This document shows, one piece after another, positions 1 to 64,000 of a DNA stretch of 64,000 bases. Source of the stretch: a virus; IMG/VR virus record IMGVR_UViG_3300045988_087221, one strand, 5' to 3'. Each line of letters opens with the position of its first letter. The first letter of the stretch is position 1. The notes beneath the pieces were generated by a model. That model saw only the letters and a program-made list of their open reading frames with translations, ran no database searches and was not told where the DNA came from. The translations under genes and the position numbers were made by a program.

Positions 1-1
1 T

Positions 2-2506
2 GAAGATAATAAAGGGGTAGCTGAAATAGAAGTATAGTTCTATGATAATCAGGGCTTATGCGCCAAATATTTTATTAATAATTTAGTTTCTTACTCAGGT
101 ATTATAACAGAATACATACCATTAAATGGTAATTCTTCAAATTATAAGTTATCTAAATAGGATGGTAAAAAGTTAATACCTCATGCAGGTCAAATGTTTA
201 CAGACGGAAAAATACCAGAAAATGTTGATACTACTTTATCTTATGTTTATTTAGATACAAAAGCAGATAAATTGAAACCCGTAGAAGTTACTTATGATAA
301 GAAACGAAATATATTTTATAAGATAGATGATCCAAATGAATAGGAAGTAACCATTAGTTCTACTTCTCCAATATTCTATAATGATGTAGGTACTTTGTAT
401 AGTAATATGTTATATGCTGTTAAGATAATATATAAATATACAAGTAAAAATGTCTTAGGAGAGTATAATACTGAAGGAATTGAATGGGATAATTTTGAAT
501 GGAGATGGTTATGGACTAATACTATGTTTAATTAGTATTACTATAATGTAAAAGACTTTAAAGATAATTAGTTTGAATTAACATTAGATATAGGAGCCTA
601 GTATTATGCTAATTTTAAAACAAAGGATATTACTGGTTATGAAGGACCTCAAAATGATACTTCTGATATTTTTAAAGGATTAGGTTTAAATTTAAATTAT
701 ATAAATAATGGGGAAATATAGTATACAGCAGACTTAGGATTACAGAATACATATAATTCATTCAGTTTAAAAAAAGGTTCAAGTACTGATAACATATCAA
801 TTAATATATACTCTGGAAATTCTTATATATAGATTTAGGATAATATCTAGAATAATGAATATCTAAGACAATCTAATGATAATATAGCTCCTAATAATAT
901 CAATAAGAAGTATGAATATATTATAAAAAGGTAGGGCACCGATATGTCAGGTATTGAAAATCCATGGGATTCTAAAGATGCTTATAAAAATTACAAACCA
1001 TTATTTACTAGTACATTAGATGCAGAGGAGGCTTTAGATACAATAGAATATGTAGGTAATGATTTAAAATCTTATAACTCTTCTCTGGGTGTAAAAAGTA
1101 CTTTAAAAAAATTATACACAAGACAATCCTTAAAAATTAATCTAGTTAATCCAACTCTATATATAAAAACATATATTAATTAGACTACTGCTCATAAAGA
1201 AATGATTAATTTGATACAAAAAGGATATGAAGAATATGGTTTAACTCTAGAAGGCAATTCTTTTAACTTTAATTATGTATATTCATTATGGGCTAATAGA
1301 AGTGGTAATGAGGGTAAGGATAAGCAAAGATATATAGTAAAATGGAATCAGAGTAAAACTTTAAGTGCTATTAATGAGGCAGTGGGGGATTTAGATTATT
1401 TTAAAAAGGATGACGCTAAAGAAAAGTGGGATGAAATAAATAAGATGGCAGATAAGGCTGAATTATGGTAGATAAGAAAAGCCTATGGTACTTCCCGACA
1501 CTCAATCTGGAAAAGTAGTGGAGATTATTTTTTGAGGGAGGGTAAATATGATGTAAATTCTTCTGCATCTTTTGATCTTCCAAATGGATTTTTTATTAAT
1601 TTACTAAATTTTGGTACTAAGTATACTTATATATCAAAGACTAATGATACTAATAATGCTCTTAGAGATGGAATATTTTCAAATAATGAAGGCTTTACAG
1701 ATAATACTATATATGCTTAGTTAGCGTTTAACTATGGAGGGGATATTCATTTATTAAATGATTATGTTAATATATCTGCTAAAGGTAATAATATTCCTTT
1801 AAGAACTGCTTTACAAGGTCTTGCTAGTGAGTGGGCTGGATGGTTAGCTAATACATATATATTAAATCAATCTAATATAGTTTCTAGTTTGCAATTAAAT
1901 GAATTAATCTATCCCAACTCAGTGACTACTTTTACTAAAGATATTGTTTATTGTACAAAGGTAGAAAGTAATAATAATTAGTTATTATTAAACAATTATG
2001 ACTATAGTAAGTATCTAAGCTAGATATAGAAACATAGTAATAATGTTTTTAATTCAAATGTTACTGTATAGCTTAATAATATAACTAAAAATATTCCTAT
2101 ATAGATTTAGTTAAAGTCCTTAATACCAACAAGACCACAGCAATCCCAAAATATTACAATAAAGCATTTTGCTAATAGAACTTTTGATAACGTTTACATA
2201 TCTAATATATCAGCAAATAATTTATATTGTATTTAGAATGATACAATGATACCTATTAACAATAATCAGGAAGTATATGCATTAACTAGCTATAGTGAAT
2301 CTACTGCTAATTTCTCAAAGAATGTATGCAAGTTTTCTATACCTAAAACTTTCATGTATTAGGATGACTCTTTAATTCCTAGAAAATCTTCTCCAGCAGG
2401 TATTTAGCTATATTCTTAGAAATTTGTAGGATCAGGTTGGGGTGGAGCTATAGGAGACTTACTTATTTCAGATACAATACTAGTGAATGCTAAGCATGTT
2501 AAATAA
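2..2506 (+). CDS. Large virion structural protein, C-terminal 834 codons (5' end outside window); needs TAG read as sense
   Basis: I read frame 2 by eye from base 2 to TAA at 2504..2506 and it is interrupted only by TAG. Track ORFs 944, 1202 and 1532 are all in this frame. The stop overlaps the next ATG (TAATG). No family recognised. Confidence 0.7.
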
Positions 2507-5500
2507 TGAGTAATATAATAAATTTTAATGTACAAACTAAGGTATTGCCTACTAAAGGTAACTTAGTATATGAGTACAATCCATTTAGAAATTATAGACT
2601 AACCTAGATTAAATATGAATATTAGGAGTAGTTATATACAGAATAGGAATTAGAAGATAATTTTAATATTTTTATAGATAGGACATATGAAGTAGTACCA
2701 AATGCAACAATAAAAGATGGTAAAAAAATAGAACTTAAAGATAGCCCAGCAATAAATATATCTATTACTGCATTTAAAGATGAGTCCTATAGGCAACACT
2801 TTAAAGTTGAAGGTAGAGATACTTCTAATCATCCTGTAACTGATGAATGTGGTAATTACCTGCCTAATGGAACTCCTGCAGTTGCTTGGGTAATACGATA
2901 TAACAATAAATTATATTGGGAAGATGATTTTCTTAGTAATATAAATTCGATATTCACATATACTATAGGAACCCAATGGCTTAAAAAGACTGTTGTTGAG
3001 GGTAAAGAAATTTATGAGCCCCTCACTGAAAATTTACCTATATTACATGAAAAGGGAGAATTAGTAGATTTTGTAACAGATGAGTTAAAATTTGACTTAA
3101 AGCATCCAGTAAATATTGTACCTCAATATAGTTATGATGGTTCTGTTAACTTAATTATTAACGATGGTATAAATACCCCTAAACTAATTAATAGTAGGTT
3201 CAGTGCCACAGGTAAAAATACTTATGAGATAATAGACAGAAAAGGTAATAATGACACCAATATTTATGATTAGGGAGACTAGTTTGAGATAGACACTTCA
3301 TTATATAAAAGAGTAATTAGTATTCCTAAATTATCCTATGAGGGCACGTCTTCGGGTGGTAATCTTAAAGTTGGTAACTATCACTTTTATATTAAATTAT
3401 CAGATGCTGATGGTAATGAAACAGACTTTGTTGCAGAATCAGGATTAGTTAGTGTATTTATAGGATTTGGTAATCCAGATAGTTTAACTACAGGTGTTAA
3501 AAACTAGAATAGTTTTAAAACAGTAAATCTATATCTATCTAACATAGACCCAGCTTATGATTATTTATATGTTTATTATTCTAGATATACTGCAGAATAG
3601 GATGAAAATATTAACACTGAATACATAAAGATAGATAAGAAATTTGTAGTATCTAATTAGGGTACTTGTAATATAAGTATTAATGGATATGAACCAACTA
3701 TACCTATAACTGCTAGAGATATTAATGACTCTTTTGAGATAGTGGATGCTGCTAAAGCTCAAGTTTCTTGTCAGAATATGCTGTTTTTAGGTAATGTACA
3801 TAAACCTGAAATACCCTATAAAGAATTATCTGATTTGTCTTTACATTTTTTGCCTTATTTAAAAAATAAAGACTATGAATGTAAATTTGATCAGAACTAT
3901 AATATAAATACTTCATCTTTAGGTTATTGGGATTCTTAGTACATATATAACTACGTAGGTTATTGGAATAATGAGTTTTATAGACTTGGAATAGTTTATA
4001 TACTGCCTAATGGTGAATTAACTCCTGTGTTCAATATTAGAGGATGTAGCAATATAGTTGAATATGATTCGAATCTTAATTTATATTCAGATATACCATT
4101 ATATCTTAATAACGAACGTAATTATGTTAATTATAACGAAACAGATTACTAGCTAATAACTACTAATACTAGAAACAAAGAATTAAAATCTACAGCTCTT
4201 AATGAGAACGTTAAAGGAGTAATTAGATTTCAATCTGATAAAGATGCTGATACTATACATAGTTTAGATATTAGGATTAATAATGAAGCTATGTAGGAAC
4301 TAAAGAAATATGTTAAGGGGTTTTTCTTTGTTCGTCAAGCTAGAATCCCAACTATATTAGCTCAAGGTATTACACTAGGACTAGATTAGAACTCCTATAC
4401 TCCAACTATACCAACAGCAGGGGGTTTATTAGAACAGTTATCTAATTCTTTAGATAAAACTTATGTAACTACAGAAGATATTAATGACGTAAATTATATC
4501 TCTGAAGGATTTCTATCTAGATATTAGTTCAAGTTTAAAAAGAAATCTTCTAGTTTATGGAGTAAAATAGGTAAAATAGCTGCTATTACTGCAGGAGTTG
4601 TAGCCTTAGGTGCTGCTACAGTATTTACTGCAGGGGCTGCTGGAGCGTTAGTTGCGGGGTCAACATTAGCTGGAGCAGTTACCGCAGGTAGCACTACCTT
4701 AGGGGGAATCTTAGTTGCTGGAGGAGCTGTAACCACAGGACTAGGATTAGCTACTGGAGTGGCAGGAGCTTCTGCAATTATAGCTGTAGGAGCTGGAACT
4801 GCAGCGGGATTGATAACAGCTGCAATTGCTACAGGTCAAGAAATTAAATATGGTATTTAGACTTGGTAGCATAAAAAACTAGATGGAAGAAATACTAAAT
4901 GCCCTAAGGGATATAAAATAGCTGAATTAGATGAGTCTAGAAAAGTAGGAGGTGACTTTGAGAATAGAATTATAATTAAGGATAATTCTAAGAATAAAAC
5001 ATAGGTTATTTTATGTCCAGACTTTGAAGTAAACCAAGCTTATTTTAATTAGTTGTTTACAGGTAACGAACATTTAATAGAATCTACAAAAGCTTAGGGA
5101 AATAACTTATTATTGGGACACAGTTCTAATTATTTCTCAGAAGATGTCATTAATAACTATAGACATTATTATATGCCTGATTACTATGATACTAATTCTA
5201 GTATATCAGGAACTTACAAATTAATTAGTGTCCCTGAAGACGTTAAGTGTGTAGGATTAGATAATTTAAAGTTTAGAAGTAGAGCTGGTTATGCAGAGGA
5301 AGCTTGGAGATATGAATCTGTAGGTGATGAATATAAAACACAAAATGATAGAAATAATAAATCAGAAACAGATGAAGAAACAATAAGTAATAAGTAGACT
5401 AATTCTGATATAGTTAGGGGTATATATGGGGCTTATTTAGGAGTGGCTAATACTTCAGATAAATTAACTCCTGCGACTACTGTAAATATTTATATACCTA

Positions 5501-8500
5501 AATATGATAGTAGTAATACACTTAAGTATATTTAGATAAGAATGGATGATAATTCTACGTATTCTGCTATTACTGATAGAATTGACATATCAGAATCTGA
5601 TAATTACTTAGTAACTAAGAAATCTTAGTTAGTTAATGATTCTACTGACTTTTATAAAAAAGGATATTAGTTTTCTGCATTTAGAGGGGATTGTTATATA
5701 TGTCAATTTACTCATAGGGTAATAAGAAACTTTAATTCTCCTTCTGCTCCTTATAATGATGAAATTGTTGACGAGAATACTTGGAAAGATAACTATAATC
5801 CAGAAAAGACAGAGAGTTATGAGAATATAAACTTGGGAGATGTTAATGCTGTTTAGTTAGGTATGTGGGTAACTTTTAGAATACGTTCATCTTACAATTT
5901 AAATATACGTACTTTAGACAGTTCTAATGTTGATGAAAAACAAATGACAGGACACTCTAGAGGTTATTTCCCATATACTCCTATGAGTGTAGAGGGCACA
6001 TATAAAATTCCAGAATCTCATATTTATAATAAAGGATTTAGTAAATCCCTGAGTGATAGATGGAATAACTTATTGCCTGATGTTCCTTATATTAAGAATT
6101 GGTTTGGAACACGTATTATGTATTCTGATATTCATATTAACGATGCATATAAAAATGGTTATAGAGTATTTAGAAAGACTAATAGTGTTGATTATACTAG
6201 AGAATATGGAGAAATAACTAAGTTAATCTCGTTAAATTCCAATTTATTAATTATATTTGAACATGGAATTGCAGTTGCTCCAGTTAATTAGACAGCAGTT
6301 CAATAGGTATCAGGATAGCTTGTAACTACTTCTAGAGTGCTTCCAGAGACTCCAACTGTTATTTCTGATATGTTTGGTAGTCAATGGACAGATAGTATTC
6401 TGAAGACTCCAGGAAAAAGAGGAAATAATACTTAGTATGTATATGGTGTAGATACTGTAGCTAAGAAGATTTGGAAGACTGATGGAAACTCTCTAATCTG
6501 TATTTCAGACGTTAAAGTACAAGAATTTCTAAATAATAATATTACTCTTGGAGAAAGAGAGATTACACCTACATTAGGGATTCGTAATGTAAAAACTTGT
6601 TATAATTCTTATAAAGGAGATGTAATGTTTACTTTCTATGATAATACTACTGGTTTTTAGGAGAAAGTATGGAATTTGTGTTATAATGAATTATTAGATA
6701 AGTTTATTACATTCTACAGTTGGATTCCTAGTTTTATGGAGAATATAAATAATATACCATTCTCATTTAATAGAGACACTTCTAAGTGGATAGCTAAATT
6801 AGGTACGAGTCATTCTACAAGTTCTTTTGCAGATGGTATTACCTTAACTAATGTAGTATTTGATCCTACTTTAGATAACGAAGTTGTTTAGAATATATCA
6901 GTACCTATTAATTATTTAACTAAGAATGGAACTTATAAAACTACCTATGGAACTGTAATGACAACAAGTTATTTTATAGGTATATTACAATTATCTAATA
7001 GAGTAATTCCTAATTACAATGTTCCATATGATATTAGTTATGAATTATGTAGAGATATTTATGGTAATTATAAAAATTTTACTCTAAAGAAGTTAAAATT
7101 CTATGATAAAGATAACCATGAATAGGATACTTTCCCTTTAAGTAATGTAAAAGATGCCTTATTCCCAACTCACGATGTTTCAGTATATGGCTTATATATA
7201 AATCCTAAATCACCATTGTATACAAGAGATTTAATGGATAATACTGGAGTTAAGAGGGTATACTTAACTACTAAAGATGAAGAACATAATAAAATAAGTA
7301 GTGTATTTATACATAAAGACATGAGATCCATGCTACTTTCTGAACTTTATTATAGAAATAAAAAGAACCATGCTTATGCTGATACAGATGTAAATAAATG
7401 GGAGCCTAATACTAAAGAAAGTATAGACATTATAGAGTAGCAACTAACTGCGGATACTATATAGGGAGTAACTTCTGATAATTATTTAGAAAAGTTTAAA
7501 GAAACAAAGGCATATGAGGTTATCAACGATTTATATAACTAGTATGGTAAGTTATCAGCTTAGATAGAAGTATCTAATGATGTTTAGTTATCTAAATCTA
7601 CTAATATTATGTCTATGTATTTCAAATGGAAGGAATTAGTTACTTACTCTGATAACATGTTTAAGTACAATGATAGTCCTATATAGGCTTATATAGTTCA
7701 TGCACAAACTGTTACTTATTCAGAGTTAATTCATATTAATGCTCCTATATTCAAGAATCTACAAGGTAAAAGAGAAATGTTACCTAAAGATAAATAGATA
7801 AATCCTGATACTATAGTTAAACTATTAAATATCAAAGCTACTATAAATGCTACTATACCTAATACTGATCAATCACTAGAAGATTATTATTATAATAAGA
7901 CAGCTAGTTATAATGTAGCTACTTATGAATCTACTGTTGCAGTTATCCCTAAATGGAATATGTAGTTTTTAAGTACAGATTTCTGGAAACATGGTTAGGC
8001 AGGTTCATTTGATATAGCAGATGACATATATCCATGTTATTGGTATGGTAAATAGCATCAATTTGAATTCGAATTTATTGTAGTTAATGATCCTAGTGTC
8101 CATAAGATATTTACTAATTTGGAATTAATAGCTAATAAAGCAAAACCTGAATCTTTTCATTATGAAGTAATAGGAGAGGCTTATGATTTTGCAAAAGATA
8201 AACCAAATATGTATTTTAGACAAGAGGCTATGAAAGCTCTTTGGCAATATAATGGCTGTGATATTGAGTATAATAGCGACTTCCTGAAGATTTAGACTAG
8301 ACAATAGAATAAGTCGGCAGATTTACCACATAATTATTTTGCAAGAGCTAAGCACATTAATGAAGTAGAGGATAGTTATATAATGGCTTAGGTTGGAAAA
8401 CACGATTATAGACACTTATCTGGAGGCGAAATTGTATATTATCCAAATAGATAGGAGTTCAGAGTTTGGAATCACGTTCCTGCTATTGATGTTGATGACT

Positions 8501-9063
8501 AGACTGATACTTCAGCTTCTTCCTTTGGAGGAAGAGGTTTAATGGCTTCTAATATGCGTTATCTTGAGGATAGATGGAAAGTACAGATAAATCCTTTATT
8601 AATTACCTATAAAAATGAGTATGAAAGAAGGGATTCTACTAAGGCTTTATGTGCCCCAGAAAATTCTACTTGGAAAAATGGAGCAGGTACTAGAGCAGGA
8701 GATAAACTACCTCCATTACCTTTATATAATTCACCTATTCCAGATGCAGTAAAAGAAAGAGGCGAAATAGCCATTCCAGGATATTCATCTTCTGTATTGA
8801 CTGGATATTCAGAAACTACTGAAGGTAGAGATAATGCAATGTATAATTTATATAAGGTAGATTTTGAGAATGGAATACATCCATTTGATACATCCTCTTG
8901 GTTAGATGATGTGAATATTTATAAGTATAATTTTGGAAATGCTCAAAATAGAAAGGAAACTGATATGAGAGATAAATTTATAAAAATTAGAATTAGATAT
9001 TCAGGTAAAGAACTAGCAATAATTGATTTTATAAATACTATATATCAAGTTAGCTATGCATAA
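2506..9063 (+). CDS. Giant virion/tail-associated structural protein (2185 aa) with an internal Gly/Ala-rich hydrophobic segment; TAG-recoded
   Basis: ATG at 2506, TAA at 9061..9063. Track ORFs 3742, 5113, 5863, 6676, 7216 and 8542 are all in frame 1 and separated only by TAG. Compositionally coding throughout. No family recognised. Confidence 0.7.
4564..4846 (+). other. Gly/Ala/Thr/Val-rich hydrophobic (glycine-zipper-like, putative membrane-inserting) segment inside the 2185-aa protein
   Basis: Translates as KIGKIAAITAGVVALGAATVFTAGAAGALVAGSTLAGAVTAGSTTLGGILVAGGAVTTGLGLATGVAGASAIIAVGAGTAAGLITAAIATG. Its locally higher GC creates the spurious antisense ORF 4524..4736. Confidence 0.6.
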
Positions 9064-10651
9064 AAAAATAAGACTAATATAGAAAGGTTAGGCAGGATTT
9101 CAGTTTACATAGTAGGGATTAGTTGGAGGATTAGTCCCTACTACAGCTGGTTCTGTATTAGATTAGAATACTATAAATGCTATCAATTAGCAATAGACTA
9201 ATATATGGAAAGCACAACAAGATGAGTAGGCTAGAATAAGATAGTAGCAAATAAGTTAGGGTTATTAGACAGCTTCTAATGCTTTAAATCCCATCTCTTA
9301 GGGATTAACTAACTTCGGTATAATGTCAGGTAATTATACTATGGCTAATCTAGGTTAGTTAGGAGGCTCTCTTAGTAGTGGTCTTTAGTTAATGTCTAAT
9401 TGGAAAAGTTTATCTAATTAGGATAAGACAGCAGGAGTAGCTGGAATTGGGGGTCAAGCAATAGATACTTTAGATAATATGTTCTTTGCTAAACAACATG
9501 CTAAAGACTCGGGTTTAACTAAAGGATTAAATAATGCTTATGATTCTATATCTAATGCTGCAATGATGTTTTCTCCTGTTGGAACTATTATTGGTGGCGC
9601 TATGAAAGCTGGAAAATTTATAGGAGATGGATTATCTGCATTAGGAATAGGAACTGATTAGATGACTACTACCGATAAAATATTAGATAGTAGCTTTATG
9701 AAACTTACTCCTGCAGGATTAATCAATGGTATAGGTGCAAAAAGAGCTAAATAGTTCTCTGCCAATAATGACACTATTGAAAAAGTTGGAGGAGACTATG
9801 CAGATTCTGTAAATACCATAGAAGATGCAGTCTCTAAAGTAGGTAAGAAATATGGCTTATTTAGTAATGGTGCCAGGAAACGAGCTAATAGGCTTATTGA
9901 TACAGCCAAAACTCAATAGAATATTATGACTAATATATCTAATGCCTATCAAGATTAGTTAGCCAACAAATCATATTTAGCTTACACTAGATATGGACAG
10001 GATATTAATGGTGGATTATAGCAATAGTATTTAAGAGCTGCTAAGCATGGTGCTATTCTATAGAGAATTAATCTAAGAAAACATAGAAGAGGTGGCTAGC
10101 TTAAAGATAAAATAGATATAGAAGTTAAATAGGAACAGTGGCAACCCATAATTAATCTTGAATACCCAGAAGTATCTAAATTAAAAGAAGGAGGCTAGTT
10201 AGAAGAACCTAAAGAATGGACTCCTGTAATTAGTTTAGATATATAGAAGTTAGAAGAGGGTGGTAAAACTGATAAACCTAAACAAGAACCTGAGAAGGTT
10301 GAGGAAACTAATTAGAAAAATGTTATTCCTGAGGGTGCTTTACATGCCCATAAGCATCATATGGAAAATGCAGAAGATTTAACTAAGAAAGGTATACCAG
10401 TAGTTGATAATAAGGGTGAACAACAAGCTGAGATAGAACGTAACGAAATTATTTTCTCTTTAGAAGTAACTAAGTAGTTAGAAGATTTGCATAAAAGATA
10501 TTAGGGATATACTAATACTTAGAAAGAGAAAGATGAATTAGCTATTGAAGCCGGAAAGTTACTTGTTTATGAGATTCTACATAATACAGAAGACAGAACT
10601 GGTTTAATTAAAGAATGTAAGAAAGGAGGTACGCTAGATGGGAATAAGTGA
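9056..10651 (+). CDS. Virion-associated protein (531 aa) with a very Gln(TAG)-rich N-terminus and a His-rich EGALHAHKHHMEN motif; TAG-recoded
   Basis: ATG at 9056 overlaps the upstream TAA by 8 nt. Frame 2 is open to TGA at 10649..10651. I counted 16 in-frame TAG between 9056 and 9478. The His-rich motif lies at 10331..10366. Track ORF 9479 is in this frame. Confidence 0.65.
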
Positions 10652-11300
10652 TTTATTTGTATCCTATAATTAGGTATAGGCTCCTTCTTACTTAGAGTCT
10701 CCTTAGATAGAATATACTCCAATAGGAGAAGAATTAACTAATTAGGAAAATTTAGATAGAATTTAGTCTAGAAATTAGAAAAAAGAAGGATTTGCAGGAT
10801 GGAATCCTCTAGAACAAAATACTTCAGAAGACAATTCAATAAATACTTCTCATACTCCTGCAAAGGGTTCTAAGTCCTTCAATTTAGCTATGACTTCTTA
10901 TTTAGCTAAACATCCTGAAGATGCTAAATATAGATAGACACTTACAGAAATAGCTGCAAAAGAATCTAATTTTAATCCTACTGTTAAAAATGCTAAGTCC
11001 TCCGCTAGTGGATATTTCTAGTTTATAAATAGTACAAGAAAGCAATATGCACCGCATTTAACTAAAGAACAATTTTTAAATAATCCAGAGGAATAGATTT
11101 CTGCTGCAGTTAAATTACTTAAAGCTAATAGAAATATATCTAGTAAATTCGCTAATTTAAGAGGACTTAGTTAGTTACAAGTTGATTATGGAATGTGGTT
11201 TAGTCCAGCAGCTTTAAGTCAATATCTTAAAACTGGTAAATCCAATTTTAAAGACCCACAAGGAACTAGTTTAATGACAGTACTAAATAAAATGGCTTAA
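10638..11300 (+). CDS. Lytic transglycosylase (SLT-domain) peptidoglycan hydrolase, likely virion-associated (220 aa); TAG-recoded
   Basis: ATG at 10638 is preceded by AAGGAGGT. The translation contains EIAAKESNFNPTVKNAKSSASGYFQF. This matches the SLT catalytic Glu-Ser ... G-x-x-Q signature, and the Q is encoded by TAG at 11019..11021. TAA at 11298..11300. Confidence 0.8.
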
Positions 11301-11923
11301 TGGATAAGAAAAGAATAATTATAGGAGACAAACAATATACTGTAGAAATAGCTAAAACTGAAGAAGATAGAAAGAAGGGGCTTCAAGATAGAGAATAGTT
11401 AGCACCTGATGAAGGAATGTTATTTATCTGGTCTGAATAGTAGCCAGTTATAGAAATGTGGATGAAAAATACTAAGATTCCACTTGACTAGATAGCTATT
11501 AATAATGATGATGAAGTAACTGCAGTATATAAAGCTTAGCCCGAAGATGAAACGCTACACCCATTTCCTAATGCTAAGTATATACTTGAAGTAAACTAGA
11601 ATTCAGGTATAGAAGAAGGAGATGATTTTGAGTTTGATGAATCTGATGACCCTAATAAATATGTAATGAAGGTACTTGCTCCTGATGGTTCGACTCAGAT
11701 GGATCTATAGGGTGGAGAACGCATATTTAGTAGAATTTCTACAAAATAGATGATTACTTGGGCTAAGAAAGCAGAAGCTAATAAAGATAATAAGGAGTTA
11801 TTTAACAAATACTGTAAGAGACTTGGTAAGAGAATGTTTAAAGAATTATATGCTCAAGACCACAGAGAACCAGAATATGTAGATGCTCCTGAATCTAAGA
11901 AAGATTAGAACGATAAAAAATAA
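11300..11923 (+). CDS. DUF192-family protein (207 aa); TAG-recoded
   Basis: The start is coupled as TAATG. DEGMLFIW...EMWMKNTKIPLDQIAI...AKYILEVN matches the DUF192 pattern GMLF...fWMknT.ipLD...yvLE. TAA at 11921..11923. Confidence 0.65.
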
Positions 11924-12037
11924 ATAATTACATAAGTCATCAAAATTATTTGTATTTTAGATAATTGATATGTACTATTGAAATACATAATATTATTAGA
12001 TAATTAACTAGTTAATTAACAAATTAAATTTAAACAC
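11924..12037 (+). promoter_or_regulatory. Largest non-coding gap of the + module: candidate promoter/operator upstream of the small GC-rich gene
   Basis: There is a 10-bp direct repeat TTAGATAATT at 11957..11966 and 11996..12005. A perfect 18-bp palindrome TAATTAACTAGTTAATTA sits at 12001..12018, 20 bp before the ATG. TTTG-N20-TACTATTG (about 11949..11980) resembles a Bacteroidota -33/-7 promoter with one mismatch. Confidence 0.4.
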
Positions 12038-12325
12038 ATGCAATTTATTAAGAAGTTTCAAGAAGGTGGAGCTGCTCCAGCACCAGAGGCTGCTGCTCCA
12101 CAGTAGGGTGGTGAAGACCCAACAGCTATGTTGATGCAAGGTGCTCAGCAAGCAGTACAAAATCAAGATTGTCAAATCGCTATTCAGGTATGTCAAATGG
12201 TACTCGAAATGCTCGGCGGAGGTGGTGCCCCAGCAGAAGCAGGTGGACCTGAAGCAGGTGGTGCTCCACAATCAGAACCTGTTTATCGTAGAGGTGGACG
12301 TCTTGTAAGAAGAATTTAGAAGTAA
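12038..12325 (+). CDS. Small Ala/Gly/Pro/Gln-rich protein with a basic C-terminus (95 aa); GC-rich, codon usage atypical for the block
   Basis: The ATG at 12038 is in frame with track ORF 12128..12319. There is one internal TAG (12104..12106) and one penultimate TAG (12317..12319) before TAA at 12323..12325. Gln is mostly CAA/CAG here, unlike in the neighbours. The gene is flanked by a long intergenic region and a hairpin. Confidence 0.6.
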
Positions 12326-12338
12326 TCAATTTTAAACG

Positions 12339-12376
12339 TAGGGATATATCTAGATACTCATTTAGGTATATCCCTA
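12339..12376 (+). terminator. Stem-loop (10-bp perfect stem TAGGGATATA / TATATCCCTA), candidate intrinsic terminator or RNA-processing site
   Basis: The inverted repeat 12339..12348 / 12367..12376 has an 18-nt loop and is followed by AATTTTATAAT. It lies between TAA 12325 and ATG 12387. Confidence 0.5.
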
Positions 12377-12386
12377 ATTTTATAAT

Positions 12387-15300
12387 ATGGCAGAATAGAC
12401 TAAAAAATCGAAATATAATTTTGGAGGTCATGAATTAGATGCTAAATTATATCTCTAGAATATAAGAGATAACGCAGAAACATTTCTTAATTCTAAAACA
12501 GATTGGACTCCAGAACAAAAAGAAGAATGGAAGCATGCGTACACTAATTTTACTAATGCTTTATAGGAAGATATTAATAATGGAGGCGGAAGATTCAGTA
12601 CTGATGAATTTGGGACTATAACAGACACTAAGGGAGAATTTTCTAATACAGATTCTGATAATTACTATTATAATAATAAGGGTTAGCAAATTAGTTAGGA
12701 AGATTATGATGCTTTAAAAAAGAGAAAGCAAGGTAAGTATTAGTCTTTTGAAGCTAATAGACAATTTGCCTCTTATGCTAGTTAGATAGGTAAAGGGCTG
12801 AGAGAAGCTTTAGCTGCTAAAAATAAAACTTCTGATGATACAAATGGATTTGACTATGCTAAGAACGGATTTGATGCTTATTGGTAGAAGAAATACAATC
12901 CAGCAGGAACAGCTAATGACCTTCAACCTTATTGGAATAAAGACAAAGAAGGAGAATACACTAATAGAGTAGCTGAAACTATGGCAGACTTAGATGATTA
13001 TATGTCTAAGTAGGAAATGAATGATGATGTTAAAGCTGCTTATACTAATTATAGAAATATTCTAGGACAATATAATCCAAGTGATAAGAATTTTAATTTA
13101 GATACTTGGAAGAACAATATGATACTTGCTGCAAGTAGAGCAGGTATTAGTGGATGGAATAATGGATACTTTAATATCGGCTCTCAAAGTACTACACCTA
13201 CAGAGGATAAAAAGTCTGAGGCTTTTGATATAAATAATGATTAGGCGGTTATTGATAAATATAAATTAGCAGACTAGATTGCTGCACATCCTGAGTAGAG
13301 AGAGCATCTTCTTGATTTAGCTAGAAGACAATATAATCAGGAATCTTAGAATATAACTGATGAGTACAATGCAGCTATTAAATAGGAATAGGAAATTGCT
13401 AATAATAAGATATGGCAGTAGTATTTAGCTAATGAAGGTAAAAGTTATGCTAATGTAAGTAAAAGAAACTTTGGTACTGAAGTCTTTGGTAATGGTTGGC
13501 AAAACGGAAATACTGATTTTGAGTATACTAGTAGAACTAGTCAAGAGGCAATGAGACGTTTATAGAATGCTTTTAAAACTGGAAATAGAAAAGGAGATTT
13601 TCTTAGAACAGCTATTAATATGACAGTTAATGGAGGTAAATAGAAGATTTCTAATCTAGGTGAAGCACTTGCTTATTATAAACCATTACTCGATAAAACA
13701 CAAGGTGGTTGGGATTAGTTTGAAAAAGTATAGGATGCTGCAGGTAATGAAATATATAAATTAAAAGGTTCTGAAAATGCAAAAGGGCAACCCCTTTATA
13801 TATGGTTCAAAAATGGAAAAGCACATGCTTATAGAGACGATCCATATTCTGTAAGAAAGGCTTAGATTATCTCAAGAGCTTAGTTAGGTATGAAATTACA
13901 AACTAGAGCTGAAAAAGAGGCTGCAAAAGAAAAAGAAAATAAAAAAACTCTTAGTAATCCAAATACGCCAGAAGATAAAAAGAGACAAATAGCAAGTTAG
14001 AGAAGACCCGGAGATACTGAGTTTACTGCCACTGATATAGCTAGAATATCTGCAGCTGGAATGGATGTAGCTTCTGCTTTATCAGCGTTTGTCCCAGTGT
14101 ACGGTACTGCTATAAGTGCAGGCACAGGTTTAATTTCTTCTTTAACTAATTTTGGTGCAGATATGTCTGATAAGTCTGTATCAGCAGGAGATATGTGGAA
14201 AAATCTTGGGACTAATATTGCTATGGATGCCGTAGGATTGGTTCCAGGTTTTGGAGCCTCTGGAAAAGCAGGTAAAATAACTAAAACTTTAATTAAATAT
14301 GTACCTAAGATAGTAACTGCCCTATCTGTGGCTAATGCTTTATCTCCTGAATCTAGAGCATCTTGGGCTAAATTAGCTAGTAAAGAATCTCTCACAGTTA
14401 AAGATTGGCAAAATATTGCAGCGGGTTGTTCAGCTTTAGCAGGAGTTTCTAGAGGTGCAGTTGGACATTTTAATGCCCACACGATGGCTAAAGGTACTAA
14501 AACTAAGGATTTTAATATAACTGCTTCTGATGGCAAATAGTATAAGGTAACTGCAGAATAGTTAGAAACTTTAAAGAAACAAAAGTCATTAGAAGATGTA
14601 AATAAAGAATTTAAGAAGTTACATCCTGATGCTGAATTAAGTAGTTTCTTTAGAAATGGTAAATGGTAGTAGTTAAGACATTTACACTTTAATAATCCTC
14701 AAGTTAAATCAGTTTATGATTTTAGTCGATTAAATAACTAGGGAACATTTAGTAACTCTAATATATGGAGAGTAGCTAGAGAAAATAACTTACATGGTAT
14801 TAGTTTAGATGTAAAAAATCCATATAGAAATTCATTACTTAAACAACCTACAGAATCTTCAACTAAACAGAAAATCTAGAGATTAGTCAATTCTCCTCTT
14901 AGAATAGGATTTGATAATGCACCTATTGGTTAGTCATATATACCCCCAACTCCAAAATATGGACCTAAAACACAAGGTTAGACTTGGAGAGATTTATTTT
15001 AGAAACATGGATTCTATTTTAAAGAAGGTGGTTCGATTTAGAAATTAGCTAATGGTAATAATATAAATGGTAATCCTGCTAAATAGAATAGTGTAGGATA
15101 TGCTAATGATTATAATTGGAATACTGATGTGTTTTCCAAAAATTTAGACCATATACTTGGTAGTCTTAAATAGTATAAAGATGGTTATGCTAATTGGTTA
15201 AATACTATGTAGGACTTACATTATAATGATTATACTAATGCTTCTAAATAGGATTATTTAAATACTAATGCATATAATAATGCAACTGTTGGTTAGTATT

Positions 15301-16757
15301 AGGATAAGTATAAAGCGGGATATGAAGACGAATGGAATGTAAGTCCTGAAGGAAATGATCCTGATGGTTTAGGATACAATACTCTTGGAATTAAATCAGC
15401 CCAAGATTCTGGAAAATTTGGTATAGTGTCTGGAAAGGCTAATTCAGGTGATTGGTTAGGTAATGGTAATATGTATAAAACTGATAATTCATTTGGAGGA
15501 ATTACTGATGCTAGAAGACTTTTGGGTCGTGAGGGTGATTTTAATGATGAATAGCTAAAACAATACTAGCAAAAATTCAAAGAATAGGGATATGATTTTT
15601 ATTTAGACCCAAATACTAAATATTATAAATTAAAACCTTACACTGACCCTTCAAAGACGACTGTAGCAGACTAGGATAAACCTAAATAGCCTAATAACTT
15701 TAGTTTAAAAGATGTTATAAATAAGATTGATGTTACTGATAAATGGGGTATTCCTAGAGCTATGTATGCTGACATAACTAATAGAAAAGTTACAGATATG
15801 TTAAAGAAGTAGCCTATATTATATGACCCACAAGAAGACCATCGTTATATTTAGTCTGATTTAGATGCAGAAATGAATGGTCAATAGGCTGCAGCTTAGT
15901 TAACTAGAACAGCCAGTCATCCTATTACATCTGATGGAAATTTACAATCTATGCTTTAGTTAGAGGCAACTTCTAAAGGTAATGACGCTATTACTGCAGG
16001 ACGTCAATAGAGTAATTAGAGGTTAAGAGAAATGTAGGAATAGGCTTGGTAGCAGGAAGTGACTAATCACACAAGTAGACATGATGTTGCTATGAAGAAT
16101 AGAGAATCTCTCTATAATACTGCTAACGAAAATAAAGCCTTAGAAGCAGCATACCTCAATTAGAAATTTACTGTATGGGATGCTTTGGCTTAGGAGAAGG
16201 AATTTAAGGATAAATCTGATTACGAGCAAATGAGAGCAAGAGCAGATTAGTTTGCACAAGGAGATATAAATAATGCTATTAAATATGGTCTTTCTAATTA
16301 TGCAGATAAATATGGTTTAACTCCTGAAGATGTTTCTTTATGGAATAAGGTATATACTGATGGTACAGTTAAATTGAGCGATATTTAGAAAGATCCAGTT
16401 AAATTAAGATAGTGGAATAAGGTATTATCAGCTACTAGACAAATTTAGCAAGATTTATTAGGAGAATATTATGGTATCCCTAAATCTAAGTATTGGACTA
16501 TCAGACAATCTACCCCTTCATATAGTTACAGTACTGAAGTTAAGAAAGCTAAAAAAGGTGCTAAGCTAAATTTACGTAAAGTAAGAGAAGCAGCAAAAGG
16601 AGAAAAACTTGCAGCAGCATAGCTAAAAGCTTAGACTGCAGATGCTGATAGATTCTATAAAACTACTAAAGACCATATAGATAGAATGTATGATGCTATA
16701 AATAGACTAACTAATTATAGTAGTACTAAGAGAAAACGTAAAAAGAAATCTAATTAA
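12387..16757 (+). CDS. Large internal-virion/ejection protein candidate (1456 aa) with a central Gly/Ala-rich hydrophobic region; TAG-recoded
   Basis: ATG at 12387 with TAG already at codon 4. Frame 0 is open to TAA at 16755..16757. Track ORFs 13017 and 14061 are in this frame. The C-terminus is basic (KRKRKKKSN). Confidence 0.65.
14055..14480 (+). other. Gly/Ala-rich hydrophobic segments inside the 1456-aa protein
   Basis: Translates as AGMDVASALSAFVPVYGTAISAGTGLISSLTNFGA...AMDAVGLVPGFGASGKAG...AAGCSALAGVSRGAVG. It generates the antisense shadow ORF 13997..14536. Confidence 0.55.
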
Positions 16758-16759
16758 AT

Positions 16760-18622
16760 ATGATATTTAAGTTTCAATAGGGAGGAGCCACTCCTCCCTT
16801 TGTTGCTTATTAGCCAGTTATAGTGTCTGATAAGCGAACAACTGCCACTTAGGAAGAGGCATTGGCAGCAAAGGCTACTAAAGAATCTGAAAGTGGTAAG
16901 TTATCAAGCAAAGATTTGTATACAATGCTTAAAGAGAAATTGAAGGGACTTCCTAACGATGTAAATATAGCTATGAATTAGTTACAATAGCTTGAATAGC
17001 TTACATCAATGGATTTTGATGGTTCATTTACTTAGAACATTGAATCTAAGTATTTATCTACTTTACAAACTATGAATCAACTTTCATTTAGTAGAGAATA
17101 GTATGATAAAGCTTTAGATAATGTAAAATCTAATGGAGGACTTAATGAGGCTGCTATAGATTAGTATGGTCAAGTATATATGACTGATGGTAAAGACTAT
17201 AAATTAATGTCTCCTGAAGAAGCTAAATAGTCTGGATGGAAACAAATGACTAATTAGGATTTACTTTATTTAAGAGCTAATGACCCTAATTTATCAGGGA
17301 AAGATGAGATATTAAATGTAGTTAATAACGGTATAGGAATTAGTCAAGTAACCAAAATGATACAGGATAGTATTGGAAATTTAGGTACTAATAGTAATTC
17401 AGAAACTGCTTATGCTACAACTCAATAGGGTTAGCTTATACAAGGACTTAATGATTTTATTAAAGCAGCCCAAGAAACCGGGCAATATGATGCTTCTATA
17501 GAAGATTTATATAAAGCACAAATAATCAATAAAACACAGGCTCAGTAGGCTCAGTAGGCTATTGCTTATATATATAAAACATTACCACAGAATGCTAAAT
17601 CTTTATTAAAGACTAGAACTGAAGGAGGGACTGATAAGGAAGCTTTAAACTTAATTAGTACATTAGTATTATCCAAAACTAGTGAAGATAGATCTTTTAC
17701 TGCAGATTTAGAGGGTGGTCCTACTAAAAAATCTATGTCTAAAGATGCTAATGCTGGAAGTAAGGATGATACGGAGTTGAAAACATCTCTTCCATTACAA
17801 GTTATGTAGGATATGGGAGGAGCTGATATAGCTCCAGTAACTATTGATAAAGGTGATGGAGTACAAATGTCGGTATATGGTTCATTCTTCTCTGCTATCA
17901 ACGATAAAAAAGGTGAACCTATTGTTAATACTTCTCTATAGAATATGTTAGCTCAATCGGGTTTACAGGATATAGTTAAAAATGTTAGAAGTATAACTTT
18001 TGGAGATTAGAAACTTACTCCTGAGTAGTTATCTAAAATCACATATAACAATACTGGAATTGTTAGGGCTGACTTACCAGTAAATGAAGATGGAACTGTA
18101 AAACTAAGTGTTCTTGATGATTTTAATGCAGCTATGAATGAAATTAAAGGACTTGGAAATGCATCTAAGGAACAAGTAGAAGCTATTAAGGCAAAGTACC
18201 ATCTTGATCAGTATCTTAAAGATGATGGTACTCCTGATCCTAAACATACTGCTCCATTTATACTTACTGAAGGTTATACTACAGAGAAAAATGGTATTGA
18301 AGACACTGCATATGTTAAACATATCAAAAATCCTACGGATGATTAGATACAATTAATTAAAGATTCTCTTACTGTGGGTACTGGTAAAGATGCTAAAGTT
18401 CCAGATATAGATACTTTTGATTGGTACAATCCATTTGATTGGTTTGGTACTGAAAATATTTATAAAGCAACTGTATATATTCCAATATCTAATAATGTGG
18501 GTGCTGCTGTTAGAGGAGGTAATTAGAACTTAGATTATAATGAAGCTCTTAAATATGAAATGAAGTATAGGAACTTCTAGAGAATGAATAATGCAAAAAC
18601 TACAAGCGCTGACGTATTATGA
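16760..18622 (+). CDS. Virion-associated protein (620 aa), N-terminus MIFKFQQGGA; TAG-recoded
   Basis: The ATG at 16760 is 2 nt after the upstream TAA. Frame 2 is open to TGA at 18620..18622. Track ORF 18134 is in this frame. The ATGA-type overlap with the next gene is consistent with coupling. Confidence 0.65.
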
Positions 18623-21600
18623 ACGATTGGTTAGTGGCAAATATAAATAATCCCGATTTTACAGTTTCTGACTTTAAAAATATCGCGGATATGAGTATAG
18701 ATAATACACAATTTTTAAAGAAAGATTAGTATTTAAAGTCAGATTTTATTAAGAATAATCCTGCTTTTAAAGGAAACAATGGAGACTTTGATTAGAAAAA
18801 GTTTGATAAATATTATGATTAGAGACTTTAGGATTTCTAGTAGTTTAAAAATGATAAAACTCCAGCAGGATTTGAACTTGATGTTTTTGACACATTAAGA
18901 ACTCCTAATGATAAGGTTAGAAGTAATGGTCTTAAAATAGGTAGAGGTTATAATCCTGATAGATAGAAAATTGGTATTGAAGGAGTAAATGTTTGGAGTA
19001 AACCTGAACGTAGTAGATCGGAATTGGCTCAAACATAGAAAATATTTAATTCTGAGACTGGTAAATTTGAAAATTGGACACCAAATGATAATGCACTATT
19101 TAATGGTAAATCCGATTTTGGTTTAAGTTGGTTAAAATCTTTATTTTCAGACCCATTAGTATTGGCTCAATATGAAGAGGATACTATAGACAAAGATGGC
19201 ACTAAACATAAGAAAGGAGACTATAAATTAAATGAAGAAGGTACATATTATTATGAAACTTTAGGAGGTAGAAATCCCATTGGTAAACAAGTATTATCCT
19301 CTTTAGATACTCTTACTGTGGATGGTACTAAATTAAACAAATATGATTTCTTTGATTCTGATGATATTGAAAAGTCTGTAGGAGGGGTAATTGCTAAGAA
19401 TGTAGCTACTCTTATACCTATGTTTGTAGGGGGTCCAATTGGAACTGTTTATTCTACAGCTCTTATAGCTAGGGAAATGGCTAAGTCATTACCTATGTTA
19501 TATGGAATGACAACTGCTTTATTTAGTGATTCAGAAACTCCTAAATGGATGAATACCATAGCTGCTATGGGTGATAAATTTACTTCTGGAACTTCTGACT
19601 ATGCTAAAGAACATACCTTTAGTGTTGAAAACTTTGGTAATCTTATTTCTGATGTAGCTTTATAGTGGGGTCAGCAAAAAGGTATTGCCTAGGCTATTAA
19701 TAAACTAAAAGGTAGTAAGAATTATATAGAAGAAGCTATGGAAGATGCAGCTAAATTATACAAGGCTAAGGCTTCTTCTATGCCTATGTAGGCATTATCT
19801 TAGACTGGCAATTGGCAAGATAGTGTTTTAGGAGCTGCTTGTATTAAAAAATACTTACCAGCAGCTGAAAAAGCTATGAAAGAATCTACTTAGCTAGGAC
19901 GTGATGCTTCATTAGCTTATATGGCTATTGTATCTAATTCTGATGTATATGGGGATGCCTTACAACATGGTGCTTCTAAATAGGATGCAGCAGCTATAGC
20001 TTTAGGTAGTACTTTAGGTATGTATGCTGTAGACAAATATGCACATCTTGGAGAGTTGTTTTTTGATGATGCTACAGAAGATAGTGTAAAGGCAGCTAGA
20101 AATGCTATTAAAAATGAATTATTAGGAGAAGCAGACGAGAAAGGTGTTAGAAAGGGAGGTTTAAAAGCTATATTTGATCAAATAAGTGCTTCTAATGATA
20201 CTCCAGCTAATAAAGCAGTGTAGAAAATACATGCAGCCTTAAATAAAACTAAATCTTTTCTAGGTAACTATGCAGATGATTTAAAATACCATACTACAGG
20301 ATTTTTTGGAAAGGCTGCAGGTGAAGGTTTAGAAGAAGTAGGTGAAGAATTAGTTACAGATACTGCTAAATCTATATATTAGTTAGCAGGATTTTTAGGA
20401 GCAGATACTTCAACTGCTGATGTGGGAGCTTGGGATAATGCATTGGAAAGATATTCTATGTCATTTTTAGGAGGCGCTCTTGGTGGAGGTGTATTCTATG
20501 CAAAAGAAGCTTTCGATGGTGCTTCCTACAAAAGAGATAAATCTAATGAAGAATTAGCTACTTTAACTAGAAATGGGCATATAGGAGAATTACGTGATGA
20601 AGTAGAAAAGTTACGTAAGAAAGGTAAATTAGGAAGTACTAAATTATCTGCTAGTGATTATGAAACCACTTCTAAAGGAGAAAATGTTTGGTTAACTACT
20701 AATAATGAGAATGATTCTTAGAATTAGAAAATTGCAGACTTAATTAATGATAAAATTACAGCTATAGATACTGTAATAAATAATAATCAAGTTGGTTTAA
20801 CTGATGATTAGTTATTTAATACAATGGTATTAGGAGAACAAAGATATTAGATGTATAAAGATATTGCTCCTATAACTAATTATTATGAAGATTTTAATGA
20901 AGTCCTATCTAATTTAATTAAAGCTGAGTTAGACTACAGAACTGCTTCTCAAACATTAGATGGTTCTACAGAACTTACTGATTCTAATAAAATTACCGAC
21001 TAGAAACTTAGAGCCCTAACTCCTGAATAGCAACAAAATAGAAATAATGCTCTTGCTGTATTATAGTAGAAAGTAGAGAAAGCTAGACAAGCTAAAGATG
21101 AATTTTTATCAGGAGATACTTCTCTTGATTATACTCGTAAACTAAATTTTGCTCTAGACCCTAATTTACACAGTCCGTTTATGGATATAGATGCTGAAGC
21201 ATTGTGGAAAGAGTAGTTTGGGAATAAGTCCATGGATGAAATATCTGATGAAGATAAATTACATTTTTATACAGTAGTTTTACCAGAAAAATAGAAATTT
21301 TAGACTAAGGAAGCAATAACTAAATCTTGGGATAGATTTAAATAGATTGAAAAAGTTATTAATCCTGAGTTACATAATCTAACAGATAATGCTCCTCAGT
21401 TTAAACAATGGCATTAGAAATTTCAGCAAATAGTTAGTTAGTTAGATTCTAAGGATTTAATATCTAGCTATGCTAATTATGATACTAAATTAGATACAGA
21501 ATCAGATGACGAATATAATGCTAGAAATAGTAAATTGATAGACCCTGTAACTGGAGCAGAAGAATCTGATTAGGATTTTATTAATCGTAAGAATAATAGA

Positions 21601-24600
21601 ACACGTCAAATTGAAGCTCTTAACGATTAGAAAGATGCTGAGTGGGTTAATAATATAATGTAGTAGCTAGCTGTAGTAGGTAATTAGTTAGACCCAATAG
21701 CAGCAGGAACATTAAAGAAACTTATTCCTAAGAGAATTAAAGATGTATTAGCTAGAAAAATATAGTTGGCACCATTAAGTAATGAAGTTAAGAGTATTTT
21801 GGGTAATCTTAATACAGATTTAAGTAATACTAAGGAAGTATTAGATACTATTAAGAATAGTGCTTTAGCTAAAACTAAGAGTTTAGTTAAATAGAAAGCA
21901 GCAAGTATTCCTAAAGTTTATACAAATTTTAAAGGAGAAGAGTTAAATCCCGAAGATTTATTTACGATTGATGGGATAGAAGATATGACTATTTAGGAAT
22001 TAATAGACAATCCTTCTTAGTTATATGATATTGACGATGATTAGAAGTAGGATATTATTAATCAACTACAAGCTATTACTGATCCAGAATTATAGGATTA
22101 GATATAGAATATCTTAGCTAATATAAATGATCCTCAAGCTACTATATAGAATCTTAATTAGTTATAGAAATCAGCTCCTTAGTATAAATAGAAAATAAAT
22201 AGTTTATTAGATTTATATGAATTTAAAATATCTAAGGAATAGTCTGATAAAGTAGTTAATAATCTTATTGATTTAGCAAGTATAATTAATCCTGATACTA
22301 GTATATCTTCATTAGTAAATGATGATATGGGAATCTAGGATTAGTTAGATTCAGATGTTGAATCATATGTTTCAACATTAACTCAAGGTGTAAATAATGA
22401 AGTAAATTCTTTAGTTGCAGATGTAGGTAACAATGCTATAGTTAAATTACATAACTCCATATAGAGTACTATTAAGAATCCAGTAATTGAATTAGTTAAA
22501 TCTCTTGCAGGAAAAGTTCTTGATAAAACTCAAATGCCTGATGTTATTGATACTTTAACTAAATTAGACACTAATTTTGATGAAGTTGAAAATATTGGAG
22601 AATTAGTACTTGATGGAGAGCAAATGAAAACTCTTTAGAATACTAGAGATGCTTTGGCTATGGTAGCTACATATTTATATGCAGCTTCTAGTACTCCTAC
22701 AGGTAACAATGTTATAGGACATAACAAAGTAATAAATGAGTATGCTAAAAAACATAGTGACGCTGTTCAAAACTGGGAAGAACTTCCTGAAATTGATGAT
22801 GATTATGCAACTATATATTAGGAGCAACTTAATTAGTTTATAAAGACTCTTGATGCTTGGATTGATTTATCTAATAATAACGATATAAATAAGAGAAGAC
22901 AATTTGAAGAAACTGATAAAGCTTTAACTAGAAGTTTTAATGGTTTATGGCAAGCTAATAAACAACATTTTGTTATCGATGTAAAAGATAAACATTATAA
23001 CTTGTTAGAAGGTAGTTTGGATGATAATGTTCCAGATGTTTCTCTATTTAATTATGAAAAGGCTTTTTATGGTAATTTTTAGAAAGCTCTATAGGAATCA
23101 GGAATGTCTGTCTCTGAGTTTTTAAAAGAATCTAATATTCTTGACAAACTAATTAGTTTTAATTAGTTAGGAGATTAGAGAAATACTCGATTAAACCCTA
23201 AAATGTAGTATGGAGATATGTCAGAATATGACAAACTCCAATATTTAGCAACTATATTATCACTTAATCCAGTTGATTTTTATAACTTTTTAAAAACTTC
23301 AGTAGGATAGAACTCTGATAAAGCACCAATAGCTAGTCAGGAATATGCTTCAAAAGTAGCTATTGCTTAGACTACTTAGACTTATAGAGATATAATGAAA
23401 TATGCTTTTGATAAGTCTGGAAGTAATTTGTATAATGCTAATAATACAGTAATAATTACTGGTGATGCTGGTAGTGGAAAAACTTCTGTAGTAGGTAAAT
23501 CTGTTATTGATTTTCTAGGACCTGAGACCAAAGTACTATGTGTGGGACCAACTTCTACATAGGCTTAGGGATTACTTACCTCATTTGGAAGAGGAAAGTC
23601 AATGGATATTGAATCCTTAATGAGAAAACTTTTAGGAGACACAGTTTGGGCAGATTTAAAATCAGATTTAGATATAGAGTATAAGCCAAGTAAAAACTAG
23701 TTAGAGAAAGATTCTGAATACTTTAGTTATTCTGCAGGTGATTTTGCTTAGACTAAACTTAAAAAAGACTTTACGTTTAATTAGTTAGATGAGATTCCAA
23801 GTATATTAGCTATAGATGAAGCTACTCATATCCCAGCTCCGGTACTCCAAGTTTTAGATACTTATATGTAGAAAAATGGAGGAACTTTAATGTTACTTGG
23901 AGATGAAAAATAGAAAGGGTATTATAATAAAAATAATGCTATAGGCAATATGAGACCTGTAGATTTATTTGCTTCTAGAACTCCTGAATTAAGTGTATCT
24001 TTACGTGATAATAATATTTAGAAACAAGCTAATTTGAACAGCGTAAAGACTATCTTATCTTAGGCTATTACAAATATGTATGAAATGTCAGAATCTGATT
24101 TATCATCATATTGGAAAACTATTAATCCTTTACTTTCTAAATTGAACTTTAGAGTTTATAATTAGAATACTTTAGCAGGTGATTTAATTACCAAGACTTT
24201 ATCAAATGATACCATTAATAAATTAAAAACTTCTACTAATGTGGGATTCATTGGAGATACGTCTAGTGCTGCATACTAGGCTATGAAACAAGCAGGTATG
24301 AATCCTACTGTATTATCCAAGGATTAGATGTAGGGTTAGGAGTTTGAATATGTAGTAATTGATCAACCATTCACTAAACCCGATGCAGATTTCCATATTA
24401 GAGACTTTTTACAAGATTTATATACTTTAATGAGTCGTGGTAAAACTGCTTCTATTTTTATCGATAATGGATTAAGTAATATCATAGGTAATAATACTCA
24501 AGATGATTATACTGCTAAAGCTCCTAGTCTTAAAGATAAGATTAATGGAAAAAGTACTATAGAGTAGCTAAAAGAACGTAAATTATCTATATTAGATTAG

Positions 24601-27600
24601 TTAGATTTATCTCCTATTGAAGGTTTAAATGAAACATCTAATTAGACTACTTAGTAGGCTATAAATCCTACAGATTTTAAAGCACCTGAATCTTTAAATA
24701 TAGATAAAGATACTGAAGAAGCTGTTAATTAGTTAATTGATTCTGAAGAAGAAACTAAAGATTCACATGAAGTTGAAAATTCAATAAAAAGTGAATTTAC
24801 AGTAATGTCTTGGGGAGATTGTACTTTAGTTGGAGCTAAAGCTGTGGAAGAAACTCATAAAGGTAAAAATGGTAAAGAGTATAAAGGAAATGCATGGCAT
24901 TTTGGACCCGATTAGAATGGGGAGTTACGTAATATATCAGCTTTAACAGATTAGAAATCAGTTTTCTGGTATACAGATAAGCAGACTTTAGAAAAATAGC
25001 TATATTAGGTAAAATCTGCTTTGATTTTTAATCATAGTTATGATGAAACCATTTTAGGTACACATACTAGAGTAATGCCAACTTGTATAACTGACAACTT
25101 TAGTAAAGCTGATTGGGATGCAGGCACTTATGAATTAGAGATTCGTTCTGTTGAAGGGGAAATTCAACCCTCTTTTAAGCCTATGCCAGAAGTAGGTATG
25201 ACTTATAAAGGAAATAAGTATGTGGCTAATATTATATTTAAAGTTAAAAATAAAAAAGGACAAATATGTAAATTTGACTTAGCAGGTATTAATAATCCTG
25301 AGACTTTAGCTAGCAATTTAAGTAAAATAAAAGACAGAATTAGCCAAGAACTTTCTGATCCAACTATTTCTAATGAAAGAAAATCTAAATTACAAAATAT
25401 CCTTAGTACAATCGAAAATAGGTCTTAGAAATGGGCTAATTTGTTTGATTCTTGGATAAACAAATATAATAAAGAAGGTAGTTTTTCTATAGATATAAGT
25501 AAAGCAATAGTTAGATAGAAACATACTTGGTTTACTAAAAGAACTGGATCTGAAATAAGACTGGGAGGTAGAATTGACCCTAATGCTGTTGATAACACTA
25601 AGGATTTTAATAATATGAAAGACAGAAATCCTGGATTTGTATTTTCAGAAGTATATACTTATGCAGCTAAAGACCCTACTCTATTGAATATTGACCCTTC
25701 CTTAAAAGGAAAAGCAGTAGTATTTGTTTCTTCTGATACCTTATTAAAACCAGAAGATTTAGTTAAATAGTACATAAAACAAATTCAAGATCCAGAACAT
25801 AATTAGCCTATAGTTAGAATGATTAGACTTCATAATTATGGTATGACCTTTAGTCAAATGACAAGTAATGAATTCTGTAATAAAATTTAGGGAGGAGATG
25901 ATACTCGACTTCCTTATAGAGCTAATTATCATGGAATTTAGATGTTTGTTTCCTTATGGAACTGGAGAGCTGCTTTAAGTAAATTTAATGAAGCTTTAAA
26001 TAATTGGATGTAGGAAAATTAGTACGATGCTAAGAAACTAGACACATTAATTAAAGCTCAAAATTACTTATTTAATAATAAATAGGTAGATGCAGACACT
26101 TATTTAACTAGTAAAAAATTAACTAGAGCTGATTTAAATAATTTAGAAAAGTTTAACTAGGAAGTATGTAAAGATATACCTACCTTTAGATTAGGTTACT
26201 CAAAAAAACATGACTTTCATGTTTAGCGATTTAAAGTTGCAGGTAGTTAGGCTTATAGAAATAAGTCTGAAGCTAATTTAATAGTTATAACTCCTGATAA
26301 AGCCAAGCAGTTCTATTAGTTAAGTAATAGAATATTAGGAGCCATATGTCCTTCTCCTTATGTTGATACTTTAGGTCTTTAGTTATTACATCCTGGTGCT
26401 TAGAATCCTGATGGAACTAGAGAACCTGATACCCCTTGGGAAGAAAATGAATTTATTGATATAAATAGTGCTGATCATTAGAGAACTCTTTCTGGTTTAT
26501 TTACGTCTGATTTAAGAATTGTAGAAACTAAAAAGGATAAATCTAAAATAGACATTATTTATAAACAAGGTGAGTAGTGGTCTGCAATCCCCAGATATTT
26601 AAATAATATCCTTAGAACCGTTACATTCTTTTAGTATAATCCTGATTAGCTTTCAGGCACCTATACAGAATCTGCTAAAGTATCTTGGGATGATAATGGA
26701 ACAAAGAAAACAGTAAGTACTTAGATAGGGGATTTATTTGGCAATGGAGGATTATTAAAAACAAGAAATGATACCAAAGTTAAATCAGGAGAACATCCTG
26801 ATAGAAGTCTTGCAGATATGTTCGACTTAATGTTCCATGGAACTACTGATGATATTCATAGAAAATATGATAAGAACAATCCATTAATGAGAGCAGATGA
26901 TGCTAGATTCCCTTATGGCTTTTTTATTAATCCTGATATATCTAGAACTAAAGAGAGTGCTAGTTCTACTGATATAATTAGTATTAAAGCAGGAAAAGAA
27001 ACTGTATTTTATCCTATTAAAACCTCTGATGAATTATTTACTTCCGACAATGATTTAAGAGCAGCAGGAATTGATTTATCTATTGATGAACTGTTAAATA
27101 ACACAGTAAGTCCAACTAATTCTACAAATACTTAGACTAGTACTGCTCCAGCAACTACTCAGCCTAAAATAATTCCATTAGAATAGAGAATGCCTGTAGC
27201 TGCAGAAGTTCTTAAACAGGTTAATGACTCAGGTTTTAACTTTGATGAAGATACCCTAGAAGAGGCTGTTGATAAATTAAATGAAATTACTAAGAACTCG
27301 ATAATAGATGTATTTAAAACAGTTGGTTAGGACTAGGCTTTAGAGCTGCCTATAAATTACACTTATTAGAAAACTGGAGATGTTAAGAAATAGACTTTAA
27401 AGGATATAATTAGTTCTTAGGTTCAAGGAGAATTTAATTTAAAAACTAAGAGTATTAATGGAGAATCTAAATTAATAGTGGAAAATAACGGAACTGAGTA
27501 CGAATTAGATACTGAAACCTGGACTCTTAAAGGCGATTAGGTATAGAAAGTCAATAATAAATTGGATGAGTTAATTAACTTTAACGGTAAAGAAGTAAAA

Positions 27601-27840
27601 AAATCAGTAGCCCTTAATTAGCTATTAAATAGTTAGGAATTTAAAAATAAACTTGACGATACTAGCACTCTAGATGAATTTATATAGAAATTAAACACTC
27701 TTATAAATAATGCTAAAACTCTTAATGAGGATTAGATTTCTGAGGCATTACATAAATTGAAAGATGACCTTAATTATGTAGATATAACTGGACTAATATA
27801 TGATGATTATCCAGAGTTATATAAAATATTTGAATGTTAA
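18619..27840 (+). CDS. Giant protein (3073 aa) with an embedded SF1 (RecD/Pif1-like) helicase core and hydrophobic N-terminal segments; TAG-recoded
   Basis: ATG at 18619, TAA at 27838..27840. Track ORFs 19162, 20020, 20422, 25021 and 26818 are all in frame 1. I read 20.7-23.5 kb codon by codon and found only TAG interruptions. Confidence 0.7.
23461..24480 (+). other. SF1 helicase motif set inside the 3073-aa protein
   Basis: Walker A is VIITGDAGSGKTS (23461..). Walker B is ILAIDEATH (about 23803..23829). Motif III is LLGDEKQ, with Q = TAG at 23911..23913. Motif V is MQGQEFEYVVID, with the Q of QG = TAG at 24331..24333. Motif VI is LYTLMSRGKTASIFI. Confidence 0.7.
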
Positions 27841-30800
27841 TGGCAGTATGTAACTTGCTAAATACCTATAGTCCAGCAGATATAGGTAGAGCCTTAATGA
27901 CTTATTCGCGTGACGAGAATGCTGATAAATTTATTGATAGATTTATAAACAAATAGGGAATACCTAAAACAACTAGATATAAATTAGATTCGTTAGATTC
28001 TGAAGATAGTATTTAGAAATCTATTCAAGGATTTAATAAATCTATGGATGATGCAATAGCAGCACTAACTTCTAGAAAACCGGATTTGCTTCCTAAATTT
28101 AATGAATTAAGAAGTAAAGTATTAGAAACCCTTCATGTAGACTTAGACGAACACTCGTCTGGGTCTACTCCAGAGGGAGATAGTTCTATTGAAGCTAAAA
28201 CTACTTTTGAAATATTAGATAATAATTAGTTAAGTTTAGATGAACATCTTAAAGAAATATATGGTACTGGAGCATATAATATTATTAGACAACTAAAAGA
28301 AGGATTTAATGACAACCTTTTTGCAGCATGTTATTATAATGTAGCTAATGGAGTCTTAGTTGTACAAGCAGATAATGTGTTAAATTAGAATCTTATTAAT
28401 CTTAAAAATAAATATTTTAAGTAGATAGTAGAATATTTAAAGTCAGTAGATTCTAAGTATGAAAAATTACCTAATGAATTTGTAAATGAAGAAGGATTTA
28501 TAGGAGGTAAGTATTTTTATGTAATGCAAGCTTTTTATGATCATATGAAACATATTCCTAATTTACAATAGACTCTAGATAGTTTATCCTCTAAAAGACT
28601 TAATAATTATGATAAAGTATCTAATACACAGGCATATACTTAGGTAGTAAATGTTTTATTACAAAATCCGGATTTTAAAAAGACCCTATTTAATATTTAT
28701 AGGTCTGGAAAATAGCAAGATAATGTAAGGAATACATTGTATTTAGCAGACCATTTGTCTTCCTATTTCTATGAAGTTAAAAGATTATTAAATACTAAGA
28801 AATATCAAGATTTATTAGATACTGAAATAGACGGAAAAACAATCAAAGATATATTAGATAGTTTTGAATTAGAAAATAATGATTTATTAAATGCTGCAAA
28901 TGCGTATACCTCTCTAATTCATTTTGATGAAATGCTAGTAGACTCTTTAGGAGATGCCATTGACATCAAACAGGGATAGAAAGGAATGGAGTTTGGAGAC
29001 CCTACCAAATATTCATACAAATAGGAAACAGCTCATTAGAAAAAAAGTTGGCAACAAAGTGAATCAGTAGAATCAGAAAAATATATAGCAAATGTAGTTA
29101 AAGCATTCTTTAGTTAGATAAGAGTGTTAAATTATAAAACTGACCAATTTTAGAATAGAAGATTAAATAGCACTTCAGTTATTGTGGCTGCCAGAAATCT
29201 TATTGATGATGTTCTATATAATAAACTTGATTTATTGCAATGGGCTAGGAATAACGATAATAGGGAATAGGCTGTTAATGATTTTGCTTTAGCTTTAATA
29301 GATTTACATGAGAATCCATAGAATTAGTTATATAAAGCCTTAAGTTTGTTATTTGAACCGATAAAAGGAAGCAGTTAGAGATTAATTGACACAATTCCAT
29401 TAAATAATACTACTGCGACTACCGAATATGATTTAAATATATTATATTCATTATATGAAGCTGCTTTAAATGAAAGTAATCCAAATTCTTTAAGATCTTA
29501 GGAATTAAAAAATGCTAAACAGATAAACGGTACAGTTGCTTAGTTGTCTGCTGAAATATCGGGTATTATAGATAGGAATACTACTATGCATTATCTTGAA
29601 ACGTCTTTTGATGGCAAAACTGGTATGGTTCAAATTAAGGTAAAGAAAAGATACTTTAATAATGCAGATACTTACAAAACTAGGGTAAGAATTAATAGAA
29701 ATATTAATAATGCTTCAGCTTCTGAACGTGAAGCTAGACGTAGTAAGTGGTAGTTTGACACTATTAATACTGTAGATGGCAATAAACAGTATTCTATAGT
29801 AATTGGAGATGAAAAAGTTACTTATATATCTACTCAGATATTAAATTCCGATGGTAAATATTAGAATAATGAATTATTTAATGATTTAAATAAAATTGAT
29901 TTAACTTCCTTTAGATAGAAATTACTTAGAAATGAGGAACTCACTGAACGGGAAAGAAAATTAAAAGATCTATTATCTTTTATTGATGACCATTTAAGTT
30001 TAAAGATTCTAGATAACCCTTCATAGAAAATTCAGCAGCTTGAGATATTTCAGTAGTTAAATAAGGATAATTTAAAGAATTTAACTACGTTAGCTATTAA
30101 AGCAGCCTATGTTAATTATCTCTATGATGAGGCTGGAGACTAGGATTTTGCATAGTATTTATCTAATACAGGTAAAGATGGAATTTATCGAATTTATGAA
30201 AATAATAAAAAGAGCAAACTGTTTACTAATATGTTTAATAACTTAAAAATTACAGTTGCTTCTTTTAAGGATAGTATACTTGAAGCTTGGAGTGACGCTT
30301 ATTCCATGTAGTCAGGAGAAGCTTCTAAGGCTACTACTAAAAATAAAGCTGGTGATAATATTCCAAATAATAGTGTAAATAAATTAGGTACTAATATTCA
30401 TCATTATTTATTTAAATAGAAAGATACTAATGCAAATAGTTTGTTCTTTGTTCAAGATTCTACTAAAATTAAAGGTATTCAACATGACTTAGAAGCTACT
30501 TCACAGTGGCAAGAGTCTAAATAGTTAAAGAATTTTTCGTAGGGAGAGTTATTCTTTCATTCTGTATTTAATAAGTTCTGGGGAAGCTATTTACAATATG
30601 GAACATTTATAATATAGCCTACAGCTTATTCTGATAAAACTACTTTCATTAATTATGAAATTACTAAGAATCTATTTGGAGACGATATTATAAATGATGA
30701 AAATCTAAAAGACACTATAGTTAAAGAGACTATTAACACTATAGGCACCTTTTATAAAAATGTATGGAATTCAACTAAAAATAAACTGCAAAGACTAACT

Positions 30801-33800
30801 GATGCCTATAATAATTAGCATGGGACTAACTATACATATCAATAGATGTTAGCTAATATTACTGAGCCAGAATTAATTAAACTAGCTGATTCCATTGGCG
30901 AGAAAGTTACTTTAGATGCTGATTATCGAAAGGCAGGTAAACATTTAGCTGTAAATGAACTCTTATAGTATTATGCCGAAGAGTTATATGCTAACAAAGG
31001 CACTTTGAATGCCTTCTTAGAGCAATAGAAACATTTATTTGTACAAAACTTTCTTGATAATAACTGCACTTATCAAGTAGTTAATTTAAATGATTCAGTA
31101 GATAATTATTATGGTGAAAAGTTACCTGAATCTATTTCTAATAATCCTATCATGTAGACTATTTTAGGATTATATAAGAATGACTCTAAGGGTAGAAGTG
31201 CTTTCTTTAAAAACTGGGTAGATGCTAAGACAGGTAAGTTGATTTTAGCTAAATAGAATGGTTTAAACATTATATCTAATACTAAAATAGATTCTAGTAA
31301 AGATATTGTAGTAAATCCATTGCTTGATAAATTCTTCTATGTTGAAGGATTCTTAAGTAATAATTTACGTATGAGTTTAACTGGTTCTGAGATTAATCAC
31401 CCGGATAAAGCTAAACAAACCACCTATAATTTAGTAAAATCTTGTGATAATTCTGTAGATTTCTTTACAAAAACTAAAATGTAGGTAGATGAAAATACTT
31501 TCTAGCAAGCTAAAGAGTTTTTAAATACAACTAACTCTGTTGCTGACTTAAAATATACTACAATACCTGCTAATATATCAAGCTTTATAAATGATATTTA
31601 TCATTAGTCTATGACTATGATAGCTAATGTAGCTTAGGGTACTTAGTTTAAGCGTAATGTAATTATACCTGCCACTTTACAGTACTGTCTACCTAAAGTT
31701 ATAAATGGTATTTCTGCTAAAACTAAATGTGCAGTAATTAGAGACGAGGGCGCCTCAGTGTATAACTATAGAGGAGACCATGAAGATGATATTGATTCTG
31801 CGGATGGTTCTGCTCAAATTAATCCATTCTAGTCTATTTTGGAGAATAAAGCATTAGGTTCTCAGGCTGTAGGATTTATTAAAAAACCTATTTGGCATGC
31901 TTATGACCCAGTAACAGGTACTGCATTCTTAGCTAAGTTTGCAACCGATACTATCACTAATGAAACTATGCGAGCTTCCTTAAATTCTCACACTAGTCTT
32001 TTTAAAATGTTTAAAAAGATGACTAACTTACCATGGAAGGGTGATGTGGATTTAATGCAATCCATAGCTTTAGGTAATCTTGATGAATCTAAAACTTTGG
32101 CTACAGTTAGGTGGTTTAATAATGTTATTCTTGGAAATGCTGACGGAATTAAAAACAATTAGTTATACTATAAAAATAAATATGGTGACTAGGTTCAAAT
32201 TACTGGTTTTAATAAAACTATAACTAAAGAAGGAAATACTCTATACTATACTACAGAGGCACCTGTAATTAAGGGTATAGAAGCTCCTTCGCATAAAGTG
32301 TATCATGTATTTTATGATTCCCCTAACTAGAAAAGTAATCATATTACTTTTGATACTTGGCAATAGGCATAGGCATTTTTAATGGATTAGTCTAATCCAG
32401 AAATGACTAATAAACATACCATTAATTCTTTATTTGAATTACATACAGCTTTAGGAGGTATTAATTGCATTGATAGTAAGGGAAACTACTCAGAATTTAG
32501 TAACGAGGTGGTTGTTAATTTTATGAATGCAGTTGGTCATAAAGTTAATGAAGGTACTGACAATGTTCCTCTTGATTAGGATAATTATATATAGCCTCTT
32601 AAATAGTATCATATTGGTTATGCTTTAAATAATACAGCAGTAAAAAATGGTGCATAGAATATTAATCAGTCTAGTGCTTGGTATGATGATAAAGACCTTA
32701 GTTACTTTGAAGTAGACTCAGATGGTCTTGGAATGTAGATGAATGCTGACCATGATATTATAGACTCTGAACTTACAGAGTTTTCTTAGGTTATTACTGC
32801 TACATCAGCATATGGATTTACCTATGATAACACTGATGAAATATTTTAGGGTCTTGGAAGAGCTTCCTTAGCTACTACTAAGAAAATGAGTAAAGCTGTA
32901 GATACTTTTATTCAGAATTTTGAAGATCCAAAACAAGCTTAGTCAGATTTATATGACGCTATTGGTAGAATTGTAATGAAATCTTCTTCTATTAAAGATA
33001 GGGAGAGTTTATAGCATGTAATTATGTAGGCAGTAGAATCTGTATTCTATAAAAGTAAAAATCACTAGCAAGATAGTTCTAAAATACCATTTAGTGACCC
33101 TAATGTATATTCTGATTTCATTGCTACATTAGCCAGTACAATTAACAAAGAAGCTATCAAACGTAAGCACCCAGGTTCTGGATGTGTTATGGTTCCTGCT
33201 TATCATATGATTCAATATTTTGAATTTGGTGGTGAAAAATTAATGGCAACTGACATCTTAAAAAGAGCATAGGAAGATTATAAATAGTCTCTAATTACTC
33301 TATTATAGGGTCATCAGGATTATACTCCAGAAACTAATTCTATAGGAGAGTTTTTTATAAATGGACAATCCATTAAATAGTTAGAAGATTAGGTACAAAA
33401 ATTAAAAATAGAAAATCCTGATAGAATTGATACATAGGATATAACTAGTTATAATCATTAGCTTATTTAGAGATATTTAAATAGAAAGCAACAAGAAGTA
33501 GAAATAAGACCTGATAAAAGTTGGTTTATGCCTTCCGATAATGTAAATATTATTGACTCTGAAGGCAAAGTTCATACTGTAGAATTAAATTCTATGGATG
33601 ACTATTACAAGTTTAAGGATGGAATTAACGATATAGAAATAGCTAATAATGTATCTATAAAAGTTGATTATAAAAAAGGTACATATAAAATAACTTCACC
33701 TACAGCAGAGTTAAATTTAACTAAGGTTGATGGTAAATGGATAGCAGACTCTTCAGAATTATCTGCTATAGCTACTTAGTTGGTTGGTAAAGTTATACTA

Positions 33801-36800
33801 CCAAATGGTGAGGTAGTTACCGGAGAAAGACAGTAGTATGATTTTAAATATTAGGAAAATATAGTTAGACCCCATGATTTAAGACCTTCTTTACTTAGAT
33901 GGTAGGATTCTGAAACAGGAGAATATATGAATATATTCGATTCTCCAGTTATTAGAGACGCTTATACTAATCCTGAAGGTAAAAAAGCTAATCACCAATC
34001 ATTAGTTTAGGCTGAATTAAATAATATCCATAATGGAACTTATACTGATAGATTCGGTAACGAGAAAACTATTATGTAGGGAAGTTTACAGAATTATGCT
34101 GCTGAACTTGTGATGTCTAATATCTATAAAGATAAGTTTGGAATAGAAAATGAATCTCTTGCTGAAGTTCTTAAATAGGGAGAGGACTATTTTTATAAGA
34201 AGTTTAATAAAATAAATGCTCCTGCTAATACTAGTTATGATTTTGCTTTTGTAAAAGATACAGGTAATACTACTTTAATTACTTTAACACCAGTTAAAAA
34301 TAATGATTATATTTAGTATAAGGGATTTGAAGCCAGTTAGTTAAGCACTAATGATAAAGAAGAAATTTATTTAACTAGAGGTAATAGGGATTTATTTAAA
34401 GTTGGTAAATGGATTAACGCTCCAGATGTTACATATAAAGATGGGGAATTTATAAATAATGATGGTATAGTATTAGATCCTAATCAGTATAGATTAAGGG
34501 ATTTAGATGATCCAACTTCTGTTCAAAGACGTGTTGATTACATTAAATAGTATGTAGAAACTACTAAATAGATAGTAAAAGGAAGAGTTGTTTATAAAAC
34601 TAACACCCTTTATGAAATAGCTCCATTATCTGATTTTGAGATAGCTTTAGGTAATAAAGAAGATGCAGCTAAATAGAGAGCTTCTCTTGTTGCTAAAATT
34701 TATAGAGCAGATAATTATAAATTAGCTTAGGTAAATAACTCTAAAACATATAGTAAGGATGCTTTTAATCATATTAAGTCTGCAAGTAGTTTCTTCTTGG
34801 GAAATTAGTTAATTGGTTAGGATGTAAAAGACTTATTATAGACTTAGTTAGATAGTATTACAACTACTAATCAATAGAAATCTAAAGATGAACTTATAGC
34901 TTTATCTAAAGAAAATAAGGCTACGTATAAAGAATTATTAGAAGCTTTCTTAAGAAAAGAAGCACATAAACGATATATTAGTTTCTTAGATTCTTAGAAC
35001 TTTATAGCTGCTCGTATTCCTGCTCAATCTTTATAGTCCTTTATGACTATGAAAAATATAGCATGGACTGAAAACTCTAAAAATATATCTTATGTAAGTC
35101 ATTTCTAGACTTATTTATAGGGTTCTGACTATGATATTGATAAGGCTTATATAATGGGACAGTCTTATGATGAAAATGCTGCTTATATAGGATGGAGTCC
35201 TTTATTTAATTATAATAGTGTAGAAACTCTACAAGCTAGTAAGACTTTACCTATTCCTAAACGTATCGTTGTATATAAAGGTGATTATGATATATCTAGT
35301 GAGATAAATACTTTAATTAATTTAGCTGAAAACTAGGATGTAAATGAAGTATTATAGAATGTGCATAAATTGGGTAATGCAGCTTTCATTAGATAGTTAT
35401 CTAAAATAATTAGAATTGCTGAACAACATAATGGTATTAATTATTCAGGTGATGCCAAGGTATTAAACACTTTAATAGAAACCATTAATAAACATGAGAA
35501 TTACCTTATTTCTGATAATGTAGCAGAATCAGCATTTAAAAATGTAGCTTCTGCAAACATTTATTAGGTATCACATGATATTAGAAATCGTGATTAGGCA
35601 TATACAGCTATTGCTATGGGTATTATGCGTAAAGCCGCTGATAATTCTCCAAAAGGTAACTAGGCAGCTACTTTAAATATGCTTAATCCTATGACTAAAT
35701 ATATTATGTAGTATCAAAACCTTGTGGGTAAGAATGTGATTAGTGTGGCGGCTAATGGCGAAAAAGTATGGTTTAATACTTTTTATTATTGGACAAAAGT
35801 GCTAAAGTCTGGTAATTAGGAGGCAATAAATAAATTAAAATTTTAGCATACTTATAAAAGAATAAATGGAAGAGCTAAGGGCACCCCAATAGAATAGACT
35901 ATTAATCATATTCCTGATTTAAATAAGTATGATGAACAAATAAAGTCTACATTATAGAGTCAATTTGGGGTTCTTGATAATGAAGATTATAAATATGTTG
36001 ATCAATTAATCTCTTAGCTTCTTTCTGCAGCCACTGATAATGCTAAAGAGCTTATTCTTGCTAAGATAAATGCAGGAACTAATTTTGCTAGAATGTATGT
36101 ATATGGAATGATGATGGGATTAAACATAAACGATTTAGTTGCATTTATGACTAGTCCAGTATCAGAACTCATAGATTAGTTAGCTAATCCTAATATGTTC
36201 TAGAATGAAAGTGGTAATGCATCTATGGCTATTAATTTAGCTTAGGGTATTGTTGGAGTTAAGAAATTCTTACATGGACAAATAAGAACAACTTAGGAGG
36301 ATATCGATACTGGAGAGCAAAGAACTACTTGGATAAATAAAAATAGATATGTAACTAACTATTTAAAAAATACTGATATTTATGATTTAGTTAAATAGAA
36401 TGCTGGATTGTCTGAGGAAGAAGATATTAAAGGGTTAGGAAGTATTATGCAAGCTTATATTAATTATGCTATAATTAATAAGGATGTAGATTTAACTGAA
36501 TTAATTGATACTGATGATGTTGAAGTTAACTCTTATCTTAGATACTATCAAGATTTAACAGATAAATTGAGACAGGTTAGAGCACAGTATAATAAAGATT
36601 CTGATTTTAAAGGTGATATAGAAGAATTTAGAAATCTATATAATGATGCCTCTGAAATTTCTACAATATCATCTGCTTGGTTAGGACTTAATTAGGGATT
36701 ACCTACTTCTGAGTTAGATTTACTTTCTAGAATGAATCGTATGTCTAAAATAGTTAGTGACCGAGAGAAAGCTCTAAATATGAATGTATCTAAAATATAT

Positions 36801-38138
36801 CCTAAAGAAGGGGCTAAGGAAAAGGAAATTTAGGAAGCAGAATAGGCTAAAGAATAGTTAATTAATAGACTACACGAAAATAATCCTACTTTGGACCCAG
36901 AGTATATAGCAAATGAGTTAGATATTGCTCACGAACAAGATTTAATTAATAACTTTGATATATATAAATATTTAGTAGATGATGAATATAGAAAACAAGC
37001 ATCTGATTACTATGATATAATTAAAAGTACTGCTAATGTGTTTGAAATGATGGAGTAGATTCCACATTATAAATAGATTTTATAGTTGTTTAAGTCACTT
37101 GTTGTAGCAAATAATACCTTTGCATCCAAAAGTAGATTAGTTAATAAGCTATTGGCTAATTCTGAAAGTGTTAATGATAAATAGTTAAATGGAGTAATTA
37201 AATATGTGGATAAGTTAAATACATTATCTTTTATGAGAACACTCACTCCTATAGCTGTTAATTAGGTAGATGGATTTGATCCATATTTTTAGAGCATTAA
37301 AGTCAACAAAATCGATCCAAGTACTATAAATGGTATAGCTACTTTAAAACATTGGGTTGAGCATGAGTTTCTTAGTTACTTAAAGGAAAATTACTCTAAT
37401 AATTCTTTAGTTAAACATCTTACCTTAGTGCCTTATAATAATACAGAGGTATTAGCAACTGATATAGATTTGCTTAATCCTGATATAACCATATAGTCTA
37501 GAGAGGCTTATGATGATATATTAAGAGGAATGGCTGATTTTGAGACTAGATAGTACTAGGGGGATTATACTATTGCAGATATTTTACAAATGTATAATAT
37601 AGCAGTAAACAATAACTAGTATGGTGGTGAACGTCTTACTACATCTTTTAAAGTTTGTACTAATCCTAAAAATATTTTAAATTAGTATTTAAAATTTATA
37701 TCCGATTAGGACTGGGATATCGAAACAGATTAGGAATATAACTATACTGATTATTAGATAGCAGCGGCTCCTATAATCAGTACTTATGCGGAAAGCTACC
37801 ATTAGGAGCCTTTTGTTAAAGTAAATAACCCTATTCGGAGATATGTACTCAAAAAATTAGATAGTAATAACTAGTACTAGGAGTATGATTTAATTCCACC
37901 GCCTGTACCAGATGAAAACTATCAAAGTAAAATGAATAGATTGCAGAATTTTAGTGAGAATAGTCCTTTAGAAATGCCTAATATGCATAATACATTATTC
38001 TTAACTAAGACTGTGGATTTTGATGGTAAATTTGAGGATTTAGATGCAGATGAACAAAAATAGACTATAGATGGTATTAGAAACTTGTTAACTTAGTATA
38101 TAACTTCTAATAAAGCTTCACTTATAAAAGACTGTTAA
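27840..38138 (+). CDS. Giant protein (3432 aa) with two double-psi beta-barrel RNAP-like motifs: candidate crAss-type virion-packaged RNA polymerase; TAG-recoded
   Basis: ATG at 27840 (TAATG coupling), TAA at 38136..38138. Track ORFs 28044, 28737, 29544, 31839, 33528, 35154 and 36408 are all in frame 0. Confidence 0.7.
31803..31829 (+). other. Possible beta-subunit-like DPBB segment (ADGSAQINPF)
   Basis: DDIDSADGSAQINPFQSILENKALGSQ loosely parallels bacterial beta ...dG.pvDiilNPlgvPSRMniGQ. This is tentative and by eye only. Confidence 0.35.
35007..35141 (+). other. Beta-prime-like DPBB catalytic segment: AARIPAQSLQS ... GSDYDIDKAYIM
   Basis: It parallels NRAPTLHRLGIQAF ... NADFDGDQMAVH of multisubunit RNAPs and the DYDGD motif of QDE-1-type enzymes. 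D-Y-D-I-D is encoded at 35127..35141. Confidence 0.6.
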
Positions 38139-38141
38139 TTA

Positions 38142-40727
38142 ATGGGATGTGATATAAAAGTATTAGTTAATAATTATGTAGACGGTAAATTATAGACTTA
38201 GGAGCAAACATTATTAAAAAATACTGATGAGGATATAGATATAAATAGAGCAGTTGAATTAATTACCCAATTGCCTAAAGCTGAACGTACTAAACTAGCT
38301 GCTCTTTTTAGGGCAGCTAGAGTACAAGCTTTAAAAGAATCAGATGTAGAAAAACATGAGTTTATTAGTAATACTACTCTTGGATAGCTTTAGGATAAAT
38401 ATCCAGATTTAAAAGAAGCTTTTCCTGATTTAGAGATTAATGAGAATCATACTATAGTAGCTTGTAATCAAATTTAGTTAAATGGTTCTAAGTATTTTGG
38501 TAGGGTGATAAGTCCTAGTGGTTCAGATATTTTCTTTATAAACGGATTTTATGGTGCTTAGGACTTATTTAATTATCTTGATTAGAGATAGAAAATAAAG
38601 AAAGCTGTCAATAACAACACACTTAGAGAAGATTTGAAAGAATATCAAGAGGAACTAAATTCTATAATAGCTAAATATAATATTACTGGGGAAAAACTTT
38701 TATTAGATTATTTAGATAATAAATCTTAGTATAAGCCTTTTAAAGATTCAAATGGAAATAATATAATTCCTTCTAAGACTCTTAATAATATATTATGTAA
38801 GATATAGGACATATATAATTCAGACATGGGTAAGTCAGACTTAGAATTAGCTATAAAGAGCGTAAAAGATCCTAAACATAAAAATAGATTTGAATATAAA
38901 CTTACTATGAGAAATTTATATTCGGCACTTTCTAATTATATACAAGATATGCCTTCTTTTTAGGATTTTAATAGTTTAAATTAGGAAGATTTATAGGCAT
39001 TCTTACATAATATATTCTCATTTGACCCTAATTTAATGAAAGCAAAAGTTTCTAAAATAATAGGTGGGGAAGCAAAGGAAGTTATTAAAGAAGCCGTAGA
39101 TAAAAAGATTCCACAAACTGAAATTAAAAAGAAATGGAAAGAATTATAGGAAGAGTGGGATAAATAGGGAGTTAAACTAGATTCTTTAGCTAAAACTATT
39201 AAGAACAGTCCAGAACAGGTAATTGGATTATTAAAAACAGCATTAGCTAATTTAAACCCTGATATATCTATTTAGGATGATAAAATATAGGTTAAATATA
39301 AAACTAAAGAAGAAGTATAGTAGAAAGAATCTGCTAAATAGTTAATTTTATCTTTTCCATATTCGTCCTTAGGTGAGGTATATAATTTTGGTTATGATTC
39401 TAAATATTTATTTAGTCCTGTAAAAGAAGAAGAAGGAGTTGATACTGATGGTATGTACCATGGAGTTTATATTTATAAATATTATAATCCAAGTGCTAAA
39501 GTTACTCACTATGCTATATCTAGAAGTATAATATCTCCTAATTCATATTCTCAAACATTTAGCTCTTTAGAAGCAGCAAAAGCTAAAATAGATGATTGGA
39601 ATGCTACACAAACTCTTAGAGAAGCAGGATTATACTCAATTAAGATGCACCCAACTGCTCCACGTACTTCTAAAATAGAATTAGAAGGAGTTAAAGAGGG
39701 GTAGATAATAACTACCCTGGATATTTAGCTACCTAGTATATCTAAGTTACCTGAAATATTTAACTAGGTATTAAATAGTACCTTAGCAGATTTTAGAAGA
39801 GTATTTCCTGATATAGAAGGTATTGAAACTTTAAATACCCCTGAGAAAGCTGCTGCTTTTGTTTATTTATTTACTAAGGGATTAAAAACAGCTGAAAATA
39901 AAAATACTGATATTAATTAGTTGATTAAAAGTAATTAGAAATTAGGTAAGGAGATAGTAGATTAGATAAATAAAGCTGAAACCAAAAGTTATCTAGTAGA
40001 AGAAATGCGAGGTAAAATAGCTACTCTCAAATATCTAGAAAATAACGGTAATAAAATAGATATTACTGGTAAATTTGGGGATGAGGCAGCTACAAAACCT
40101 ACTACAGCTTCAATGGAATAGGCAGTCCAATATTTTAATGAAAAGTTTGGTATAGCTATAAATACTATGTCTCAAACTGAACTAAATGACTTTGGGTAGT
40201 AGAATAAAATTGATGTAAAAAATGCCAGAGCCTTTATATATAATGGACAAATTTATATAAATAGTAGTAATGCTAACGTGTCTGATGTATTTCATGAGAT
40301 GGCTCATATATTTTTAGGGGTTTTAAAGGCTAACTATCCTGACAGTTATCAAGCGGTTATAGCTAAATACTAGCAAAAGCCTAAATTTAGAACTAATCTA
40401 GACTATATTAATGAAGCCTACACTAACTTTGCAATGTAGGATAAATTAGAGGAGTGTGTTGCAGATATGATAGCTGATTAGATGTTTTAGAAATAGAGTT
40501 TACTTAAAGAATTTAAAGGTCAGGATTTTCTAGAAGATTTCAAATTCATATTTGACAATTTTCCTCAAAATGTAGTAAATCCTATAGCTGAATCAGGACT
40601 ATCTTTTGACACGTTTATGAAAGAAGGAATTTCAGAAAATTCAGAAGCTATAAAAAGAAATATGAAGATAGCTAATTTAATTAGATAGAATATAGAATTA
40701 GGTAAAATAAAAGAATTTGGTTGTTAA
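38142..40727 (+). CDS. Virion-associated protein (861 aa) with an HExxH zinc-metallopeptidase-type motif; TAG-recoded
   Basis: ATG at 38142, TAA at 40725..40727. Track ORF 39453 is in frame. VSDVFHEMAHIFLG has HEMAH at 40293..40307. Confidence 0.65.
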
Positions 40728-43700
40728 TGGGATGTAAGTATAGATTTAATAACAAAGTATATAATTCGTATCAATCTTTAATAGAAGAATTTAGTGATGG
40801 TGATATTTAGAGTGCTCTAGCTATATTGTATAGTTTAGAGCATGATAAATAGACCCTGTTATACGATAAATTAGATAAACTTAAAAAGGAATATAAATTT
40901 TCTGCAAATAAAGAATCTCCTATAGATGATGTAGATATAAATGCAGGAAAGGATTTCACTACTTAGACATTTATTGATTCAGCTTACTTTAAAGTAGATG
41001 GTAGACCTCCTATGTTTCGTATAGATTTTGATAACGAATACTTACCTATAGTTAAAGAATAGTTAATAAATTAGGGATATACAGAATAGCAGGCGGAAGA
41101 TACTATAAAACAAAGAAAGTAGAATTGGGAAACTATAGCTAAAGATGCTGCTGATGCTCACCGAATTATAGTCTCTTCTACTAGTTAGGATGATGACAGA
41201 CATTTTGCTGGAGCTACTTTAAATACATCTTTACAACCAGTATTTAATTAGTTACATGACGTAGTTAACTCTGTAGAAAAAGAGGTACTTAAGAAAAATA
41301 GAGGAAATGGAGCTTATTTATTGAGGAACTTAAATGTCTCTGCTAAACTACGTGATTAGATAGAAAATATTATAGGACATATTGACTATTTATGTGTAAA
41401 ACCAGATGGAACTTTAGACATATATAATCTTGCTGTATCTATAGATAATGAATCTGATTGGGCTGCTGTTAAAAAAGAAAAGTACAAATATAAACTAGCG
41501 TTCTTAAAACGAATTTTAGCATATAATGGTATAAATGCTACTGATATTAGAGTTAATCTTATTCCTATAAAGGTTAAATATGATAATTAGTTCCAGAATA
41601 TTACAGGAATAGAAGCATCTAAGGCTATTAGCTATGATATGAAGGATTCTCAATATACTATGTAGAAATATGATAATATAGTAGCTAATTTTATAGATTC
41701 AAATATAGAGGCAATTGATATTAATGATGAAGATTTTAATACTATCAATACACAATTAGCAAGAATCTTTCCTAATTAGAGTATAGAAGTTACAGCGAGC
41801 GGTATTAAAGAATCAGCTAAAGGATGGGTTAAAGCTAATTGGAATATGATAGCTAAACCTTCAGAGGAAAAAGGTTGGGATATACTGCTCCCTGGATAGA
41901 AAGAAGCTATTCATGTAGACGATACTAGAATAGGTGAAAATAATGAACAGGTTGTAGCCATGGTAACTCAATTGGAAGATTAGTTAATAAATTCTACACC
42001 AGCATAGAAAGCATCTTATCGTGTAGTAGCAGATATACAAGCTGCCTACGAATAGGGACTGGATTCTTTCTATTGTTCCCTAAAAAATAGCTCTTTTATA
42101 CAAAAGTAGTTAAATAAGTATTTTGAATTTGATACTAGAGACCCGGATGGTAAACCAGATTACAAGTGGGAACTAATAGATAATAGCACTTTAACTAATG
42201 CTAATATATTATTATTTAAGCATAAAGTTACTAATTAGATTGATGTTGTTACAATTACTCCATTTGATGTTAGCACTAAAGTTAAATATAAAGGAAGAGA
42301 AAATTTATTAGGTTCTTATCTTACAGACTTAAATAATAGGAATTTTACAATGCCAGCTAACTATGGCAATATCGAAGCTATAAAGACTCTCACAGCTTTA
42401 AATTAGATATTACCTAAATTGCCTTTTACTCCTAAATTGGGAACCTTAAAAGTGGTGGGAATATCCAATTTGCATGATAAAAAAGGTTGTGAAATGGACA
42501 TATCTATGTTATTACCTCAATTTAAAACAATAGTAGATGTAGTTAAAGAAAATAATAGTTCACTAAGTTTAAATAATAACTTTGAAGGTGTAGAAACTAT
42601 AGATCCTTCTGAATTAATGATTCAAACTTGGAGAGAAGCTTTAAGTAGTCATCCGGAAGTATCTGAACTTAAGGAAATAGAAGATGATATTACATCAAAA
42701 ACTAATTTAGATGGAACTATAGTAGATGGTTTAGAAACTACTAAAACTGTAGAAGGTAAATTAATTAAGCTTTAGACTATTATTGACAAAATAGAGCATA
42801 TGGATAGATTACCTAAGAATCCTAGAAGAATCAAAGAGTTAATTTATTCAGCAGATAAAACATTATCCTCTTTAGCAAAAGTTTATATGTCAGCTTTAAG
42901 AGCGTTAAATATGTATAATGGAGATTTATCTCTTGAGAATGAAGCTTTTGGACAGATGTCTGAATATGTATTTAAAACTCAAAGTATCCCTAATACAAAT
43001 GTTCGTATAACTGGTTTTATGTTTTAGTAGGCTGTAAACAAAGTAGCCGATAGAGTTTTACATGAATATTCTCCATTACGTAAAGTTATGAATAAATTTT
43101 TTGAAGCAAAAGGATATACAGCATTACGTAATAGTACTATAGGTGATGAAGTGCGAATCTTTAAAAATCTTTACGATCCATATTATTTAAGTGTTGGGGA
43201 ATTAAAATTTAAAAATCCTTATGATGAAGCTAACGACTTAGATACTTCAGAAAGAGAATTTTTAAAAAATGTTTTATTTGAAATAAATAAAATAAGATAT
43301 GAAATGCGAGGTTAGACTTGGTAGTTTACTGGAATTAACGATTCGCATCTTATTGATTCTATTAAAAATACAAATTATTTGGATGTTCCTTTGGAAAGAG
43401 CTTCAATTGCTACTCGTAGAACTAAAATCAAATAGAGTTTTAAGGAATTTGGACAAAGGTGGATGAGAAGGATAACACATCCAGTAGATGCTTATAATGA
43501 ATTTATGGATGACACCCTTAATGAAGAAGAGAAAGCTGAAAGAAAAGCTGACTTAGAAAATTTACAAGCATATAACCCATTTAAAAGATCTGAAGATTCT
43601 AATAGACGAGCTAACTGGTTAAATGAAAAGGGATTGGATTACTTTGAAACTAATGTTGAAAATATTCTAATTGACTTTATGGAAAAGCATATTTAGTCTG

Positions 43701-45250
43701 TTGAATATTAGAAGATGTTAACTAGAACTAAAGGTATTTTACTTGATTTGTATTTAAAAGGAGAAACAGAAGACGATTTTAGAAATGTAGAACATACAGT
43801 AAAAACTATAAATGATTTTTTGTCAGTTTCTGTATTTAATCAGTCTATAATGGAACCTCAAACTAAAACTGTTGAAGCTTTAATTGATCCTATTAGAAGA
43901 GCTGTTAGTAAATGTTATATTGCTGGAAATGTAGCTGGAACTGTACGTGATACTATTCAAGGTTTATTTGAAAACTTAGCAAGAAGTATAAATAAGTATC
44001 AAACAGATATAACTGCTGCTGAAGTTCTTAGTGGATATAAGGAGGTAATAGTAGAAGGACCTCAAAATATTATGACTATTAGTAAACTTAATCAGTTAAA
44101 TCTTAAGTATAGATTATCTAATATGGATATTGCTAAAATTTCTGAGGGTTAGAAAACTTGTAGAGGTGGTATTTTAAATTGGGAAAACTGGGCTTACTCC
44201 ACTCTTTATGGACCTGACTATTTAAATAGAATGGTATTATTTACTGCACAAATGAAACATGATGGAGTATTTGATGCCTACTATATTAAAGATGGTTAGT
44301 TAGTTTATGATTGGAGACGTGACAAACGTTTTGATTTATATGCAAAAGGAGATAGAACAGATGAAGTTGCTTATTAGAAGTAGCGTTCTTTATACCTTAG
44401 TTTAATGCGTATGATGAATTAGGAAAATGGAACTAGCTTAACTGAGGGAGATGATTTACCTGATGCATATACTCAAGCTCAAATAACTTCATTTAAAAAT
44501 CTTGCAGACAGTATATATGGAGCATATAACTAGAGTACTAAAGCTAAATATGAGAACATTGCAATAGGTCGTAATTTTGCAGTTTTTTCTACATGGATGA
44601 ATGGTTTAATAGATAATTATGGAAAATCAAGACAAATCTCAAATAGTTCTTATCATGCAGAGCAAGAAACTAGAAACGGTAAACCTCTATACTGGAATAA
44701 ATATGGGGAAGCAGTAACCTTAGAAGAAGGTGGTGATGAAAATACTCCTGTAGTTAAATATGTTCCAGATATGGTCCAAGGAATAATTTATACAATAGCT
44801 GATACTCTTAAAGAATTTCATTATAATGGTATAGATGGTTTTAAAGAAAACATTTGGAATAATAAAGTACAATAGGCTAACTTACGTAAATTATTCTCTG
44901 ATTTATTAGTTAGTCTGATAGTAGCAGGTCTATTTGGATTAGTATTTAATCCTATGTATAAAGACCATAAGAAAAATGCAGATGGTTAGAACTTAATAGG
45001 TAATGCAATTACTGAACTTATATATAAAGGAGGTCATAGTGCTTTTGACGGATTTAAAGGACCATTAGCAGTATTAGACTATTTAGGTAATTCTACTAAT
45101 CCTGCTACCTATAAATTATAGTCTAAAATAATTAATGATATGTGGAACTTAGTTACTGGAAATAAATCTTTAGGAGAAACAGTAATGAATTCACAAGCAT
45201 TATTTAGAAGTTTTCAAGATACTTATAAATTATGGGCTAAAAATCAATAA
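40727..45250 (+). CDS. Large virion-associated protein (1507 aa) with a C-terminal hydrophobic helix; TAG-recoded
   Basis: ATG at 40727 (TAATG coupling), TAA at 45248..45250. Track ORFs 42419, 42800, 43088, 43463, 43715 and 44597 are all in frame 2. A predicted helix LLVSLIVAGLFGLVF lies near 44900. Confidence 0.65.
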
Positions 45251-45258
45251 TTATTTTT

Positions 45259-45444
45259 ATGAAACCTAGAGACAATTTATCTACTAAATATCCTAGATGT
45301 CATTATAATAAATTAGGTAAAACTAAAATGACATTTGATACCACAGATTTAGCTGAGAAATATCTTAAAAAGATGCACTTAGATACTTATACTATTTATC
45401 AATGTACTTATTGTAATAAGTATCATATATCACACATAAATTAA
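45259..45444 (+). CDS. Small Cys/His-rich protein (61 aa), possible zinc-binding; the only + strand gene without TAG
   Basis: Intact ORF 8 nt after the preceding stop. It contains RCHY...CTYCNKYH. TAA stop. Confidence 0.5.
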   Translation: MKPRDNLSTKYPRCHYNKLGKTKMTFDTTDLAEKYLKKMHLDTYTIYQCTYCNKYHISHIN

Positions 45445-45449
45445 AAAAA

Positions 45450-45483
45450 TAGGGACAAGCTAGCATTTGCTAACTCACCCCTA
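45450..45483. terminator. Imperfect hairpin in the convergent gap
   Basis: TAGGG (45450..45454) pairs with CCCTA (45479..45483). An inner stem 45458..45464 / 45469..45475 has one mismatch. Confidence 0.35.
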
Positions 45484-45494
45484 TAAAGTAAAAA

Positions 45495-45534
45495 AAGGGC
45501 AAGCCAATGGATTTTACTCCACTGACCTGCCCTT
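45495..45534. terminator. Candidate bidirectional intrinsic terminator between the convergent modules
   Basis: AAGGGCA (45495..45501) pairs with TGCCCTT (45528..45534), and the inner part pairs partially. An A-run lies upstream, which is a T-run for - strand transcripts. T-rich TTAATTATTATTTATTAT lies downstream for + strand transcripts. Confidence 0.55.
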
Positions 45535-45539
45535 AATTA

Positions 45540-45752
45540 TTATTTATTATACCATATTACATGTGTATATTCCATATTTTTGTTTTTATCTTCATCTAAT
45601 GTGAAGGAAGAAGGAGATAACCATTTATGGGTCCAATCTCCATTCTCATTAGAATACTGTCCCTCACCGTCAGAATCTATAAACAATCCATCCTCAACGC
45701 GCTCTCTAAATTCATCTCTAGTATAGAGATTTCCATTATTTAACTTTTTCAT
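45540..45752 (-). CDS. Hypothetical protein (70 aa)
   Basis: Intact ORF with a TAA stop. It is the last gene of the - strand module and abuts the next ORF. Confidence 0.6.
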   Translation of the reverse strand: MKKLNNGNLYTRDEFRERVEDGLFIDSDGEGQYSNENGDWTHKWLSPSSFTLDEDKNKNMEYTHVIWYNK

Positions 45753-45753
45753 A

Positions 45754-46068
45754 TTAATTATTTTGTAATTGTCTTATCCTCTCTTGACATATATGAATAA
45801 TCTTTTCATAATCTTCTATTCTAGCTTCACTCTCAGTCTTTCCTTGTAATACTTTAGTTCTATATATACGTTTAACTACATCAGCATCCCAAGGATTTAG
45901 TTTCCAATCTTGCCATACCGACCAAGGTTGAATTATTGATTTAGAATAGTTACTTTCTCCAATATTTTTATCTCTTACATTAGAATCATCTGGAAGTATT
46001 CCAATCTTTTGCAAATATTTAAAAAGATTAAGATTATTATTTATATATTCAGGAGTTATTAACTGCAT
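45754..46068 (-). CDS. DUF3310-like phage protein (104 aa)
   Basis: ESNYSKSIIQPWSVWQDWKLNPWDADVVKRIYRTK resembles the DUF3310 pattern (nYy...iqp.dvi..w.l.f..gnviKYi.R). Recognised by eye only. Confidence 0.55.
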   Translation of the reverse strand: MQLITPEYINNNLNLFKYLQKIGILPDDSNVRDKNIGESNYSKSIIQPWSVWQDWKLNPWDADVVKRIYRTKVLQGKTESEARIEDYEKIIHICQERIRQLQNN

Positions 46069-46640
46069 TATTTAATATGTACTTTATAATGAATTTTATC
46101 TAATAATTCTGCCAGATTTACAGGTGTGAAGTTATTATTATCTACACCTACATCATACTGATTATCAAAATAATCCCATGGTTTATTCGGTGTGCTATGC
46201 ACATGACCATGTAATTGAATTATAGGACGATTGGTAGCTGGATCGGGCAGAGAACCAAAGGGGAAGTGATTAAGAATTATAGTTTTCTTCTCCACTTTAA
46301 TTACCTCTTCCCAAAAGAGGTCTGTAATCAAACGGTCTTCATTACCTAATTTTAGCATAAGGTCAAGGTTATCGTGATTACCCATGATAATCTTGATACA
46401 CCCGTTTAGATGCCTTAAAATATTTGGGATAAGTGATTTATCGCCTAAAGCAAAATCTCCCAAATGATAGACTGTATCATACTCAGAAACTACTTTATTC
46501 CAATTTGCTATTATAGTTTCATTCATTTCCTCTACTGAAGAAAATGGACGATTACAATACTTAATTATATTAGTATGATTAAAATGGGTATCTGAAGTTA
46601 CCCAAATATGTTTTGCTTCTTCTTTTGTATATTTGATCAT
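46068..46640 (-). CDS. Calcineurin-like metallophosphoesterase (190 aa)
   Basis: Motifs SDTHFNH, HLGDF, GNHD and HGHVH appear in canonical order. Confidence 0.85.
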   Translation of the reverse strand: MIKYTKEEAKHIWVTSDTHFNHTNIIKYCNRPFSSVEEMNETIIANWNKVVSEYDTVYHLGDFALGDKSLIPNILRHLNGCIKIIMGNHDNLDLMLKLGNEDRLITDLFWEEVIKVEKKTIILNHFPFGSLPDPATNRPIIQLHGHVHSTPNKPWDYFDNQYDVGVDNNNFTPVNLAELLDKIHYKVHIK

Positions 46641-46651
46641 TTATAATATAT

Positions 46652-47371
46652 TTATTTCTTGAAATAAAAGCAAATATTAGGTCTACCATAAACCCAACTT
46701 GTATCTATACTATAAAGGTACTTAATTTTACCACTTTGTGTATTGATAACATCATAGTTGATTCCACGACCTACTCCTATTATATTTGTTATTTGTCTTT
46801 TATTCCAAATGTTTCCATAATATCCAGCACCTGGATAAAAATCTATATAGATAGTTTTTTCGCCCTCTCTTAATAAATATTTACCAATACACTGCGGAAC
46901 TCTTGATTCTATTAAAGCTTTAATTAAAGGTCTTAAATATAATTTATTAAATCTTTTCTGATTCTCGTTATATTTATTAATTACTTGATAGTTACTCTTT
47001 TTAACAGGCTTCTTGTAATTAAGAATACCATTAGTTACATAAAACCCGCCACATTGAGAATCTATATCTTCTTTATTTTGAATAAAGCTATAAAATTCTT
47101 CTTTAGGATTAAATTTACTCAGATTATTACATCTAGACAGAAACTTAGAAAACACTTTATTAACTGGATGCCCTACATTGCATTTTAAAAATTTTTCAAA
47201 ATCACCATTAATATAGGTATAGTCATCATCGTTCCAATTATGCTTACAATACCCCCATTCTTTTAAATTTCTAGGAATAGCTGTAAAATCCTTAAACTTA
47301 TATCTAGGAAATTTCTTATGAGTTCTTTTACTTTTAGTACTACTTCTTTTTAAACCGAATGTTAATGTCAT
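46652..47371 (-). CDS. Hypothetical protein (239 aa), basic N-terminus
   Basis: Intact ORF with a TAA stop. No motif recognised. Confidence 0.7.
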   Translation of the reverse strand: MTLTFGLKRSSTKSKRTHKKFPRYKFKDFTAIPRNLKEWGYCKHNWNDDDYTYINGDFEKFLKCNVGHPVNKVFSKFLSRCNNLSKFNPKEEFYSFIQNKEDIDSQCGGFYVTNGILNYKKPVKKSNYQVINKYNENQKRFNKLYLRPLIKALIESRVPQCIGKYLLREGEKTIYIDFYPGAGYYGNIWNKRQITNIIGVGRGINYDVINTQSGKIKYLYSIDTSWVYGRPNICFYFKK

Positions 47372-47422
47372 AATAGTTTTATATTAATGTTCTCTGCTTC
47401 TCCTACTTTCTTATTAGAAATT

Positions 47423-47764
47423 TTAGTCAAGTTCTTTTAAAACAAAGCACTTAATTTCACCTTCAATTTCATAGAATACAACATCAAATGTATTTAAATA
47501 TGCAGCTGCACCAGACATTGAAGGACATTCTTCCTATTCTTTTAAACATCCCTCTAATGTTTGGATTACATATCCAGACATTTGATCAGGACCTCCAAAA
47601 TTATAATGATCACCATCCAGAAAGGTGAAACCTCCTTCAAATTCTACTAACTCATCTTTAATTTTAGGACATAATCCACGTTCAAAAATAAACTTATTAG
47701 AGAAGTACATAATTAATATTGACTTAGCTAAATCTAAATCACATACATAACCATCTTCATTCAT
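47423..47764 (-). CDS. Hypothetical protein, 113 aa if the in-frame TAG (47534..47536) is read through; 76 aa otherwise
   Basis: The track ORF 47534..47764 is the only - strand ORF that ends in TAG. The same frame continues QEECPSMSGAAAYLNTFDVVFYEIEGEIKCFVLKELD to TAA at 47423..47425. Confidence 0.5.
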
Positions 47765-47784
47765 ATTAATTAGTTATTAATTAA

Positions 47785-48159
47785 TTACACATATATAACT
47801 GTAGTTACCTCTTTTGGAAATACTTCTATTAAATCTGTGTCTTCATCTACCTTGTCTTTAAAACTCCAATATGGAGTTTGATAATAGTCAAAAGAATAAT
47901 ACTTATTATTAACTTTTACAATTGCTTTGTATTCAGTATAACCTTTTTCTAAATCAATATCAAGAATAGTATATTCGAGGTCTATTGCCTGTATATATGA
48001 ATATAATTTTTTTAAATAATCATATACTTCATCTGAGTTATGGGATTCACAAAATTCTAAATATTTGTCTGCGATATCATCAGGCATATAGTCTTCTATT
48101 TCTTCCCACCCATAATTTATATTAAGTATGTAATAATATTCGTCTAGTCTTAATTTCAT
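47785..48159 (-). CDS. Hypothetical acidic protein (124 aa)
   Basis: Intact ORF with an ATGA overlap to the upstream gene. Confidence 0.7.
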   Translation of the reverse strand: MKLRLDEYYYILNINYGWEEIEDYMPDDIADKYLEFCESHNSDEVYDYLKKLYSYIQAIDLEYTILDIDLEKGYTEYKAIVKVNNKYYSFDYYQTPYWSFKDKVDEDTDLIEVFPKEVTTVIYV

Positions 48160-48671
48160 AATTCCAAAAAGTCTCTAACGTCAATATAATCTATGCCAAA
48201 ATTTTCAGCACATTTCTTATCTGAGTCTGAAAAATCTCCAGGTTTACCAGAGGCATCACCTATCATAATACATTCATCTTTAGATTCTACTTTATACTGA
48301 TAGTATAATTGTTCTAACATTCCAGTATTAGGTTTTCGATAAGTATCATTCTTATCCATAGAACAACAATACAAGTTATCACTATAGGAAAAATTATTAA
48401 GGTTATTAATAAAATAACCATGACATATACCTTCTACAGCCCATATCTTATAATTAAAAATACGTTTATCTGTAAGAGTCTTTAAACCTCCTTGATTACT
48501 TACTATAAAAAACATCTTGAGATTAGACATCTTTTCTATTATTTTATCTAATACAGGAAGTTGTACTCTAAAATCAGTAATATCTTCAGGAAATGTTTTA
48601 CCTGATACAGTTTTAATTAAAGTACTGTCCAAATCAATGAACAGCACTTTTTTAGTTTCAAAATCAATCAT
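48156..48671 (-). CDS. HAD-superfamily polynucleotide 3'-phosphatase (PNK3P-like, 171 aa)
   Basis: Motifs are FIDLDSTLI (DxDxT), VSNQGG and IGDASGKPGDFSDSDKKCAENFGIDY. This is the pattern of DNA/RNA 3'-phosphatase domains of Pnkp-type enzymes. Confidence 0.75.
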   Translation of the reverse strand: MIDFETKKVLFIDLDSTLIKTVSGKTFPEDITDFRVQLPVLDKIIEKMSNLKMFFIVSNQGGLKTLTDKRIFNYKIWAVEGICHGYFINNLNNFSYSDNLYCCSMDKNDTYRKPNTGMLEQLYYQYKVESKDECIMIGDASGKPGDFSDSDKKCAENFGIDYIDVRDFLEL

Positions 48672-49057
48672 TCACAATATTGCTTAATTAATACTTCATC
48701 AGTTATGGCATCCTTTTGATAACCAGTATTAAGTTCTTTCATAGCCAAGCTATAACCCTCCCAATTATCAACTCCTTTAGCCTCTAAAGCCTCTAACTTT
48801 TCGGAATTTTGAATTAACATTAAGAGAACCTTCTTATCTATGAATGCTTTGTCATTTGATAAGTTAACAGAAGATAACTCGCTTTTACCCCACGGTATAT
48901 ATTCTTCCTCTCCTTCAGAATTTTTAGGTAGCATATCTTGATAACCATCCCATAATGGACAAGTCATTCCGGCAACCCAATCTAATATATCGTGCGCTGA
49001 TAAAAAACTAGTATTATCATTAACTAAATATTCAAAAACTTCAGTTACTTTATACAT
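48668..49057 (-). CDS. Hypothetical protein (129 aa), paralogous N-terminus with 49060..49251
   Basis: Compare MYKVTEVFEYLVNDN...PWGKSELSSVN with MYKIIETFEYYVENP...PWGNSNIRVIN in the neighbour. Confidence 0.7.
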   Translation of the reverse strand: MYKVTEVFEYLVNDNTSFLSAHDILDWVAGMTCPLWDGYQDMLPKNSEGEEEYIPWGKSELSSVNLSNDKAFIDKKVLLMLIQNSEKLEALEAKGVDNWEGYSLAMKELNTGYQKDAITDEVLIKQYCE

Positions 49058-49059
49058 TT

Positions 49060-49251
49060 TTATTTATTAATTACTCTGATATTACTATTACCCCAAGGGC
49101 TATCTCCATACTTATGACTAGGTGCATTCTCTGTATTATACCAATAAGCATCAACTCCTAAGTCTTTCTCTTTATCTACTATTTCTTGTACTGGGCAAAA
49201 ATCATTTGGATTTTCTACATAGTACTCAAAAGTTTCGATAATTTTATACAT
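49060..49251 (-). CDS. Hypothetical protein (63 aa), short paralog of 48668..49057
   Basis: Intact ORF. It shares an N-terminal motif and a PWG motif with the downstream neighbour. Confidence 0.6.
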   Translation of the reverse strand: MYKIIETFEYYVENPNDFCPVQEIVDKEKDLGVDAYWYNTENAPSHKYGDSPWGNSNIRVINK

Positions 49252-49484
49252 TATACTAAGATGCTTTTAAGATTACCTACAAATTTATTTGCCTGAGCCT
49301 TAATATTCTCGATGTCTTTAATTTCAGACTGAATCTTCTTTACTTCCTCTTCTTTTTCTGAAATCTTATCATTCATTTTGGAGATTAAAGTGACTGCCTT
49401 ATCGTGAGCAGTCTGAAAAGAAGACTGAATATTATTCAACTTAGAGCTAAAAGAAAGACCAAACAAATTCTGTAATGAGTTCAT
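49251..49484 (-). CDS. Hypothetical coiled-coil protein (77 aa)
   Basis: Intact ORF with a heptad-like charged sequence. It is preceded by a 59-nt AT-rich gap. Confidence 0.6.
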   Translation of the reverse strand: MNSLQNLFGLSFSSKLNNIQSSFQTAHDKAVTLISKMNDKISEKEEEVKKIQSEIKDIENIKAQANKFVGNLKSILV

Positions 49485-49543
49485 ATAACAATATTTTTTA
49501 AAAATAAATAATTGATCTAATTAATACTAATCTAAATATTTAA

Positions 49544-50149
49544 TTATTCATAAGTTACTTTTATTGTATCCAGTACATAATTATGATAATACTCCTCTAA
49601 CTTAGGTATAATTTCATTTAAAAGAGTTGACTTATGATTAAATGCCCAGTTATAATTAGGAATTTCCTCTATAGGCAACCACTTAATTCCATCAACTTCA
49701 TCTTTCTCTCCACCTTCTTGGAGTTTACCAATATGTTTTCTAAGACTTAGGATACATAAATGTCTTAAAGTAACATTACCTTTATTACACTTTTTAGGGT
49801 CAGTCTCCACGTTAATTAATGCAAAAGCTTCTGAAGGAATACTAACTCCACATTCCTCGGCAACTTCTCTAGAACATGCTTCAGTAGCAGATTCTCCACC
49901 ATCTAAGTATCCACATGGCATATTCCATTTACCTTGGTCATCAGGAGTGCCTTTACCTCTTTTATTAATTAATACATACCATTTACCATCTTTTTCTTTA
50001 GCTAATACTACACAACTAACTGCACAATATCTACCACTCCAAAGAGTTTCTCCCTTATGGGGACCCTCTGGAATAGTATAAGAATAAGATTTTTCTATTT
50101 TACCTATTTGATTCATTTGCTTAAAATTAATGAAATTTTCTCGAGACAC
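49544..50149 (-). CDS. Nudix hydrolase
   Basis: Nudix box GGYLDGGESATEACSREVAEECGV (G-x5-E-x7-REUxEExGU). The true start may be ATG 50116, which forms an ATGA junction with the upstream read-through ORF. Confidence 0.85.
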   Translation of the reverse strand: MSRENFINFKQMNQIGKIEKSYSYTIPEGPHKGETLWSGRYCAVSCVVLAKEKDGKWYVLINKRGKGTPDDQGKWNMPCGYLDGGESATEACSREVAEECGVSIPSEAFALINVETDPKKCNKGNVTLRHLCILSLRKHIGKLQEGGEKDEVDGIKWLPIEEIPNYNWAFNHKSTLLNEIIPKLEEYYHNYVLDTIKVTYE

Positions 50150-50277
50150 TTATTACATATATATTTCTTTTCATTAAGTGTCTAATACCGAGTATAATAC
50201 TCTATTATTCCTACTTGCCTATCTAAATCTATAGTAGAGCCACAGAAATCACAAGTATAACTAATGTTTTTACCCAT
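50113..50277 (-). CDS. Small four-Cys zinc-ribbon protein (54 aa), requires read-through of TAG at 50182..50184
   Basis: Translates as MGKNISYTCDFCGSTIDLDRQVGIIEYYTRY-[TAG]-TLNEKKYICNKCLEKISLILSK. CxxC...CxxC is complete only with read-through. It ends in the ATGA overlap at 50113..50116. Confidence 0.5.
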
Positions 50278-50787
50278 TTACTTATAATATTTATATAATG
50301 AAGTTACATTAGGGTCTTTACCACCATCATAAATACACACAGTCTGAATGATTTTACAACCTTGACGAATTTCTTTGAGAGCTTCTTCTATTTTATTTCT
50401 AGTAGTACCTGAATAAAAAGAGTCATCAAATAAAATAAAATCATCAACATCTATTTGATTAACTAATATTTGTGCTTTAATGTCTTCTTGTCGTAATCCT
50501 CCATTAACTAATATTACTTGTTCAAAGGTTTTACGTATCTCATAAGGCATGTAATTAAATACTGCTCTTCCGAAAGCACCTGTGAGAATCAGACCATTCC
50601 AACCAAATGTAGGAATGCCTCTATTTACCCACAGATGCTCGTCATAACACCATTGAACCAACTTATCCCAAGCAGCATCAATAATACTCTTGTGTCCTCG
50701 AATCATATCATCTAAGTGATTAAAGAAATCTTCACCACTAGGATGATTTTTAAGAATCTCTTCTACTTTTTTATCTAAGAAGTTCAT
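50278..50787 (-). CDS. Phosphoribosyltransferase-like protein (169 aa)
   Basis: DVDDFILFDDSFYSGTTRNKI resembles the type I PRTase PRPP-binding loop (hydrophobic run, DD, then TG-T). Recognised by eye only. Confidence 0.6.
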   Translation of the reverse strand: MNFLDKKVEEILKNHPSGEDFFNHLDDMIRGHKSIIDAAWDKLVQWCYDEHLWVNRGIPTFGWNGLILTGAFGRAVFNYMPYEIRKTFEQVILVNGGLRQEDIKAQILVNQIDVDDFILFDDSFYSGTTRNKIEEALKEIRQGCKIIQTVCIYDGGKDPNVTSLYKYYK

Positions 50788-50789
50788 AT

Positions 50790-51029
50790 TTACTTTCTTC
50801 CTAATCTAATTAATTCATAAAACTTTTTGTCTAATTTTAAATTGGCAATTTTATCTGTTAAGGTTCCAAAGACACAGCATAACTCCAAAAAACATACTGT
50901 GGTATTAATTACAGGACAAAATACAATAGCTAGTGTTCCAGGTCTTTCAAGGAAAAACGCATCATCATATCTAACTGAAAGAATTACTCCTATAATTGAT
51001 ATTACATATATGCCAACTATAAACTCCAT
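50790..51029 (-). CDS. Small membrane protein (79 aa)
   Basis: Two hydrophobic helices (FIVGIYVISIIGVILSV and LAIVFCPVINTTVCFLELCCVF). It is on the same strand as, and tightly packed with, its neighbours. Confidence 0.55.
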   Translation of the reverse strand: MEFIVGIYVISIIGVILSVRYDDAFFLERPGTLAIVFCPVINTTVCFLELCCVFGTLTDKIANLKLDKKFYELIRLGRK

Positions 51030-51039
51030 ATTTTAGATT

Positions 51040-51930
51040 TCATCTTGAAAAGTAAACTAATCCATTGAACTTTTCATGCATCGGCTTAGCTATTTCTTGA
51101 GCCATTGGATGGGCATCAGGAGCATCTCTTCTCTTAAAGAAGTTTTCCCAAGCATCTTTAAATCCACAAGAGATAAGCTCAGACTTAATACCTAGAGGAA
51201 GTATAGAACGAGCCTGCTGAGGTGTCCATCCTTCAGATAAAAGAAAGAAATAGTAATATTCTGCATATTGAAGAGCGTCAATAAGTCCTGATTCCGTTGC
51301 TCCCATACGAGGTAGCCTATCAGGAATATAATCTGGCGTACCATAGTCTCCTTCAGGAATATTACACCAGCATGGTTTAATAAAGGTAATCTCATTGCCA
51401 AATTTATCTTTAGAATAATTACAATAACGAGTACTTTCAGCTAAATGAGACAATCCTACATGAGTTCTGAACTCGTCCATAACTCCACGGTCAAGAACCA
51501 TATGAGCTGTGTATCTTTTATAATGATATTCAGTAGGTTCACAAAGATACTTTAAATCTTCTTCTAGATGATTTTCTACTATAACCCTATAATTAGTGGT
51601 GACATAAATAGTATTCCAGAGTTTTCCATCTATTCTAGTACTACCATTTCCAAAACTAAATTTACTCCAGGGACTATAAGTATATTTGTCAAGCCACGCC
51701 ATATTATCTTCTTTTTGAGCAGTTCTAGATAAATAAACGGTGCCAAACTCAAGAGGTCTATCATGTCCTCTAGATTCTAGCATATTTACAAACTTCTCAT
51801 AAGAAGTATCTGTAATTTTATCTTCGCTTTTATAACTTACTCGTGCACATCTTTCAATATGCTTCTTGATTCCCACCAAAGAGAAATCTGTTTGATTGAT
51901 AAATTCAAATGACTGTTTAATTAACTTCAT
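51040..51930 (-). CDS. thyX: Flavin-dependent thymidylate synthase ThyX
   Basis: CARVSYKS, GHDRPLEFGTVYL, the ThyX-type signature FRTHVGLSHLAESTRY (RHR-x7-S-like), and a C-terminal RRDAPDAHPMAQEI. Confidence 0.8.
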   Translation of the reverse strand: MKLIKQSFEFINQTDFSLVGIKKHIERCARVSYKSEDKITDTSYEKFVNMLESRGHDRPLEFGTVYLSRTAQKEDNMAWLDKYTYSPWSKFSFGNGSTRIDGKLWNTIYVTTNYRVIVENHLEEDLKYLCEPTEYHYKRYTAHMVLDRGVMDEFRTHVGLSHLAESTRYCNYSKDKFGNEITFIKPCWCNIPEGDYGTPDYIPDRLPRMGATESGLIDALQYAEYYYFFLLSEGWTPQQARSILPLGIKSELISCGFKDAWENFFKRRDAPDAHPMAQEIAKPMHEKFNGLVYFSR

Positions 51931-51931
51931 A

Positions 51932-52348
51932 TCAAGATTGATTATTTAATTTATACACTAATTCAGAAACAGAAGCTTTTAGACTTGTATTTTGCTTAGT
52001 CAAAGCTTCTATCTCTTTCTGTAATTCAAGTATTTTAACTTTGGCTTTAGCTAAATCAAAGTCTTCTGGAACTTCAAGTTTAGATGCTTTAATCAAAGCA
52101 CTCAAGTTAGTTATAGTTTGCTTCTGAGATTGTATTTTGCCTCGTAACTTAAATTCTGGATCAGTTTCATCTATCCAAGATTCTAGTTCTCCAAGACGTT
52201 GCATAGCTTTACTATAATAAACTTTTCGATTAGCATCATACTTCTTAAAGTTATCAACTTTATGTTCTAAACTTTGAATTGTACTCTTTAATCTACCAAC
52301 GTATACTCTAACTGGATCTAGCAGTAGAGGATTCATTGATTTTACCAT
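51932..52348 (-). CDS. Hypothetical coiled-coil protein (138 aa)
   Basis: Intact ORF with heptad-rich sequence. It overlaps the downstream gene by 7 nt. Confidence 0.65.
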   Translation of the reverse strand: MVKSMNPLLLDPVRVYVGRLKSTIQSLEHKVDNFKKYDANRKVYYSKAMQRLGELESWIDETDPEFKLRGKIQSQKQTITNLSALIKASKLEVPEDFDLAKAKVKILELQKEIEALTKQNTSLKASVSELVYKLNNQS

Positions 52349-52722
52349 AATCCTATTGTCTTTCCTACTTCATTATCTATTAAACAATACTGAGAACCAT
52401 CAGACAATGTTTGAATAAATTTCTTACAATGTTCAACAATTTCAGCTTCTTTTTTAACACCGACAATTTGTCCTGTTCTATAAGGGTCTGCTTTAGTAGA
52501 TTTAGAAGCATCTATACCTACAAAAAATACAGCTTTATCCTTATAGGCAGCACACTCTTTACAAGCATGGTCAGCATATCCAATAGCTTTATCGTGTAAC
52601 TTCTCTACTTCTTTAGCATTTTCTTCTGTAAGTAGAGAGTTCATAATAATTCCATTATCAGCTTCCTTACCGCAAATTGGACACAAATATTTAACTATTG
52701 AGACTCCTAATTTATCAGGCAT
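52342..52722 (-). CDS. Zinc-ribbon-containing protein (126 aa)
   Basis: CPICGKE ... HACKECAAY (CxxC ... CxxC). Confidence 0.65.
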   Translation of the reverse strand: MPDKLGVSIVKYLCPICGKEADNGIIMNSLLTEENAKEVEKLHDKAIGYADHACKECAAYKDKAVFFVGIDASKSTKADPYRTGQIVGVKKEAEIVEHCKKFIQTLSDGSQYCLIDNEVGKTIGLW

Positions 52723-53029
52723 TTCCTATAATTTCATAATTCATAAAATTTTGATCTTTATATTTAATTAAATTATCTAATTGCCAACAAGTACAAGGTT
52801 CTATTTCAGGATACATATAACTAGGAACTACAGCTATTTCTCTAGCACATCCCCAACAATATCTTCTAGAACATCCCCAATACTTTGTTGGATTATCTTC
52901 TTTAAGCTCTAATTCTGGAGTATCATAAAATATATGTAACTTACCCTTATGTTTCTGACCATAATCATCATTAGGGTAATCATACGTTATATAATCAGAA
53001 TCTCTAGCTATCCATAATTTCTTACTCAT
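52715..53029 (-). CDS. Hypothetical Cys/Trp-rich protein (104 aa)
   Basis: Intact ORF that overlaps both neighbours. Confidence 0.65.
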   Translation of the reverse strand: MSKKLWIARDSDYITYDYPNDDYGQKHKGKLHIFYDTPELELKEDNPTKYWGCSRRYCWGCAREIAVVPSYMYPEIEPCTCWQLDNLIKYKDQNFMNYEIIGNA

Positions 53030-53630
53030 TTGAATAATAGAGAACTGTTGGATTATCCTTATGTATATCTATATTATCTAAATTAGCTATAGCCAGTTTC
53101 TGTTTAAACTGTTCTAAATCAAATGGATCTGTTATAACATGAATACCATTCACAGTTTTAATGAATGTATTTACTTTGACACCATCCGGTCTGCATCTAT
53201 AAATTATTTCTAGATACTTATTTATGAGACTCCAATCCTTAGTATCAAAGTCTAATATCCATTTTGATTTATATCTATTACATCTTTTAATGCCAATAGC
53301 TTTAGATACGCATTTAAATAATTTATGAGTCCCTAGTTCTATAGCCTCTAGAGCTTCTCTGATTATTTCATATTGTACCTCTTTACAATTTCTAGGGTTT
53401 ATCCAAAAATAAGCTCTAGCATTGAAAGTCTTACACAAAGTAGTAATTTCATCCTTCTTAGATAAGAAAGTTTCTTTATCAAAGAAATGATAATCTTTAA
53501 TAACATAGCCACTACTACTTACGTTGTTTTTTTCTTTATTTCTTTGCATTACTTGTACAAAGAAAAAATCTCCTTGGTCTGAGAGATTATCAAACCAAGG
53601 AGTAAATGCATTAAAATTATCTATCGTCAT
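53022..53630 (-). CDS. Hypothetical protein (202 aa) with a possible AEP (primase-polymerase)-like motif order
   Basis: The CDS itself is secure. WILDFDTKD (DxD), TVNGIHVIT (G-x-H) and NIDIHKDNP appear in the order of AEP motifs I to III. This is weak, by-eye evidence. Confidence 0.65.
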   Translation of the reverse strand: MTIDNFNAFTPWFDNLSDQGDFFFVQVMQRNKEKNNVSSSGYVIKDYHFFDKETFLSKKDEITTLCKTFNARAYFWINPRNCKEVQYEIIREALEAIELGTHKLFKCVSKAIGIKRCNRYKSKWILDFDTKDWSLINKYLEIIYRCRPDGVKVNTFIKTVNGIHVITDPFDLEQFKQKLAIANLDNIDIHKDNPTVLYYSNE

Positions 53631-53634
53631 TTAA

Positions 53635-53928
53635 TTACAAATAAAAGTAATTTTTACCTAAACACCATAAATTGTATGTAATTAATTGATCTAATTTATT
53701 ACTATTTTTTAGCCAATTAAATAATACGATACGCTCTTCTTGAGATAGACTTAAACAAAATGTGTTGCCACAAGGTTTTGGAGCATTACTTACTAATAAG
53801 CATATTTTGCCTCGAATTGCCTCAATTACTGCTTCTTCATTTTCTATCTCTATTTTATTACCCTCTGTAGGTGTATTATAAAGTAATTCTTTTGCGTTTT
53901 TATAAATTTCTGTTACTATAACCTCCAT
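53635..53928 (-). CDS. Hypothetical protein (97 aa)
   Basis: Intact ORF, tightly packed. Confidence 0.6.
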   Translation of the reverse strand: MEVIVTEIYKNAKELLYNTPTEGNKIEIENEEAVIEAIRGKICLLVSNAPKPCGNTFCLSLSQEERIVLFNWLKNSNKLDQLITYNLWCLGKNYFYL

Positions 53929-53930
53929 AA

Positions 53931-54365
53931 TTAATTACCATTTAAAGGATACATATCTTTATAATTGTTATAAAAACCTTTAATAACTTTTTCTGTGACT
54001 TGTAAATCTCTATTTTTATCGCGCTCAATACATACAGATAAAGGAGTGTCAAAGAAGTCTTTGTATTCTATTTCGTAATCTTCAAAAGTTTTAATTAAAC
54101 GGTCAAACTTCTCTAAGACTTTTTTATTTAAATTAGTATTGTCAATAACTACATCAAATTTTCTACATAATGCTTCAACTATTGCATCAAATTGTATCTC
54201 TTGTACTAATTTTTCTCTACTAGGAACCCAATACTTACCCAACATAAGACGAATATCATCTTGATTAATTCTAACTCTATGTTCAGGGTCTTCAAGAACC
54301 CATTGCTTAGCCCAAGTACTTTTACCTGAAGCAGGAAGTCCTCTACAAATAATAAATTTACTCAT
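53931..54365 (-). CDS. Polynucleotide 5'-kinase-like P-loop protein (144 aa)
   Basis: P-loop GLPASGKST, then RINQDDIR and VVIDNTNL. This is the pattern of the T4 Pnk kinase domain / AAA_33 kinases. Confidence 0.7.
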   Translation of the reverse strand: MSKFIICRGLPASGKSTWAKQWVLEDPEHRVRINQDDIRLMLGKYWVPSREKLVQEIQFDAIVEALCRKFDVVIDNTNLNKKVLEKFDRLIKTFEDYEIEYKDFFDTPLSVCIERDKNRDLQVTEKVIKGFYNNYKDMYPLNGN

Positions 54366-54546
54366 TTTCTTCTACAATAATGTTTGGTTCGCCTTCTAAT
54401 TGGATATCATCTAAATCTGTATATACAGCATCTATATCTCCAATTCTAGCTTGTTCGATAGCCTCTTCTCTTGATTCTGCATCTACCTCATATGTAAGAT
54501 ATCTCTTGCCTTTACATTTATACACCATATTTACTAAATATCTCAT
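54358..54546 (-). CDS. Hypothetical protein (62 aa)
   Basis: Intact ORF that overlaps the downstream gene. Confidence 0.6.
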   Translation of the reverse strand: MRYLVNMVYKCKGKRYLTYEVDAESREEAIEQARIGDIDAVYTDLDDIQLEGEPNIIVEENE

Positions 54547-54677
54547 ACTATACTAGCAAAGATTAAAAATAGTATCATTAATACAATTGTAAACATACTT
54601 ACAATTATACCTTTCTCATAAAAATATGCATCTTTCCAGTTTTTATTCCATCCAATATTATTAGCTAATTTAATCAT
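54543..54677 (-). CDS. Small single-pass membrane protein (44 aa), below the ORF-track cutoff
   Basis: Translates as MIKLANNIGWNKNWKDAYFYEKGIIVSMFTIVLMILFLIFASIV. It has a TAATG junction upstream and an ATGA junction downstream, so it fills the gap exactly. Confidence 0.45.
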   Translation of the reverse strand: MIKLANNIGWNKNWKDAYFYEKGIIVSMFTIVLMILFLIFASIV

Positions 54678-54910
54678 TAAATATTCTTTAGAATTTCAGT
54701 TATAAGTTTCTTTGTATCTTCTACTGCTTGTGCAATAGTTTCTTCATCTAAAGTAATATCTGATTCAAAATCTTCTAGTAATCTCTCTGTTATACGGTCC
54801 TTAAACAATTCAGGAGTTCGAACATCTTCGTCTAGATAATCTAGAAATGCTAATTCTAAACTTTTTTTATAATCAGATTCGTCAATTTCAATTGTTCCTT
54901 TTAATTTCAT
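54677..54910 (-). CDS. Small acidic protein (77 aa)
   Basis: Intact ORF, rich in Asp/Glu. Confidence 0.6.
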   Translation of the reverse strand: MKLKGTIEIDESDYKKSLELAFLDYLDEDVRTPELFKDRITERLLEDFESDITLDEETIAQAVEDTKKLITEILKNI

Positions 54911-54923
54911 AATTATTTAATTA

Positions 54924-57110
54924 TTAGTGAACCCAATGGTCATTTATATCTATATCTGCTCCTAAAAATACATTAGGACAGAATGGTTTACCCCCAGCTA
55001 TCATACAATCAATAAGTACTTTACCTATTTGTTCTTTAATTGCTGTTGGACACTCTAGATTAAATTCATCATGAGCTGGCACACACATCTTTACCTTATC
55101 TATTAACTTATGATCCACAATCCAATTAAATAATTTAATAGAAGATAGTTTAAAACACATTGCTCCTCTATTTTGTATTCTATAATTAATAGATTGTTTC
55201 TCAGAAGCTGCTTTACGCTGCATATAATGTCTTACTTCCTGTACAATTTCATCCTGTGGATTACGTTTTCTTACATTCTGATAATACTCCCAAAATCCAG
55301 GTTCCTGCATTTTATTATGTGTCTCTTTTAACTCTTCAGCATCATAAATATGTGCTCTATGTCCAGTGAGAGGATTAAGTAATATATAACCATCCCTCAT
55401 AACAGCTGCTCTACAATAGTCTTGGTATCTTTTTATTCCTGGAAAACCTTCCATAAAATTATCATAAATTTCTTTGGCTTCTTCTACAGGAATACCATCA
55501 TTCTTAGATATAGTATTATAGTCTCCTCCATAATTAATAGCAAACTCGATAGATTTAGCCTTCTGTCTCCAATTATGATAGAGCTTCTTTATATCCTCAA
55601 TCTTAGTGTCTCTTGGAATTATATTAGGATAACTCATGTAGGCTACCAAAGAATGAACATCGCCACAACCATGTTCAAATAAGTCTATCATCTTCTCATC
55701 CTTAGAAACAGATGCAATAATACGAGATTCCTGACTTTGATAATCAGCAGATAACCAAGCATTACCTTCCTCAGATGTAAAGCATGCTCTAGTTTCTGGA
55801 TCGTGGGGTAGATTTTGCATATTCAGTTTCCAAACACCTCCACCAGAGCTAACTCTTGCTGTGTCAGTACCTATAGAATGAAAATCTGCATGTATTCTAC
55901 CTGTTTTAGGATTAATTGCATTTAACCAGTTTTGTCCATAGGTAGATACGACTTTAGCAGCTTCTTGATACTCCAAAAATATAGGAATAATTGGAAAATC
56001 ATTCTTTTGAGGCTTTAAAACATTTGCTTCAATAGACTTCTTTTTCTGTTTAGTCTTTTTGTCAAATGTCTCTACATTAATTCCAAGTAACTCAAATAGA
56101 GGTATTACCTGTTTTTGACTACTCCAATTTATCACACATTTAGGTTCAGTATCAAATCCTGTAAATAAGTCACCTTGAGTGTCAATTCGTGTAAATTGAT
56201 TCTTAATTACCTTCTTATAGGCATCAACCTTACCATCAGGAGTTTGTAAGTCTTCCTGAGGAAATCTTTTATATCCATCCTTAGTCAGTCTCTTTACCTC
56301 AGCAGGATAATCTGCAGAATATTTAGGATATTTAAGTTCAGGATATTGAATATCATAGCCATTATGAGGATTTTCTTTATCCCAAGCTACTACCCAAGCA
56401 TTTAATTCTGAAATAGCCTTATCAAGTTTAGCTTGGTCTTTAGTCATTTTAGCTTTCCACTTTGTAATATCGAGGTGAACCCCACAATATTTAAAGTAAG
56501 CAAGGGATTTAACAAATTCACATTCCAGCTCTACTGCGAGTTTCATGCCCTGTTTTTCCACTTCAATATCTTGTTTTTCTTTTATATCCTCTATATACGT
56601 AACATCCCCTGCTGCATAAATAACAACCTCAGTAGTTAAACCATCATTAACAATTTTACCTCGAACAGTCTTATCAATATTAATATTTAAATAATTCCAT
56701 GCAGCTGCCTTTAAGCTCTTTTCACGCATTTGAGCTGGATACCCTAGATATAAGAGCTGTTCTGCTATCATACCATCCCAAATATGTTTAGGATAGATAC
56801 CTTGAACATATAAAAAGGTTAAATCAAACATTAAATTCCATCCTAGAAACAATCTGTCTGATTCTAGGTAATTTTTAACTATTTGCTTTTCTCTTGGAGT
56901 TACAGTAGTCCAATCAATAACTACTTGATTATCTTTATTACCTAACTGTATAGTCAATAAAGCTTTAGTATGACAGTCAAGTCCCTTAGTTTCAGTATCT
57001 AATTGACATAATTTAAGAGGCAACAGAACAGACATTGCCTGCTCCATTGTTGCCTCTATATATTTATCAGTTTGAAATAAACTTTTATTATGACTAACTA
57101 AATAGATCAT
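54924..57110 (-). CDS. Family A DNA polymerase with 3'-5' exonuclease domain (728 aa)
   Basis: Exo motifs are LDTETKGLD, GWNLMFDLTFL and YAAGDVTY. Pol motifs are TDTARVSS...NMQNLP, SADYSQQESRI (motif A), RQKAKSIEFAINYGG (motif B) and VPAHDEF (motif C). Confidence 0.95.
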   Translation of the reverse strand: MIYLVSHNKSLFQTDKYIEATMEQAMSVLLPLKLCQLDTETKGLDCHTKALLTIQLGNKDNQVVIDWTTVTPREKQIVKNYLESDRLFLGWNLMFDLTFLYVQGIYPKHIWDGMIAEQLLYLGYPAQMREKSLKAAAWNYLNINIDKTVRGKIVNDGLTTEVVIYAAGDVTYIEDIKEKQDIEVEKQGMKLAVELECEFVKSLAYFKYCGVHLDITKWKAKMTKDQAKLDKAISELNAWVVAWDKENPHNGYDIQYPELKYPKYSADYPAEVKRLTKDGYKRFPQEDLQTPDGKVDAYKKVIKNQFTRIDTQGDLFTGFDTEPKCVINWSSQKQVIPLFELLGINVETFDKKTKQKKKSIEANVLKPQKNDFPIIPIFLEYQEAAKVVSTYGQNWLNAINPKTGRIHADFHSIGTDTARVSSGGGVWKLNMQNLPHDPETRACFTSEEGNAWLSADYQSQESRIIASVSKDEKMIDLFEHGCGDVHSLVAYMSYPNIIPRDTKIEDIKKLYHNWRQKAKSIEFAINYGGDYNTISKNDGIPVEEAKEIYDNFMEGFPGIKRYQDYCRAAVMRDGYILLNPLTGHRAHIYDAEELKETHNKMQEPGFWEYYQNVRKRNPQDEIVQEVRHYMQRKAASEKQSINYRIQNRGAMCFKLSSIKLFNWIVDHKLIDKVKMCVPAHDEFNLECPTAIKEQIGKVLIDCMIAGGKPFCPNVFLGADIDINDHWVH

Positions 57111-57370
57111 TGATAATCACAAATAGTTAAATTATTTAGAATTATATCTTCATTATCAATATTTAATTTATCTTTTATAGCTTTTTCTACGGCTTCTTTT
57201 AATTCTTCTTCGTTAATAACTAAATGTCTGCCTTCTTTATACTGAGGAATTGTAACATCTACAAAAGTACCCAATTCAACATTTACTTCTACGGTAATAT
57301 TTCTATCATTAGGTTCATTCCAAGGTGCACTTGGGTCATTATAAGCTCCTGCTGGATAGTTTTCTGTCAT
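57107..57370 (-). CDS. Hypothetical protein (87 aa)
   Basis: Intact ORF with ATGA overlaps on both sides. Confidence 0.65.
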   Translation of the reverse strand: MTENYPAGAYNDPSAPWNEPNDRNITVEVNVELGTFVDVTIPQYKEGRHLVINEEELKEAVEKAIKDKLNIDNEDIILNNLTICDYQ

Positions 57371-57690
57371 GCTAAATAATCATTTAACCACTCTACTCCA
57401 TATTCATCTATTACCTTTTCATCTATCTTTATAGCTTCAAGTTCTATATCCTCAAGCTGCTGTTCATACCAATCTTCAAATTGGTCCTCATCATCCTCGT
57501 CTATATCTGGACTATCTAAATAGCTGAATGAGTTAACACACTCATCTCTTAATTCATTTGCATAATCCAATTCTAATGTAGGATCTTCTTCACTCTCAAT
57601 CACCTCTTTTATTGAAGCATCACAAGCAACAGGATACTTAGCAATAACTAGCCACCAATTTCCATTAAGAAATTCTTCTTTAGATATCAT
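57367..57690 (-). CDS. Highly acidic protein (107 aa)
   Basis: Contains SPDIDEDDEDQFEDWYEQQLEDIELEAI. Intact ORF. Confidence 0.65.
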   Translation of the reverse strand: MISKEEFLNGNWWLVIAKYPVACDASIKEVIESEEDPTLELDYANELRDECVNSFSYLDSPDIDEDDEDQFEDWYEQQLEDIELEAIKIDEKVIDEYGVEWLNDYLA

Positions 57691-58535
57691 TATATTAATT
57701 TAGATAATTGTAAATTGCATCTCTTTCTTATTCTATCTAAAGCCTTTTCCTTTATCTGTCTAACTCTTTCAACACCGATACCAAACATGTCTCCTACTTC
57801 TTGTTTAGACATAGGATTCATTCCTATACCAAATAGCATAATGATAATATCATGTTCTCTAACAGGAAGTACATCTAGACATTTACATATTTCTTTATTA
57901 ATGAAACTCTTATTAACTTGTTCATCAAGAGGTAGTTCTCCATCCGGAATCACATCACACACTTGACTATTTTCTTCATCCCCGCCAATAAAATCATCAA
58001 CACTGACTAATCTGTTAGAAAATTGTGCTAAATAATCTATTTGCTTTTCAGGAATATTAGTTAAAGTGTGTAATTCATTTGTGGTTGGATTTCTACCATT
58101 CTTTTTGATAAACTCATTAGTAGCTCTTAATATTTGAATTACTTTTAAGTGTTGAGTTACCGGTAATCTAATCTCACGACCATACCAATATATGGTAGTA
58201 TAAATACATTGTTTTATCCACCAAGCAGAATAATTAAGAAATTTAACACCTCTAGTTGGGTCAAACTTATTTACAGATTTACATAAGCCTTCCAATCCTG
58301 AAGATATTAAATCCATAAGAGGAATACCTCTATTTTGAAACTGCTTAGCTATAGTTACTACAAATCTTAAATTAGAAGTAATTACTTTTTCTCTTGCCTT
58401 TTCATCTCCATTTTGAGCTTTAATGATTAATTCATTTATTTCTTCATTATCTAATATTTTATATTTAGATATATCTCGAAAATAACTCTGAAGTAGAGAG
58501 TCAGACTTGTCAGAAAAAATAACTCTTTTATTCAT
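57690..58535 (-). CDS. Sigma-70 family RNA polymerase sigma factor (281 aa)
   Basis: Region 2 is NLRFVVTIAKQFQNRGIPLMDLISSGLEGLCKSVNKFDPTRGVKFLNYSAWWIKQCI. Region 4 HTH is MSKQEVGDMFGIGVERVRQIKEKALDRIRK. Confidence 0.85.
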   Translation of the reverse strand: MNKRVIFSDKSDSLLQSYFRDISKYKILDNEEINELIIKAQNGDEKAREKVITSNLRFVVTIAKQFQNRGIPLMDLISSGLEGLCKSVNKFDPTRGVKFLNYSAWWIKQCIYTTIYWYGREIRLPVTQHLKVIQILRATNEFIKKNGRNPTTNELHTLTNIPEKQIDYLAQFSNRLVSVDDFIGGDEENSQVCDVIPDGELPLDEQVNKSFINKEICKCLDVLPVREHDIIIMLFGIGMNPMSKQEVGDMFGIGVERVRQIKEKALDRIRKRCNLQLSKLI

Positions 58536-58791
58536 TAATTGTAGACTTAGCTAGTTTCTTAGCTTCATCTAATTGCTTTTCTTCTTGGGTTGGTCTGTTA
58601 AGACCTATACGTATACTAAGAATAGTAAGATAAGCTTCCATTGCTCTGAGTTGAACTATTAACAAATCTTTATTAAGATCATCTATGGAAGTCTTATCTA
58701 CTTTATGAATTAAGAAATCTCTAAGTTCTGTAGTTTTAATTTCTAATTCCTTATAATCAGTAATAAGTTGATTGAATACTTCTTCTTTCAT
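58528..58791 (-). CDS. Hypothetical helical protein (87 aa)
   Basis: Intact ORF. It is preceded by a 66-nt AT-rich gap (58792..57), a possible promoter region. Confidence 0.6.
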   Translation of the reverse strand: MKEEVFNQLITDYKELEIKTTELRDFLIHKVDKTSIDDLNKDLLIVQLRAMEAYLTILSIRIGLNRPTQEEKQLDEAKKLAKSTINE

Positions 58792-58857
58792 TACTAGTAT
58801 TTTTAATTAAAGTAGAATCTAGAACAGTAAATATCTAATATATTATCTTCTTCTTTA

Positions 58858-59547
58858 TTAATCGATTTCCAAATATGTAGGTTCATAACTAATATGATAA
58901 TCATTATCAAGAATAGAAACATTATATATTTCTGTATTATCCAATTTTAGATATTTATCTTTACAAGTATGTAGATGCCCACAAAATACATATCTAGGTT
59001 TAATTCTCTGAATAGCTTCAGCTAAACTTTGACCTCCTGCATGGATAGATTCTTGACTCCATCGACTCGGAGGTAATAAATCCAAATCTCCTAAAGCAGG
59101 AGTATCGTGGGTCAACCATATATCTATATCATCTGGAACCTGAGTATATAAGCCTCCTAAATATAATTCACTATACATAAATGCCCAATGCCCAAATAGG
59201 TGACACTGTGGAGATCCATATACTTTATAATTTTTACCATCAGGAGCCATATAGGTAGCACAATCATTAAGTAAATAAGTAAACTTAAAATCAGAAAGAT
59301 ACTCCAAAGCTTTCATTACTGGATATTCTGAAGCACATATAAAATCATGATTACCTGCTATCATATACACCTCTTCACAAGGTAATTCCTTAATCCAGGG
59401 TAAAAAATCTTGAAAGAACCATACAATAGATTCTACTCTATTTTTCTGTATATTCAAGGGTACAACATCTCCTGCAATTAAACACAAATCACACTTTTGT
59501 ATATGGATAAGATTACCATGTAAATCAGACATTGAGCATATTTTCAT
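58858..59547 (-). CDS. Calcineurin-like metallophosphoesterase (229 aa)
   Basis: Motifs SDLHGN, AGDV, GNHD and GHLH appear in canonical order. Confidence 0.8.
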   Translation of the reverse strand: MKICSMSDLHGNLIHIQKCDLCLIAGDVVPLNIQKNRVESIVWFFQDFLPWIKELPCEEVYMIAGNHDFICASEYPVMKALEYLSDFKFTYLLNDCATYMAPDGKNYKVYGSPQCHLFGHWAFMYSELYLGGLYTQVPDDIDIWLTHDTPALGDLDLLPPSRWSQESIHAGGQSLAEAIQRIKPRYVFCGHLHTCKDKYLKLDNTEIYNVSILDNDYHISYEPTYLEID

Positions 59548-60046
59548 ATTCTATTAAATATTCAAAGAATCCATCATAAGATAAGTTATCTTTTATTGTG
59601 ATAACTTCCTTTCTATTATCTACAGATTTACACCATTGATGTCCATTAACTACTTGATATAGAGATTTATTATTATATACTATATCTAGCATAGCTTCCC
59701 AAGTAGCTATATTTCCAATATAAGAATAATCATCTCCTATAATTGCATAGTTAAACATAAATATTAATTGCCACTTCCTAAATAAAGTGATAGCAATATA
59801 AGGATTCCATTCATGCTCAATTCTCTCATACTTCCATTTCCAACCAACAGCGCTAAATCTAATATCTAATATTCTATTATAATATCTATCTGTTATAGGT
59901 AATCCAAAGAACCATATTTTCTTACCACAATGAATATAACAATTGGGTCTTTGAAACCAATTTCTACACTTCCACCAAACATAGAATGGGTTTCTGTATT
60001 CATTCCAATGCTTGATGAAAGTATGTACTTTATTAATTAAGTTCAT
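59525..60046 (-). CDS. Hypothetical Trp-rich protein (173 aa)
   Basis: Intact ORF that overlaps both neighbours. Confidence 0.65.
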   Translation of the reverse strand: MNLINKVHTFIKHWNEYRNPFYVWWKCRNWFQRPNCYIHCGKKIWFFGLPITDRYYNRILDIRFSAVGWKWKYERIEHEWNPYIAITLFRKWQLIFMFNYAIIGDDYSYIGNIATWEAMLDIVYNNKSLYQVVNGHQWCKSVDNRKEVITIKDNLSYDGFFEYLIEYENMLNV

Positions 60047-61406
60047 CTTCTTTATCCATCTCTGGGTCAGATTGAGCTTTATCTACAAATTTAAAACATT
60101 TTAATTTCCAAGCGTGACCAATCATATCCTCCTTTTTAATAACTATACCCTCATGAGGTACCTTATTAATACAAGAAGGCGATTTACATTCCATATAGAA
60201 ACGCTTATCATTAGATAGTTTATCCAAAAACTTTTTTGCCCAGTCTCTATCCTTACTATCTAATTCAGGATATAAATCCTTAGCATACCCATAATAATAT
60301 TCAGTTACAGGAATTAGCCCTACTGATTTACAATACTGTTGTACTTCTCTTGCACTAAATTCATGTACTTCACCATCTATATTAGTTAGTGTGATTCTAT
60401 AAGGTCTTACTTTAAAATGTTTTTCTGGCTTATATATCAAATTGTCTACAACAGCATCAGGCTTCTCACAACCATAATCATATCCCTTTTGAATATATGT
60501 GCCAGTTGGATTGTATCCTACAATCTCTGCATAAATAGTCATACCCTTTTGAATATATGGACGTAGATAATCATCAGCATACTTCCAAGTATCACAACCA
60601 TAAAATCCTGGTGTTACATTAGGATTATAATACTGATTTTTAATCACATTCTTTGAAGCATATAGATGGTCATAAATATCAAAGTTATTACCCGTAAGCC
60701 ATTTAGCTAATTTTTCTTTCCAAGTAAGTTCCTTATGACACATTACATATGCTGAAATATGAGACATTCCATGTATTTTCTCAGTAATACTAATTAAATC
60801 TTCAGGTTGAATTACATTAGGACATTTCTTGATAATAACTGTGTCATAATGAAATCTGAATTGAGAAGGGATGACTTTATCGAGTTCCTTCTTAACTTTA
60901 CGTGTCTTTTTTGAGCCTCCTCCAGAAGTTCCCTGTGATCCTTTAACGATGAATTTCTTATTAACCCAAAATGTCTTGCCTTCATGTTCTACTGTATCAA
61001 ATTCAGTTCCATCAATTAATTCAATATCTCTATTAGTTATAGATATAAGCCAGTTAGTAAATTCTACAGCAGGTACAATAAATCCTTCTGATAGTTCACC
61101 TTTTAACTTAACTGCTTTAACCTTACCATTATCTTCAAATAGACCAGTTTTATGTGGATTGTTGTTTTTCTCAGACTTTCTAAATAAATTATCATAAGAT
61201 AAAAAATCAGGATTAATACAACAAGCTGTTGGGAAATATATATAAAGCCCAGGTTCAGCATCTATTGAAGTAATAATATTAAATCCATCAATAGTACAAC
61301 ACTTGAGTTTAGTCACTTCTGGATTTGAATGTTTTCTAAAAACCTTAATATCAACTACTTTAGCTAGATAATTAATGTTACAATTTTTGCTCTTGATTAG
61401 CTTCAT
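60033..61406 (-). CDS. RNA ligase-family nucleotidyltransferase (457 aa)
   Basis: Motif I is TEKIHGMS (K-x-H/D-G). Motif IV is HEGIVIKK. Motif V is WKLKCFKF. The N-terminal OB-like segment is typical of PF09414-type RNA ligases. Recognised by eye only. Confidence 0.7.
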   Translation of the reverse strand: MKLIKSKNCNINYLAKVVDIKVFRKHSNPEVTKLKCCTIDGFNIITSIDAEPGLYIYFPTACCINPDFLSYDNLFRKSEKNNNPHKTGLFEDNGKVKAVKLKGELSEGFIVPAVEFTNWLISITNRDIELIDGTEFDTVEHEGKTFWVNKKFIVKGSQGTSGGGSKKTRKVKKELDKVIPSQFRFHYDTVIIKKCPNVIQPEDLISITEKIHGMSHISAYVMCHKELTWKEKLAKWLTGNNFDIYDHLYASKNVIKNQYYNPNVTPGFYGCDTWKYADDYLRPYIQKGMTIYAEIVGYNPTGTYIQKGYDYGCEKPDAVVDNLIYKPEKHFKVRPYRITLTNIDGEVHEFSAREVQQYCKSVGLIPVTEYYYGYAKDLYPELDSKDRDWAKKFLDKLSNDKRFYMECKSPSCINKVPHEGIVIKKEDMIGHAWKLKCFKFVDKAQSDPEMDKEDELN

Positions 61407-61713
61407 TATTAATTAATTCTTGAGAGAACTTAACATTATCTAATGAAATAATCTCAGATACCCAAGGACACTTATCTAAGATTGCCAATCTAATTGCCTC
61501 TTTAACCTTAGTCACCATCTGTGCTTCAGTTAAATTAGCATATTTACTTTTATCTACTTTGATACACCAAGGTAGGGCTGATTCAAACCCTCCTTGATGT
61601 ATTTTTATAGTAGCATCGAAATTAATAGCATATTCCCTTAGTTTAGAAACATACTTAACTTTTGGTTTCCTTTCGATAACTACTGGTGGAACAACTGCTT
61701 TCTTTTTAGGCAT
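61378..61713 (-). CDS. Hypothetical protein (111 aa)
   Basis: Intact ORF. Confidence 0.6.
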   Translation of the reverse strand: MPKKKAVVPPVVIERKPKVKYVSKLREYAINFDATIKIHQGGFESALPWCIKVDKSKYANLTEAQMVTKVKEAIRLAILDKCPWVSEIISLDNVKFSQELINNEANQEQKL

Positions 61714-62030
61714 TATGCAAATTCATCATCCGAAGCAACAGATTTGAAATATTCACACAGAAAGTTGGCATATACTTGTGATTGTGCTTCACTATAGCTA
61801 TTATCGAAATAGAATTGAAAACAATGGAGAAGTTCATGCCAAAATGTATTGGTTATTTGATCTTCTGTCAACTTCACCACAGTTTTATCCTCTAATTCTA
61901 TAGTCTTAGCTATAGTTATAGTATTGGTAGCATCGCACCAATTTCCATAATTATTATTATCTGTTTTTTCTACTAATTCTACTTTAATAGTATTTCCAGC
62001 ACACTTAAACTCACTTGGCAATTGCATCAA
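61713..62030 (-). CDS. Small HExxH-motif protein (105 aa), possible Zn-metallopeptidase
   Basis: TFWHELLHCFQ contains H-E-L-L-H. Confidence 0.6.
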   Translation of the reverse strand: MMQLPSEFKCAGNTIKVELVEKTDNNNYGNWCDATNTITIAKTIELEDKTVVKLTEDQITNTFWHELLHCFQFYFDNSYSEAQSQVYANFLCEYFKSVASDDEFA

Positions 62031-62409
62031 TAATTTTCATTACTTGTTCAGGAGTCATCTTATATATGTCTTCAGAATCTTTTAAATTTGCTCTGTCTTC
62101 TAAATAGTTAAGCAAATCATCCATTACATCTAAGGTGCCTATTGGCAAATGATTCTTAATAACAGAATATTCTATATCAGAAAGTTCTACTGGTTCAAAT
62201 TGTAATAAATCTAAACCATATTCTTGACCTTGGTACACCTCATATTCCCAGGCTTCATTAGAACCAAACCCCTTTGTAGTAAATGCACTACCTAATTTAA
62301 GTTTAGCATACATATAGATGCGATACATATCTTCATCTAATAGTTCATAGAAAGGCATATCAAATTCATCACACCAATCTACACTATAGTTAATTAAATA
62401 ATGTTTCAT
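62011..62409 (-). CDS. Hypothetical acidic protein (132 aa)
   Basis: Intact ORF. Confidence 0.65.
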   Translation of the reverse strand: MKHYLINYSVDWCDEFDMPFYELLDEDMYRIYMYAKLKLGSAFTTKGFGSNEAWEYEVYQGQEYGLDLLQFEPVELSDIEYSVIKNHLPIGTLDVMDDLLNYLEDRANLKDSEDIYKMTPEQVMKIIDAIAK

Positions 62410-63032
62410 GCTCCAGTTTGTGCTGTATAAAAGTTAATATTTCCAGTCCCTACTATATGGGCTTCTTCATCTACTTTATCTATATAATACTCTACTTCAC
62501 CTTCAAAATCCTCAATTATAGTAGCACACCAAGGATGCTCTTCTATCCAAGATTTCCAATCAGGATTATATGCAAGTATCTCATCAAGTAAAAACACTCC
62601 TACAAGACCAGCATCTGCACAGAATCCTCCTATATAGGTATCCCCATCAAAGGTGTCTAACTCCTCACGTTTGTCATCTTTTAAAATTCGTAGAATACTT
62701 TCTAGAAGTTCTTTTGGTTCCTCCTCTGTTTGATAGGTAGTGCAACTCCAATCTCCATAAATAGTAGATTCAGAAATATAATTATGGATACCTAATACTT
62801 CCATATTCTCTCCATAATCACATTTACCCCAATCGTCATATTTACGAGACTCACTGAAGTAATAATCTAAAGCAGCTTTATAAGCCAATTCTTCTGGAGT
62901 AGAATAATCCTTAAATGGTTTACTAATTATAGATGCTGGAAGTCCAAAATCCTTTTCATTAGGACACTTAATAGGATTCTCCTTAATTATATAACATGGA
63001 TCTGTAATTACAATAGTTCCTTTAAAATACAT
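62406..63032 (-). CDS. Hypothetical protein (208 aa)
   Basis: Intact ORF with an ATGA overlap downstream. Confidence 0.65.
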   Translation of the reverse strand: MYFKGTIVITDPCYIIKENPIKCPNEKDFGLPASIISKPFKDYSTPEELAYKAALDYYFSESRKYDDWGKCDYGENMEVLGIHNYISESTIYGDWSCTTYQTEEEPKELLESILRILKDDKREELDTFDGDTYIGGFCADAGLVGVFLLDEILAYNPDWKSWIEEHPWCATIIEDFEGEVEYYIDKVDEEAHIVGTGNINFYTAQTGA

Positions 63033-63166
63033 TAGTCTGCAAAATTTAGAGTTGCTCCTACTTGAGCATTATTTAATGTATCTAAATCATATTTATCAAA
63101 TCTACCTATAACTTTATTTTTATAAATTACCTCGTAGTGTCCTTTACCTATCAGTTTTATTTTCAT
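63032..63166 (-). CDS. Small hypothetical protein (44 aa), below the ORF-track cutoff
   Basis: Translates as MKIKLIGKGHYEVIYKNKVIGRFDKYDLDTLNNAQVGATLNFAD. It has a TAATG junction with the downstream gene. Confidence 0.4.
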   Translation of the reverse strand: MKIKLIGKGHYEVIYKNKVIGRFDKYDLDTLNNAQVGATLNFAD

Positions 63167-63189
63167 ATATGTAAAATTACTAGTAAAAT

Positions 63190-64000
63190 TTACTCTAAAT
63201 CAAAACGGAAGATTCTTAACTTAGGTTGAGTAGGAATGCCATCATCTGAATAGTTAAAGAAAGTACATTCAGCTTTGTGCCCTTTGTACTTAGTTTCAAA
63301 GTTTTCAACATATTCAGCCTTAATTTCCCTATTACCTACTGGCATAGCTTCAAAAGTACGTCCATCTTCTAATTCACAAGTAAATGTCATATCCTCAGAA
63401 CCTCTAAGTCCTAATTTATACCCAATTACTTTAAAATCTTCAGACTTATATTGTTTAATCTTTATAAGATTATTACAACGAGAACCTACTTTATAAGACT
63501 TAGAAGGGTCTGTAATTACAGCTCCTTCAAATCCTGTGGAAACCCATTCATCGTGAAGTTTTTTCATATTATCCCAACCAGATACATATTCATGTCCCAA
63601 GAGTCTAATTGGTGCTTCTGATTCATCCTCACTACTTCTATAAATAGGGAAGTTATGAGCTTCTGCAAATTTATCTTCCAAGAACTTATAACGTTCTGAG
63701 GCTATCATGTCAATATCTGTAGAGTTATAACAATCGTATACCCAATACTGCAACCAATCACAGTCATAAGCGTTCTTCTCCATTCTAGCAGCTCCCGAAA
63801 GTTGCTGAAGAGTCTTGCCTCTTACGAAGAGCTCACCATCAAGAATAACAGTAGGATTCTCTTTGAAGAAGGCTACTAGAGAAGGGTTAGTACGTAAATG
63901 AACTGTACTATAGTCGTAATGCTCGCCTCCTCGACTGGCTGTATAGATCACTTTACCATCCCAGTAGAATAATGCCTTTACACCATCAAGTTTTCTACTA
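63190..64000 (-). CDS. ATP-dependent DNA ligase (N-terminus beyond the window edge)
   Basis: The frame stays open upstream of the track's GTG to base 64000. It encodes SRKLDGVKALFYWDGK, with motif I KxDG at 63982..63993. Then come LDGELF (motif III), EGAVITD (motif IV), LIKIKQ (motif V) and a C-terminal OB-like region. Confidence 0.85.
   Translation of the reverse strand, partial: SRKLDGVKALFYWDGKVIYTASRGGEHYDYSTVHLRTNPSLVAFFKENPTVILDGELFVRGKTLQQLSGAARMEKNAYDCDWLQYWVYDCYNSTDIDMIASERYKFLEDKFAEAHNFPIYRSSEDESEAPIRLLGHEYVSGWDNMKKLHDEWVSTGFEGAVITDPSKSYKVGSRCNNLIKIKQYKSEDFKVIGYKLGLRGSEDMTFTCELEDGRTFEAMPVGNREIKAEYVENFETKYKGHKAECTFFNYSDDGIPTQPKLRIFRFDLE

What the first reader, a model, noticed from the sequence alone, without database searches (positions are those of the whole stretch)
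1..45250. TAG is read as a sense codon across a 45-kb late/virion gene block
In the standard code the + strand has no ORF longer than 173 codons over 45 kb. Even so, the region is compositionally coding and has no large non-coding gaps.

All track ORFs fall into long runs that share one frame:
- frame 2 for 2..2506;
- frame 1 for 2506..9063;
- frame 1 for 18619..27840;
- frame 0 for 27840..38138;
- frame 2 for 40727..45250.

Everywhere I read between these fragments codon by codon, the only interruptions were TAG. I never saw TAA or TGA, and no frameshift was needed.

With TAG as sense, 12 genes appear. They have ATG starts, TAA or TGA stops, and phage-typical TAATG/ATGA junctions. TAG density is very high: 16 by my count in 9056..9478, and several hundred across the block by extrapolation (not counted exhaustively). 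Each of these genes carries its first TAG within about 40 codons.

Stop-codon recoding of late genes is documented for crAss-like and other gut phages. This window is a strong instance of it, and standard gene callers would shred it.
Basis: partly seen in the sequence, partly recalled or inferred. Interest (0 to 1): 0.9.

Follow-up and report, generated by a model that had tools for sequence, protein, structure and literature searches.

The report
Amber codon read as glutamine
The 45-kb virion-gene block of this ~190-kb crAss-like gut phage uses the stop codon TAG as a glutamine codon, while the neighbouring replication genes avoid TAG entirely; this is a clear but already well-documented kind of phage code switch.

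Summary
On the + strand of 1..45250, twelve back-to-back genes contain 529 in-frame TAG codons (3.5% of codons) and no in-frame TAA or TGA. About 1,500 TAA/TGA would be expected in a random frame. All twelve genes end in TAA or TGA. The convergent − strand block (45.5–64 kb: DNA polymerase A, sigma factor, ThyX, ligases) has no TAG, either in frame or as a stop, in 26 ORFs.

TAG means glutamine. In relatives at least 80% identical, TAG sites are replaced almost only by CAA (77) or CAG (52). A likelihood test on a distant relative favours Gln by 85 log units.

Read with TAG=Gln, g2 matches the Crassvirus muzzle protein family and g9 gains a helicase domain.

The window has no tRNA. I walked about 110 kb of related 183–190-kb genomes and found a canonical tRNA(CUA) in 14 contigs. 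It sits in a small standard-code operon roughly 70 kb beyond the window. I could not check the window's own contig.

TAG-to-Gln recoding of late genes is published for crAss-like phages, including the 145–192-kb Zeta group. Public gene calls for this very contig already use it.

The parts
2..2506 (+). g1, the 3' part of a virion-block gene cut by the window edge (834 codons here, 24 TAG). It is 1,351 codons long in relatives.
2506..9063 (+). g2, 2,185 aa with 46 TAG. It is a homologue of the Crassvirus muzzle protein (Pfam crAss_MUZ, E=1.4e-18, residues 927-1416; crAss_MUZ_C matches weakly).
9056..10651 (+). g3, 531 aa with 31 TAG. It is Gln-rich and no family was detected.
10638..11300 (+). 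g4, 220 aa with 10 TAG and a transglycosylase-like domain (phrog_4067, E=1.3e-10).
11300..11923 (+). g5, 207 aa with 9 TAG. It is 51% identical to a protein of MT835492.1.
12038..12325 (+). g6, a small 95-aa Gly/Ala/Gln-rich gene with 2 TAG. It is the only late gene that prefers CAA/CAG to TAG.
12387..16757 (+). g7, 1,456 aa with 62 TAG. No family was detected.
16760..18622 (+). g8, 620 aa with 22 TAG. No family was detected.
18619..27840 (+). g9, 3,073 aa with 121 TAG. It is a giant protein with a RecD-like helicase core (AAA_30 at residues 1609-1801, UvrD_C_2 at 1899-1947).
27834..38138 (+). g10, 3,434 aa with 130 TAG. It carries a DYDID (DxDxD-type) motif, but no profile or PDB support for an RNA polymerase assignment was found.
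   Evidence: called as a 3,434-aa product on public contigs
38142..40727 (+). g11, 861 aa with 35 TAG. No family was detected.
40727..45250 (+). g12, 1,507 aa with 37 TAG. It is the last large gene of the recoded block.
45259..45444 (+). Small 61-aa ORF rich in Cys and His, with no TAG, directly after g12.
45449..45534 (-). Two strong terminator-like hairpins (16 and 17 pairs, each followed by a T run) between the two convergent gene blocks.
   Evidence: 2 found against 0.4 expected
45540..64000 (-). Replication and nucleotide-metabolism block compatible with the standard code. It encodes DNA polymerase A (54924-57110), a sigma-70-like factor (57690-58535), ThyX (51040-51930), NUDIX, phosphoesterases and RNA/DNA ligase-like proteins. 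Its 26 ORFs have no in-frame TAG, and their stops are 17 TAA and 9 TGA.

Best explanation
The window covers the convergent junction of the two large gene blocks of a ~190-kb crAss-like gut phage, probably of the Zeta group.

The virion/late block (+ strand, 1..45250) is written in genetic code 15: TAG is a glutamine codon, and only TAA and TGA terminate. The replication block (− strand) contains no TAG at all, so the unmodified host ribosome can translate it at the start of infection.

The phage lineage carries a canonical amber-suppressor tRNA (anticodon CUA, U1-A72 pair). Its gene lies in a small operon that is itself free of TAG. Once this tRNA has accumulated, presumably charged with Gln by the host glutaminyl-tRNA synthetase, the TAG-laden virion genes become translatable. 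Before that, every one of them aborts within its first 4-41 codons. The code switch therefore acts as a translational timer or lock on the late genes.

Shown here:
- TAG is a sense codon.
- TAG corresponds to Gln.
- Early genes are TAG-free and late genes TAG-rich.
- The clade has a tRNA(CUA).

Inferred:
- the timing of expression;
- charging by host GlnRS;
- near-complete loss of RF1 termination at UAG late in infection. This is needed because single ORFs contain up to 130 TAG codons.
For: - Sense codon: 529 in-frame TAG against 0 TAA/TGA in 15,023 codons, where about 1,506 TAA/TGA are expected.
- Independent assemblies: the same layout occurs in separately assembled contigs from ENA, Logan, JGI and IMG/VR and in GenBank MT835492.1.
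- Gln, distant relative: residues opposite TAG in alignments with MT835492.1 are enriched 4.65-fold for Q. Gln wins the likelihood comparison by 85 ln units over Lys.
- Gln, four strains: codon swaps at TAG sites in g10-g12 are CAG 10, CAA 4, AAG 3 and others 3.
- Gln, 20 relatives: in alignment segments of at least 80% identity, window TAG sites align to TAG 1,300 times, CAA 77, CAG 52, and the next codon (TCA) 9.
- Homology spanning TAG codons: crAss_MUZ in g2 and helicase domains in g9.
- Early block: 0 TAG in frame or as a stop in 26 ORFs.
- Suppressor tRNA: a 73-nt tRNA with anticodon loop CUCUAAA, nearly invariant in 14 related contigs, lies between two TAG-free ORFs.
- It is absent, as an exact match, from 185,579 bacterial and archaeal species genomes.
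- Literature: code 15 in late genes of crAss-like phages is described in PMC7886860 and bioRxiv 10.1101/2021.08.26.457843, and was proven by metaproteomics in PMC9523058.
Against: - No tRNA lies in the window. The tRNA(CUA) was seen only in related contigs, not on the window's own contig (ENA NODE_6_length_190276 / JGI Ga0243299_100003).
- Roughly 35-40 kb of the genome was never examined.
- The tRNA is not specifically similar to the phage's own tRNA-Gln(UUG): 68% identity, no better than to several other tRNAs. Its charging identity therefore rests on the codon-substitution data and on the known tendency of CUA suppressors to be glutaminylated.
- 'Late' timing is inferred from gene function only.
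- In the more distant part of the early block of relatives, 11 of 77 ORFs end in TAG. TAG avoidance is therefore not genome-wide outside the window.
Confidence: 0.9

Rival explanations
1. TAG is a sense codon but encodes an amino acid other than glutamine. One candidate is Tyr, inserted by the second, odd tRNA of the lineage, whose anticodon-loop variants read as GUA, UUA or CUA. Lys or Glu are other candidates.
For: A conserved tRNA in the same genomes has an anticodon loop that differs between strains (CATTAA, CACTAA, CACCTAA, TGTAA and others). Some versions read as GUA (Tyr) and some as CUA. TAG-to-AAG swaps also occur (3 of 20).
Against: - Tyr ranks 16th of 20 in the likelihood test, and Lys and Glu trail Gln by at least 85 ln units.
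- In close relatives, CAA plus CAG account for 129 replacements against at most 9 for any other codon, and TAT/TAC are not among the top ten.
- The odd tRNA has 5- to 8-nt anticodon loops that are not canonical, whereas a canonical tRNA(CUA) exists.
Confidence: 0.03
2. Read-through does not depend mainly on the phage tRNA(CUA). The phage disables host release factor 1, and UAG is then read by near-cognate host or phage tRNA-Gln. Alternatively, the host supplies the suppressor.
For: - No suppressor could be placed on the window's own contig.
- Borges et al. detected suppressors in only 40% of TAG-recoded phages (bioRxiv 10.1101/2021.08.26.457843).
- ORFs with 121-130 TAG need more than 99.4% read-through per codon for a 50% yield, which is hard to reach by tRNA competition alone.
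- Every gene in the window stops at TAA or TGA, both of which RF2 reads.
Against: A canonical, sequence-invariant tRNA(CUA) is conserved across the clade and has no exact copy in 185,579 prokaryotic species genomes. No release-factor gene or RF1-directed function was recognised among the proteins scanned. The two mechanisms are not mutually exclusive.
Confidence: 0.1
3. The host itself uses a code in which TAG is a sense codon, so the phage merely mirrors its host and there is no temporal switch.
For: None specific. Some phages of recoded hosts do mirror the host code; code 25 cases are mentioned in bioRxiv 10.1101/2021.08.26.457843.
Against: The 26 replication-block ORFs in the window contain no TAG codon at all, against 3.5% in the adjacent block. 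A uniformly recoded host would not produce that contrast. The crAss-like phages closest by DNA polymerase A have Bacteroides hosts written in their records. I take Bacteroides to use the standard code; this is my general knowledge and was not tested.
Confidence: 0.03
4. The block is not functional coding sequence. It would be decayed pseudogenes, or a sequencing or assembly artefact that creates TAG.
For: None beyond the fragmented appearance under the standard code.
Against: There are zero in-frame TAA or TGA where about 1,500 are expected. TAG positions are conserved: 1,300 TAG-TAG matches in relatives. Identical sequence occurs in independent assemblies. Protein-family matches span TAG codons.
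Confidence: 0.005

Closest known systems
Zeta-group crAss-like phages with amber reassignment (Yutin et al. 2021, PMC7886860; Zeta survey PMC12386605)
   Same: - Human-gut origin.
- Genome of 183-190 kb (published range 145-192 kb).
- DNA polymerase A.
- About 20 tRNA genes.
- Homing endonucleases or introns splitting NrdD and PolA in some strains.
- TAG reassigned to Gln mostly in late genes.
- A suppressor tRNA with anticodon CTA.
- Virion proteins that BLAST barely detects against other phages.
   Different: Membership was not tested by TerL, MCP or portal phylogeny. GC content is 30%, at the low end of the published table (28-38%). I could not find any of this lineage's contig names in the papers I searched. 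A phage tmRNA and a tRNA with a hypervariable anticodon loop are not mentioned in the parts of those papers I read.
Code-15 crAss-like phages validated by metaproteomics (Peters et al. 2022, PMC9523058)
   Same: TAG is read as glutamine in crAss-like phages of the human gut. This is the same reassignment I infer here from codon substitutions.
   Different: In that study the evidence is peptide evidence for two specific phages. No proteomic data were available here.
Stop-codon recoding as a regulator of late and lytic genes (Borges et al., bioRxiv 10.1101/2021.08.26.457843)
   Same: Replication genes are in the standard code, and structural genes carry in-frame TAG. A suppressor tRNA is encoded in a standard-code context. 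The model is that translation of late genes waits for the code change.
   Different: In their ~105-kb crAss-like set only four gene families prefer TAG to CAA/CAG. Here TAG supplies 48-70% of Gln codons in 11 of 12 late genes and 3.5% of all codons. No release-factor or aminoacyl-tRNA synthetase gene was seen in the parts of the genome I examined.
Amber-reassigned Crassvirales genus infecting Segatella copri (bioRxiv 10.64898/2026.08.21.746148)
   Same: The genome has the same two-part layout, a TAG-free replication domain and a TAG-rich structural domain. It also encodes a GatB/YqeY-type 'Glu-tRNA(Gln) amidotransferase' protein, as this lineage does just beyond the window (L004 4254-4694).
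   Different: That genome is 101 kb and has no detectable tRNA(CUA). This lineage is about 190 kb and has a canonical one.

Membership tests
Phage genetic code 15 (TAG to Gln) recoding of late genes | Long reading frames interrupted only by TAG, never by TAA or TGA | tested here: met
   529 TAG, 0 TAA and 0 TGA in 15,023 in-frame codons; about 1,506 TAA/TGA expected by chance
Phage genetic code 15 (TAG to Gln) recoding of late genes | TAG positions correspond to glutamine in homologues | tested here: met
   Gln is best by 85 ln units. TAG swaps with CAG or CAA in 14 of 20 strain-level changes. In relatives at least 80% identical, replacements are CAA 77 and CAG 52 against at most 9 for any other codon.
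Phage genetic code 15 (TAG to Gln) recoding of late genes | Recoded codon confined to structural/late genes, with replication genes readable in the standard code | tested here: met
   The + strand block has 3.5% TAG. The 26 − strand ORFs have no in-frame TAG and no TAG stop. 'Late' is inferred from the virion functions of g2 and g4.
Phage genetic code 15 (TAG to Gln) recoding of late genes | Phage-encoded suppressor tRNA with anticodon CUA | tested here: met
   Met at the level of the lineage: a canonical 73-nt tRNA(CUA) occurs in 14 related contigs. It is not in the window and was not verified on the window's own contig.
Phage genetic code 15 (TAG to Gln) recoding of late genes | Peptides with Gln at TAG positions | not testable with these tools
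   No proteomic data were available. Published for other crAss-like phages (PMC9523058).
crAss-like phages (Crassvirales and relatives), Zeta group | Signature virion proteins of crAss-like phages | tested here: met
   g2 matches Pfam PF25731 crAss_MUZ at E=1.4e-18 and 66.9 bits (cut-off 27), and PF25729 crAss_MUZ_C weakly. MCP, portal and TerL lie outside the window and were not examined.
crAss-like phages (Crassvirales and relatives), Zeta group | Giant virion-block protein with the DxDxD catalytic motif of a two-barrel RNA polymerase | tested here: inconclusive
   g10 contains 'GSDYDIDKAY', but there was no PHROG, Pfam or PDB sequence match. No structure was predicted.
crAss-like phages (Crassvirales and relatives), Zeta group | Genome of 145-192 kb from the human gut, with many tRNAs and with introns or homing endonucleases | tested here: met
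   Source and sister contigs are 183-190 kb. I counted 19 tRNA genes in a close relative, contig IMGVR_UViG_3300045988_081687, read as L194 and L317. The clade's tRNA(CUA), seen only on other related contigs, would make it 20. HNH and LAGLIDADG genes split NrdD and PolA in strain L006, and L316 has a group I intron.
crAss-like phages (Crassvirales and relatives), Zeta group | Placement inside the Zeta clade in TerL, MCP or portal trees | not tested
   These genes are outside the window, and no reference Zeta genomes were available in the searchable collections. Only MT835470.1 and MT835492.1 matched g2.

The most novel reading that the evidence does not exclude
TAG use here is far heavier than in the published crAss-like examples. 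TAG is the majority Gln codon in 11 of 12 genes, and single ORFs hold up to 130 TAG codons. Every gene in the window terminates at an RF2-readable stop (TAA or TGA). Together these facts suggest that late in infection RF1-dependent termination at UAG is essentially abolished. In that case the phage would actively neutralise host RF1 with an as yet unidentified factor, rather than merely out-competing it with a suppressor tRNA. Accessory elements of the same genome (a YqeY/GatB-like protein, a phage tmRNA, and a tRNA whose anticodon loop differs from strain to strain) could belong to that code-change apparatus.
Probability: 0.25. Interest if true: 0.6.

Novelty: already known. Interest (0 to 1): 0.22.

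Why it matters
Standard gene callers shred this block. The JGI calls on the identical contig are fragments of 33-145 aa, so recognising the code is essential for annotating an abundant group of gut phages.

Biologically it is a clean, extreme example of the 'two codes in one genome' arrangement that is thought to lock late-gene translation until a phage suppressor tRNA appears. The extreme TAG load (130 in one ORF) makes this lineage a good system for asking how a phage reaches near-total reassignment of a stop codon in a host that uses the standard code. None of this changes current understanding.

Tried and rejected
- **Family searches.** PHROGs found nothing for 8 of the 9 late proteins I scanned, the exception being the transglycosylase domain of g4 (g2, g7 and g9 were not scanned against PHROGs). 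Pfam found nothing for g1, g7, g8, g11 or g12, and only one sub-threshold match (DUF3850) for g10. A PDB sequence search with the DxDxD region of g10 found nothing, so the RNA polymerase idea stays a lead only.
- **tRNA in the window.** ARAGORN (default and relaxed settings) and Rfam found none.
- **MT835492.1.** It has no tRNA(CUA). It is probably a truncated record, because its close relatives reach 176-181 kb.
- **Odd tRNAs in MT835492-like contigs.** Several oddly structured tRNAs in these contigs (L104, L105) were inspected, including an 84-nt one that ARAGORN labels 'Stop(tta)'. I could not interpret them.
- **The odd tRNA.** I first took the tRNA with loops CATTAA, CACTAA or CACCTAA for the suppressor. 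I set it aside once a canonical tRNA(CUA) turned up further along the genome. It remains unexplained.
- **His tRNA.** A conserved tRNA found by Rfam but missed by ARAGORN turned out to be tRNA-His.
- **Placing the tRNA on the window's own contig.** I tried to place the suppressor on the window's own contig through its neighbouring gene. This returned only sister contigs.
- **Contig names.** None of the lineage's contig names were found in Yutin's supplements or in the paper library.
- **Bacterial genomes.** The suppressor sequence has no exact match in the bacterial and archaeal genome collection.
Full report
**Observation**

The window is 30.1% G+C. Under the standard code, the + strand of 1..45250 has only four stop-to-stop ORFs of at least 150 codons (781 codons in total).

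If TAG is treated as sense, eleven ORFs of 210-3,434 codons tile the block, 14,964 codons in all. No comparable gain comes from freeing TGA or TAA.

With ATG starts assigned, there are twelve genes:
- Their stops are TAA (10) and TGA (2).
- Neighbouring genes overlap by 1-14 nt or are separated by 2-114 nt.
- ATGA and TAATG junctions are present.

In frame there are 529 TAG, 0 TAA and 0 TGA in 15,023 codons. In the other two frames TAA and TGA together make up 10% of triplets, so about 1,506 would be expected by chance (log10 P = -689).

**Surroundings**

A small + strand ORF without TAG (45259..45444) ends the block. Two strong terminator-like hairpins on the − strand follow (45449..45534).

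From about 45.5 kb to the window end, the genes run on the − strand and converge on the recoded block. They include:
- DNA polymerase A with a 3'-5' exonuclease domain;
- a sigma-70-like factor;
- ThyX;
- a NUDIX hydrolase;
- phosphoesterases;
- RNA/DNA ligase-like proteins (further Pfam labels).

In 26 − strand ORFs (5,218 codons) there is no in-frame TAG, and none ends in TAG (17 TAA, 9 TGA). The window therefore holds a sharp boundary between a TAG-rich and a TAG-free domain.

**Which amino acid**

TAG makes up 3.52% of late codons. CAA plus CAG fall to 2.14%, from 3.20% in the early block. Three tests point to glutamine.

1. The only GenBank phage record with nucleotide similarity is MT835492.1, an unannotated 121.6-kb record from human faeces. 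It has the same two-domain layout and late proteins 20-51% identical to those here. In those alignments the residues opposite TAG are enriched 4.65-fold for Q. A likelihood comparison of all 20 amino acids puts Gln 85 ln units ahead of Lys, with Tyr far behind.
2. Four strains were recovered through a neighbouring early gene. Across g10-g12 they show 20 distinct codon changes involving TAG: 10 with CAG, 4 with CAA, 3 with AAG and 3 others.
3. Twenty IMG/VR relatives cover g1-g7. In alignment segments of at least 80% identity, window TAG sites face TAG 1,300 times, CAA 77 and CAG 52. The next codon, TCA, appears 9 times. In the reverse direction, relatives' TAG sites face CAA 143 and CAG 97.

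Exchange with the two Gln codons is what synonymous drift predicts if TAG means Gln.

**Gain in homology**

Translated with TAG=Gln:
- g2 matches Pfam crAss_MUZ, the Crassvirus muzzle protein (E=1.4e-18, above the curated cut-off).
- g9 shows AAA_30 and UvrD_C_2 helicase domains.
- g4 has a transglycosylase domain.

These matches span many TAG codons. The other nine proteins have no detectable family. g10 carries a DYDID motif reminiscent of the virion RNA polymerase of crAss-like phages, but neither profiles nor a PDB sequence search support that assignment.

**What the phage is**

Exact-protein look-ups place the window on contigs of 181-190 kb. ENA ERZ1745351 NODE_6_length_190276 and JGI Ga0243299_100003 are identical to the window over the overlap I examined. 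IMG/VR holds about twenty sister contigs of 140-190 kb.

The DNA polymerase A is closest (43-47% identity) to those of crAss-like phages such as IAS virus, cr116_1 and the PhiCrAssBcn isolates. The muzzle-protein region finds only two unannotated GenBank records by tblastn.

The following features fit the Zeta group of crAss-like phages (PMC7886860; PMC12386605):
- the genome size;
- the gut origin;
- about 20 tRNA genes;
- DNA polymerase A;
- NrdD and PolA split by homing endonucleases in some strains;
- a group I intron in one relative.

That group is reported to reassign TAG or TGA, mostly in late genes. I did not test clade membership by phylogeny.

**How TAG is decoded**

The window has no tRNA. 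I walked outwards through related contigs: about 94 kb to the right of the window and about 7 kb to the left.

The right-hand walk, through what I take to be the early region, contains:
- a tRNA cluster (Ala, Gly, Asp, Thr, Met, Tyr);
- a tmRNA;
- a second tRNA cluster (Arg, Phe, Trp, Lys, Asn, Glu, His, Ser, Gln(UUG), an odd tRNA, Ile, Met).

Five to ten kilobases beyond that second cluster, 14 related contigs carry a canonical 73-74-nt tRNA. It has the anticodon loop CUCUAAA (anticodon CUA) and a U1-A72 first pair, and its sequence is almost invariant. It lies on the strand opposite to the early genes, between two TAG-free ORFs of 132 and 106 aa. It is therefore encoded in a context the standard code can express. 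It has no exact copy in 185,579 bacterial and archaeal species genomes.

I could not place it on the window's own contig, and about 35-40 kb of the genome remains unexamined. Its body is no closer to the phage tRNA-Gln(UUG) than to other tRNAs. Charging with Gln is therefore inferred from the codon data and from the documented tendency of CUA suppressors to be glutaminylated (cited in bioRxiv 10.1101/2021.08.26.457843).

**Mechanism and its weak points**

The best-supported model is the published one. Early genes are translated by the unmodified host apparatus, and the suppressor tRNA accumulates. Only then can the virion genes, each of which carries a TAG within its first 41 codons, be translated to full length.

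Two quantitative points stand out:
- TAG supplies 48-70% of Gln codons in 11 of the 12 genes. Borges et al. found only four TAG-preferring gene families in their ~105-kb crAss-like set.
- ORFs with 121-130 TAG need about 99.4% read-through per codon for a 50% yield. At 90% read-through the yield would be about 1e-6.

This implies near-complete loss of RF1 termination at UAG. It is compatible with the exclusive use of RF2-readable stops in the window. Whether the phage actively disables RF1 is unknown. I give that reading about 25%.

**Comparison and novelty**

The phenomenon is established in the literature:
- the reassignment to Gln;
- its restriction to late genes;
- the accompanying suppressor tRNA;
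- its occurrence in 145-192-kb gut crAss-like phages.

The sources are PMC7886860, bioRxiv 10.1101/2021.08.26.457843, PMC12386605 and bioRxiv 10.64898/2026.08.21.746148. It was confirmed by metaproteomics for two other crAss-like phages (PMC9523058).

The public gene calls on the ENA and Logan copies of this very genome already give products of 1,507, 861 and 3,434 aa, whereas the JGI calls are shredded. I therefore file the finding as already known: a correct reading of a textbook-quality instance. It is of modest interest, mainly for its extreme TAG load.

**Verdict**

Novelty is low and I score interest at 0.22. My confidence that TAG is read as Gln in this block is at least 0.9. My confidence that the clade's tRNA(CUA) is the decoder is about 0.8.

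Noticed in passing
Related loci: L313 2568-2642, L316 4776-4850, L317 6671-6746, L285 1387-1460, L340 3038-3111, L439 13770 (outside the window): A tRNA that is otherwise nearly identical between strains has an anticodon loop that differs in sequence and length (5-8 nt): TGTAA, CATTAA, CACTAA, CACCTAA, TGGTAA, CTAGGTAA, TTAGGTCG. Read from the 3' side, several of the loops contain GUA, UUA or CUA. It coexists with the canonical tRNA(CUA). Its function is unknown. It could be a second decoder of UAN codons or a decoy for anticodon nucleases; both ideas are speculation.
   Followed up: partly
L280 7996-8329, L283 7906-8241, L317 17097-17430 (roughly 50-60 kb right of the window end, in relatives): The lineage encodes a tmRNA (Rfam RF00023, 55-59 bits, E about 1e-18 to 1e-20). 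It may matter for ribosomes stalled at UAG before the suppressor is abundant.
   Followed up: no
L004 4254-4694 (about 4.3 kb beyond window position 64000): A 146-aa protein with a YqeY (GatB-like) domain sits in the early block. A 2026 preprint on another amber-recoded Crassvirales phage likewise reports a Glu-tRNA(Gln) amidotransferase-type gene. It may help to charge or handle the suppressor tRNA.
   Followed up: no
window 9056-9110, 12038-12090, 16760-16800, and internal sites in g3, g7 and g12: Several late proteins start with, or contain, a short recurring motif: K/Q-F-Q-(Q/E)-G-G, or (K/E)-E-G-G. Examples are MIFKFQQGG in g8, MQFIKKFQEGG in g6, LKEGGQ and LEEGGK in g3, FKEGGS in g7 and LEEGGD in g12. 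It could be a processing or packaging signal. Unexplained.
   Followed up: no
window 57690-58535 (− strand), and the 87-aa gene just upstream of it (L004 14242-14505): The early block encodes a full sigma-70-like factor (regions 2, 3 and 4). Next to it lies a small protein with a Pfam 'Sequestin' match. This suggests that the phage redirects host RNA polymerase.
   Followed up: no
window 13997-14698 (− strand): A 233-codon antisense ORF overlaps the 179-codon TAG-free, Gly/Ala-rich stretch of g7. It is probably a by-product of composition rather than a gene.
   Followed up: no
whole window compared with relatives: Virion-block proteins diverge much faster than replication proteins. Against IMG/VR contig _081687, the NrdD of the source contig (ENA NODE_6, read as L004) is 99% identical, while the 208-aa TAG-free stretch of g2 compared is only 89% identical. 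Against MT835492.1, early proteins reach 91% identity, while late proteins are 20-51% identical.
   Followed up: partly
L400 1844-2863 and 2-619 (late genes about 5-7 kb left of the window start): TAG density is uneven in the late block. A 339-codon ORF has a single TAG and a neighbouring 205-codon ORF has none, while adjacent genes have 4-17.
   Followed up: no
L430 849-3974 and L443 225-2579: Beyond the suppressor tRNA lie further TAG-rich ORFs (13-20 TAG each). They run in the orientation of the early genes, so recoded genes occur on both strands of the genome.
   Followed up: no
L317 1546-1636 and 691-775: Two phage tRNAs have unusually long variable arms for their anticodons: Trp(CCA) at 91 nt and Arg(UCU) at 85 nt.
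   Followed up: no
L006 1271-4693 and 15943-19029; L316 14974-15230: In some strains NrdD and DNA polymerase A are split by HNH or LAGLIDADG endonuclease genes, and one relative has a group I intron. This fits the intron-rich Zeta crAss-like phages.
   Followed up: no

What the first reader, a model, noticed from the sequence alone, without database searches (positions are those of the whole stretch)
11010..11024. Conserved-motif positions indicate that TAG encodes glutamine
Three invariant Gln positions of well-known motifs are encoded by TAG.
1. In the SLT lytic transglycosylase signature G-x-x-Q, GYFQF is encoded by gga tat ttc TAG ttt, with TAG at 11019..11021.
2. In SF1 helicase motif III GD-x-x-Q, LLGDEKQ has TAG at 23911..23913.
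3. In SF1 helicase motif V Q-G-x-E-F, MQGQEF has TAG at 24331..24333.

CAA and CAG are also used, so TAG acts as a third Gln codon. In many late genes it is the dominant one.
Basis: partly seen in the sequence, partly recalled or inferred. Interest (0 to 1): 0.75.

Follow-up and report, generated by a model that had tools for sequence, protein, structure and literature searches.

The report
TAG read as glutamine, crAss-like phage

Summary
Reading through TAG raises long-ORF coverage of the window from 36% to 96%. Twelve + strand genes (1..45250) hold 527 in-frame TAG and no in-frame TAA or TGA. TAG is 62% of their Gln codons. The 34 - strand replication genes called (45540..63783) hold none.

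Two tests independent of any assumed translation point to Gln:
- Against 12 close relatives, 60% of changed TAG codons are CAA or CAG.
- Against four relatives confirmed at DNA level to use the standard code, Gln is 4.4-fold enriched at 1075 TAG columns. The Gln substitution profile fits best. 17 of 23 conserved TAG columns are Gln, and none of 22 Trp, 70 Tyr or 145 Leu columns is TAG.

Both helicase motif sites carry only TAG, CAA or CAG in 18 loci. The SLT site aligns to the Gln of phiKZ gp144.

The phenomenon is already known (Yutin 2021, Borges 2021, Peters 2022), and public databases already translate this lineage with TAG=Gln. No canonical CUA suppressor tRNA was found in the window or in roughly 150 kb sampled from close relatives, so the mechanism remains inferred. 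One early-gene TAG aligns to Tyr and looks like a nonsense mutation.

The parts
11019..11021 (+). In-frame TAG at the Gln of the SLT lytic-transglycosylase motif (G-Y-F-Q-F)
   Evidence: Sequence read. It aligns to the Q of phiKZ gp144 'SSATGWFQF' (PDB 3bkh/9xps). The codon is TAG in 7 close relatives and GGA (Gly) in L003.
23911..23913 (+). In-frame TAG at the Gln of SF1 helicase motif III (LLGDEK-Q)
   Evidence: The column is Q in 106 of 109 aligned rows and invariant (Q1765) in 40 diverse sequences. It is CAA or CAG in four standard-code relatives and TAG or CAA in the 14 recoded loci. It aligns to Upf1 GDHQQ.
24331..24333 (+). In-frame TAG at the Gln of SF1 helicase motif V (M-Q-G-Q-E-F)
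   Evidence: The column is Q in 110 of 111 and invariant (Q1905). Only TAG, CAG or CAA occur there in 18 loci. It aligns to Upf1 FQGRE.
10638..11300 (+). Gene for a 220-aa protein with an SLT lytic-transglycosylase domain; 10 in-frame TAG
   Evidence: Pfam PF01464 SLT, 5.5e-9, 36.1 bits against a cut-off of 21.3. PHROG 4067, transglycosylase. Codon counts.
18619..27840 (+). Gene for a 3073-aa protein with a central SF1-helicase-like ATPase domain (about aa 1570-1970); 121 in-frame TAG
   Evidence: ORF. More than 800 database homologues. Invariant Walker A (G1615, G1618, G1620, K1621), DE1733-1734, Q1765, Q1905-G1906-E1908 and R1940. Profile hits to Upf1/NAM7, IGHMBP2, PcrA and RecD.
1..45250 (+). 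Late (virion) gene block of 12 genes with 527 in-frame TAG; all genes end in TAA or TGA. The first gene runs off the left edge of the window.
   Evidence: The left-edge gene is open from base 2, and its orthologous reading frame (stop to stop) is 1352 codons in L222.
2506..9063 (+). crAss muzzle protein gene (2185 aa, 46 in-frame TAG); it marks the phage as crAss-like
   Evidence: Pfam PF25731 crAss_MUZ, 8.3e-16, 57.7 bits against a cut-off of 27. The same family is recorded on the orthologues in L012 and L015.
45540..63783 (-). Early or replication gene block, compatible with the standard code: 34 ORFs, 5752 codons, no in-frame TAG. Of the 38 - strand standard-code ORFs of at least 50 aa in this region, 26 end in TAA, 10 in TGA and 2 in TAG.
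   Evidence: Functions: family A DNA polymerase, RNA ligase, thymidylate synthase, DNA ligase, NUDIX hydrolase, phosphoesterase; PNK 3'-phosphatase, AAA_33 kinase, T7 gp5.9-like protein, sigma-70 factor, crAss001_48.
47534..47536 (-). The only in-frame TAG of the early block, in ORF 47423-47764. It aligns to a conserved Tyr, not Gln.
   Evidence: Homologues read LKE-Y-EEC or LKE-Y-KEIS. A 99%-identical DNA copy (L263) has TAT where the window has TAG.

Best explanation
The window is about one third of a 180-190 kb crAss-like phage genome from the human gut. In this phage TAG has been reassigned from 'stop' to glutamine (NCBI table 15).

The reassignment shows only in the + strand block of large virion-associated genes: muzzle protein, SLT lysozyme-like protein, DUF192 protein and 3000-aa-class giant proteins. 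There TAG supplies 62% of the Gln codons, and only TAA and TGA terminate genes. The convergent - strand block holds the DNA polymerase, ligases, nucleotide metabolism genes and a sigma factor. It avoids TAG altogether, with one exception, so an unmodified host ribosome can translate it.

The most likely mechanism is inferred, not shown. Early in infection a factor is made that decodes UAG as Gln. In this phage group that is classically a phage tRNA with a CUA anticodon, charged by the host glutaminyl-tRNA synthetase and out-competing release factor 1. Once it is present the TAG-laden late genes become translatable. The code change therefore also acts as a timing lock on virion and lysis functions.

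Shown here: TAG is a sense codon under purifying selection and is equivalent to CAA and CAG. Inferred: the decoding agent and the temporal switch.
For: **Sense codon.** ORF coverage rises from 36% to 96% with TAG read-through. There are 527 in-frame TAG against 0 TAA or TGA in 14,959 codons. The frames are conserved over 3000 codons in hundreds of relatives.

**Glutamine, from DNA-level tests that assume no translation.**
- Against 12 close relatives, 4256 aligned TAG codons are TAG in 82.4%, CAA in 6.4%, CAG in 4.1% and the next codon, AAA, in 1.0%.
- 447 of the 750 changed sites (60%) are Gln codons. Window CAG aligns to TAG in 33% of cases and CAA in 9.8%.

**Glutamine, from four relatives with zero TAG in the orthologous gene.**
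- Gln is 19.9% at 1075 TAG columns, 4.4-fold over background. It is 25.9% at the window's CAA/CAG columns.
- The log-likelihood is best for the Gln substitution profile (-2867, against -3160 for Lys).
- At columns where at least three of these relatives agree, TAG faces Gln in 17 of 23.
- Of 37 unanimous-Gln columns the window has TAG at 17 and CAA/CAG at 12.
- None of 22 Trp, 70 Tyr or 145 Leu columns is TAG.

**Composition.** Gln content of the late block is 2.1% without TAG and 5.7% with it. Standard-code orthologues of the giant protein run at about 3.2-5.6%.

**Motif sites.**

**Partition between blocks.** There is no TAG in 5752 early-block codons. In relatives, about 67 kb of contiguous early region reads 77-95% open under the standard code, whereas late regions read 28-39%.

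**crAss-like identity.** crAss_MUZ, crAss001_48, and a family A polymerase closest to crAss-like phages at about 45%.

**Literature.**
- The same pattern is described for crAss-like phages, with TAG to Gln mostly in late genes and different codes on neighbouring branches (PMC7886860).
- Gln insertion has been confirmed by proteomics in two crAss-like phages (PMC9523058).
- The temporal-switch model is set out in bioRxiv 10.1101/2021.08.26.457843.

**Wider clade.** A tRNA with a CTA anticodon (L261:1770-1840) sits at the position held by tRNA-Gln(CTG) in L257-L259. It is 89-90% identical to them.
Against: - No tRNA of any kind lies in the window.
- No canonical CUA-anticodon tRNA was found in roughly 150 kb sampled piecewise from close relatives. 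That sample includes two tRNA clusters. About 40-45 kb of a typical 188-kb genome was not sampled.
- No release factor or glutaminyl-tRNA synthetase was seen among the early genes searched. Several small ORFs were never searched.
- There are no protein-level data for this phage.
- 6 of the 23 conserved TAG columns face a residue other than Gln.
- One relative has Gly at the SLT motif site.
- The single early-block TAG replaces a conserved Tyr.
- In the DUF192 domain most TAG columns are variable, and two face hydrophobic residues in distant bacterial homologues.
- Timing of expression is inferred from gene content only.
Confidence: 0.93

Rival explanations
1. TAG is a sense codon but stands for another amino acid, such as Tyr, Trp, Leu, Lys, Glu, Ser or pyrrolysine.
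For: - TAG is one mutation from Tyr, Trp, Leu, Lys, Glu and Ser codons.
- A few sites do show TAG against Tyr codons: DUF192 residue 33 and the early ORF at 47534-47536.
- Lys and Glu are the next most frequent partners.
Against: - None of 70 Tyr, 22 Trp or 145 Leu conserved columns is TAG. Only 1 of 87 Lys and 2 of 59 Glu columns are.
- Among the 750 changed sites, Gln takes 447, Lys 53, Glu 47, Tyr 17 and Trp 11.
- TAG to CAA needs two base changes, yet it is the commonest exchange.
- The likelihood favours the Gln profile by about 290 nats.
- Lys and Glu are the usual neighbours of Gln, and they appear equally at the window's CAA/CAG columns.
Confidence: 0.02
2. TAG is a genuine stop. The + strand block would then be a set of pseudogenes or gene fragments, or would be expressed only by inefficient read-through.
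For: Under the standard code the block breaks into short ORFs. No suppressor tRNA was found.
Against: - The reading frames are kept free of TAA and TGA for up to 3434 codons.
- TAG positions are as conserved as CAA positions: 82% against 80%.
- The proteins keep catalytic motifs and Pfam domains across the TAGs.
- Hundreds of independent assemblies share the pattern.
- With 121-130 TAG per gene, even 90% read-through per codon would give about one full-length product per million. This is arithmetic, not a measurement.
Confidence: 0.01
3. TAG means Gln at all times because the host cell also uses this code. There would be no phage-driven switch, and the TAG-free early block would only reflect codon bias.
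For: No phage decoding factor was found. The early block uses TAG neither as sense nor, with one or two exceptions, as stop, so it says nothing about the host's reading.
Against: - A bias from 0 in 5752 codons to 527 in 14,959 within one genome is hard to explain without selection on the early genes.
- Standard-code and TAG-recoded relatives alternate at short distance. That fits a phage-borne trait.
Confidence: 0.04

Closest known systems
TAG-to-Gln ('code 15') recoded crAss-like phages (Yutin et al. 2021, PMC7886860; Borges et al. 2021, bioRxiv 10.1101/2021.08.26.457843; Peters et al. 2022, PMC9523058)
   Same: - In-frame TAG aligns to Gln.
- Recoding is confined to late and structural genes, and the early genes are compatible with the standard code.
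- TAA and TGA are the only terminators.
- G+C content is low (30%).
- Standard-code relatives lie nearby in the tree.
- A suppressor tRNA is often not detectable; it was found in only 40% of TAG-recoded genomes in Borges et al.
   Different: Nothing essential differs. This lineage has no near match among GenBank phage records, but it is abundant in IMG/VR, ENA and Logan assemblies, where its proteins are already translated with TAG=Gln.
Zeta group of crAss-like phages (145-192 kb; PMC7886860, PMC12386605)
   Same: - Genome size of relatives is about 160-190 kb.
- Two opposed blocks, replication and virion.
- tRNA clusters lie in the replication block.
- Family A polymerase.
- Branches with the amber code and with the standard code.
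   Different: Membership of the Zeta clade was not tested by phylogeny. The Zeta genomes described with amber suppression carry a tRNA(CTA); none was found here in the parts sampled.
E. coli supE-type amber suppression (tRNA-Gln with CUA anticodon; textbook knowledge)
   Same: UAG is read as Gln by a tRNA-Gln derivative. The orthologous pair tRNA-Gln(CTG) and tRNA(CTA) in distant relatives is the same one-base anticodon change.
   Different: supE is a weak, partial suppressor in a cell that still uses UAG as stop. Here UAG is the major Gln codon of whole genes, which requires near-complete reassignment.
TGA-to-Trp (code 4) recoded phages, for example some Zeta crAss-like phages such as Lera (PMC12386605)
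   Same: The same logic applies: a stop codon is used as sense in late genes only.
   Different: A different codon and amino acid. In the window TGA is a terminator, and TGA read-through does not open ORFs (39% coverage).

Membership tests
Code-15 (TAG=Gln) stop-codon-recoded phage | Conserved genes interrupted by in-frame TAG but not by TAA or TGA; ORFs are restored by TAG read-through | tested here: met
   Coverage rises from 36% to 96%. 527 TAG against 0 TAA or TGA in 14,959 codons.
Code-15 (TAG=Gln) stop-codon-recoded phage | TAG columns align to Gln in homologues that use the standard code | tested here: met
   Four DNA-verified standard-code relatives: Gln 4.4-fold enriched, best likelihood, 17 of 23 conserved columns. 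PDB alignments.
Code-15 (TAG=Gln) stop-codon-recoded phage | TAG is interchangeable with CAA and CAG among close relatives | tested here: met
   60% of changed TAG sites are CAA or CAG. 33% of window CAG and 9.8% of CAA align to TAG.
Code-15 (TAG=Gln) stop-codon-recoded phage | TAG is not used as a terminator | tested here: met
   All 12 late genes end in TAA or TGA. Of the 38 - strand ORFs, 26 end in TAA, 10 in TGA and 2 in TAG. One of those two is an overlapping alternative-frame ORF, and the other is the Tyr-to-TAG site.
Code-15 (TAG=Gln) stop-codon-recoded phage | Recoding is restricted to late or structural genes, with early genes code-neutral | tested here: met
   0 TAG in 5752 early-block codons against 527 in the late block. 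The same holds in relatives. 'Early' and 'late' are inferred from function.
Code-15 (TAG=Gln) stop-codon-recoded phage | Phage-encoded suppressor tRNA with a CUA anticodon | tested here: inconclusive
   None in the window or in roughly 150 kb of close relatives. About 40-45 kb is unsampled. One odd tRNA in L264 has CUA in a 6-nt loop. The literature finds such tRNAs in only 40% of TAG-recoded genomes.
Code-15 (TAG=Gln) stop-codon-recoded phage | Gln found at TAG positions in the proteins | not testable with these tools
   This needs proteomics. It has been done for two other crAss-like phages (PMC9523058).
crAss-like phages (Crassvirales in the broad sense) | Signature virion proteins and genome architecture | tested here: met
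   crAss_MUZ at 57.7 bits against a cut-off of 27. crAss001_48 at 49.3 bits against 24.8. The family A polymerase is closest to IAS virus, cr116_1 and PhiCrAssBcn phages. TerL, portal and major capsid protein lie outside the window and were not tested.
SF1 helicase-like ATPase (domain of the 3073-aa protein) | Walker A, Walker B (DE), motif III GDxxQ, motif V QGxE and the motif VI Arg | tested here: met
   All are invariant in 40 diverse homologues. The profile aligns to Upf1/NAM7 over motifs I-III and V-VI at E = 2e-4. Pfam AAA_30 and UvrD_C_2 are below cut-off for the window sequence. Helicase activity is untested.
SLT lytic transglycosylase (PF01464) | Domain match above the curated threshold, with the catalytic E-S and the G-x-x-Q motif | tested here: met
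   36.1 bits against 21.3. AAKES and GYF(TAG)F align to SIES and GWFQF of gp144.

The most novel reading that the evidence does not exclude
This lineage may reassign TAG wholesale without any canonical CUA-anticodon tRNA. TAG is 62% of late-gene Gln codons, with more than 500 sites in this window alone. Decoding would then depend on something non-canonical. One candidate is the class-I tRNA found in relatives whose body is conserved but whose anticodon loop changes between near-identical genomes (CUA or UUA in a 6-nt loop, GUA or UUA in a 7-nt loop, and 8-nt loops). Another is a host or protein factor.
Probability: 0.1. Interest if true: 0.6.

Novelty: already known. Interest (0 to 1): 0.22.

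Why it matters
For annotation it matters a great deal. Under the standard code two thirds of this window looks non-coding or fragmented; with TAG=Gln it resolves into twelve large virion genes. Biologically it is one more instance of a documented strategy, in which late genes are locked behind a code change. It does not open a new question.

The residual interest lies in how UAG is decoded in a lineage where no ordinary amber suppressor tRNA was found in the parts sampled.

Tried and rejected
- **Megablast of 21 kb against GenBank phages:** no match. The giant protein finds only two distant GenBank phage records.
- **PHROGs on six late proteins:** only the SLT protein matched.
- **Single-sequence PDB search of the helicase region:** nothing. 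A 10-sequence profile was needed.
- **Database homologues with Gln at TAG columns:** rejected as evidence. The loci do not translate to those proteins under table 11, so the Gln was put there by the gene caller.
- **Rfam on the window:** nothing.
- **Suppressor tRNA hunt.** Two tRNA clusters were found but no canonical CTA tRNA. ARAGORN at relaxed thresholds gave only scattered, non-conserved false positives.
- **Loose regular expression for CTA loops:** it recovered only L261 and L163, both distant relatives. It also turned up a conserved non-tRNA element.
- **'Family A' tRNA as the general suppressor:** considered and rejected. Contig 115917 is TAG-recoded (L004), yet its copy has a GUA anticodon.
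- **Exact-sequence look-up of an early protein:** not on record.
- **DUF192 against PDB:** the TAG columns there are mostly variable and uninformative.
- **Cluster look-up for names or accessions:** none given.

Full report
**1. The observation**

The sequence at 11010-11024 is GGA TAT TTC TAG TTT. TAG also sits at 23911-23913 and 24331-24333. All three are in frame. The first lies in ORF 10638-11300, reading ...SASGYF-TAG-FINST... The other two lie in ORF 18619-27840, reading ...LLGDEK-TAG-KGYY... and ...SKD-TAG-M-TAG-G-TAG-EFEYVVID....

The window has 30% G+C. ORFs of at least 100 aa cover 36.1% of it under the standard code. They cover 95.7% if TAG is read through and 39.3% if TGA is.

With TAG open, the window resolves into two convergent blocks:
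- **+ strand, 1..45250.** Twelve genes of 95 to 3434 codons. They hold 527 in-frame TAG, 257 CAA and 63 CAG. None has an in-frame TAA or TGA, and all end in TAA (10) or TGA (2).
- **- strand, 45540..63783.** 34 ORFs totalling 5752 codons with no in-frame TAG.

Of the 38 - strand standard-code ORFs of at least 50 aa in the second block, 26 end in TAA, 10 in TGA and 2 in TAG. In the first block TAG is 48-70% of Gln codons in eleven of the twelve genes.

**2. What the genes are**

- The 2185-aa protein at 2506-9063 is a crAss muzzle protein (PF25731, 57.7 bits against a cut-off of 27).
- The protein at 10638-11300 has an SLT domain (36.1 bits against 21.3; PHROG transglycosylase).
- The protein at 11300-11923 is a DUF192 protein (PDB 3pjy at 2e-14).
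- The 3073-aa protein has a central P-loop ATPase domain with SF1 helicase motifs.
- The - strand block encodes a family A DNA polymerase, RNA ligase, thymidylate synthase, DNA ligase, NUDIX hydrolase and phosphoesterases. It also encodes a polynucleotide kinase 3'-phosphatase, an AAA_33 kinase, a T7 gp5.9-like protein, a sigma-70 family factor and a crAss001_48-like protein.

The polymerase is closest, at about 45% identity, to crAss-like phages: IAS virus, cr116_1 and PhiCrAssBcn.

Relatives sit on contigs of 140-225 kb in IMG/VR and ENA human-gut assemblies. No near relative exists among GenBank phage records.

**3. Which amino acid: tests that do not assume the answer**

Public protein databases hold hundreds of full-length homologues with Gln at the TAG columns. 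I did not count this as evidence. The underlying DNA does not translate to those proteins under table 11, so the Gln was written by the gene caller.

*(a) Codon exchange with close relatives.* I aligned the window proteins, with X at each TAG, to the DNA of 12 close relatives and read the codons.
- Of 4256 aligned TAG codons, 82.4% are TAG, 6.4% CAA, 4.1% CAG, and the next codon (AAA) 1.0%.
- Of the 750 changed sites, 447 (60%) are Gln codons. Lys has 53, Glu 47, Tyr 17 and Trp 11.
- In reverse, 33% of window CAG and 9.8% of window CAA align to TAG. No other codon exceeds 4.4%.
- TAG to CAA needs two substitutions, yet it is the commonest exchange. That is the signature of synonymy.

*(b) Standard-code relatives.* A search of cluster representatives with the helicase region returned 172 homologues. 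DNA was fetched for seven, one of which (P0060) had come from the first homologue search. In four of them (L013, L016, L017, L018) the orthologous giant gene has zero TAG and 99-170 CAA+CAG. These phages use the standard code.
- Against them, 1075 TAG columns carry Gln in 19.9%, 4.4-fold over background. Glu and Lys follow at 10% each.
- The window's own CAA/CAG columns carry Gln in 25.9%, with the same neighbours.
- The likelihood of the TAG-column residues is highest under the Gln substitution profile (-2867). Lys is next at -3160.
- At columns where at least three of the four agree, TAG faces Gln in 17 of 23.
- Of 37 unanimous-Gln columns the window has TAG at 17 and CAA/CAG at 12.
- None of 22 Trp, 70 Tyr, 145 Leu, 128 Gly or 90 Asp columns is TAG.

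*(c) Composition.* The late block would be 2.1% Gln without TAG and is 5.7% with it. This is in line with the standard-code orthologues.

**4. The three motif sites**

- In the phmmer alignment to the representative homologues, the motif III column is Gln in 106 of 109 aligned rows and the motif V column in 110 of 111.
- In a 40-sequence alignment both are invariant, along with Walker A, the DE of Walker B, G1906, E1908 and R1940.
- At DNA level, across 18 loci the two sites carry only TAG, CAA or CAG. The four standard-code phages have CAA or CAG.
- A 10-sequence profile hits the solved SF1 helicases Upf1/NAM7, IGHMBP2, PcrA and RecD. It aligns GDekQ to GDHQQ and vQGqEfdyvviD to FQGREKDYIIL.
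- The SLT TAG aligns to the Gln of SSATGWFQF in phiKZ gp144, with the catalytic ES also aligned.
- One caveat: a relative (L003) has Gly at that SLT position, so the residue is not invariant within this phage family.

**5. Mechanism**

The partition is the pattern described for crAss-like phages: TAG is absent from the replication block and dominant in the virion block. It has been interpreted as a temporal code switch (PMC7886860; bioRxiv 10.1101/2021.08.26.457843). Gln insertion at TAG has been shown by proteomics in two such phages (PMC9523058). In relatives, about 67 kb of contiguous early region is 77-95% open under the standard code, while late regions are 28-39% open.

I looked for the decoding agent.
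- The window has no tRNA and no Rfam family.
- I walked outward in close relatives with every available scan. This sampled roughly 150 kb of a 188-kb genome type.
- That revealed two tRNA clusters, about 33-35 kb and about 55-60 kb beyond the right end of the window. Neither holds a canonical CTA-anticodon tRNA.
- In more distant relatives, a tRNA(CTA) in L261 occupies the position of tRNA-Gln(CTG) in L257-L259 and is 89-90% identical to them. Amber suppressors derived from tRNA-Gln therefore exist in the wider clade.

For this lineage the agent remains unidentified. That is common: suppressors were detected in only 40% of TAG-recoded genomes in Borges et al. About 40-45 kb also remains unsampled.

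**6. Exceptions and side observations**

The only in-frame TAG of the early block (47534-47536, - strand, ORF 47423-47764) aligns to a conserved Tyr in all homologues. It is TAT in a 99%-identical contig. It is a Tyr-to-amber mutation. It either truncates the protein early in infection or is read as Gln later. DUF192 residue 33 shows the same TAY/TAG relation among relatives. New TAG codons therefore also arise from Tyr codons.

**7. Verdict**

The phenomenon, the phage group and even this lineage's code-15 translation are already in the literature and databases. The finding is therefore correct but not new. The open point is the identity of the UAG decoder in this lineage.

Noticed in passing
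window 47423-47764 (- strand), TAG at 47534-47536: This is the only in-frame TAG in the otherwise TAG-free early block. It replaces a conserved Tyr: LKE-Y-EEC in homologues, and TAT in the 99%-identical contig L263. It looks like a nonsense mutation that would truncate the 113-aa protein to 76 aa unless TAG is read through.
   Followed up: yes
window 57690-58535 (-), 48156-48671 (-), 53931-54365 (-), 60033-61406 (-), 48668-49057 (-): The early block encodes a sigma-70 family factor (regions 2, 3 and 4). That suggests a second, transcriptional layer of late-gene control. It also encodes a tRNA-repair-like set (PNK 3'-phosphatase, AAA_33 kinase, RNA ligase) and a T7 gp5.9-like RecBCD inhibitor.
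   Followed up: partly
L261:1770-1840 versus L257:11275-11347, L258:11275-11347, L259:11277-11349 (distant relatives): A tRNA with a CTA anticodon sits at the same position, about 380 nt after the same gene, as tRNA-Gln(CTG) in three related contigs. It is 89-90% identical to them. This is an amber suppressor made from tRNA-Gln mainly by a one-base anticodon change.
   Followed up: partly
L264:8407-8481, L236:2655-2729, L271:753-826, L232:1411-1484, L226:2829-2902, L239:2162-2235, L268:7333-7406, L269:8530-8602 and others (relatives, about 55-60 kb beyond the right end of the window): A class-I tRNA (Rfam tRNA 53 bits) has a conserved body but an anticodon loop that differs between near-identical genomes. 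The loops seen are CACUAA, CAUUAA, AUUUAAU, AUGUAAU, CUAGGUAA, CGUAGA, CGUUGA and CGUAAA, of 6, 7 or 8 nt. The copy in the closest relative has CUA. A TAG-recoded relative (contig 115917) has GUA, so this is not a universal suppressor.
   Followed up: partly
L225:2011-2083, L264:11855-11927, L276:11726-11835 and about 35 other loci: A non-coding element of about 74 nt is conserved at 92-100% across phages whose neighbouring proteins are only 44-90% identical. It forms a hairpin with a T-loop-like TTCGATT loop followed by N-CCA (a tRNA-like minihelix), then a second small hairpin. It matches no Rfam family above threshold in the stretch searched.
   Followed up: no
L269:5319-5403, L268:4093-4174, L279:3353-3436 and others: An odd tRNA-like gene of 82-85 nt lies downstream of tRNA-Arg(TCT). 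ARAGORN labels it variously 'Stop (tta)', '??? (ta)' or 'Tyr (ata)'. Its anticodon region differs by small insertions and deletions between relatives.
   Followed up: no
L140:4475-5699 versus L141:4763-5687 (tRNA cluster about 33-35 kb beyond the right end of the window): The cluster holds tRNA-Ala, Gly, Asp, Thr, Met and Tyr. Relatively G+C-rich spacers of 140-290 nt are present between some tRNAs in one genome and absent in a close relative. One spacer holds a 33-codon ORF.
   Followed up: no
L013, L016, L017, L018 versus L014, L015 (relatives at 33-53% identity in the helicase region): Standard-code and TAG-recoded phages with the same gene order alternate at short evolutionary distance. 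The standard-code ones replace the SLT gene with other wall-degrading genes, for example Peptidase_M15_3 in L017.
   Followed up: partly
window 1-2506 (+): The first late gene is open from base 2 and runs off the left edge of the window. Its orthologous reading frame (stop to stop) in L222 is 1352 codons. The 10 kb upstream in relatives holds more TAG-containing structural genes and no tRNA.
   Followed up: yes
window 11396-11398 (DUF192 residue 33) and L003:SLT motif: TAG at DUF192 residue 33 corresponds to TAT or TAC (Tyr) in L003, L008, L012 and L013. At the SLT motif, L003 has GGA (Gly) where the window has TAG. Not every TAG sits at an ancestral Gln.
   Followed up: yes

What the first reader, a model, noticed from the sequence alone, without database searches (positions are those of the whole stretch)
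18619..27840. A complete SF1 helicase motif set is embedded in a 3073-aa virion-block protein next to the RNAP gene
The giant ORF immediately upstream of the RNAP candidate is translationally coupled to it. About 1600 residues in, it contains an ordered SF1 (RecD/Pif1-like) motif set:
- GDAGSGKT (Walker A);
- ILAIDEATH (Walker B);
- LLGDEKQ (motif III);
- QGQEFEYVVID (motif V);
- LYTLMSRGKTASIFI (motif VI).

Its N-terminal third contains hydrophobic Gly-rich segments, such as VATLIPMFVGGPIGTVYSTALIA near 19400 and FLGGALGGGVFY near 20470. This is the sort of sequence expected of an ejected or internal virion protein.

A helicase or translocase delivered with, or acting beside, the injected RNAP could drive genome entry or early transcription. 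I do not know of a characterised example, so this is worth a careful look.
Basis: partly seen in the sequence, partly recalled or inferred. Interest (0 to 1): 0.75.

Follow-up and report, generated by a model that had tools for sequence, protein, structure and literature searches.

The report
Helicase inside a giant crAss-like phage protein
A 3073-residue late protein of a Zeta-group crAss-like gut phage carries a real, strictly conserved SF1B (RecD/Upf1-like) helicase module and always sits just upstream of the phage's virion RNA polymerase gene, so it may be a helicase delivered with the polymerase, but packaging into the virion has not been shown.

Summary
Window 18619-27840 is one 3073-codon frame with 121 in-frame TAG and no TAA or TGA before the final TAA. 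The + strand late block reads TAG as Gln. All five quoted helicase motifs and both hydrophobic segments are at the stated positions.

The helicase call is supported:
- Pfam AAA_30 and AAA_19 score above their gathering cut-offs.
- The family profile matches Upf1 in the PDB.
- A confident AlphaFold model of a 43%-identical homologue matches only SF1 helicases (nsP2, RecD, RecD2, nsp13, Dda, Upf1).
- The catalytic residues are invariant in 75-76 of 76 sequences (75 representatives at 50% identity plus the window protein).

The phage is a Zeta-group crAss-like phage, judged by TerL affinity and gene-for-gene synteny with phage Lera. The gene order "~620 aa, giant helicase protein, RNAP" recurs in every lineage examined.

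Public records already label homologues "RecD-like protein" or "Helicase", without any study. Virion packaging is only inferred, from position, late TAG-recoded expression, and a C-terminal Cys shared with the RNAP. crAss001 and phi14:2 have no such domain.

My best reading is a co-delivered helicase that serves the ssDNA-preferring virion RNAP or genome entry (about 0.45).

The parts
18619..27840 (+). Giant late gene: 3073 aa with 121 TAG read as Gln. Its ATG overlaps the upstream stop (ATGA) and its TAA overlaps the RNAP start (TAATG).
   Evidence: The nearest public protein, P0263, is 94% identical over the full length.
18619..20718 (+). N-terminal module (aa 1-700), the best-conserved part of the protein (33-54% identity to MT835470 and MT835492). 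No known domain.
   Evidence: identity by 100-residue bins; invariant columns, for example GEGLEEVxEELVTD and RYxMSFxGGxxGGGLFY; no Pfam hit.
19375..19470 (+). Hydrophobic segment, aa 253-284 (includes VATLIPMFVGGPIGTVYSTALIA). Borderline transmembrane.
   Evidence: Kyte-Doolittle 1.35-1.48 over 19 residues.
20452..20499 (+). Gly-rich conserved motif, aa 612-627 (YSMSFLGGALGGGVFY).
   Evidence: R, Y, G, G, G and F columns invariant in 15 divergent homologues.
20719..22623 (+). Poorly conserved middle region rich in Q, D, N and K, aa 701-1335.
   Evidence: 11-29% identity to MT835470 with many gaps.
22624..23418 (+). Helical domain before the helicase, aa 1336-1600. It is conserved together with the helicase.
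   Evidence: P0001 aligns to aa 1336-2036; helical, pLDDT mostly 70-95 in the model of P0001.
23431..24498 (+). SF1B helicase core, aa 1605-1960 (RecA-like domains 1A and 2A).
   Evidence: AAA_30 in 15 of 15 homologues; Upf1 E 7e-6 across the core; AlphaFold model and Foldseek matches.
23461..23484 (+). Motif I / Walker A: GDAGSGKT.
   Evidence: (G-x-x-G-x-G-K 75-76 of 76, T or S 76 of 76).
23545..23562 (+). Motif Ia: GPTSTQ. Q1648 is a TAG codon.
   Evidence: P 71 of 76, Q 71 of 76.
23803..23829 (+). Motif II / Walker B: ILAIDEATH.
   Evidence: D and E 75 of 75.
23893..23913 (+). Motif III: LLGDEKQ. The invariant Q1765 is a TAG codon.
   Evidence: Q 75 of 75.
23977..24021 (+). Motif IV region: RTPELSVSLRDNNIQ.
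   Evidence: R1796 75 of 75, N1799 73 of 75.
24325..24363 (+). Motif V: QMQGQEFEYVVID. The invariant Q1905 is a TAG codon.
   Evidence: Q 75 of 75, G 74 of 75, E 75 of 75.
24418..24450 (+). Motif VI: LYTLMSRGKTA.
   Evidence: T and R 75 of 75.
24796..27837 (+). C-terminal module, aa 2060-3073, of unknown fold. It ends in the conserved terminal Cys (…KIFEC).
   Evidence: no Pfam domain; Cys in the last 6 residues in 71 of 73 homologues.
27840..38138 (+). Virion-type two-barrel RNAP candidate, 3432 aa from the conserved M-A start. Catalytic GSDYDIDKAY motif near aa 2430. Ends …LIKDC.
   Evidence: Lera's homologue is annotated as DNA-dependent RNA polymerase.
16760..18622 (+). Conserved 620-aa upstream partner gene of unknown function.
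   Evidence: a protein of 614-709 aa lies in the same position in every lineage examined.
38142..40727 (+). 861-aa protein with a zincin HEMAH motif. Ends …KEFGC. Positional counterpart of phi14:2 gp65.
   Evidence: bioRxiv 10.1101/2020.03.07.982082.
40727..45250 (+). 1507-aa protein with weak similarity to crAss001 gp49, an RNAP-associated virion cargo protein. Strong transmembrane segment at aa 1386-1412.

Best explanation
The gene encodes a modular giant late protein of a Zeta-group crAss-like phage. It comprises a conserved N-terminal module with Gly-rich hydrophobic motifs, a variable linker, an enzymatically competent SF1B (RecD/Upf1/Dda-type, presumably 5'-to-3') helicase/translocase core, and a C-terminal module.

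It is made late, by TAG-to-Gln read-through, from the same operon as the virion RNA polymerase.

I infer that it is packaged with the polymerase and ejected into the next host. There its ATP-driven motor would work on the entering genome in one or both of two ways:
- It unwinds duplex DNA to give the QDE-1-like, ssDNA-preferring virion RNAP a template.
- It helps pull the roughly 180-kb genome in.

Shown: the ORF, the recoding, the SF1B domain, conservation of the catalytic residues, the lineage, and the invariant synteny with the RNAP gene.

Inferred: late timing, packaging, ejection, polarity, and cooperation with the RNAP.
For: ORF and code:
- 121 in-frame TAG and no other stop.
- TAG positions align with Gln in the standard-code homologue MT835470 in 19% of cases, against a 4% background and 21% at CAA/CAG positions.
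- Conserved or invariant Gln residues of motifs Ia, III and V are TAG codons.

Domain:
- AAA_30 and AAA_19 score above the Pfam cut-offs.
- AAA_30 hits all 15 of 15 divergent homologues.
- The family profile matches Upf1 across the whole core, E 7e-6.
- The AlphaFold model has pLDDT 80.5 and pTM 0.78. It matches only SF1 helicases with probability 1.0, best E 1e-10.

Selection on catalysis: the Walker A Lys, the Walker B Asp-Glu, the motif III Gln, the motif IV Arg, motif V Q-G-x-E and motif VI T..R are invariant in 75-76 of 76 aligned sequences, 75 representatives at 50% identity plus the window protein.

Lineage:
- TerL of the relative MT835470 matches only crAss-like phages.
- The gene order DUF192, then a ~620-aa protein, then the giant, then the RNAP, then a ~900-aa protein, then a ~1500-aa protein is the same as in the Zeta phage Lera.

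Link to the RNAP:
- The adjacency and same-strand overlap recur in the window, 11 IMG/VR contigs, MT835470, MT835492 and three Logan contigs.

Indications of late expression and cargo status:
- TAG recoding is confined to the + strand block that holds the muzzle-like, SLT and RNAP genes. The replication block on the - strand has none.
- In phi14:2 and crAss001 the genes in this position, including the RNAP and its neighbours, are virion proteins by mass spectrometry.
- The giant, the RNAP and the zincin-motif protein share a conserved C-terminal Cys: 71 of 73 homologues against 1.1% expected.

Rationale for a helicase partner: phi14:2 gp66 transcribes only single-stranded or denatured DNA in vitro, and its eukaryotic relative QDE-1 needs the helicase QDE-3 and RPA.
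Against: - There is no proteomic or structural evidence that this protein, or any Zeta-group homologue, is in virions.
- Profile comparison detects no homology to the verified virion proteins phi14:2 gp67 or crAss001 gp45, gp46, gp47 and gp49.
- crAss001 and phi14:2 have no Walker A motif in any protein of this block. A co-delivered helicase is therefore not a general requirement of crAss-like virion RNAPs.
- SF1B helicases move on single strands. Duplex 'pulling' is not their textbook activity.
- Only one weak candidate transmembrane segment exists.
- In the MT835492/P0085 sublineage the helicase half is a separate protein.
- The structural model is of a 43%-identical homologue, not of the window protein.
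Confidence: 0.45

Rival explanations
1. The protein is made late but is not packaged. The helicase works inside the producing cell, for example in resolving or processing replicated or concatemeric DNA for packaging, in late recombination-dependent replication, or in clearing transcription complexes from DNA about to be packaged.
For: SF1B helicases such as Dda, RecD2 and Pif1 are typically replication, recombination or repair enzymes (fold matches). No virion evidence exists. There is no homology to verified cargo proteins. Gene position alone is weak evidence.
Against: - The gene lies between the muzzle-like tail gene and the virion RNAP gene, not in the replication block on the other strand.
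- It is translationally coupled to the RNAP gene in every lineage.
- A size of 3000 aa, an N-terminal hydrophobic Gly-rich module and the shared C-terminal Cys resemble the neighbouring cargo-type proteins more than a soluble replication enzyme.
Confidence: 0.27
2. The protein is an ejected weapon or shield. The RecD-like motor, possibly with the downstream 1507-aa protein (whose Lera counterpart is annotated 'exonuclease V'), either attacks host or competitor DNA, or occupies the ends of the entering genome to block host RecBCD and other end-dependent defences.
For: Lera's annotation names the two proteins 'RecD-like protein' and 'exonuclease V'. Structural matches include RecD inside RecBCD. 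Phages commonly deliver end-protecting proteins with their DNA (established knowledge: T4 gp2, Mu Gam).
Against: - No nuclease domain was found in the giant protein or in the 1507-aa protein by Pfam or PHROGs.
- NCBIfam gives no RecD family match.
- The 1507-aa protein instead shows weak similarity to crAss001 gp49.
- Nothing links the locus to defence systems.
Confidence: 0.1
3. The helicase-like region is a structural remnant. It is an ATPase fold kept as scaffold within a large structural or ejection protein, with no motor function.
For: UvrD_C_2 scores below its Pfam cut-off. The domain is so diverged that phmmer finds no cellular helicase. The N-terminal module is more conserved overall than the helicase region.
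Against: Every residue needed for ATP binding, hydrolysis and coupling is invariant across about 75 clusters that are otherwise only 20-45% identical. A scaffold would not preserve that pattern.
Confidence: 0.04
4. The single ORF is an annotation artefact. The helicase is really a separate gene, or the frame is interrupted.
For: The frame holds 121 standard stop codons. In the MT835492 lineage the gene really is split into 1540 + 1556 aa.
Against: - All the internal stops are TAG and none is TAA or TGA.
- The same holds for the whole + strand block, while the - strand genes avoid in-frame TAG.
- The standard-code relative MT835470 has an uninterrupted 2970-aa ORF collinear over the full length.
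- More than 70 representative clusters are 2,600-3,600 aa.
Confidence: 0.02

Closest known systems
Giant 'RecD-like protein' / 'Helicase' of Zeta-group crAss-like phages (Lera ORF 191, PV725988; UniProt A0A8S5RTY8 and A0A8S5TKT5)
   Same: - Similar size: Lera ORF 191 is 8346 nt.
- Same gene order (DUF192, then a ~629-aa protein, then the giant, then the RNAP).
- Same embedded SF1 domain. BFVD A0A8S5TKT5 is 39% identical to the modelled homologue, E 8.9e-52.
- This is the family the window protein belongs to.
   Different: Those records carry only automatic names. No paper discusses the protein. The Lera article mentions it only in a supplementary table. Lera recodes TGA whereas this phage recodes TAG. 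Lera's RNAP gene is interrupted by a homing-endonuclease element whereas this one is intact.
RNAP-associated virion (cargo) proteins of cultured crassviruses: phi14:2 gp67/gp65 and crAss001 gp47/gp49/gp50
   Same: - Very large proteins encoded next to the virion RNAP gene on the late strand, downstream of the muzzle/tail genes.
- Found in virions by mass spectrometry.
- phi14:2 gp67 occupies exactly the same position, immediately upstream of the RNAP gene, and also ends in Cys.
   Different: No detectable sequence or profile similarity. None of them has a Walker A or helicase motif set.
SF1B helicases: RecD/RecD2, Dda, Pif1, Upf1, nidovirus nsp13, alphavirus nsP2
   Same: Full ordered motif set I-VI, a two-RecA-domain fold, and Foldseek probability 1.0.
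   Different: - Sequence identity is only 10-16%.
- There is no NCBIfam or PHROG family match.
- The domain is embedded at residue ~1600 of a 3073-aa protein rather than free-standing.
- There are no RecB/RecC partners.
- The accessory 1B and 2B domains were not resolved here.
QDE-1 with the QDE-3 helicase and RPA (Neurospora RNA silencing)
   Same: crAss-like virion RNAPs are structural relatives of QDE-1. QDE-1 needs a DNA helicase and an ssDNA-binding protein to obtain its single-stranded template. A helicase gene coupled to the RNAP gene would be the phage counterpart of that partnership.
   Different: QDE-3 is a RecQ-type SF2 helicase and is not a virion component. The parallel is functional only and is untested here.
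Poxvirus cores, which package helicase-type ATPases (NPH-I, NPH-II, A18) together with the viral RNA polymerase (my own knowledge, not checked with the tools)
   Same: The concept of a virion delivering its RNAP together with nucleic-acid motor enzymes needed for early transcription.
   Different: These are eukaryotic viruses with SF2 enzymes encoded as separate small proteins. There is no evolutionary relation.
Ejectosomes of N4-like phages (vRNAP plus two ejection proteins) and T7 gp14/15/16
   Same: Giant ejected proteins that form an envelope-spanning conduit. Genome entry is coupled to an enzyme working on the DNA (abstracts of PMC13434306 and PMC11445570).
   Different: In those systems the motor is the RNAP itself, and no helicase domain is reported in an ejection protein.

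Membership tests
Superfamily 1 helicases, SF1B branch (RecD/Pif1/Dda/Upf1-like) | Walker A (motif I) GxxxxGK[ST] | tested here: met
   GDAGSGKT at aa 1615. Lys is present in 76 of 76 aligned sequences.
Superfamily 1 helicases, SF1B branch (RecD/Pif1/Dda/Upf1-like) | Walker B (motif II) with acidic DE | tested here: met
   ILAIDEATH. D and E are present in 75 of 75.
Superfamily 1 helicases, SF1B branch (RecD/Pif1/Dda/Upf1-like) | Motifs Ia, III (GDxxQ), IV (Arg), V (QGxE) and VI (YTxxTR) in canonical order | tested here: met
   All are present in order and invariant or nearly so.
Superfamily 1 helicases, SF1B branch (RecD/Pif1/Dda/Upf1-like) | Profile match above the curated threshold | tested here: met
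   AAA_30 scores 35.1 bits (cut-off 27) and AAA_19 scores 30.0 bits (cut-off 25.1). UvrD_C_2 scores 25.7 bits, below its 27.4 cut-off. AAA_30 hits 15 of 15 homologues. Upf1 matches in the PDB at E 7e-6.
Superfamily 1 helicases, SF1B branch (RecD/Pif1/Dda/Upf1-like) | Fold of two RecA-like domains | tested here: met
   The AlphaFold model is of the 43%-identical homologue P0001 (pLDDT 80.5). The top 50 Foldseek PDB matches are all SF1 helicases or SF1-type helicase-domain proteins, mostly SF1B. It was tested on a homologue, not on the window protein itself.
Superfamily 1 helicases, SF1B branch (RecD/Pif1/Dda/Upf1-like) | Accessory domains 1B (pin) and 2B, and 5'-to-3' polarity | tested here: inconclusive
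   The model places a beta-hairpin between motifs Ia and II (P0001 residues 364-377) and a helical insert between motifs IV and V. Their equivalence to the pin and the 2B domain was not established. Polarity needs biochemistry.
Superfamily 1 helicases, SF1B branch (RecD/Pif1/Dda/Upf1-like) | DNA-dependent ATPase and unwinding activity | not testable with these tools
   Needs purified protein.
RecD proper (exonuclease V alpha subunit) | Match to curated RecD family models, and RecB/RecC partners | tested here: not met
   NCBIfam gives no RecD model hit. RecD appears only as a distant fold match at 11-14% identity. No RecB- or RecC-like genes lie nearby. The public label 'RecD-like' describes the fold only.
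Zeta-group crAss-like giant helicase-protein family | Protein of about 2,800-3,600 aa with the SF1 core near residues 1250-2100 | tested here: met
   The window core is at aa 1605-1960. About 85 representative clusters have the same layout. There are 1220 clusters at 90% identity, the nearest 94% identical.
Zeta-group crAss-like giant helicase-protein family | Conserved gene order: DUF192, then a ~620-aa protein, then the giant, then the RNAP (DxDxD) | tested here: met
   Seen in the window, L001 and L002, L003-L013, L017, L019 and L020, and the Lera table.
Zeta-group crAss-like giant helicase-protein family | The genome belongs to the crAss-like assemblage | tested here: met
   - TerL of the relative MT835470 hits only crAss-like phages, at 24-33% identity.
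- The portal and major capsid proteins hit PHROGs.
- The muzzle-like, RNAP and gp49-like proteins have weak matches to phi14:2 and crAss001.
- The window itself holds no TerL, so the assignment is by homology and synteny. Assignment to Zeta specifically rests on synteny with Lera.
Crassvirus virion cargo / RNAP-associated proteins | Gene located between the muzzle/tail genes and the virion RNAP gene on the late strand | tested here: met
Crassvirus virion cargo / RNAP-associated proteins | Sequence homology to a verified cargo protein | tested here: not met
   hhalign of the family profile against crAss001 gp45, gp46, gp47 and gp49 and phi14:2 gp67 gives probability below 10% in every case. The targets were single sequences, so sensitivity was limited.
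Crassvirus virion cargo / RNAP-associated proteins | Physical presence in purified virions | not testable with these tools
   I found no proteomics of a Zeta-group phage in the literature searches.

The most novel reading that the evidence does not exclude
The giant protein is an ejected motor tethered to the envelope. Its N-terminal Gly-rich hydrophobic module would join the trans-envelope conduit. Its SF1B core, on the cytoplasmic side, would reel in and unwind the leading end of the roughly 180-kb genome and hand single-stranded template directly to the co-ejected QDE-1-like RNA polymerase. This would be the first phage shown to deliver a helicase with its DNA. It would also explain how a crAss-like virion RNAP that is inactive on duplex DNA starts transcription. 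The shared C-terminal Cys would be a common tag for packaging or assembly of this ejected set.
Probability: 0.25. Interest if true: 0.8.

Novelty: new variant of a known kind. Interest (0 to 1): 0.58.

Why it matters
Crassviruses are the most abundant phages of the human gut. How their virion RNA polymerase starts work on double-stranded DNA is still open: the only enzyme studied, phi14:2 gp66, transcribes only single-stranded or denatured DNA in vitro.

A catalytically intact helicase is genetically welded to the RNAP gene throughout the large-genome Zeta lineage. That gives a concrete, testable candidate for the missing template-opening or genome-entry activity.

If it is packaged, it would be the first virion-delivered helicase described in a phage. 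It would be a prokaryotic parallel to poxvirus cores and to the QDE-1/QDE-3 partnership.

The locus also gives clean evidence for TAG=Gln recoding, because invariant catalytic Gln residues are encoded by TAG. It reveals an unexplained C-terminal Cys signature shared by the putative ejected proteins.

If the protein is not packaged, it is simply an unusually large late helicase, already auto-annotated as RecD-like, and of modest interest.

Tried and rejected
- PHROGs gave no family for the giant, the RNAP, the 620-aa, 861-aa, 1507-aa, 531-aa or 770-aa proteins, or their MT835470 counterparts. One of 15 giant-protein homologues hit phrog_298 'exonuclease'.
- NCBIfam gave nothing relevant.
- phmmer of the helicase segment and of the RNAP against PDB sequences gave no hit.
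- Megablast of 22 kb against the phage collection gave no match. tblastn found only two unannotated records, MT835470 and MT835492.
- The word-indexed protein search with the recoded segment found only three fragments.
- Single-sequence AlphaFold failed, with pLDDT 35.8.
- hhalign of the family profile against crAss001 gp45, gp46, gp47 and gp49 and phi14:2 gp67 found no homology.
- hhalign of a two-sequence RNAP alignment against phi14:2 gp66 was uninformative.
- No tRNA, and so no suppressor tRNA, lies in the window.
- Yutin et al. 2018 could not be read. The figures of Yutin et al. 2021 that show the domains of the Zeta transcription block are images only. I therefore cannot say whether the helicase domain was drawn there.
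- Lera's GenBank record is not in the local collection.

Ideas considered and rejected:
- Split or false ORF, rejected and the standard-code homologue.
- A degenerate ATPase, rejected.
- A true RecD orthologue, rejected.
- An inserted mobile element, rejected because the domain is at the same place in all family members.

Full report
**1. The observation**

With the standard bacterial code the region has no ORF longer than 167 aa. Translating 18619-27840 in frame gives 3073 sense positions if TAG is read through. There are 121 in-frame TAG, and no TAA or TGA until the terminal TAA at 27838.

Reading TAG as sense raises the window's long-ORF content from 14.7 kb to 58.5 kb. It also resolves the + strand (194-45250) into a tight series of overlapping genes, each with 2-130 TAG codons. 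The - strand genes (45540-64000) have essentially none.

The giant gene's ATG overlaps the stop of the upstream 620-aa gene (ATGA). Its TAA overlaps an ATG of the next gene (TAATG). Homologues conserve the Met-Ala that corresponds to the ATG at 27840, so the RNAP gene most likely starts there rather than at 27834.

**2. TAG means Gln**

In the full-length alignment with the standard-code relative MT835470, window TAG positions face Gln in 19 of 100 cases. The background Gln frequency is 4.1%, and the figure at window CAA/CAG positions is 21%.

More tellingly, the Gln of motif Ia (Q1648), motif III (Q1765) and motif V (Q1905) are TAG codons in the window. Those positions are Gln in 71-75 of 75-76 family sequences.

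No tRNA gene lies in the window. The suppressor must be elsewhere in the genome or come from the host.

**3. The helicase domain is real**

- Pfam AAA_30 (35.1 bits, cut-off 27) and AAA_19 (30.0 bits, cut-off 25.1) pass their gathering thresholds on the 540-aa segment. UvrD_C_2 covers motifs V-VI at 25.7 bits, just under its cut-off of 27.4.
- AAA_30 is found in 15 of 15 divergent homologues, best E 2.7e-12. No other Pfam domain recurs.
- A profile of 15 homologues matches yeast and human Upf1 across the entire core, E 7e-6, with weaker matches to Pif1, IGHMBP2, nsp13 and RecD.
- The structure tools would not accept the TAG-recoded translation. I therefore modelled P0001, a 710-aa public fragment that is 43% identical to window aa 1336-2036.
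- The model without an alignment was useless, pLDDT 35.8. With 15 homologues it is confident, pLDDT 80.5 and pTM 0.78.
- Foldseek against the PDB returns only SF1 helicases or SF1-type helicase-domain proteins, with probability 1.0: chikungunya nsP2 (E 1e-10), RecD in RecBCD, RecD2, nsp13, the tobamovirus helicase, Dda, Upf1 and Dna2. These mostly belong to the SF1B branch.
- TM-scores are low (0.25-0.42). The model carries about 270 extra helical residues, and domain orientations differ.

**4. The catalytic residues are under selection**

An exhaustive HMMER search of 1.84 billion representatives with P0001 found 168 proteins. About 85 of them are proteins of 2,800-3,600 aa with the helicase region near residues 1250-2100. 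No ordinary cellular helicase reached E 0.001.

In an alignment of 75 of these representatives plus the window protein (76 sequences), the following are invariant in 75-76 sequences:
- the Walker A G-x-x-G-x-G-K
- the Walker B D-E
- the motif III Gln
- the motif IV Arg
- motif V Q-G-x-E
- motif VI T-x-x-x-R

The same columns are among the few invariant ones in a full-length alignment of 15 members that share only 18-44% identity. This argues strongly for a working ATPase motor rather than a relic.

**5. Anatomy of the protein**

Identity to the distant relatives MT835470 and MT835492 is highest in the first ~700 residues (33-54%), low and gappy in residues 700-1330, about 20-36% in the helicase region, and 15-28% in the C-terminal 1000 residues.

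The N-terminal module carries invariant motifs (GEGLEEVxEELVTD; RYxMSFxGGxxGGGLFY). It has one moderately hydrophobic stretch at aa 253-284. No family, PHROG or PDB match exists for anything outside the helicase.

In MT835492 the gene is split into 1540 and 1556 aa, about 70 residues upstream of the helicase. An independent protein, P0085, is 91.5% identical and starts at the same Met. The split is therefore real in that sublineage, and the protein is modular.

**6. What phage this is**

The - strand block encodes PolA, RNA ligase, thymidylate synthase, DNA ligase and phosphoesterases.

The + strand block has no PHROG matches. It does contain an SLT transglycosylase gene (10638-11300) and a DUF192 gene (11300-11923).

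The 2185-aa protein (2506-9063) has weak collinear similarity to the muzzle/tail proteins phi14:2 gp71 and crAss001 gp44. The RNAP candidate has weak similarity to crAss001 gp50 around the DxDxD motif, and the 1507-aa protein to crAss001 gp49 (small-database E-values of 2e-4 to 0.04).

The standard-code relative MT835470 has a TerL whose only relatives in the phage collection are crAss-like phages, at 24-33% identity. It also has a portal and a major capsid protein that match PHROGs.

The order DUF192, small ORF, ~930-1700 aa, ~620 aa, giant, RNAP, ~900 aa, ~1500 aa is the same as ORFs 195-186 of the Zeta crAss-like phage Lera. There the giant is listed as 'RecD-like protein' (8346 nt), and the RNAP is interrupted by a homing endonuclease (PMC12386605 Table S1).

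Close relatives in IMG/VR sit on contigs of 102-225 kb, within or near the Zeta genome size range. In MT835470, and probably also in two Logan contigs, the RNAP ORF is broken. In MT835470 the break is exactly at the DxDxD motif. Yutin et al. 2021 described this for the Zeta group. In the window the RNAP gene is intact.

**7. The link with the RNAP**

The neighbour carries ARIPAQ…GSDYDIDKAYIM. This matches the catalytic signature of phi14:2 gp66 (YRIPNQ…GSDFDIDKMYVM) and crAss001 gp50.

The giant gene lies immediately upstream of this gene, on the same strand and usually overlapping it, in:
- the window
- 11 IMG/VR contigs
- MT835470 and MT835492
- three Logan contigs whose giants are only 28-40% identical
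- Lera

**8. Is it a virion protein?**

This is not shown. These points favour it:
- Position between the muzzle-like gene and the RNAP gene.
- Confinement of TAG recoding to this block. In recoded phages that marks late genes (Yutin et al. 2021). A late-made enzyme can act at the start of infection only if it is carried in the particle, exactly as the RNAP is.
- In phi14:2, g065-g071 are all virion proteins by MS/MS. In crAss001, gp45, gp46, gp47, gp49 and gp50 are virion cargo (PMC10172136).
- An unexpected shared signature. Cys makes up only 0.18% of residues in the family, yet 71 of 73 full-length members have a Cys within the last six residues (1.1% expected). The RNAP (…DC, …NC) and the zincin-motif protein (…GC, …NC) of the window and its relatives end the same way. 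So does phi14:2 gp67 (…TIC).

These points count against it:
- No profile similarity to any verified cargo protein.
- No proteomics for this lineage.
- Cultured crassviruses have no helicase motif anywhere in this block.

**9. Mechanism**

The most economical reading is that the protein is packaged and ejected with the RNAP, and that its SF1B motor acts on the incoming DNA.

The rationale comes from phi14:2. Its virion RNAP transcribes single-stranded or denatured DNA but not native duplex in vitro. Its structural relative QDE-1 depends on a helicase and RPA.

A helicase loaded at the entering end could supply template and, if anchored, also contribute to internalising a very long genome. These steps are inference.

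The rivals are a non-packaged late DNA-processing helicase, an end-protecting or host-attacking activity, and a structural relic. They are weighed in the rival-explanations section. The relic idea is the one the data most clearly disfavour.

**10. Novelty**

The family is abundant in public data: 1220 clusters at 90% identity, some with hundreds of members, the nearest 94% identical. Members already carry automatic names: 'Helicase' for A0A8S5TKT5, 'RecD-like protein' for A0A8S5RTY8, and Lera ORF 191. The domain itself is therefore not a discovery.

I found no paper that discusses it, and none that reports a helicase domain in any phage ejection or cargo protein.

I rate it a new variant of a known kind: crassvirus RNAP-associated giant proteins, here with a motor module. 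It is of moderate-to-good interest because it makes the open question of template opening by crAss-like virion RNAPs directly testable.

Noticed in passing
window 194-45250 (+) versus 45540-64000 (-): Stop-codon recoding is strand- and module-specific. Every + strand late gene holds 2-130 in-frame TAG codons. The - strand replication and nucleotide-metabolism genes (PolA 54924-57110, RNA ligase 60033-61406, and DNA ligase, ThyX-like and NUDIX genes) hold essentially none. No tRNA gene, and so no suppressor, lies in the window.
   Followed up: partly
C-termini of window 18619-27840, 27840-38138 and 38142-40727; also L001, L002, L015, L017 and 73 family representatives: A conserved C-terminal Cys. 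71 of 73 giant-protein homologues have a Cys in their last six residues (Cys frequency 0.18%, chance 1.1%). The RNAP and the zincin-motif protein also end in Cys in the window and its relatives. phi14:2 gp67 ends …TIC and crAss001 gp47 ends …RCNS. It may be a common signal of the co-packaged set. I know of no explanation.
   Followed up: partly
window 27834-27842: The RNAP gene has two candidate ATG codons, at 27834 and 27840. Homologues conserve the Met-Ala at the second, which gives a TAATG stop-start overlap with the giant gene.
   Followed up: yes
L001 19800-26645 and 27682-30657; L019 11386-21384; L020 15244-25244: In relatives the RNAP gene is broken. In MT835470 the break falls exactly inside the GSDYDID catalytic motif. 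A LAGLIDADG ORF lies in the gap in L019, and a homing endonuclease in Lera. In the window the gene is uninterrupted (3432 aa).
   Followed up: partly
L002 10226-14854 and 14833-19503; P0085: In the MT835492 sublineage the giant gene is split into an N-terminal protein (1540 aa) and a helicase-plus-C-terminal protein (1556 aa), in different frames with a 22-nt overlap. An independent protein 91.5% identical starts at the same Met, so this is not an assembly error.
   Followed up: yes
window 38142-40727: The 861-aa protein has a zincin HExxH motif (HEMAH at aa 718) and no Pfam or PHROG match. It is the positional counterpart of the zincin-containing phi14:2 gp65 and of the C-terminus of crAss001 gp47. 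The MT835470 counterpart has HEFAH.
   Followed up: partly
window 40727-45250: The 1507-aa protein has a strong transmembrane segment (aa 1386-1412) and weak similarity to crAss001 gp49. Its Lera counterpart is annotated 'exonuclease V', but no nuclease or helicase domain was detectable here.
   Followed up: partly
window 10638-11923: An SLT lytic transglycosylase gene (10638-11300) and a DUF192 gene (11300-11923) sit between the muzzle-like gene and the giant proteins. This fits a set of proteins that act on the cell envelope during ejection.
   Followed up: partly
window 2506-9063: The 2185-aa protein has two collinear weak matches to phi14:2 gp71 and one to crAss001 gp44. It is probably the muzzle protein homologue, about 800 residues longer than in the cultured crassviruses.
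   Followed up: partly
window 12387-16757 and 16760-18622: The 1456-aa protein has a long Gly/Ala/Ser-rich hydrophobic stretch near aa 590-700 and a strongly basic C-terminus. The Cys-free 620-aa protein is conserved in position in every relative. Neither has a detectable family. Both are candidates for ejection-channel proteins.
   Followed up: no

What the first reader, a model, noticed from the sequence alone, without database searches (positions are those of the whole stretch)
27840..38138. A 3432-aa recoded ORF carries two-barrel RNA polymerase motifs (crAss-type virion RNAP candidate)
The segment AARIPAQSLQS...(about 30 aa)...LQGSDYDIDKAYIM (35007..35141) mirrors the beta-prime DPBB pattern R-x-P-x-x-H/x...S followed by the metal-binding D-x-D-x-D. 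Compare NADFDGD in cellular RNAPs and DYDGD in QDE-1.

About 1100 codons upstream, ADGSAQINPF (31803..31829) loosely resembles the beta-subunit DPBB segment dG..D.iiNP.

A single polypeptide with both barrels, encoded at the distal end of the virion block, matches the virion-packaged RNAP described for crAss-like phages. At 3432 aa with dense TAG recoding, most of the protein outside the barrels is unexplained.
Basis: partly seen in the sequence, partly recalled or inferred. Interest (0 to 1): 0.7.

Follow-up and report, generated by a model that had tools for sequence, protein, structure and literature searches.

The report
Giant recoded crAss-type virion RNA polymerase
This 3432-codon gene, readable only if TAG encodes an amino acid, encodes a very divergent relative of the RNA polymerase that crAss-like gut phages carry in their virions, a known kind of enzyme in a poorly annotated lineage.

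Summary
Frame 27840-38138 (+) has 130 in-frame TAG codons, no TGA, and one TAA, the terminator.

The main interpretation holds. The motif ARIPAQSLQSF...LQGSDYDIDKAYIM is identical in all 117 full-length homologues. It closely parallels phi14:2 gp66 (YRIPNQ...GSDFDIDKMYVM) and crAss001 gp50.

- Profile-profile comparison aligns aa 2386-2774 with gp66 1316-1653, which covers the DxDxD barrel half, bridge helix and trigger loop (97.8%, E 8e-13).
- It also aligns aa 1592-1790 with gp66 1055-1246 (E 8.5e-7).
- An AlphaFold model of aa 1700-2899 has 6VR4 (gp66) as its only significant PDB match (E 1.3e-6). Bacterial beta' chains follow, below significance.

The first-barrel claim (ADGSAQINPF) is not proven. 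The block is nearly invariant and lies where colinearity puts the beta-like barrel. The sequence match to gp66 is not significant, and Foldseek found nothing.

Compared with gp66, the DxDxD barrel appears split by about 290 and 270 residues.

Yutin et al. 2021 already described DxDxD-bearing giant proteins in large, TAG-recoded crAss-like (Zeta-group) phages. This is therefore a new member of a known kind.

In relatives, a group I intron sits exactly inside the DxDxD codons. The window copy has no intron.

The parts
27840..38138 (+). 3432-codon ORF (TAG read as Gln) encoding the giant RNAP-containing protein
   Evidence: 130 TAG, 0 TGA, and one terminal TAA. P0162 is a 99.1% identical full-length protein from a 184-kb contig. 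117 full-length homologues of 3000 aa or more were retrieved.
31635..31874 (+). Conserved block aa 1266-1345 (QGTQFKRNVIIPAT...KCAVIRD...DSADGSAQINPFQSILEN), candidate first half of the beta-like barrel
   Evidence: K1271, R1272, D1302, D1322 and G1323 are 98-100% conserved over 143 cluster representatives. QFKRNV is present in 117 of 117 full-length homologues. Homology to the gp66 TDAQ block is not significant.
32586..32657 (+). aa 1583-1606, YIQPLKQYHIGYALNNTAVKNGAQ, with near-invariant K1588 and K1602; candidate Lys pair of the beta-like barrel
   Evidence: K1588 is 99% and K1602 100% conserved. VKNG aligns with gp66 GVKVG inside the significant connector hit. QPLK aligns with gp66 QPLK (1008-1011) only as a 9-column colinear match with P 0.34.
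32613..33158 (+). aa 1592-1773, region homologous to the gp66 stretch that spans the connector between the two barrels
   Evidence: hhalign of a 143-sequence profile against a 9-sequence crAss RNAP profile gives Prob 91.5%, E 8.5e-7, window 1592-1790 to gp66 1055-1246. The gp66 connector is residues 1095-1238.
33159..33239 (+). aa 1774-1800, KRKHPGSGCVMVPAYHM, first strands of the beta'-like (DxDxD) barrel
   Evidence: It aligns with gp66 KLKTNGGSFIQLSNFGL. An HMM of aa 1740-1795 hits 8 of 9 crAss RNAPs at 137-172 aa upstream of their DxDxD. G1779 is 100% conserved.
34101..34175 (+). aa 2088-2112, AELVMSNIYKDKFG, possible middle element of the beta'-like barrel (counterpart of gp50 LEVYMPAYSRKFY)
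   Evidence: The match was made by eye only. The HMM test found nothing. The block is conserved within the family (consensus).
34995..35174 (+). aa 2386-2445, second half of the beta'-like barrel: ARIPAQSLQSF...LQGSDYDIDKAYIM
   Evidence: This is the start of the hhalign hit with Prob 97.8%, E 8.4e-13 to gp66 1316-1653. It is conserved in all homologues.
35127..35141 (+). DYDID, predicted Mg2+-binding aspartate triad (D2430, D2432, D2434)
   Evidence: It is the counterpart of gp66 1361-DFDID-1365. In gp66, each D-to-A substitution abolishes RNA synthesis. In relatives this is also the group I intron insertion site, at 35132/35133.
35688..35810 (+). aa 2617-2657, bridge-helix-like long helix (NPMTKYIMQYQNLVGKNVISVAANGEK...)
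   Evidence: Model 2 has a 41-residue helix, H918-958. It aligns with the gp66 bridge helix 1529-1559.
35997..36119 (+). aa 2720-2760, trigger-loop-like segment (ISQLLSAATDNAKELILAKINAG)
   Evidence: It aligns with the gp66 trigger loop 1598-1636 (AFLNAFVDNAKDPYI). SAATDNAKE is present in 117 of 117 full-length homologues.
18619..27840 (+). Upstream neighbour, 3073 aa, with an SF1 helicase domain; occupies the position of phi14:2 gp67
   Evidence: Pfam AAA_30, AAA_19 and UvrD_C_2 match at aa 1607-1947. No similarity to gp67 was found.
38142..40727 (+). Downstream neighbour, 861 aa, with an HEMAH motif; occupies the position of the phi14:2 gp65 zincin-like protein
   Evidence: The motif was read from the translation. 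There is no Pfam hit.
2506..9063 (+). 2185-aa protein related to crAss001 gp44 / phi14:2 g071 (virion structural protein)
   Evidence: BLASTP gives E 6e-4 to phi14:2 g071 and E 0.006 to crAss001 gp44, against a small database.

Best explanation
The ORF encodes a single-chain, two-barrel DNA-dependent RNA polymerase of the crAss-like phage type (phi14:2 gp66 / crAss001 gp50 family), in a lineage that reads TAG as Gln in its late genes.

Shown here:
- The protein shares with gp66 the second half of the beta'-like double-psi barrel and the D-x-D-[IV]-D metal site (D2430, D2432, D2434).
- It also shares a bridge-helix-like helix (aa 2617-2657), a trigger-loop-like segment (aa about 2720-2760), the stretch of gp66 that spans the inter-barrel connector (aa 1592-1773), and the first strands of the beta'-like barrel (aa 1774-1800).

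Inferred:
- The beta-like barrel lies at aa about 1266-1345 plus about 1583-1606. Near-invariant K1271, R1272, D1322, K1588 and K1602 would contribute to the active site.
- Relative to gp66, both barrels are interrupted by lineage-specific insertions. These are about 230 aa in the first barrel, and about 290 and 270 aa in the second.
- By analogy with gp66, the enzyme is made late. Its 130 TAG codons cannot be read until the phage's code switch is in place.
- It is then packaged in the virion with the neighbouring giant proteins and ejected into a Bacteroidota host with the DNA. There it transcribes the TAG-free early genes, such as the - strand block at 45.7-63.8 kb.
For: ORF integrity and TAG as a sense codon.

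Shared motifs: GSDYDIDKAYIM against gp66 GSDFDIDKMYVM and gp50 GSDFDVDKLYIM, with colinear weak BLASTP hits.

Profile comparisons:
- hhalign family profile against crAss RNAP profile: Prob 97.8%, E 8.4e-13, window 2386-2774 to gp66 1316-1653.
- Broader profile: Prob 91.5%, E 8.5e-7, window 1592-1790 to gp66 1055-1246.
- Positional test: an HMM of aa 1740-1795 lands 137-172 aa upstream of DxDxD in 8 of 9 crAss RNAPs.

Structure: the AF2 model of aa 1700-2899 has pLDDT 81.7 and pTM 0.72. Its top Foldseek PDB hit is 6vr4_A, E 1.3e-6, probability 1.00, 453 columns. Bacterial beta' chains and a vaccinia RNAP chain follow at E 0.13-0.9.

Conservation: GSDYDID, QFKRNV and SAATDNAKE are present in 117 of 117 full-length homologues. 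Invariant Lys, Arg and Asp residues occur in the first-barrel region across 143 clusters.

Genome context:
- A gp44/g071-like protein lies upstream.
- PolA, Thy1 and ligases are on the opposite, TAG-free strand.
- Close relatives sit on 140-225 kb viral contigs.

Literature: gp66 is a virion RNAP that transcribes early genes. Its DFDID aspartates are essential, and position 4 is Ile or Val in all crAss RNAPs. DxDxD giant proteins occur in large, recoded Zeta-group crAss-like phages.
Against: - No Pfam, PHROGs or PDB sequence hit for the protein or its family profile.
- The model of aa 1255-2454, which contains the proposed first barrel, has no PDB fold match (best E 0.29). It has only weak matches to crAss giant-protein segments in BFVD.
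- Sequence correspondence of the first barrel to gp66 is not significant.
- Virion packaging, template specificity and activity are inferred by homology and gene position only.
- The window contains no capsid, portal or terminase gene that I identified, so lineage assignment rests on the RNAP, one gp44-like protein and genome style.
Confidence: 0.82

Rival explanations
1. It is an active two-barrel RNAP but is not virion-packaged. It would be expressed inside the cell for middle or late transcription, like P23-45 gp64 or the non-virion RNAPs of jumbo phages.
For: Packaging was not tested here. Phages can encode both virion and non-virion two-barrel RNAPs.
Against: - The gene sits in the TAG-recoded + strand block, next to a gp44-like virion protein and giant neighbours, as g066 does in phi14:2.
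- 130 TAG codons make early translation implausible.
- Its closest characterised relative, gp66, is a virion protein.
Confidence: 0.1
2. It is a polyprotein. The 3432-aa product would be cleaved into an RNAP core (about aa 1150-2900) and separate N- and C-terminal cargo proteins, possibly by the neighbouring HExxH protein.
For: - Drobysheva et al. note that in some crAss-like phages the RNAP and its neighbours are fused into a polyprotein that is probably cleaved, and that gp65 carries a zincin-like protease domain.
- Other crAss RNAP-bearing ORFs are 4200-4800 aa.
- aa 1-1140 and 2900-3432 match nothing known.
Against: No cleavage sites or protease domain were identified here. The 861-aa neighbour has only an HEMAH motif and no Pfam hit. 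This rival is compatible with the main explanation rather than an alternative to it.
Confidence: 0.3
3. It is a structural or ejection protein that retains a relic polymerase motif and no longer polymerises RNA.
For: Most of the protein has no recognisable fold match. Model 1 has no PDB hit.
Against: - All three aspartates are invariant across 117 full-length homologues, as are the bridge-helix block QN.VGKNVI..AANGEK and the trigger-loop block SAATDNAKE.
- Lys, Arg and Asp residues in the first-barrel region are invariant across 143 clusters.
- A relic site would not be held this tightly.
Confidence: 0.04
4. The long ORF is an artefact. TAG would be a true stop, and the region would be many short genes or non-coding DNA.
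For: Under the standard code the frame is cut into about 130 pieces. Many database entries are fragments.
Against: - There are no TAA or TGA codons in 3432 codons.
- Homology is continuous along the whole length to relatives, including the standard-code MT835470.
- Gln is enriched at TAG sites.
- The TAG-free opposite strand shows the effect is gene-set specific.
Confidence: 0.01

Closest known systems
Cellulophaga phage phi14:2 gp66, virion-packaged DNA-dependent RNA polymerase (PDB 6VR4; Drobysheva et al., bioRxiv 10.1101/2020.03.07.982082)
   Same: - A single chain carrying the catalytic motif GSD[FY]DIDK.Y[IV]M, with Ile at position 4.
- Colinear connector, bridge helix and trigger loop (hhalign E 8.4e-13 and 8.5e-7).
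- The only significant Foldseek PDB hit.
- The gene sits among giant proteins downstream of the gp44/g071-like gene.
   Different: - 3432 aa against 2180 aa.
- No BLAST-level similarity outside short motifs, and not found by tblastn with gp66 at E 1e-5 among the listed hits.
- The beta'-like barrel appears split by about 290 and 270 aa insertions.
- The distance from the first conserved block to DxDxD is 1109 aa, against about 400 aa in gp66.
- The gene is TAG-recoded.
- The cleft-blocking domain was not identified.
Bacteroides phage crAss001 gp50 (putative RNA polymerase), with gp47 and gp49
   Same: YRVPTE...GSDFDVDKLYIM. The blocks QQNMTGAALIGIYAN and LAASVDNVKDP are colinear with the window blocks.
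   Different: In crAss001 the transcription genes lie on the opposite strand from the tail genes. Identity is below 30% even in the best 80-residue stretch.
RNApB' DxDxD giant proteins of Zeta-group crAss-like phages (Yutin et al. 2021, PMC7886860)
   Same: - Large genomes. The paper gives 145-192 kb; relatives of the window are 141-225 kb contigs.
- TAG or TGA reassignment confined to late genes.
- PolA or PolB, and Thy1.
- ORFs disrupted inside the DxDxD motif, seen here in relatives as a group I intron.
   Different: Membership of this window in the Zeta group could not be checked, because TerL, MCP and portal are not in the window. The paper gives motif-level annotation only, with no structure or domain map.
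Neurospora QDE-1 and cellular RNAP beta'/beta (two-barrel superfamily)
   Same: The R-x-P...D-x-D-x-D half-barrel pattern. Beta' chains fill Foldseek ranks 2-10 at E 0.13-0.23.
   Different: - No Pfam RNA_pol_Rpb1, RNA_pol_Rpb2 or RdRP domain hit.
- Position 4 of the motif is Ile, not Gly.
- The matches are below significance.
Coliphage N4 virion RNAP
   Same: Functional analogy only (my own knowledge): a giant polymerase packaged in the capsid and injected to transcribe early genes.
   Different: N4 vRNAP is a T7-like single-subunit right-hand polymerase, not a two-barrel enzyme. No similarity was found or expected.

Membership tests
crAss-like phage virion RNAP (phi14:2 gp66 family) | Catalytic D-[FY]-D-[IV]-D motif in the extended context R[IV]P...GSD.D[IV]DK.Y[IV]M | tested here: met
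   DYDID at aa 2430-2434. The context is almost identical to gp66 and gp50 and conserved in 117 of 117 full-length homologues.
crAss-like phage virion RNAP (phi14:2 gp66 family) | Profile-level homology across the catalytic core (DxDxD barrel, bridge helix, trigger loop, connector) | tested here: met
   hhalign gives 97.8%, E 8.4e-13 and 91.5%, E 8.5e-7. The hits are colinear.
crAss-like phage virion RNAP (phi14:2 gp66 family) | Fold similarity to the gp66 crystal structure 6VR4 | tested here: met
   Foldseek E 1.3e-6, probability 1.00, 453 aligned columns, for the model of aa 1700-2899. The model was made on the 99.1% identical P0162.
crAss-like phage virion RNAP (phi14:2 gp66 family) | A second, beta-like double-psi barrel in the same polypeptide, N-terminal to the connector | tested here: inconclusive
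   - Highly conserved blocks with invariant Lys, Arg and Asp lie at the expected place.
- hhalign gives P 0.29.
- Positional HMM tests gave 3 of 9 hits in place, and the reciprocal test scattered.
- No PDB fold hit for the model of aa 1255-2454.
crAss-like phage virion RNAP (phi14:2 gp66 family) | Gene located in the late or virion block beside giant co-packaged proteins, one with a zincin-like domain | tested here: inconclusive
   Position and giant neighbours fit, and a gp44/g071-like protein lies upstream. The downstream 861-aa protein has only an HEMAH motif and no family hit. The upstream neighbour is a helicase-containing protein with no detected similarity to gp67.
crAss-like phage virion RNAP (phi14:2 gp66 family) | Presence in virions, and Mg2+-dependent DNA-templated RNA synthesis of early genes | not testable with these tools
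   Requires proteomics and biochemistry.
Cellular multisubunit RNAP beta' (Pfam RNA_pol_Rpb1 domains) | Match to Rpb1 domain models and the NADFDGD motif | tested here: not met
   No Pfam hit at E up to 1 apart from a weak DUF3850 hit. The motif is GSDYDID. Beta' chains appear only as sub-significant fold hits.
Eukaryotic RNAi RdRP / QDE-1 family (Pfam RdRP) | Match to the RdRP model, or a fold match to QDE-1 | tested here: not met
   No Pfam hit. No QDE-1 entry is among the top 50 Foldseek PDB hits for either model.
Zeta-group crAss-like phages (Yutin 2021) | Placement in the TerL, MCP and portal trees | not tested
   Those genes are not in the window. Only circumstantial features agree.

The most novel reading that the evidence does not exclude
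In this lineage both catalytic barrels of a two-barrel RNA polymerase would be interrupted by large inserted domains. These are about 230 aa in the beta-like barrel and about 290 plus 270 aa in the DxDxD barrel. The core is flanked by about 1140 N-terminal and about 530 C-terminal residues with no match in PDB. If these modules are functional additions (for example promoter or template recognition, passage through the tail, or self-inhibition before packaging), this would be the most elaborated single-chain two-barrel RNAP known. It would also be a distinct structural subclass of crAss-type virion RNAPs.
Probability: 0.3. Interest if true: 0.5.

Novelty: new member of a known kind. Interest (0 to 1): 0.3.

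Why it matters
The enzyme class is known, so the finding mainly provides annotation. None of the homologues listed from the three searches of the 90%-identity cluster collection carries a Pfam domain, and none has more than a 'hypothetical protein' label. The exhaustive search, whose library holds no names or annotation, found 941 clusters at 50% identity.

This work can label that family as crAss-type RNA polymerase. It provides a residue-level map of the metal site, bridge helix, trigger loop, connector and barrel halves.

The family seems abundant in metagenomes. Single 90% clusters hold 1132 and 1810 member sequences.

The map also explains why gene callers so often cut this gene at 'GSDY'. 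A homing group I intron sits inside the catalytic codons in many relatives.

The insertions in the barrels and the unexplained termini are reasonable targets for structural work on how giant virion polymerases are packaged and ejected.

Tried and rejected
**Searches that found nothing**
- PHROGs, Pfam and PDB phmmer on the full protein: no usable hit. The only match was DUF3850 at E 0.007, below its cut-off.
- hmmsearch of family alignment A1 against PDB sequences: nothing.

- The search for homologous proteins with all 3432 aa timed out.
Substrings of the 99.1% identical P0162 were used instead.
- My first MAFFT plus hhalign script timed out.

**The first barrel**
- Foldseek of the aa 1255-2454 model against PDB gave no match better than E 0.29.
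- Against BFVD it found family members. It found only weak matches to segments of crAss giant proteins, with probability up to 0.35, plus one unnamed protein at E 0.018.
- Restricted hhalign picked the DGSA and TDAQ blocks as the best match, but with P 0.29.
- An HMM of aa 1258-1345 hit 3 of 9 crAss RNAPs at the expected offset.
- The reciprocal HMM of the crAss TDAQ block scattered over the family proteins.
- I therefore do not claim this barrel as shown.

**Other negative results**
- The AELVMS block as a barrel element is a by-eye match only, and the HMM test was negative.
- BLASTP of the neighbours against phi14:2 and crAss001 proteins gave only the gp44/g071 hit.
- There is no tRNA in the window, so no suppressor tRNA was found here.
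- A literature search for 'Tinaiviridae', a family name recalled from memory, returned nothing.

Full report
**1. The observation**

Translating 27840-38138 (+) in frame gives 3433 codons with 130 TAG, no TGA and one TAA, the last codon. In DNA of about 29% G+C, a run of 3432 codons without TAA or TGA cannot arise by chance.

The start ATG overlaps the upstream stop as TAATG at 27838-27842.
- AARIPAQSL at aa 2390 (nt 35007).
- DYDID at aa 2430-2434 (nt 35127-35141).
- ADGSAQINPF at aa 1321-1330 (nt 31800-31829, 3 nt earlier than written).

The bare pattern D.D.D occurs three times in the protein and is not remarkable on its own. Conservation and context make the copy at aa 2430 special.

**2. 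The genetic code**

With TAG treated as sense, the whole + strand from 194 to 45250 resolves into eleven tightly packed ORFs. Six of them are giant: 2185, 1456, 3073, 3434, 861 and 1507 aa. They hold 525 in-frame TAG codons against 248 CAA and 60 CAG.

The - strand genes at 45754-63783 contain no TAG at all, either as a sense codon or as a stop. At the window's TAG positions the standard-code relative MT835470 most often has Gln. That is 12 sites, against a background Gln frequency of 2.7%. TAG therefore most likely encodes Gln, as in genetic code 15.

No tRNA gene lies in the window. The - strand block encodes family A DNA polymerase with its exonuclease, Thy1, RNA ligase, DNA ligase, NUDIX and metallophosphatases. 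These are typical replication genes.

Yutin et al. 2021 describe strand- and stage-specific recoding for crAss-like phages.

**3. Relatives**

Direct searches of PHROGs, Pfam and PDB sequences with the protein find nothing. In GenBank phages only two unannotated human-gut records match both regions, at 30-35% identity: MT835470 and MT835492.

IMG/VR holds 11 loci at 88-95% identity on contigs of 102-225 kb.

The large protein collections hold many relatives.
- 102 hits came from the DxDxD region, mostly fragments.
- 805 hits came from a profile. The best 120 were nearly all full-length proteins of 3300-3550 aa.
- One of them, P0162, differs from the window protein at 30 of 3432 residues.
- An exhaustive HMMER search with aa 1140-1800 found 941 clusters at 50% identity with E up to 0.001.

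In the three cluster-collection searches, no listed homologue has a Pfam domain, and the only labels are 'hypothetical protein'. Two 90% clusters hold 1132 and 1810 member sequences, so the protein is common in metagenomes.

**4. Is it a crAss-type RNA polymerase?**

Three lines of evidence agree.

*(a) Motifs.* The three proteins share the same extended catalytic motif:
- phi14:2 gp66 has YRIPNQ...GSDFDIDKMYVM.
- crAss001 gp50 has YRVPTE...GSDFDVDKLYIM.
- The window has ARIPAQ...GSDYDIDKAYIM.

Two further blocks are colinear. QNLVGKNVISVAANGEK matches gp50 QQNMTGAALIGIYAN. SAATDNAKELIL matches gp66 AFVDNAKDPYI and gp50 AASVDNVKDPVL.

Drobysheva et al. showed that gp66 is a virion-packaged DNA-dependent RNAP. 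Each aspartate of its 1361-DFDID-1365 motif is essential, and position 4 is Ile or Val in all crAss-like RNAPs. The window has Ile there.

*(b) Profiles.* I compared a 45-sequence family profile with a 9-sequence crAss RNAP profile built from gp66, gp50 and seven phages. This gave Prob 97.8%, E 8.4e-13 for window 2386-2774 against gp66 1316-1653. That span contains the DxDxD half-barrel, the gp66 bridge helix (1529-1559) and the trigger loop (1598-1636).

With a broader 143-sequence profile, window 1592-1790 aligns with gp66 1055-1246 at Prob 91.5%, E 8.5e-7. This stretch of gp66 spans the connector (1095-1238). It ends with KRKHPGSGCVMVPAYHM opposite KLKTNGGSFIQLSNFGL.

An independent positional test supports this. 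An HMM of aa 1740-1795 lands 137-172 residues upstream of DxDxD in 8 of 9 crAss RNAPs.

*(c) Structure.* An AF2 model of aa 1700-2899 of P0162 has pLDDT 81.7 and pTM 0.72. It contains a 41-residue helix at aa 2617-2657. Its only significant PDB match is 6vr4_A, the gp66 structure, at E 1.3e-6, probability 1.00 and 453 columns. Ranks 2-10 are beta' chains of bacterial RNAPs at E 0.13-0.23, and a vaccinia RNAP chain also appears.

All 117 full-length homologues keep GSDYDID, QFKRNV and SAATDNAKE.

**5. Anatomy compared with gp66**

In gp66 the first strands of the DxDxD barrel (about 1229-1246) lie about 115-130 residues before DFDID. In the window they lie at aa 1774-1790, about 640 residues before DYDID.

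A conserved block AELVMSNIYKDKFG (aa 2088) resembles gp50 LEVYMPAYSRKFY by eye. If that correspondence is real, the barrel is interrupted twice, by about 290 and about 270 residues. The HMM test did not support it, so the two-insertion picture is inference. A large insertion is nevertheless required by the two significant alignments.

**6. The first (beta-like) barrel**

K1271 and R1272 are 100% conserved, D1302 98%, D1322 99% and G1323 100% over 143 clusters. A second block downstream, QPLK...VKNG, has K1588 (99%) and K1602 (100%). Both blocks sit N-terminal to the connector, where the beta-like barrel must be.

VKNG aligns with gp66 GVKVG inside the significant hit. QPLK aligns with gp66 QPLK only as a 9-column colinear match with P 0.34.

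The best local alignment of the DGSA block with gp66 is DDIDSADGSAQINP opposite EDVNQTDAQAWITP, with P 0.29. An HMM of aa 1258-1345 hits the expected offset in 3 of 9 crAss RNAPs. The reciprocal test scatters.

The AF2 model of aa 1255-2454 has pLDDT 75 and no PDB fold match. In BFVD it has only weak matches to segments of crAss giant proteins.

The first barrel is therefore plausible and correctly placed, but it is not demonstrated. The specific equivalence to the beta 'DG..D..NP' segment is doubtful.

**7. Gene context**

The 2185-aa protein at 2506-9063 is weakly similar to phi14:2 g071 and crAss001 gp44. The upstream 3073-aa neighbour carries an SF1 helicase domain.

The downstream 861-aa protein has an HEMAH motif at the position of the phi14:2 gp65 zincin-like protein, but it has no family hit.

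Other crAss-like phages encode RNAP-bearing ORFs of 4200-4800 aa. Some are annotated 'DNA helicase'. The size of the window protein is therefore not exceptional.

**8. Mechanism**

Shown here: homology and fold similarity of the catalytic core to a characterised virion RNAP, and strict conservation of the metal site, bridge helix and trigger loop.

Inferred:
- The enzyme is translated late, because its 130 TAG codons need the reassigned code.
- It is packaged with its giant neighbours and possibly processed.
- It is ejected with the DNA and transcribes the TAG-free early genes.

**9. Comparison with the literature, and novelty**

Yutin et al. 2021 already mark 'RNApB'' DxDxD in giant proteins of crAss-like phages. 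This includes the Zeta group, with genomes of 145-192 kb, TAG or TGA recoding of late genes, and ORFs broken inside DxDxD.

This window fits that description, but I could not test membership because TerL, MCP and portal are absent. The finding is a correct identification of a divergent member of a known enzyme family. What is added here is profile and structure confirmation and a domain map.

**10. Side finding: a group I intron in relatives**

Many relatives' ORFs stop at ...LQGSDY and restart at DIDKAYIMG, including proteins 96% identical to the window.

In IMG/VR locus L010, a 1097-nt insertion lies exactly between the TAT and GAT codons, equivalent to window 35132/35133.
- It follows a T and ends in G, the boundary nucleotides I take to be canonical for group I introns (own knowledge).
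- It gives two sub-threshold Rfam group I intron hits, E 1.8e-5 and 0.004.
- It encodes a 231-aa ORF whose sequence suggests, by eye, a LAGLIDADG homing endonuclease.

MT835470 carries an insertion at the same site. The window copy has no intron.

Noticed in passing
L010 8904-10000 (IMGVR_UViG_3300045988_079570); L001 about 12175-13249 (MT835470); equivalent to window 35132/35133: Relatives, some 96% identical in protein, carry an insertion of about 1.1 kb exactly between the Tyr and second Asp codons of D-Y-D-I-D. It follows a T and ends in G, the boundary nucleotides I take to be canonical for group I introns. It gives sub-threshold Rfam group I intron hits and holds a 231-aa ORF that looks like a LAGLIDADG homing endonuclease by eye. 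This explains why many database ORFs end at 'GSDY'. The window copy has no intron.
   Followed up: partly
window 194-45250 (+) versus 45754-63783 (-): The genetic code is strand-specific. The + strand genes hold 525 in-frame TAG codons, more than CAA and CAG together. The - strand genes hold no TAG, either as a sense codon or as a stop. No tRNA gene lies in the window, so any suppressor tRNA must be elsewhere in the genome or come from the host.
   Followed up: partly
window 18619-27840 (+): A 3073-aa protein immediately upstream of the RNAP gene carries an SF1 (RecD/UvrD-like) helicase domain at aa 1607-1947. The rest of the protein is unassigned. Some crAss-like phages have the helicase and the RNAP in a single ORF, for example cr50_1.
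   Followed up: no
window 38142-40727 (+): An 861-aa protein just downstream has an HEMAH (HExxH) motif near its C-terminal quarter. It occupies the position of the phi14:2 gp65 zincin-like protein, but it has no Pfam hit.
   Followed up: no
window 27826-27840, 38124-38138, 40713-40727; 38142-38150, 40727-40735: Three consecutive giant proteins end in Cys (...IFEC, ...IKDC, ...EFGC). The next two proteins begin with MGC. This may be coincidence, or it may be a shared terminal signal such as a processing or packaging signal.
   Followed up: no
window 2506-9063 (+): A 2185-aa protein is weakly similar to phi14:2 g071 and crAss001 gp44, which are virion structural proteins. It contains a long Gly/Ala/Thr-rich hydrophobic stretch around aa 690-770.
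   Followed up: partly
window 10638-11300 (+): A 220-aa protein has a sequence (…SASGYFQFINSTRKQY…) that recalls lytic transglycosylase motifs. This was read from the translation only.
   Followed up: no
window aa 3222-3268 of the RNAP protein (nt about 37503-37643): A weak Pfam match to DUF3850 (E 0.007, 17 bits, below the 22.9-bit cut-off) lies in the otherwise unassigned C-terminal region.
   Followed up: no
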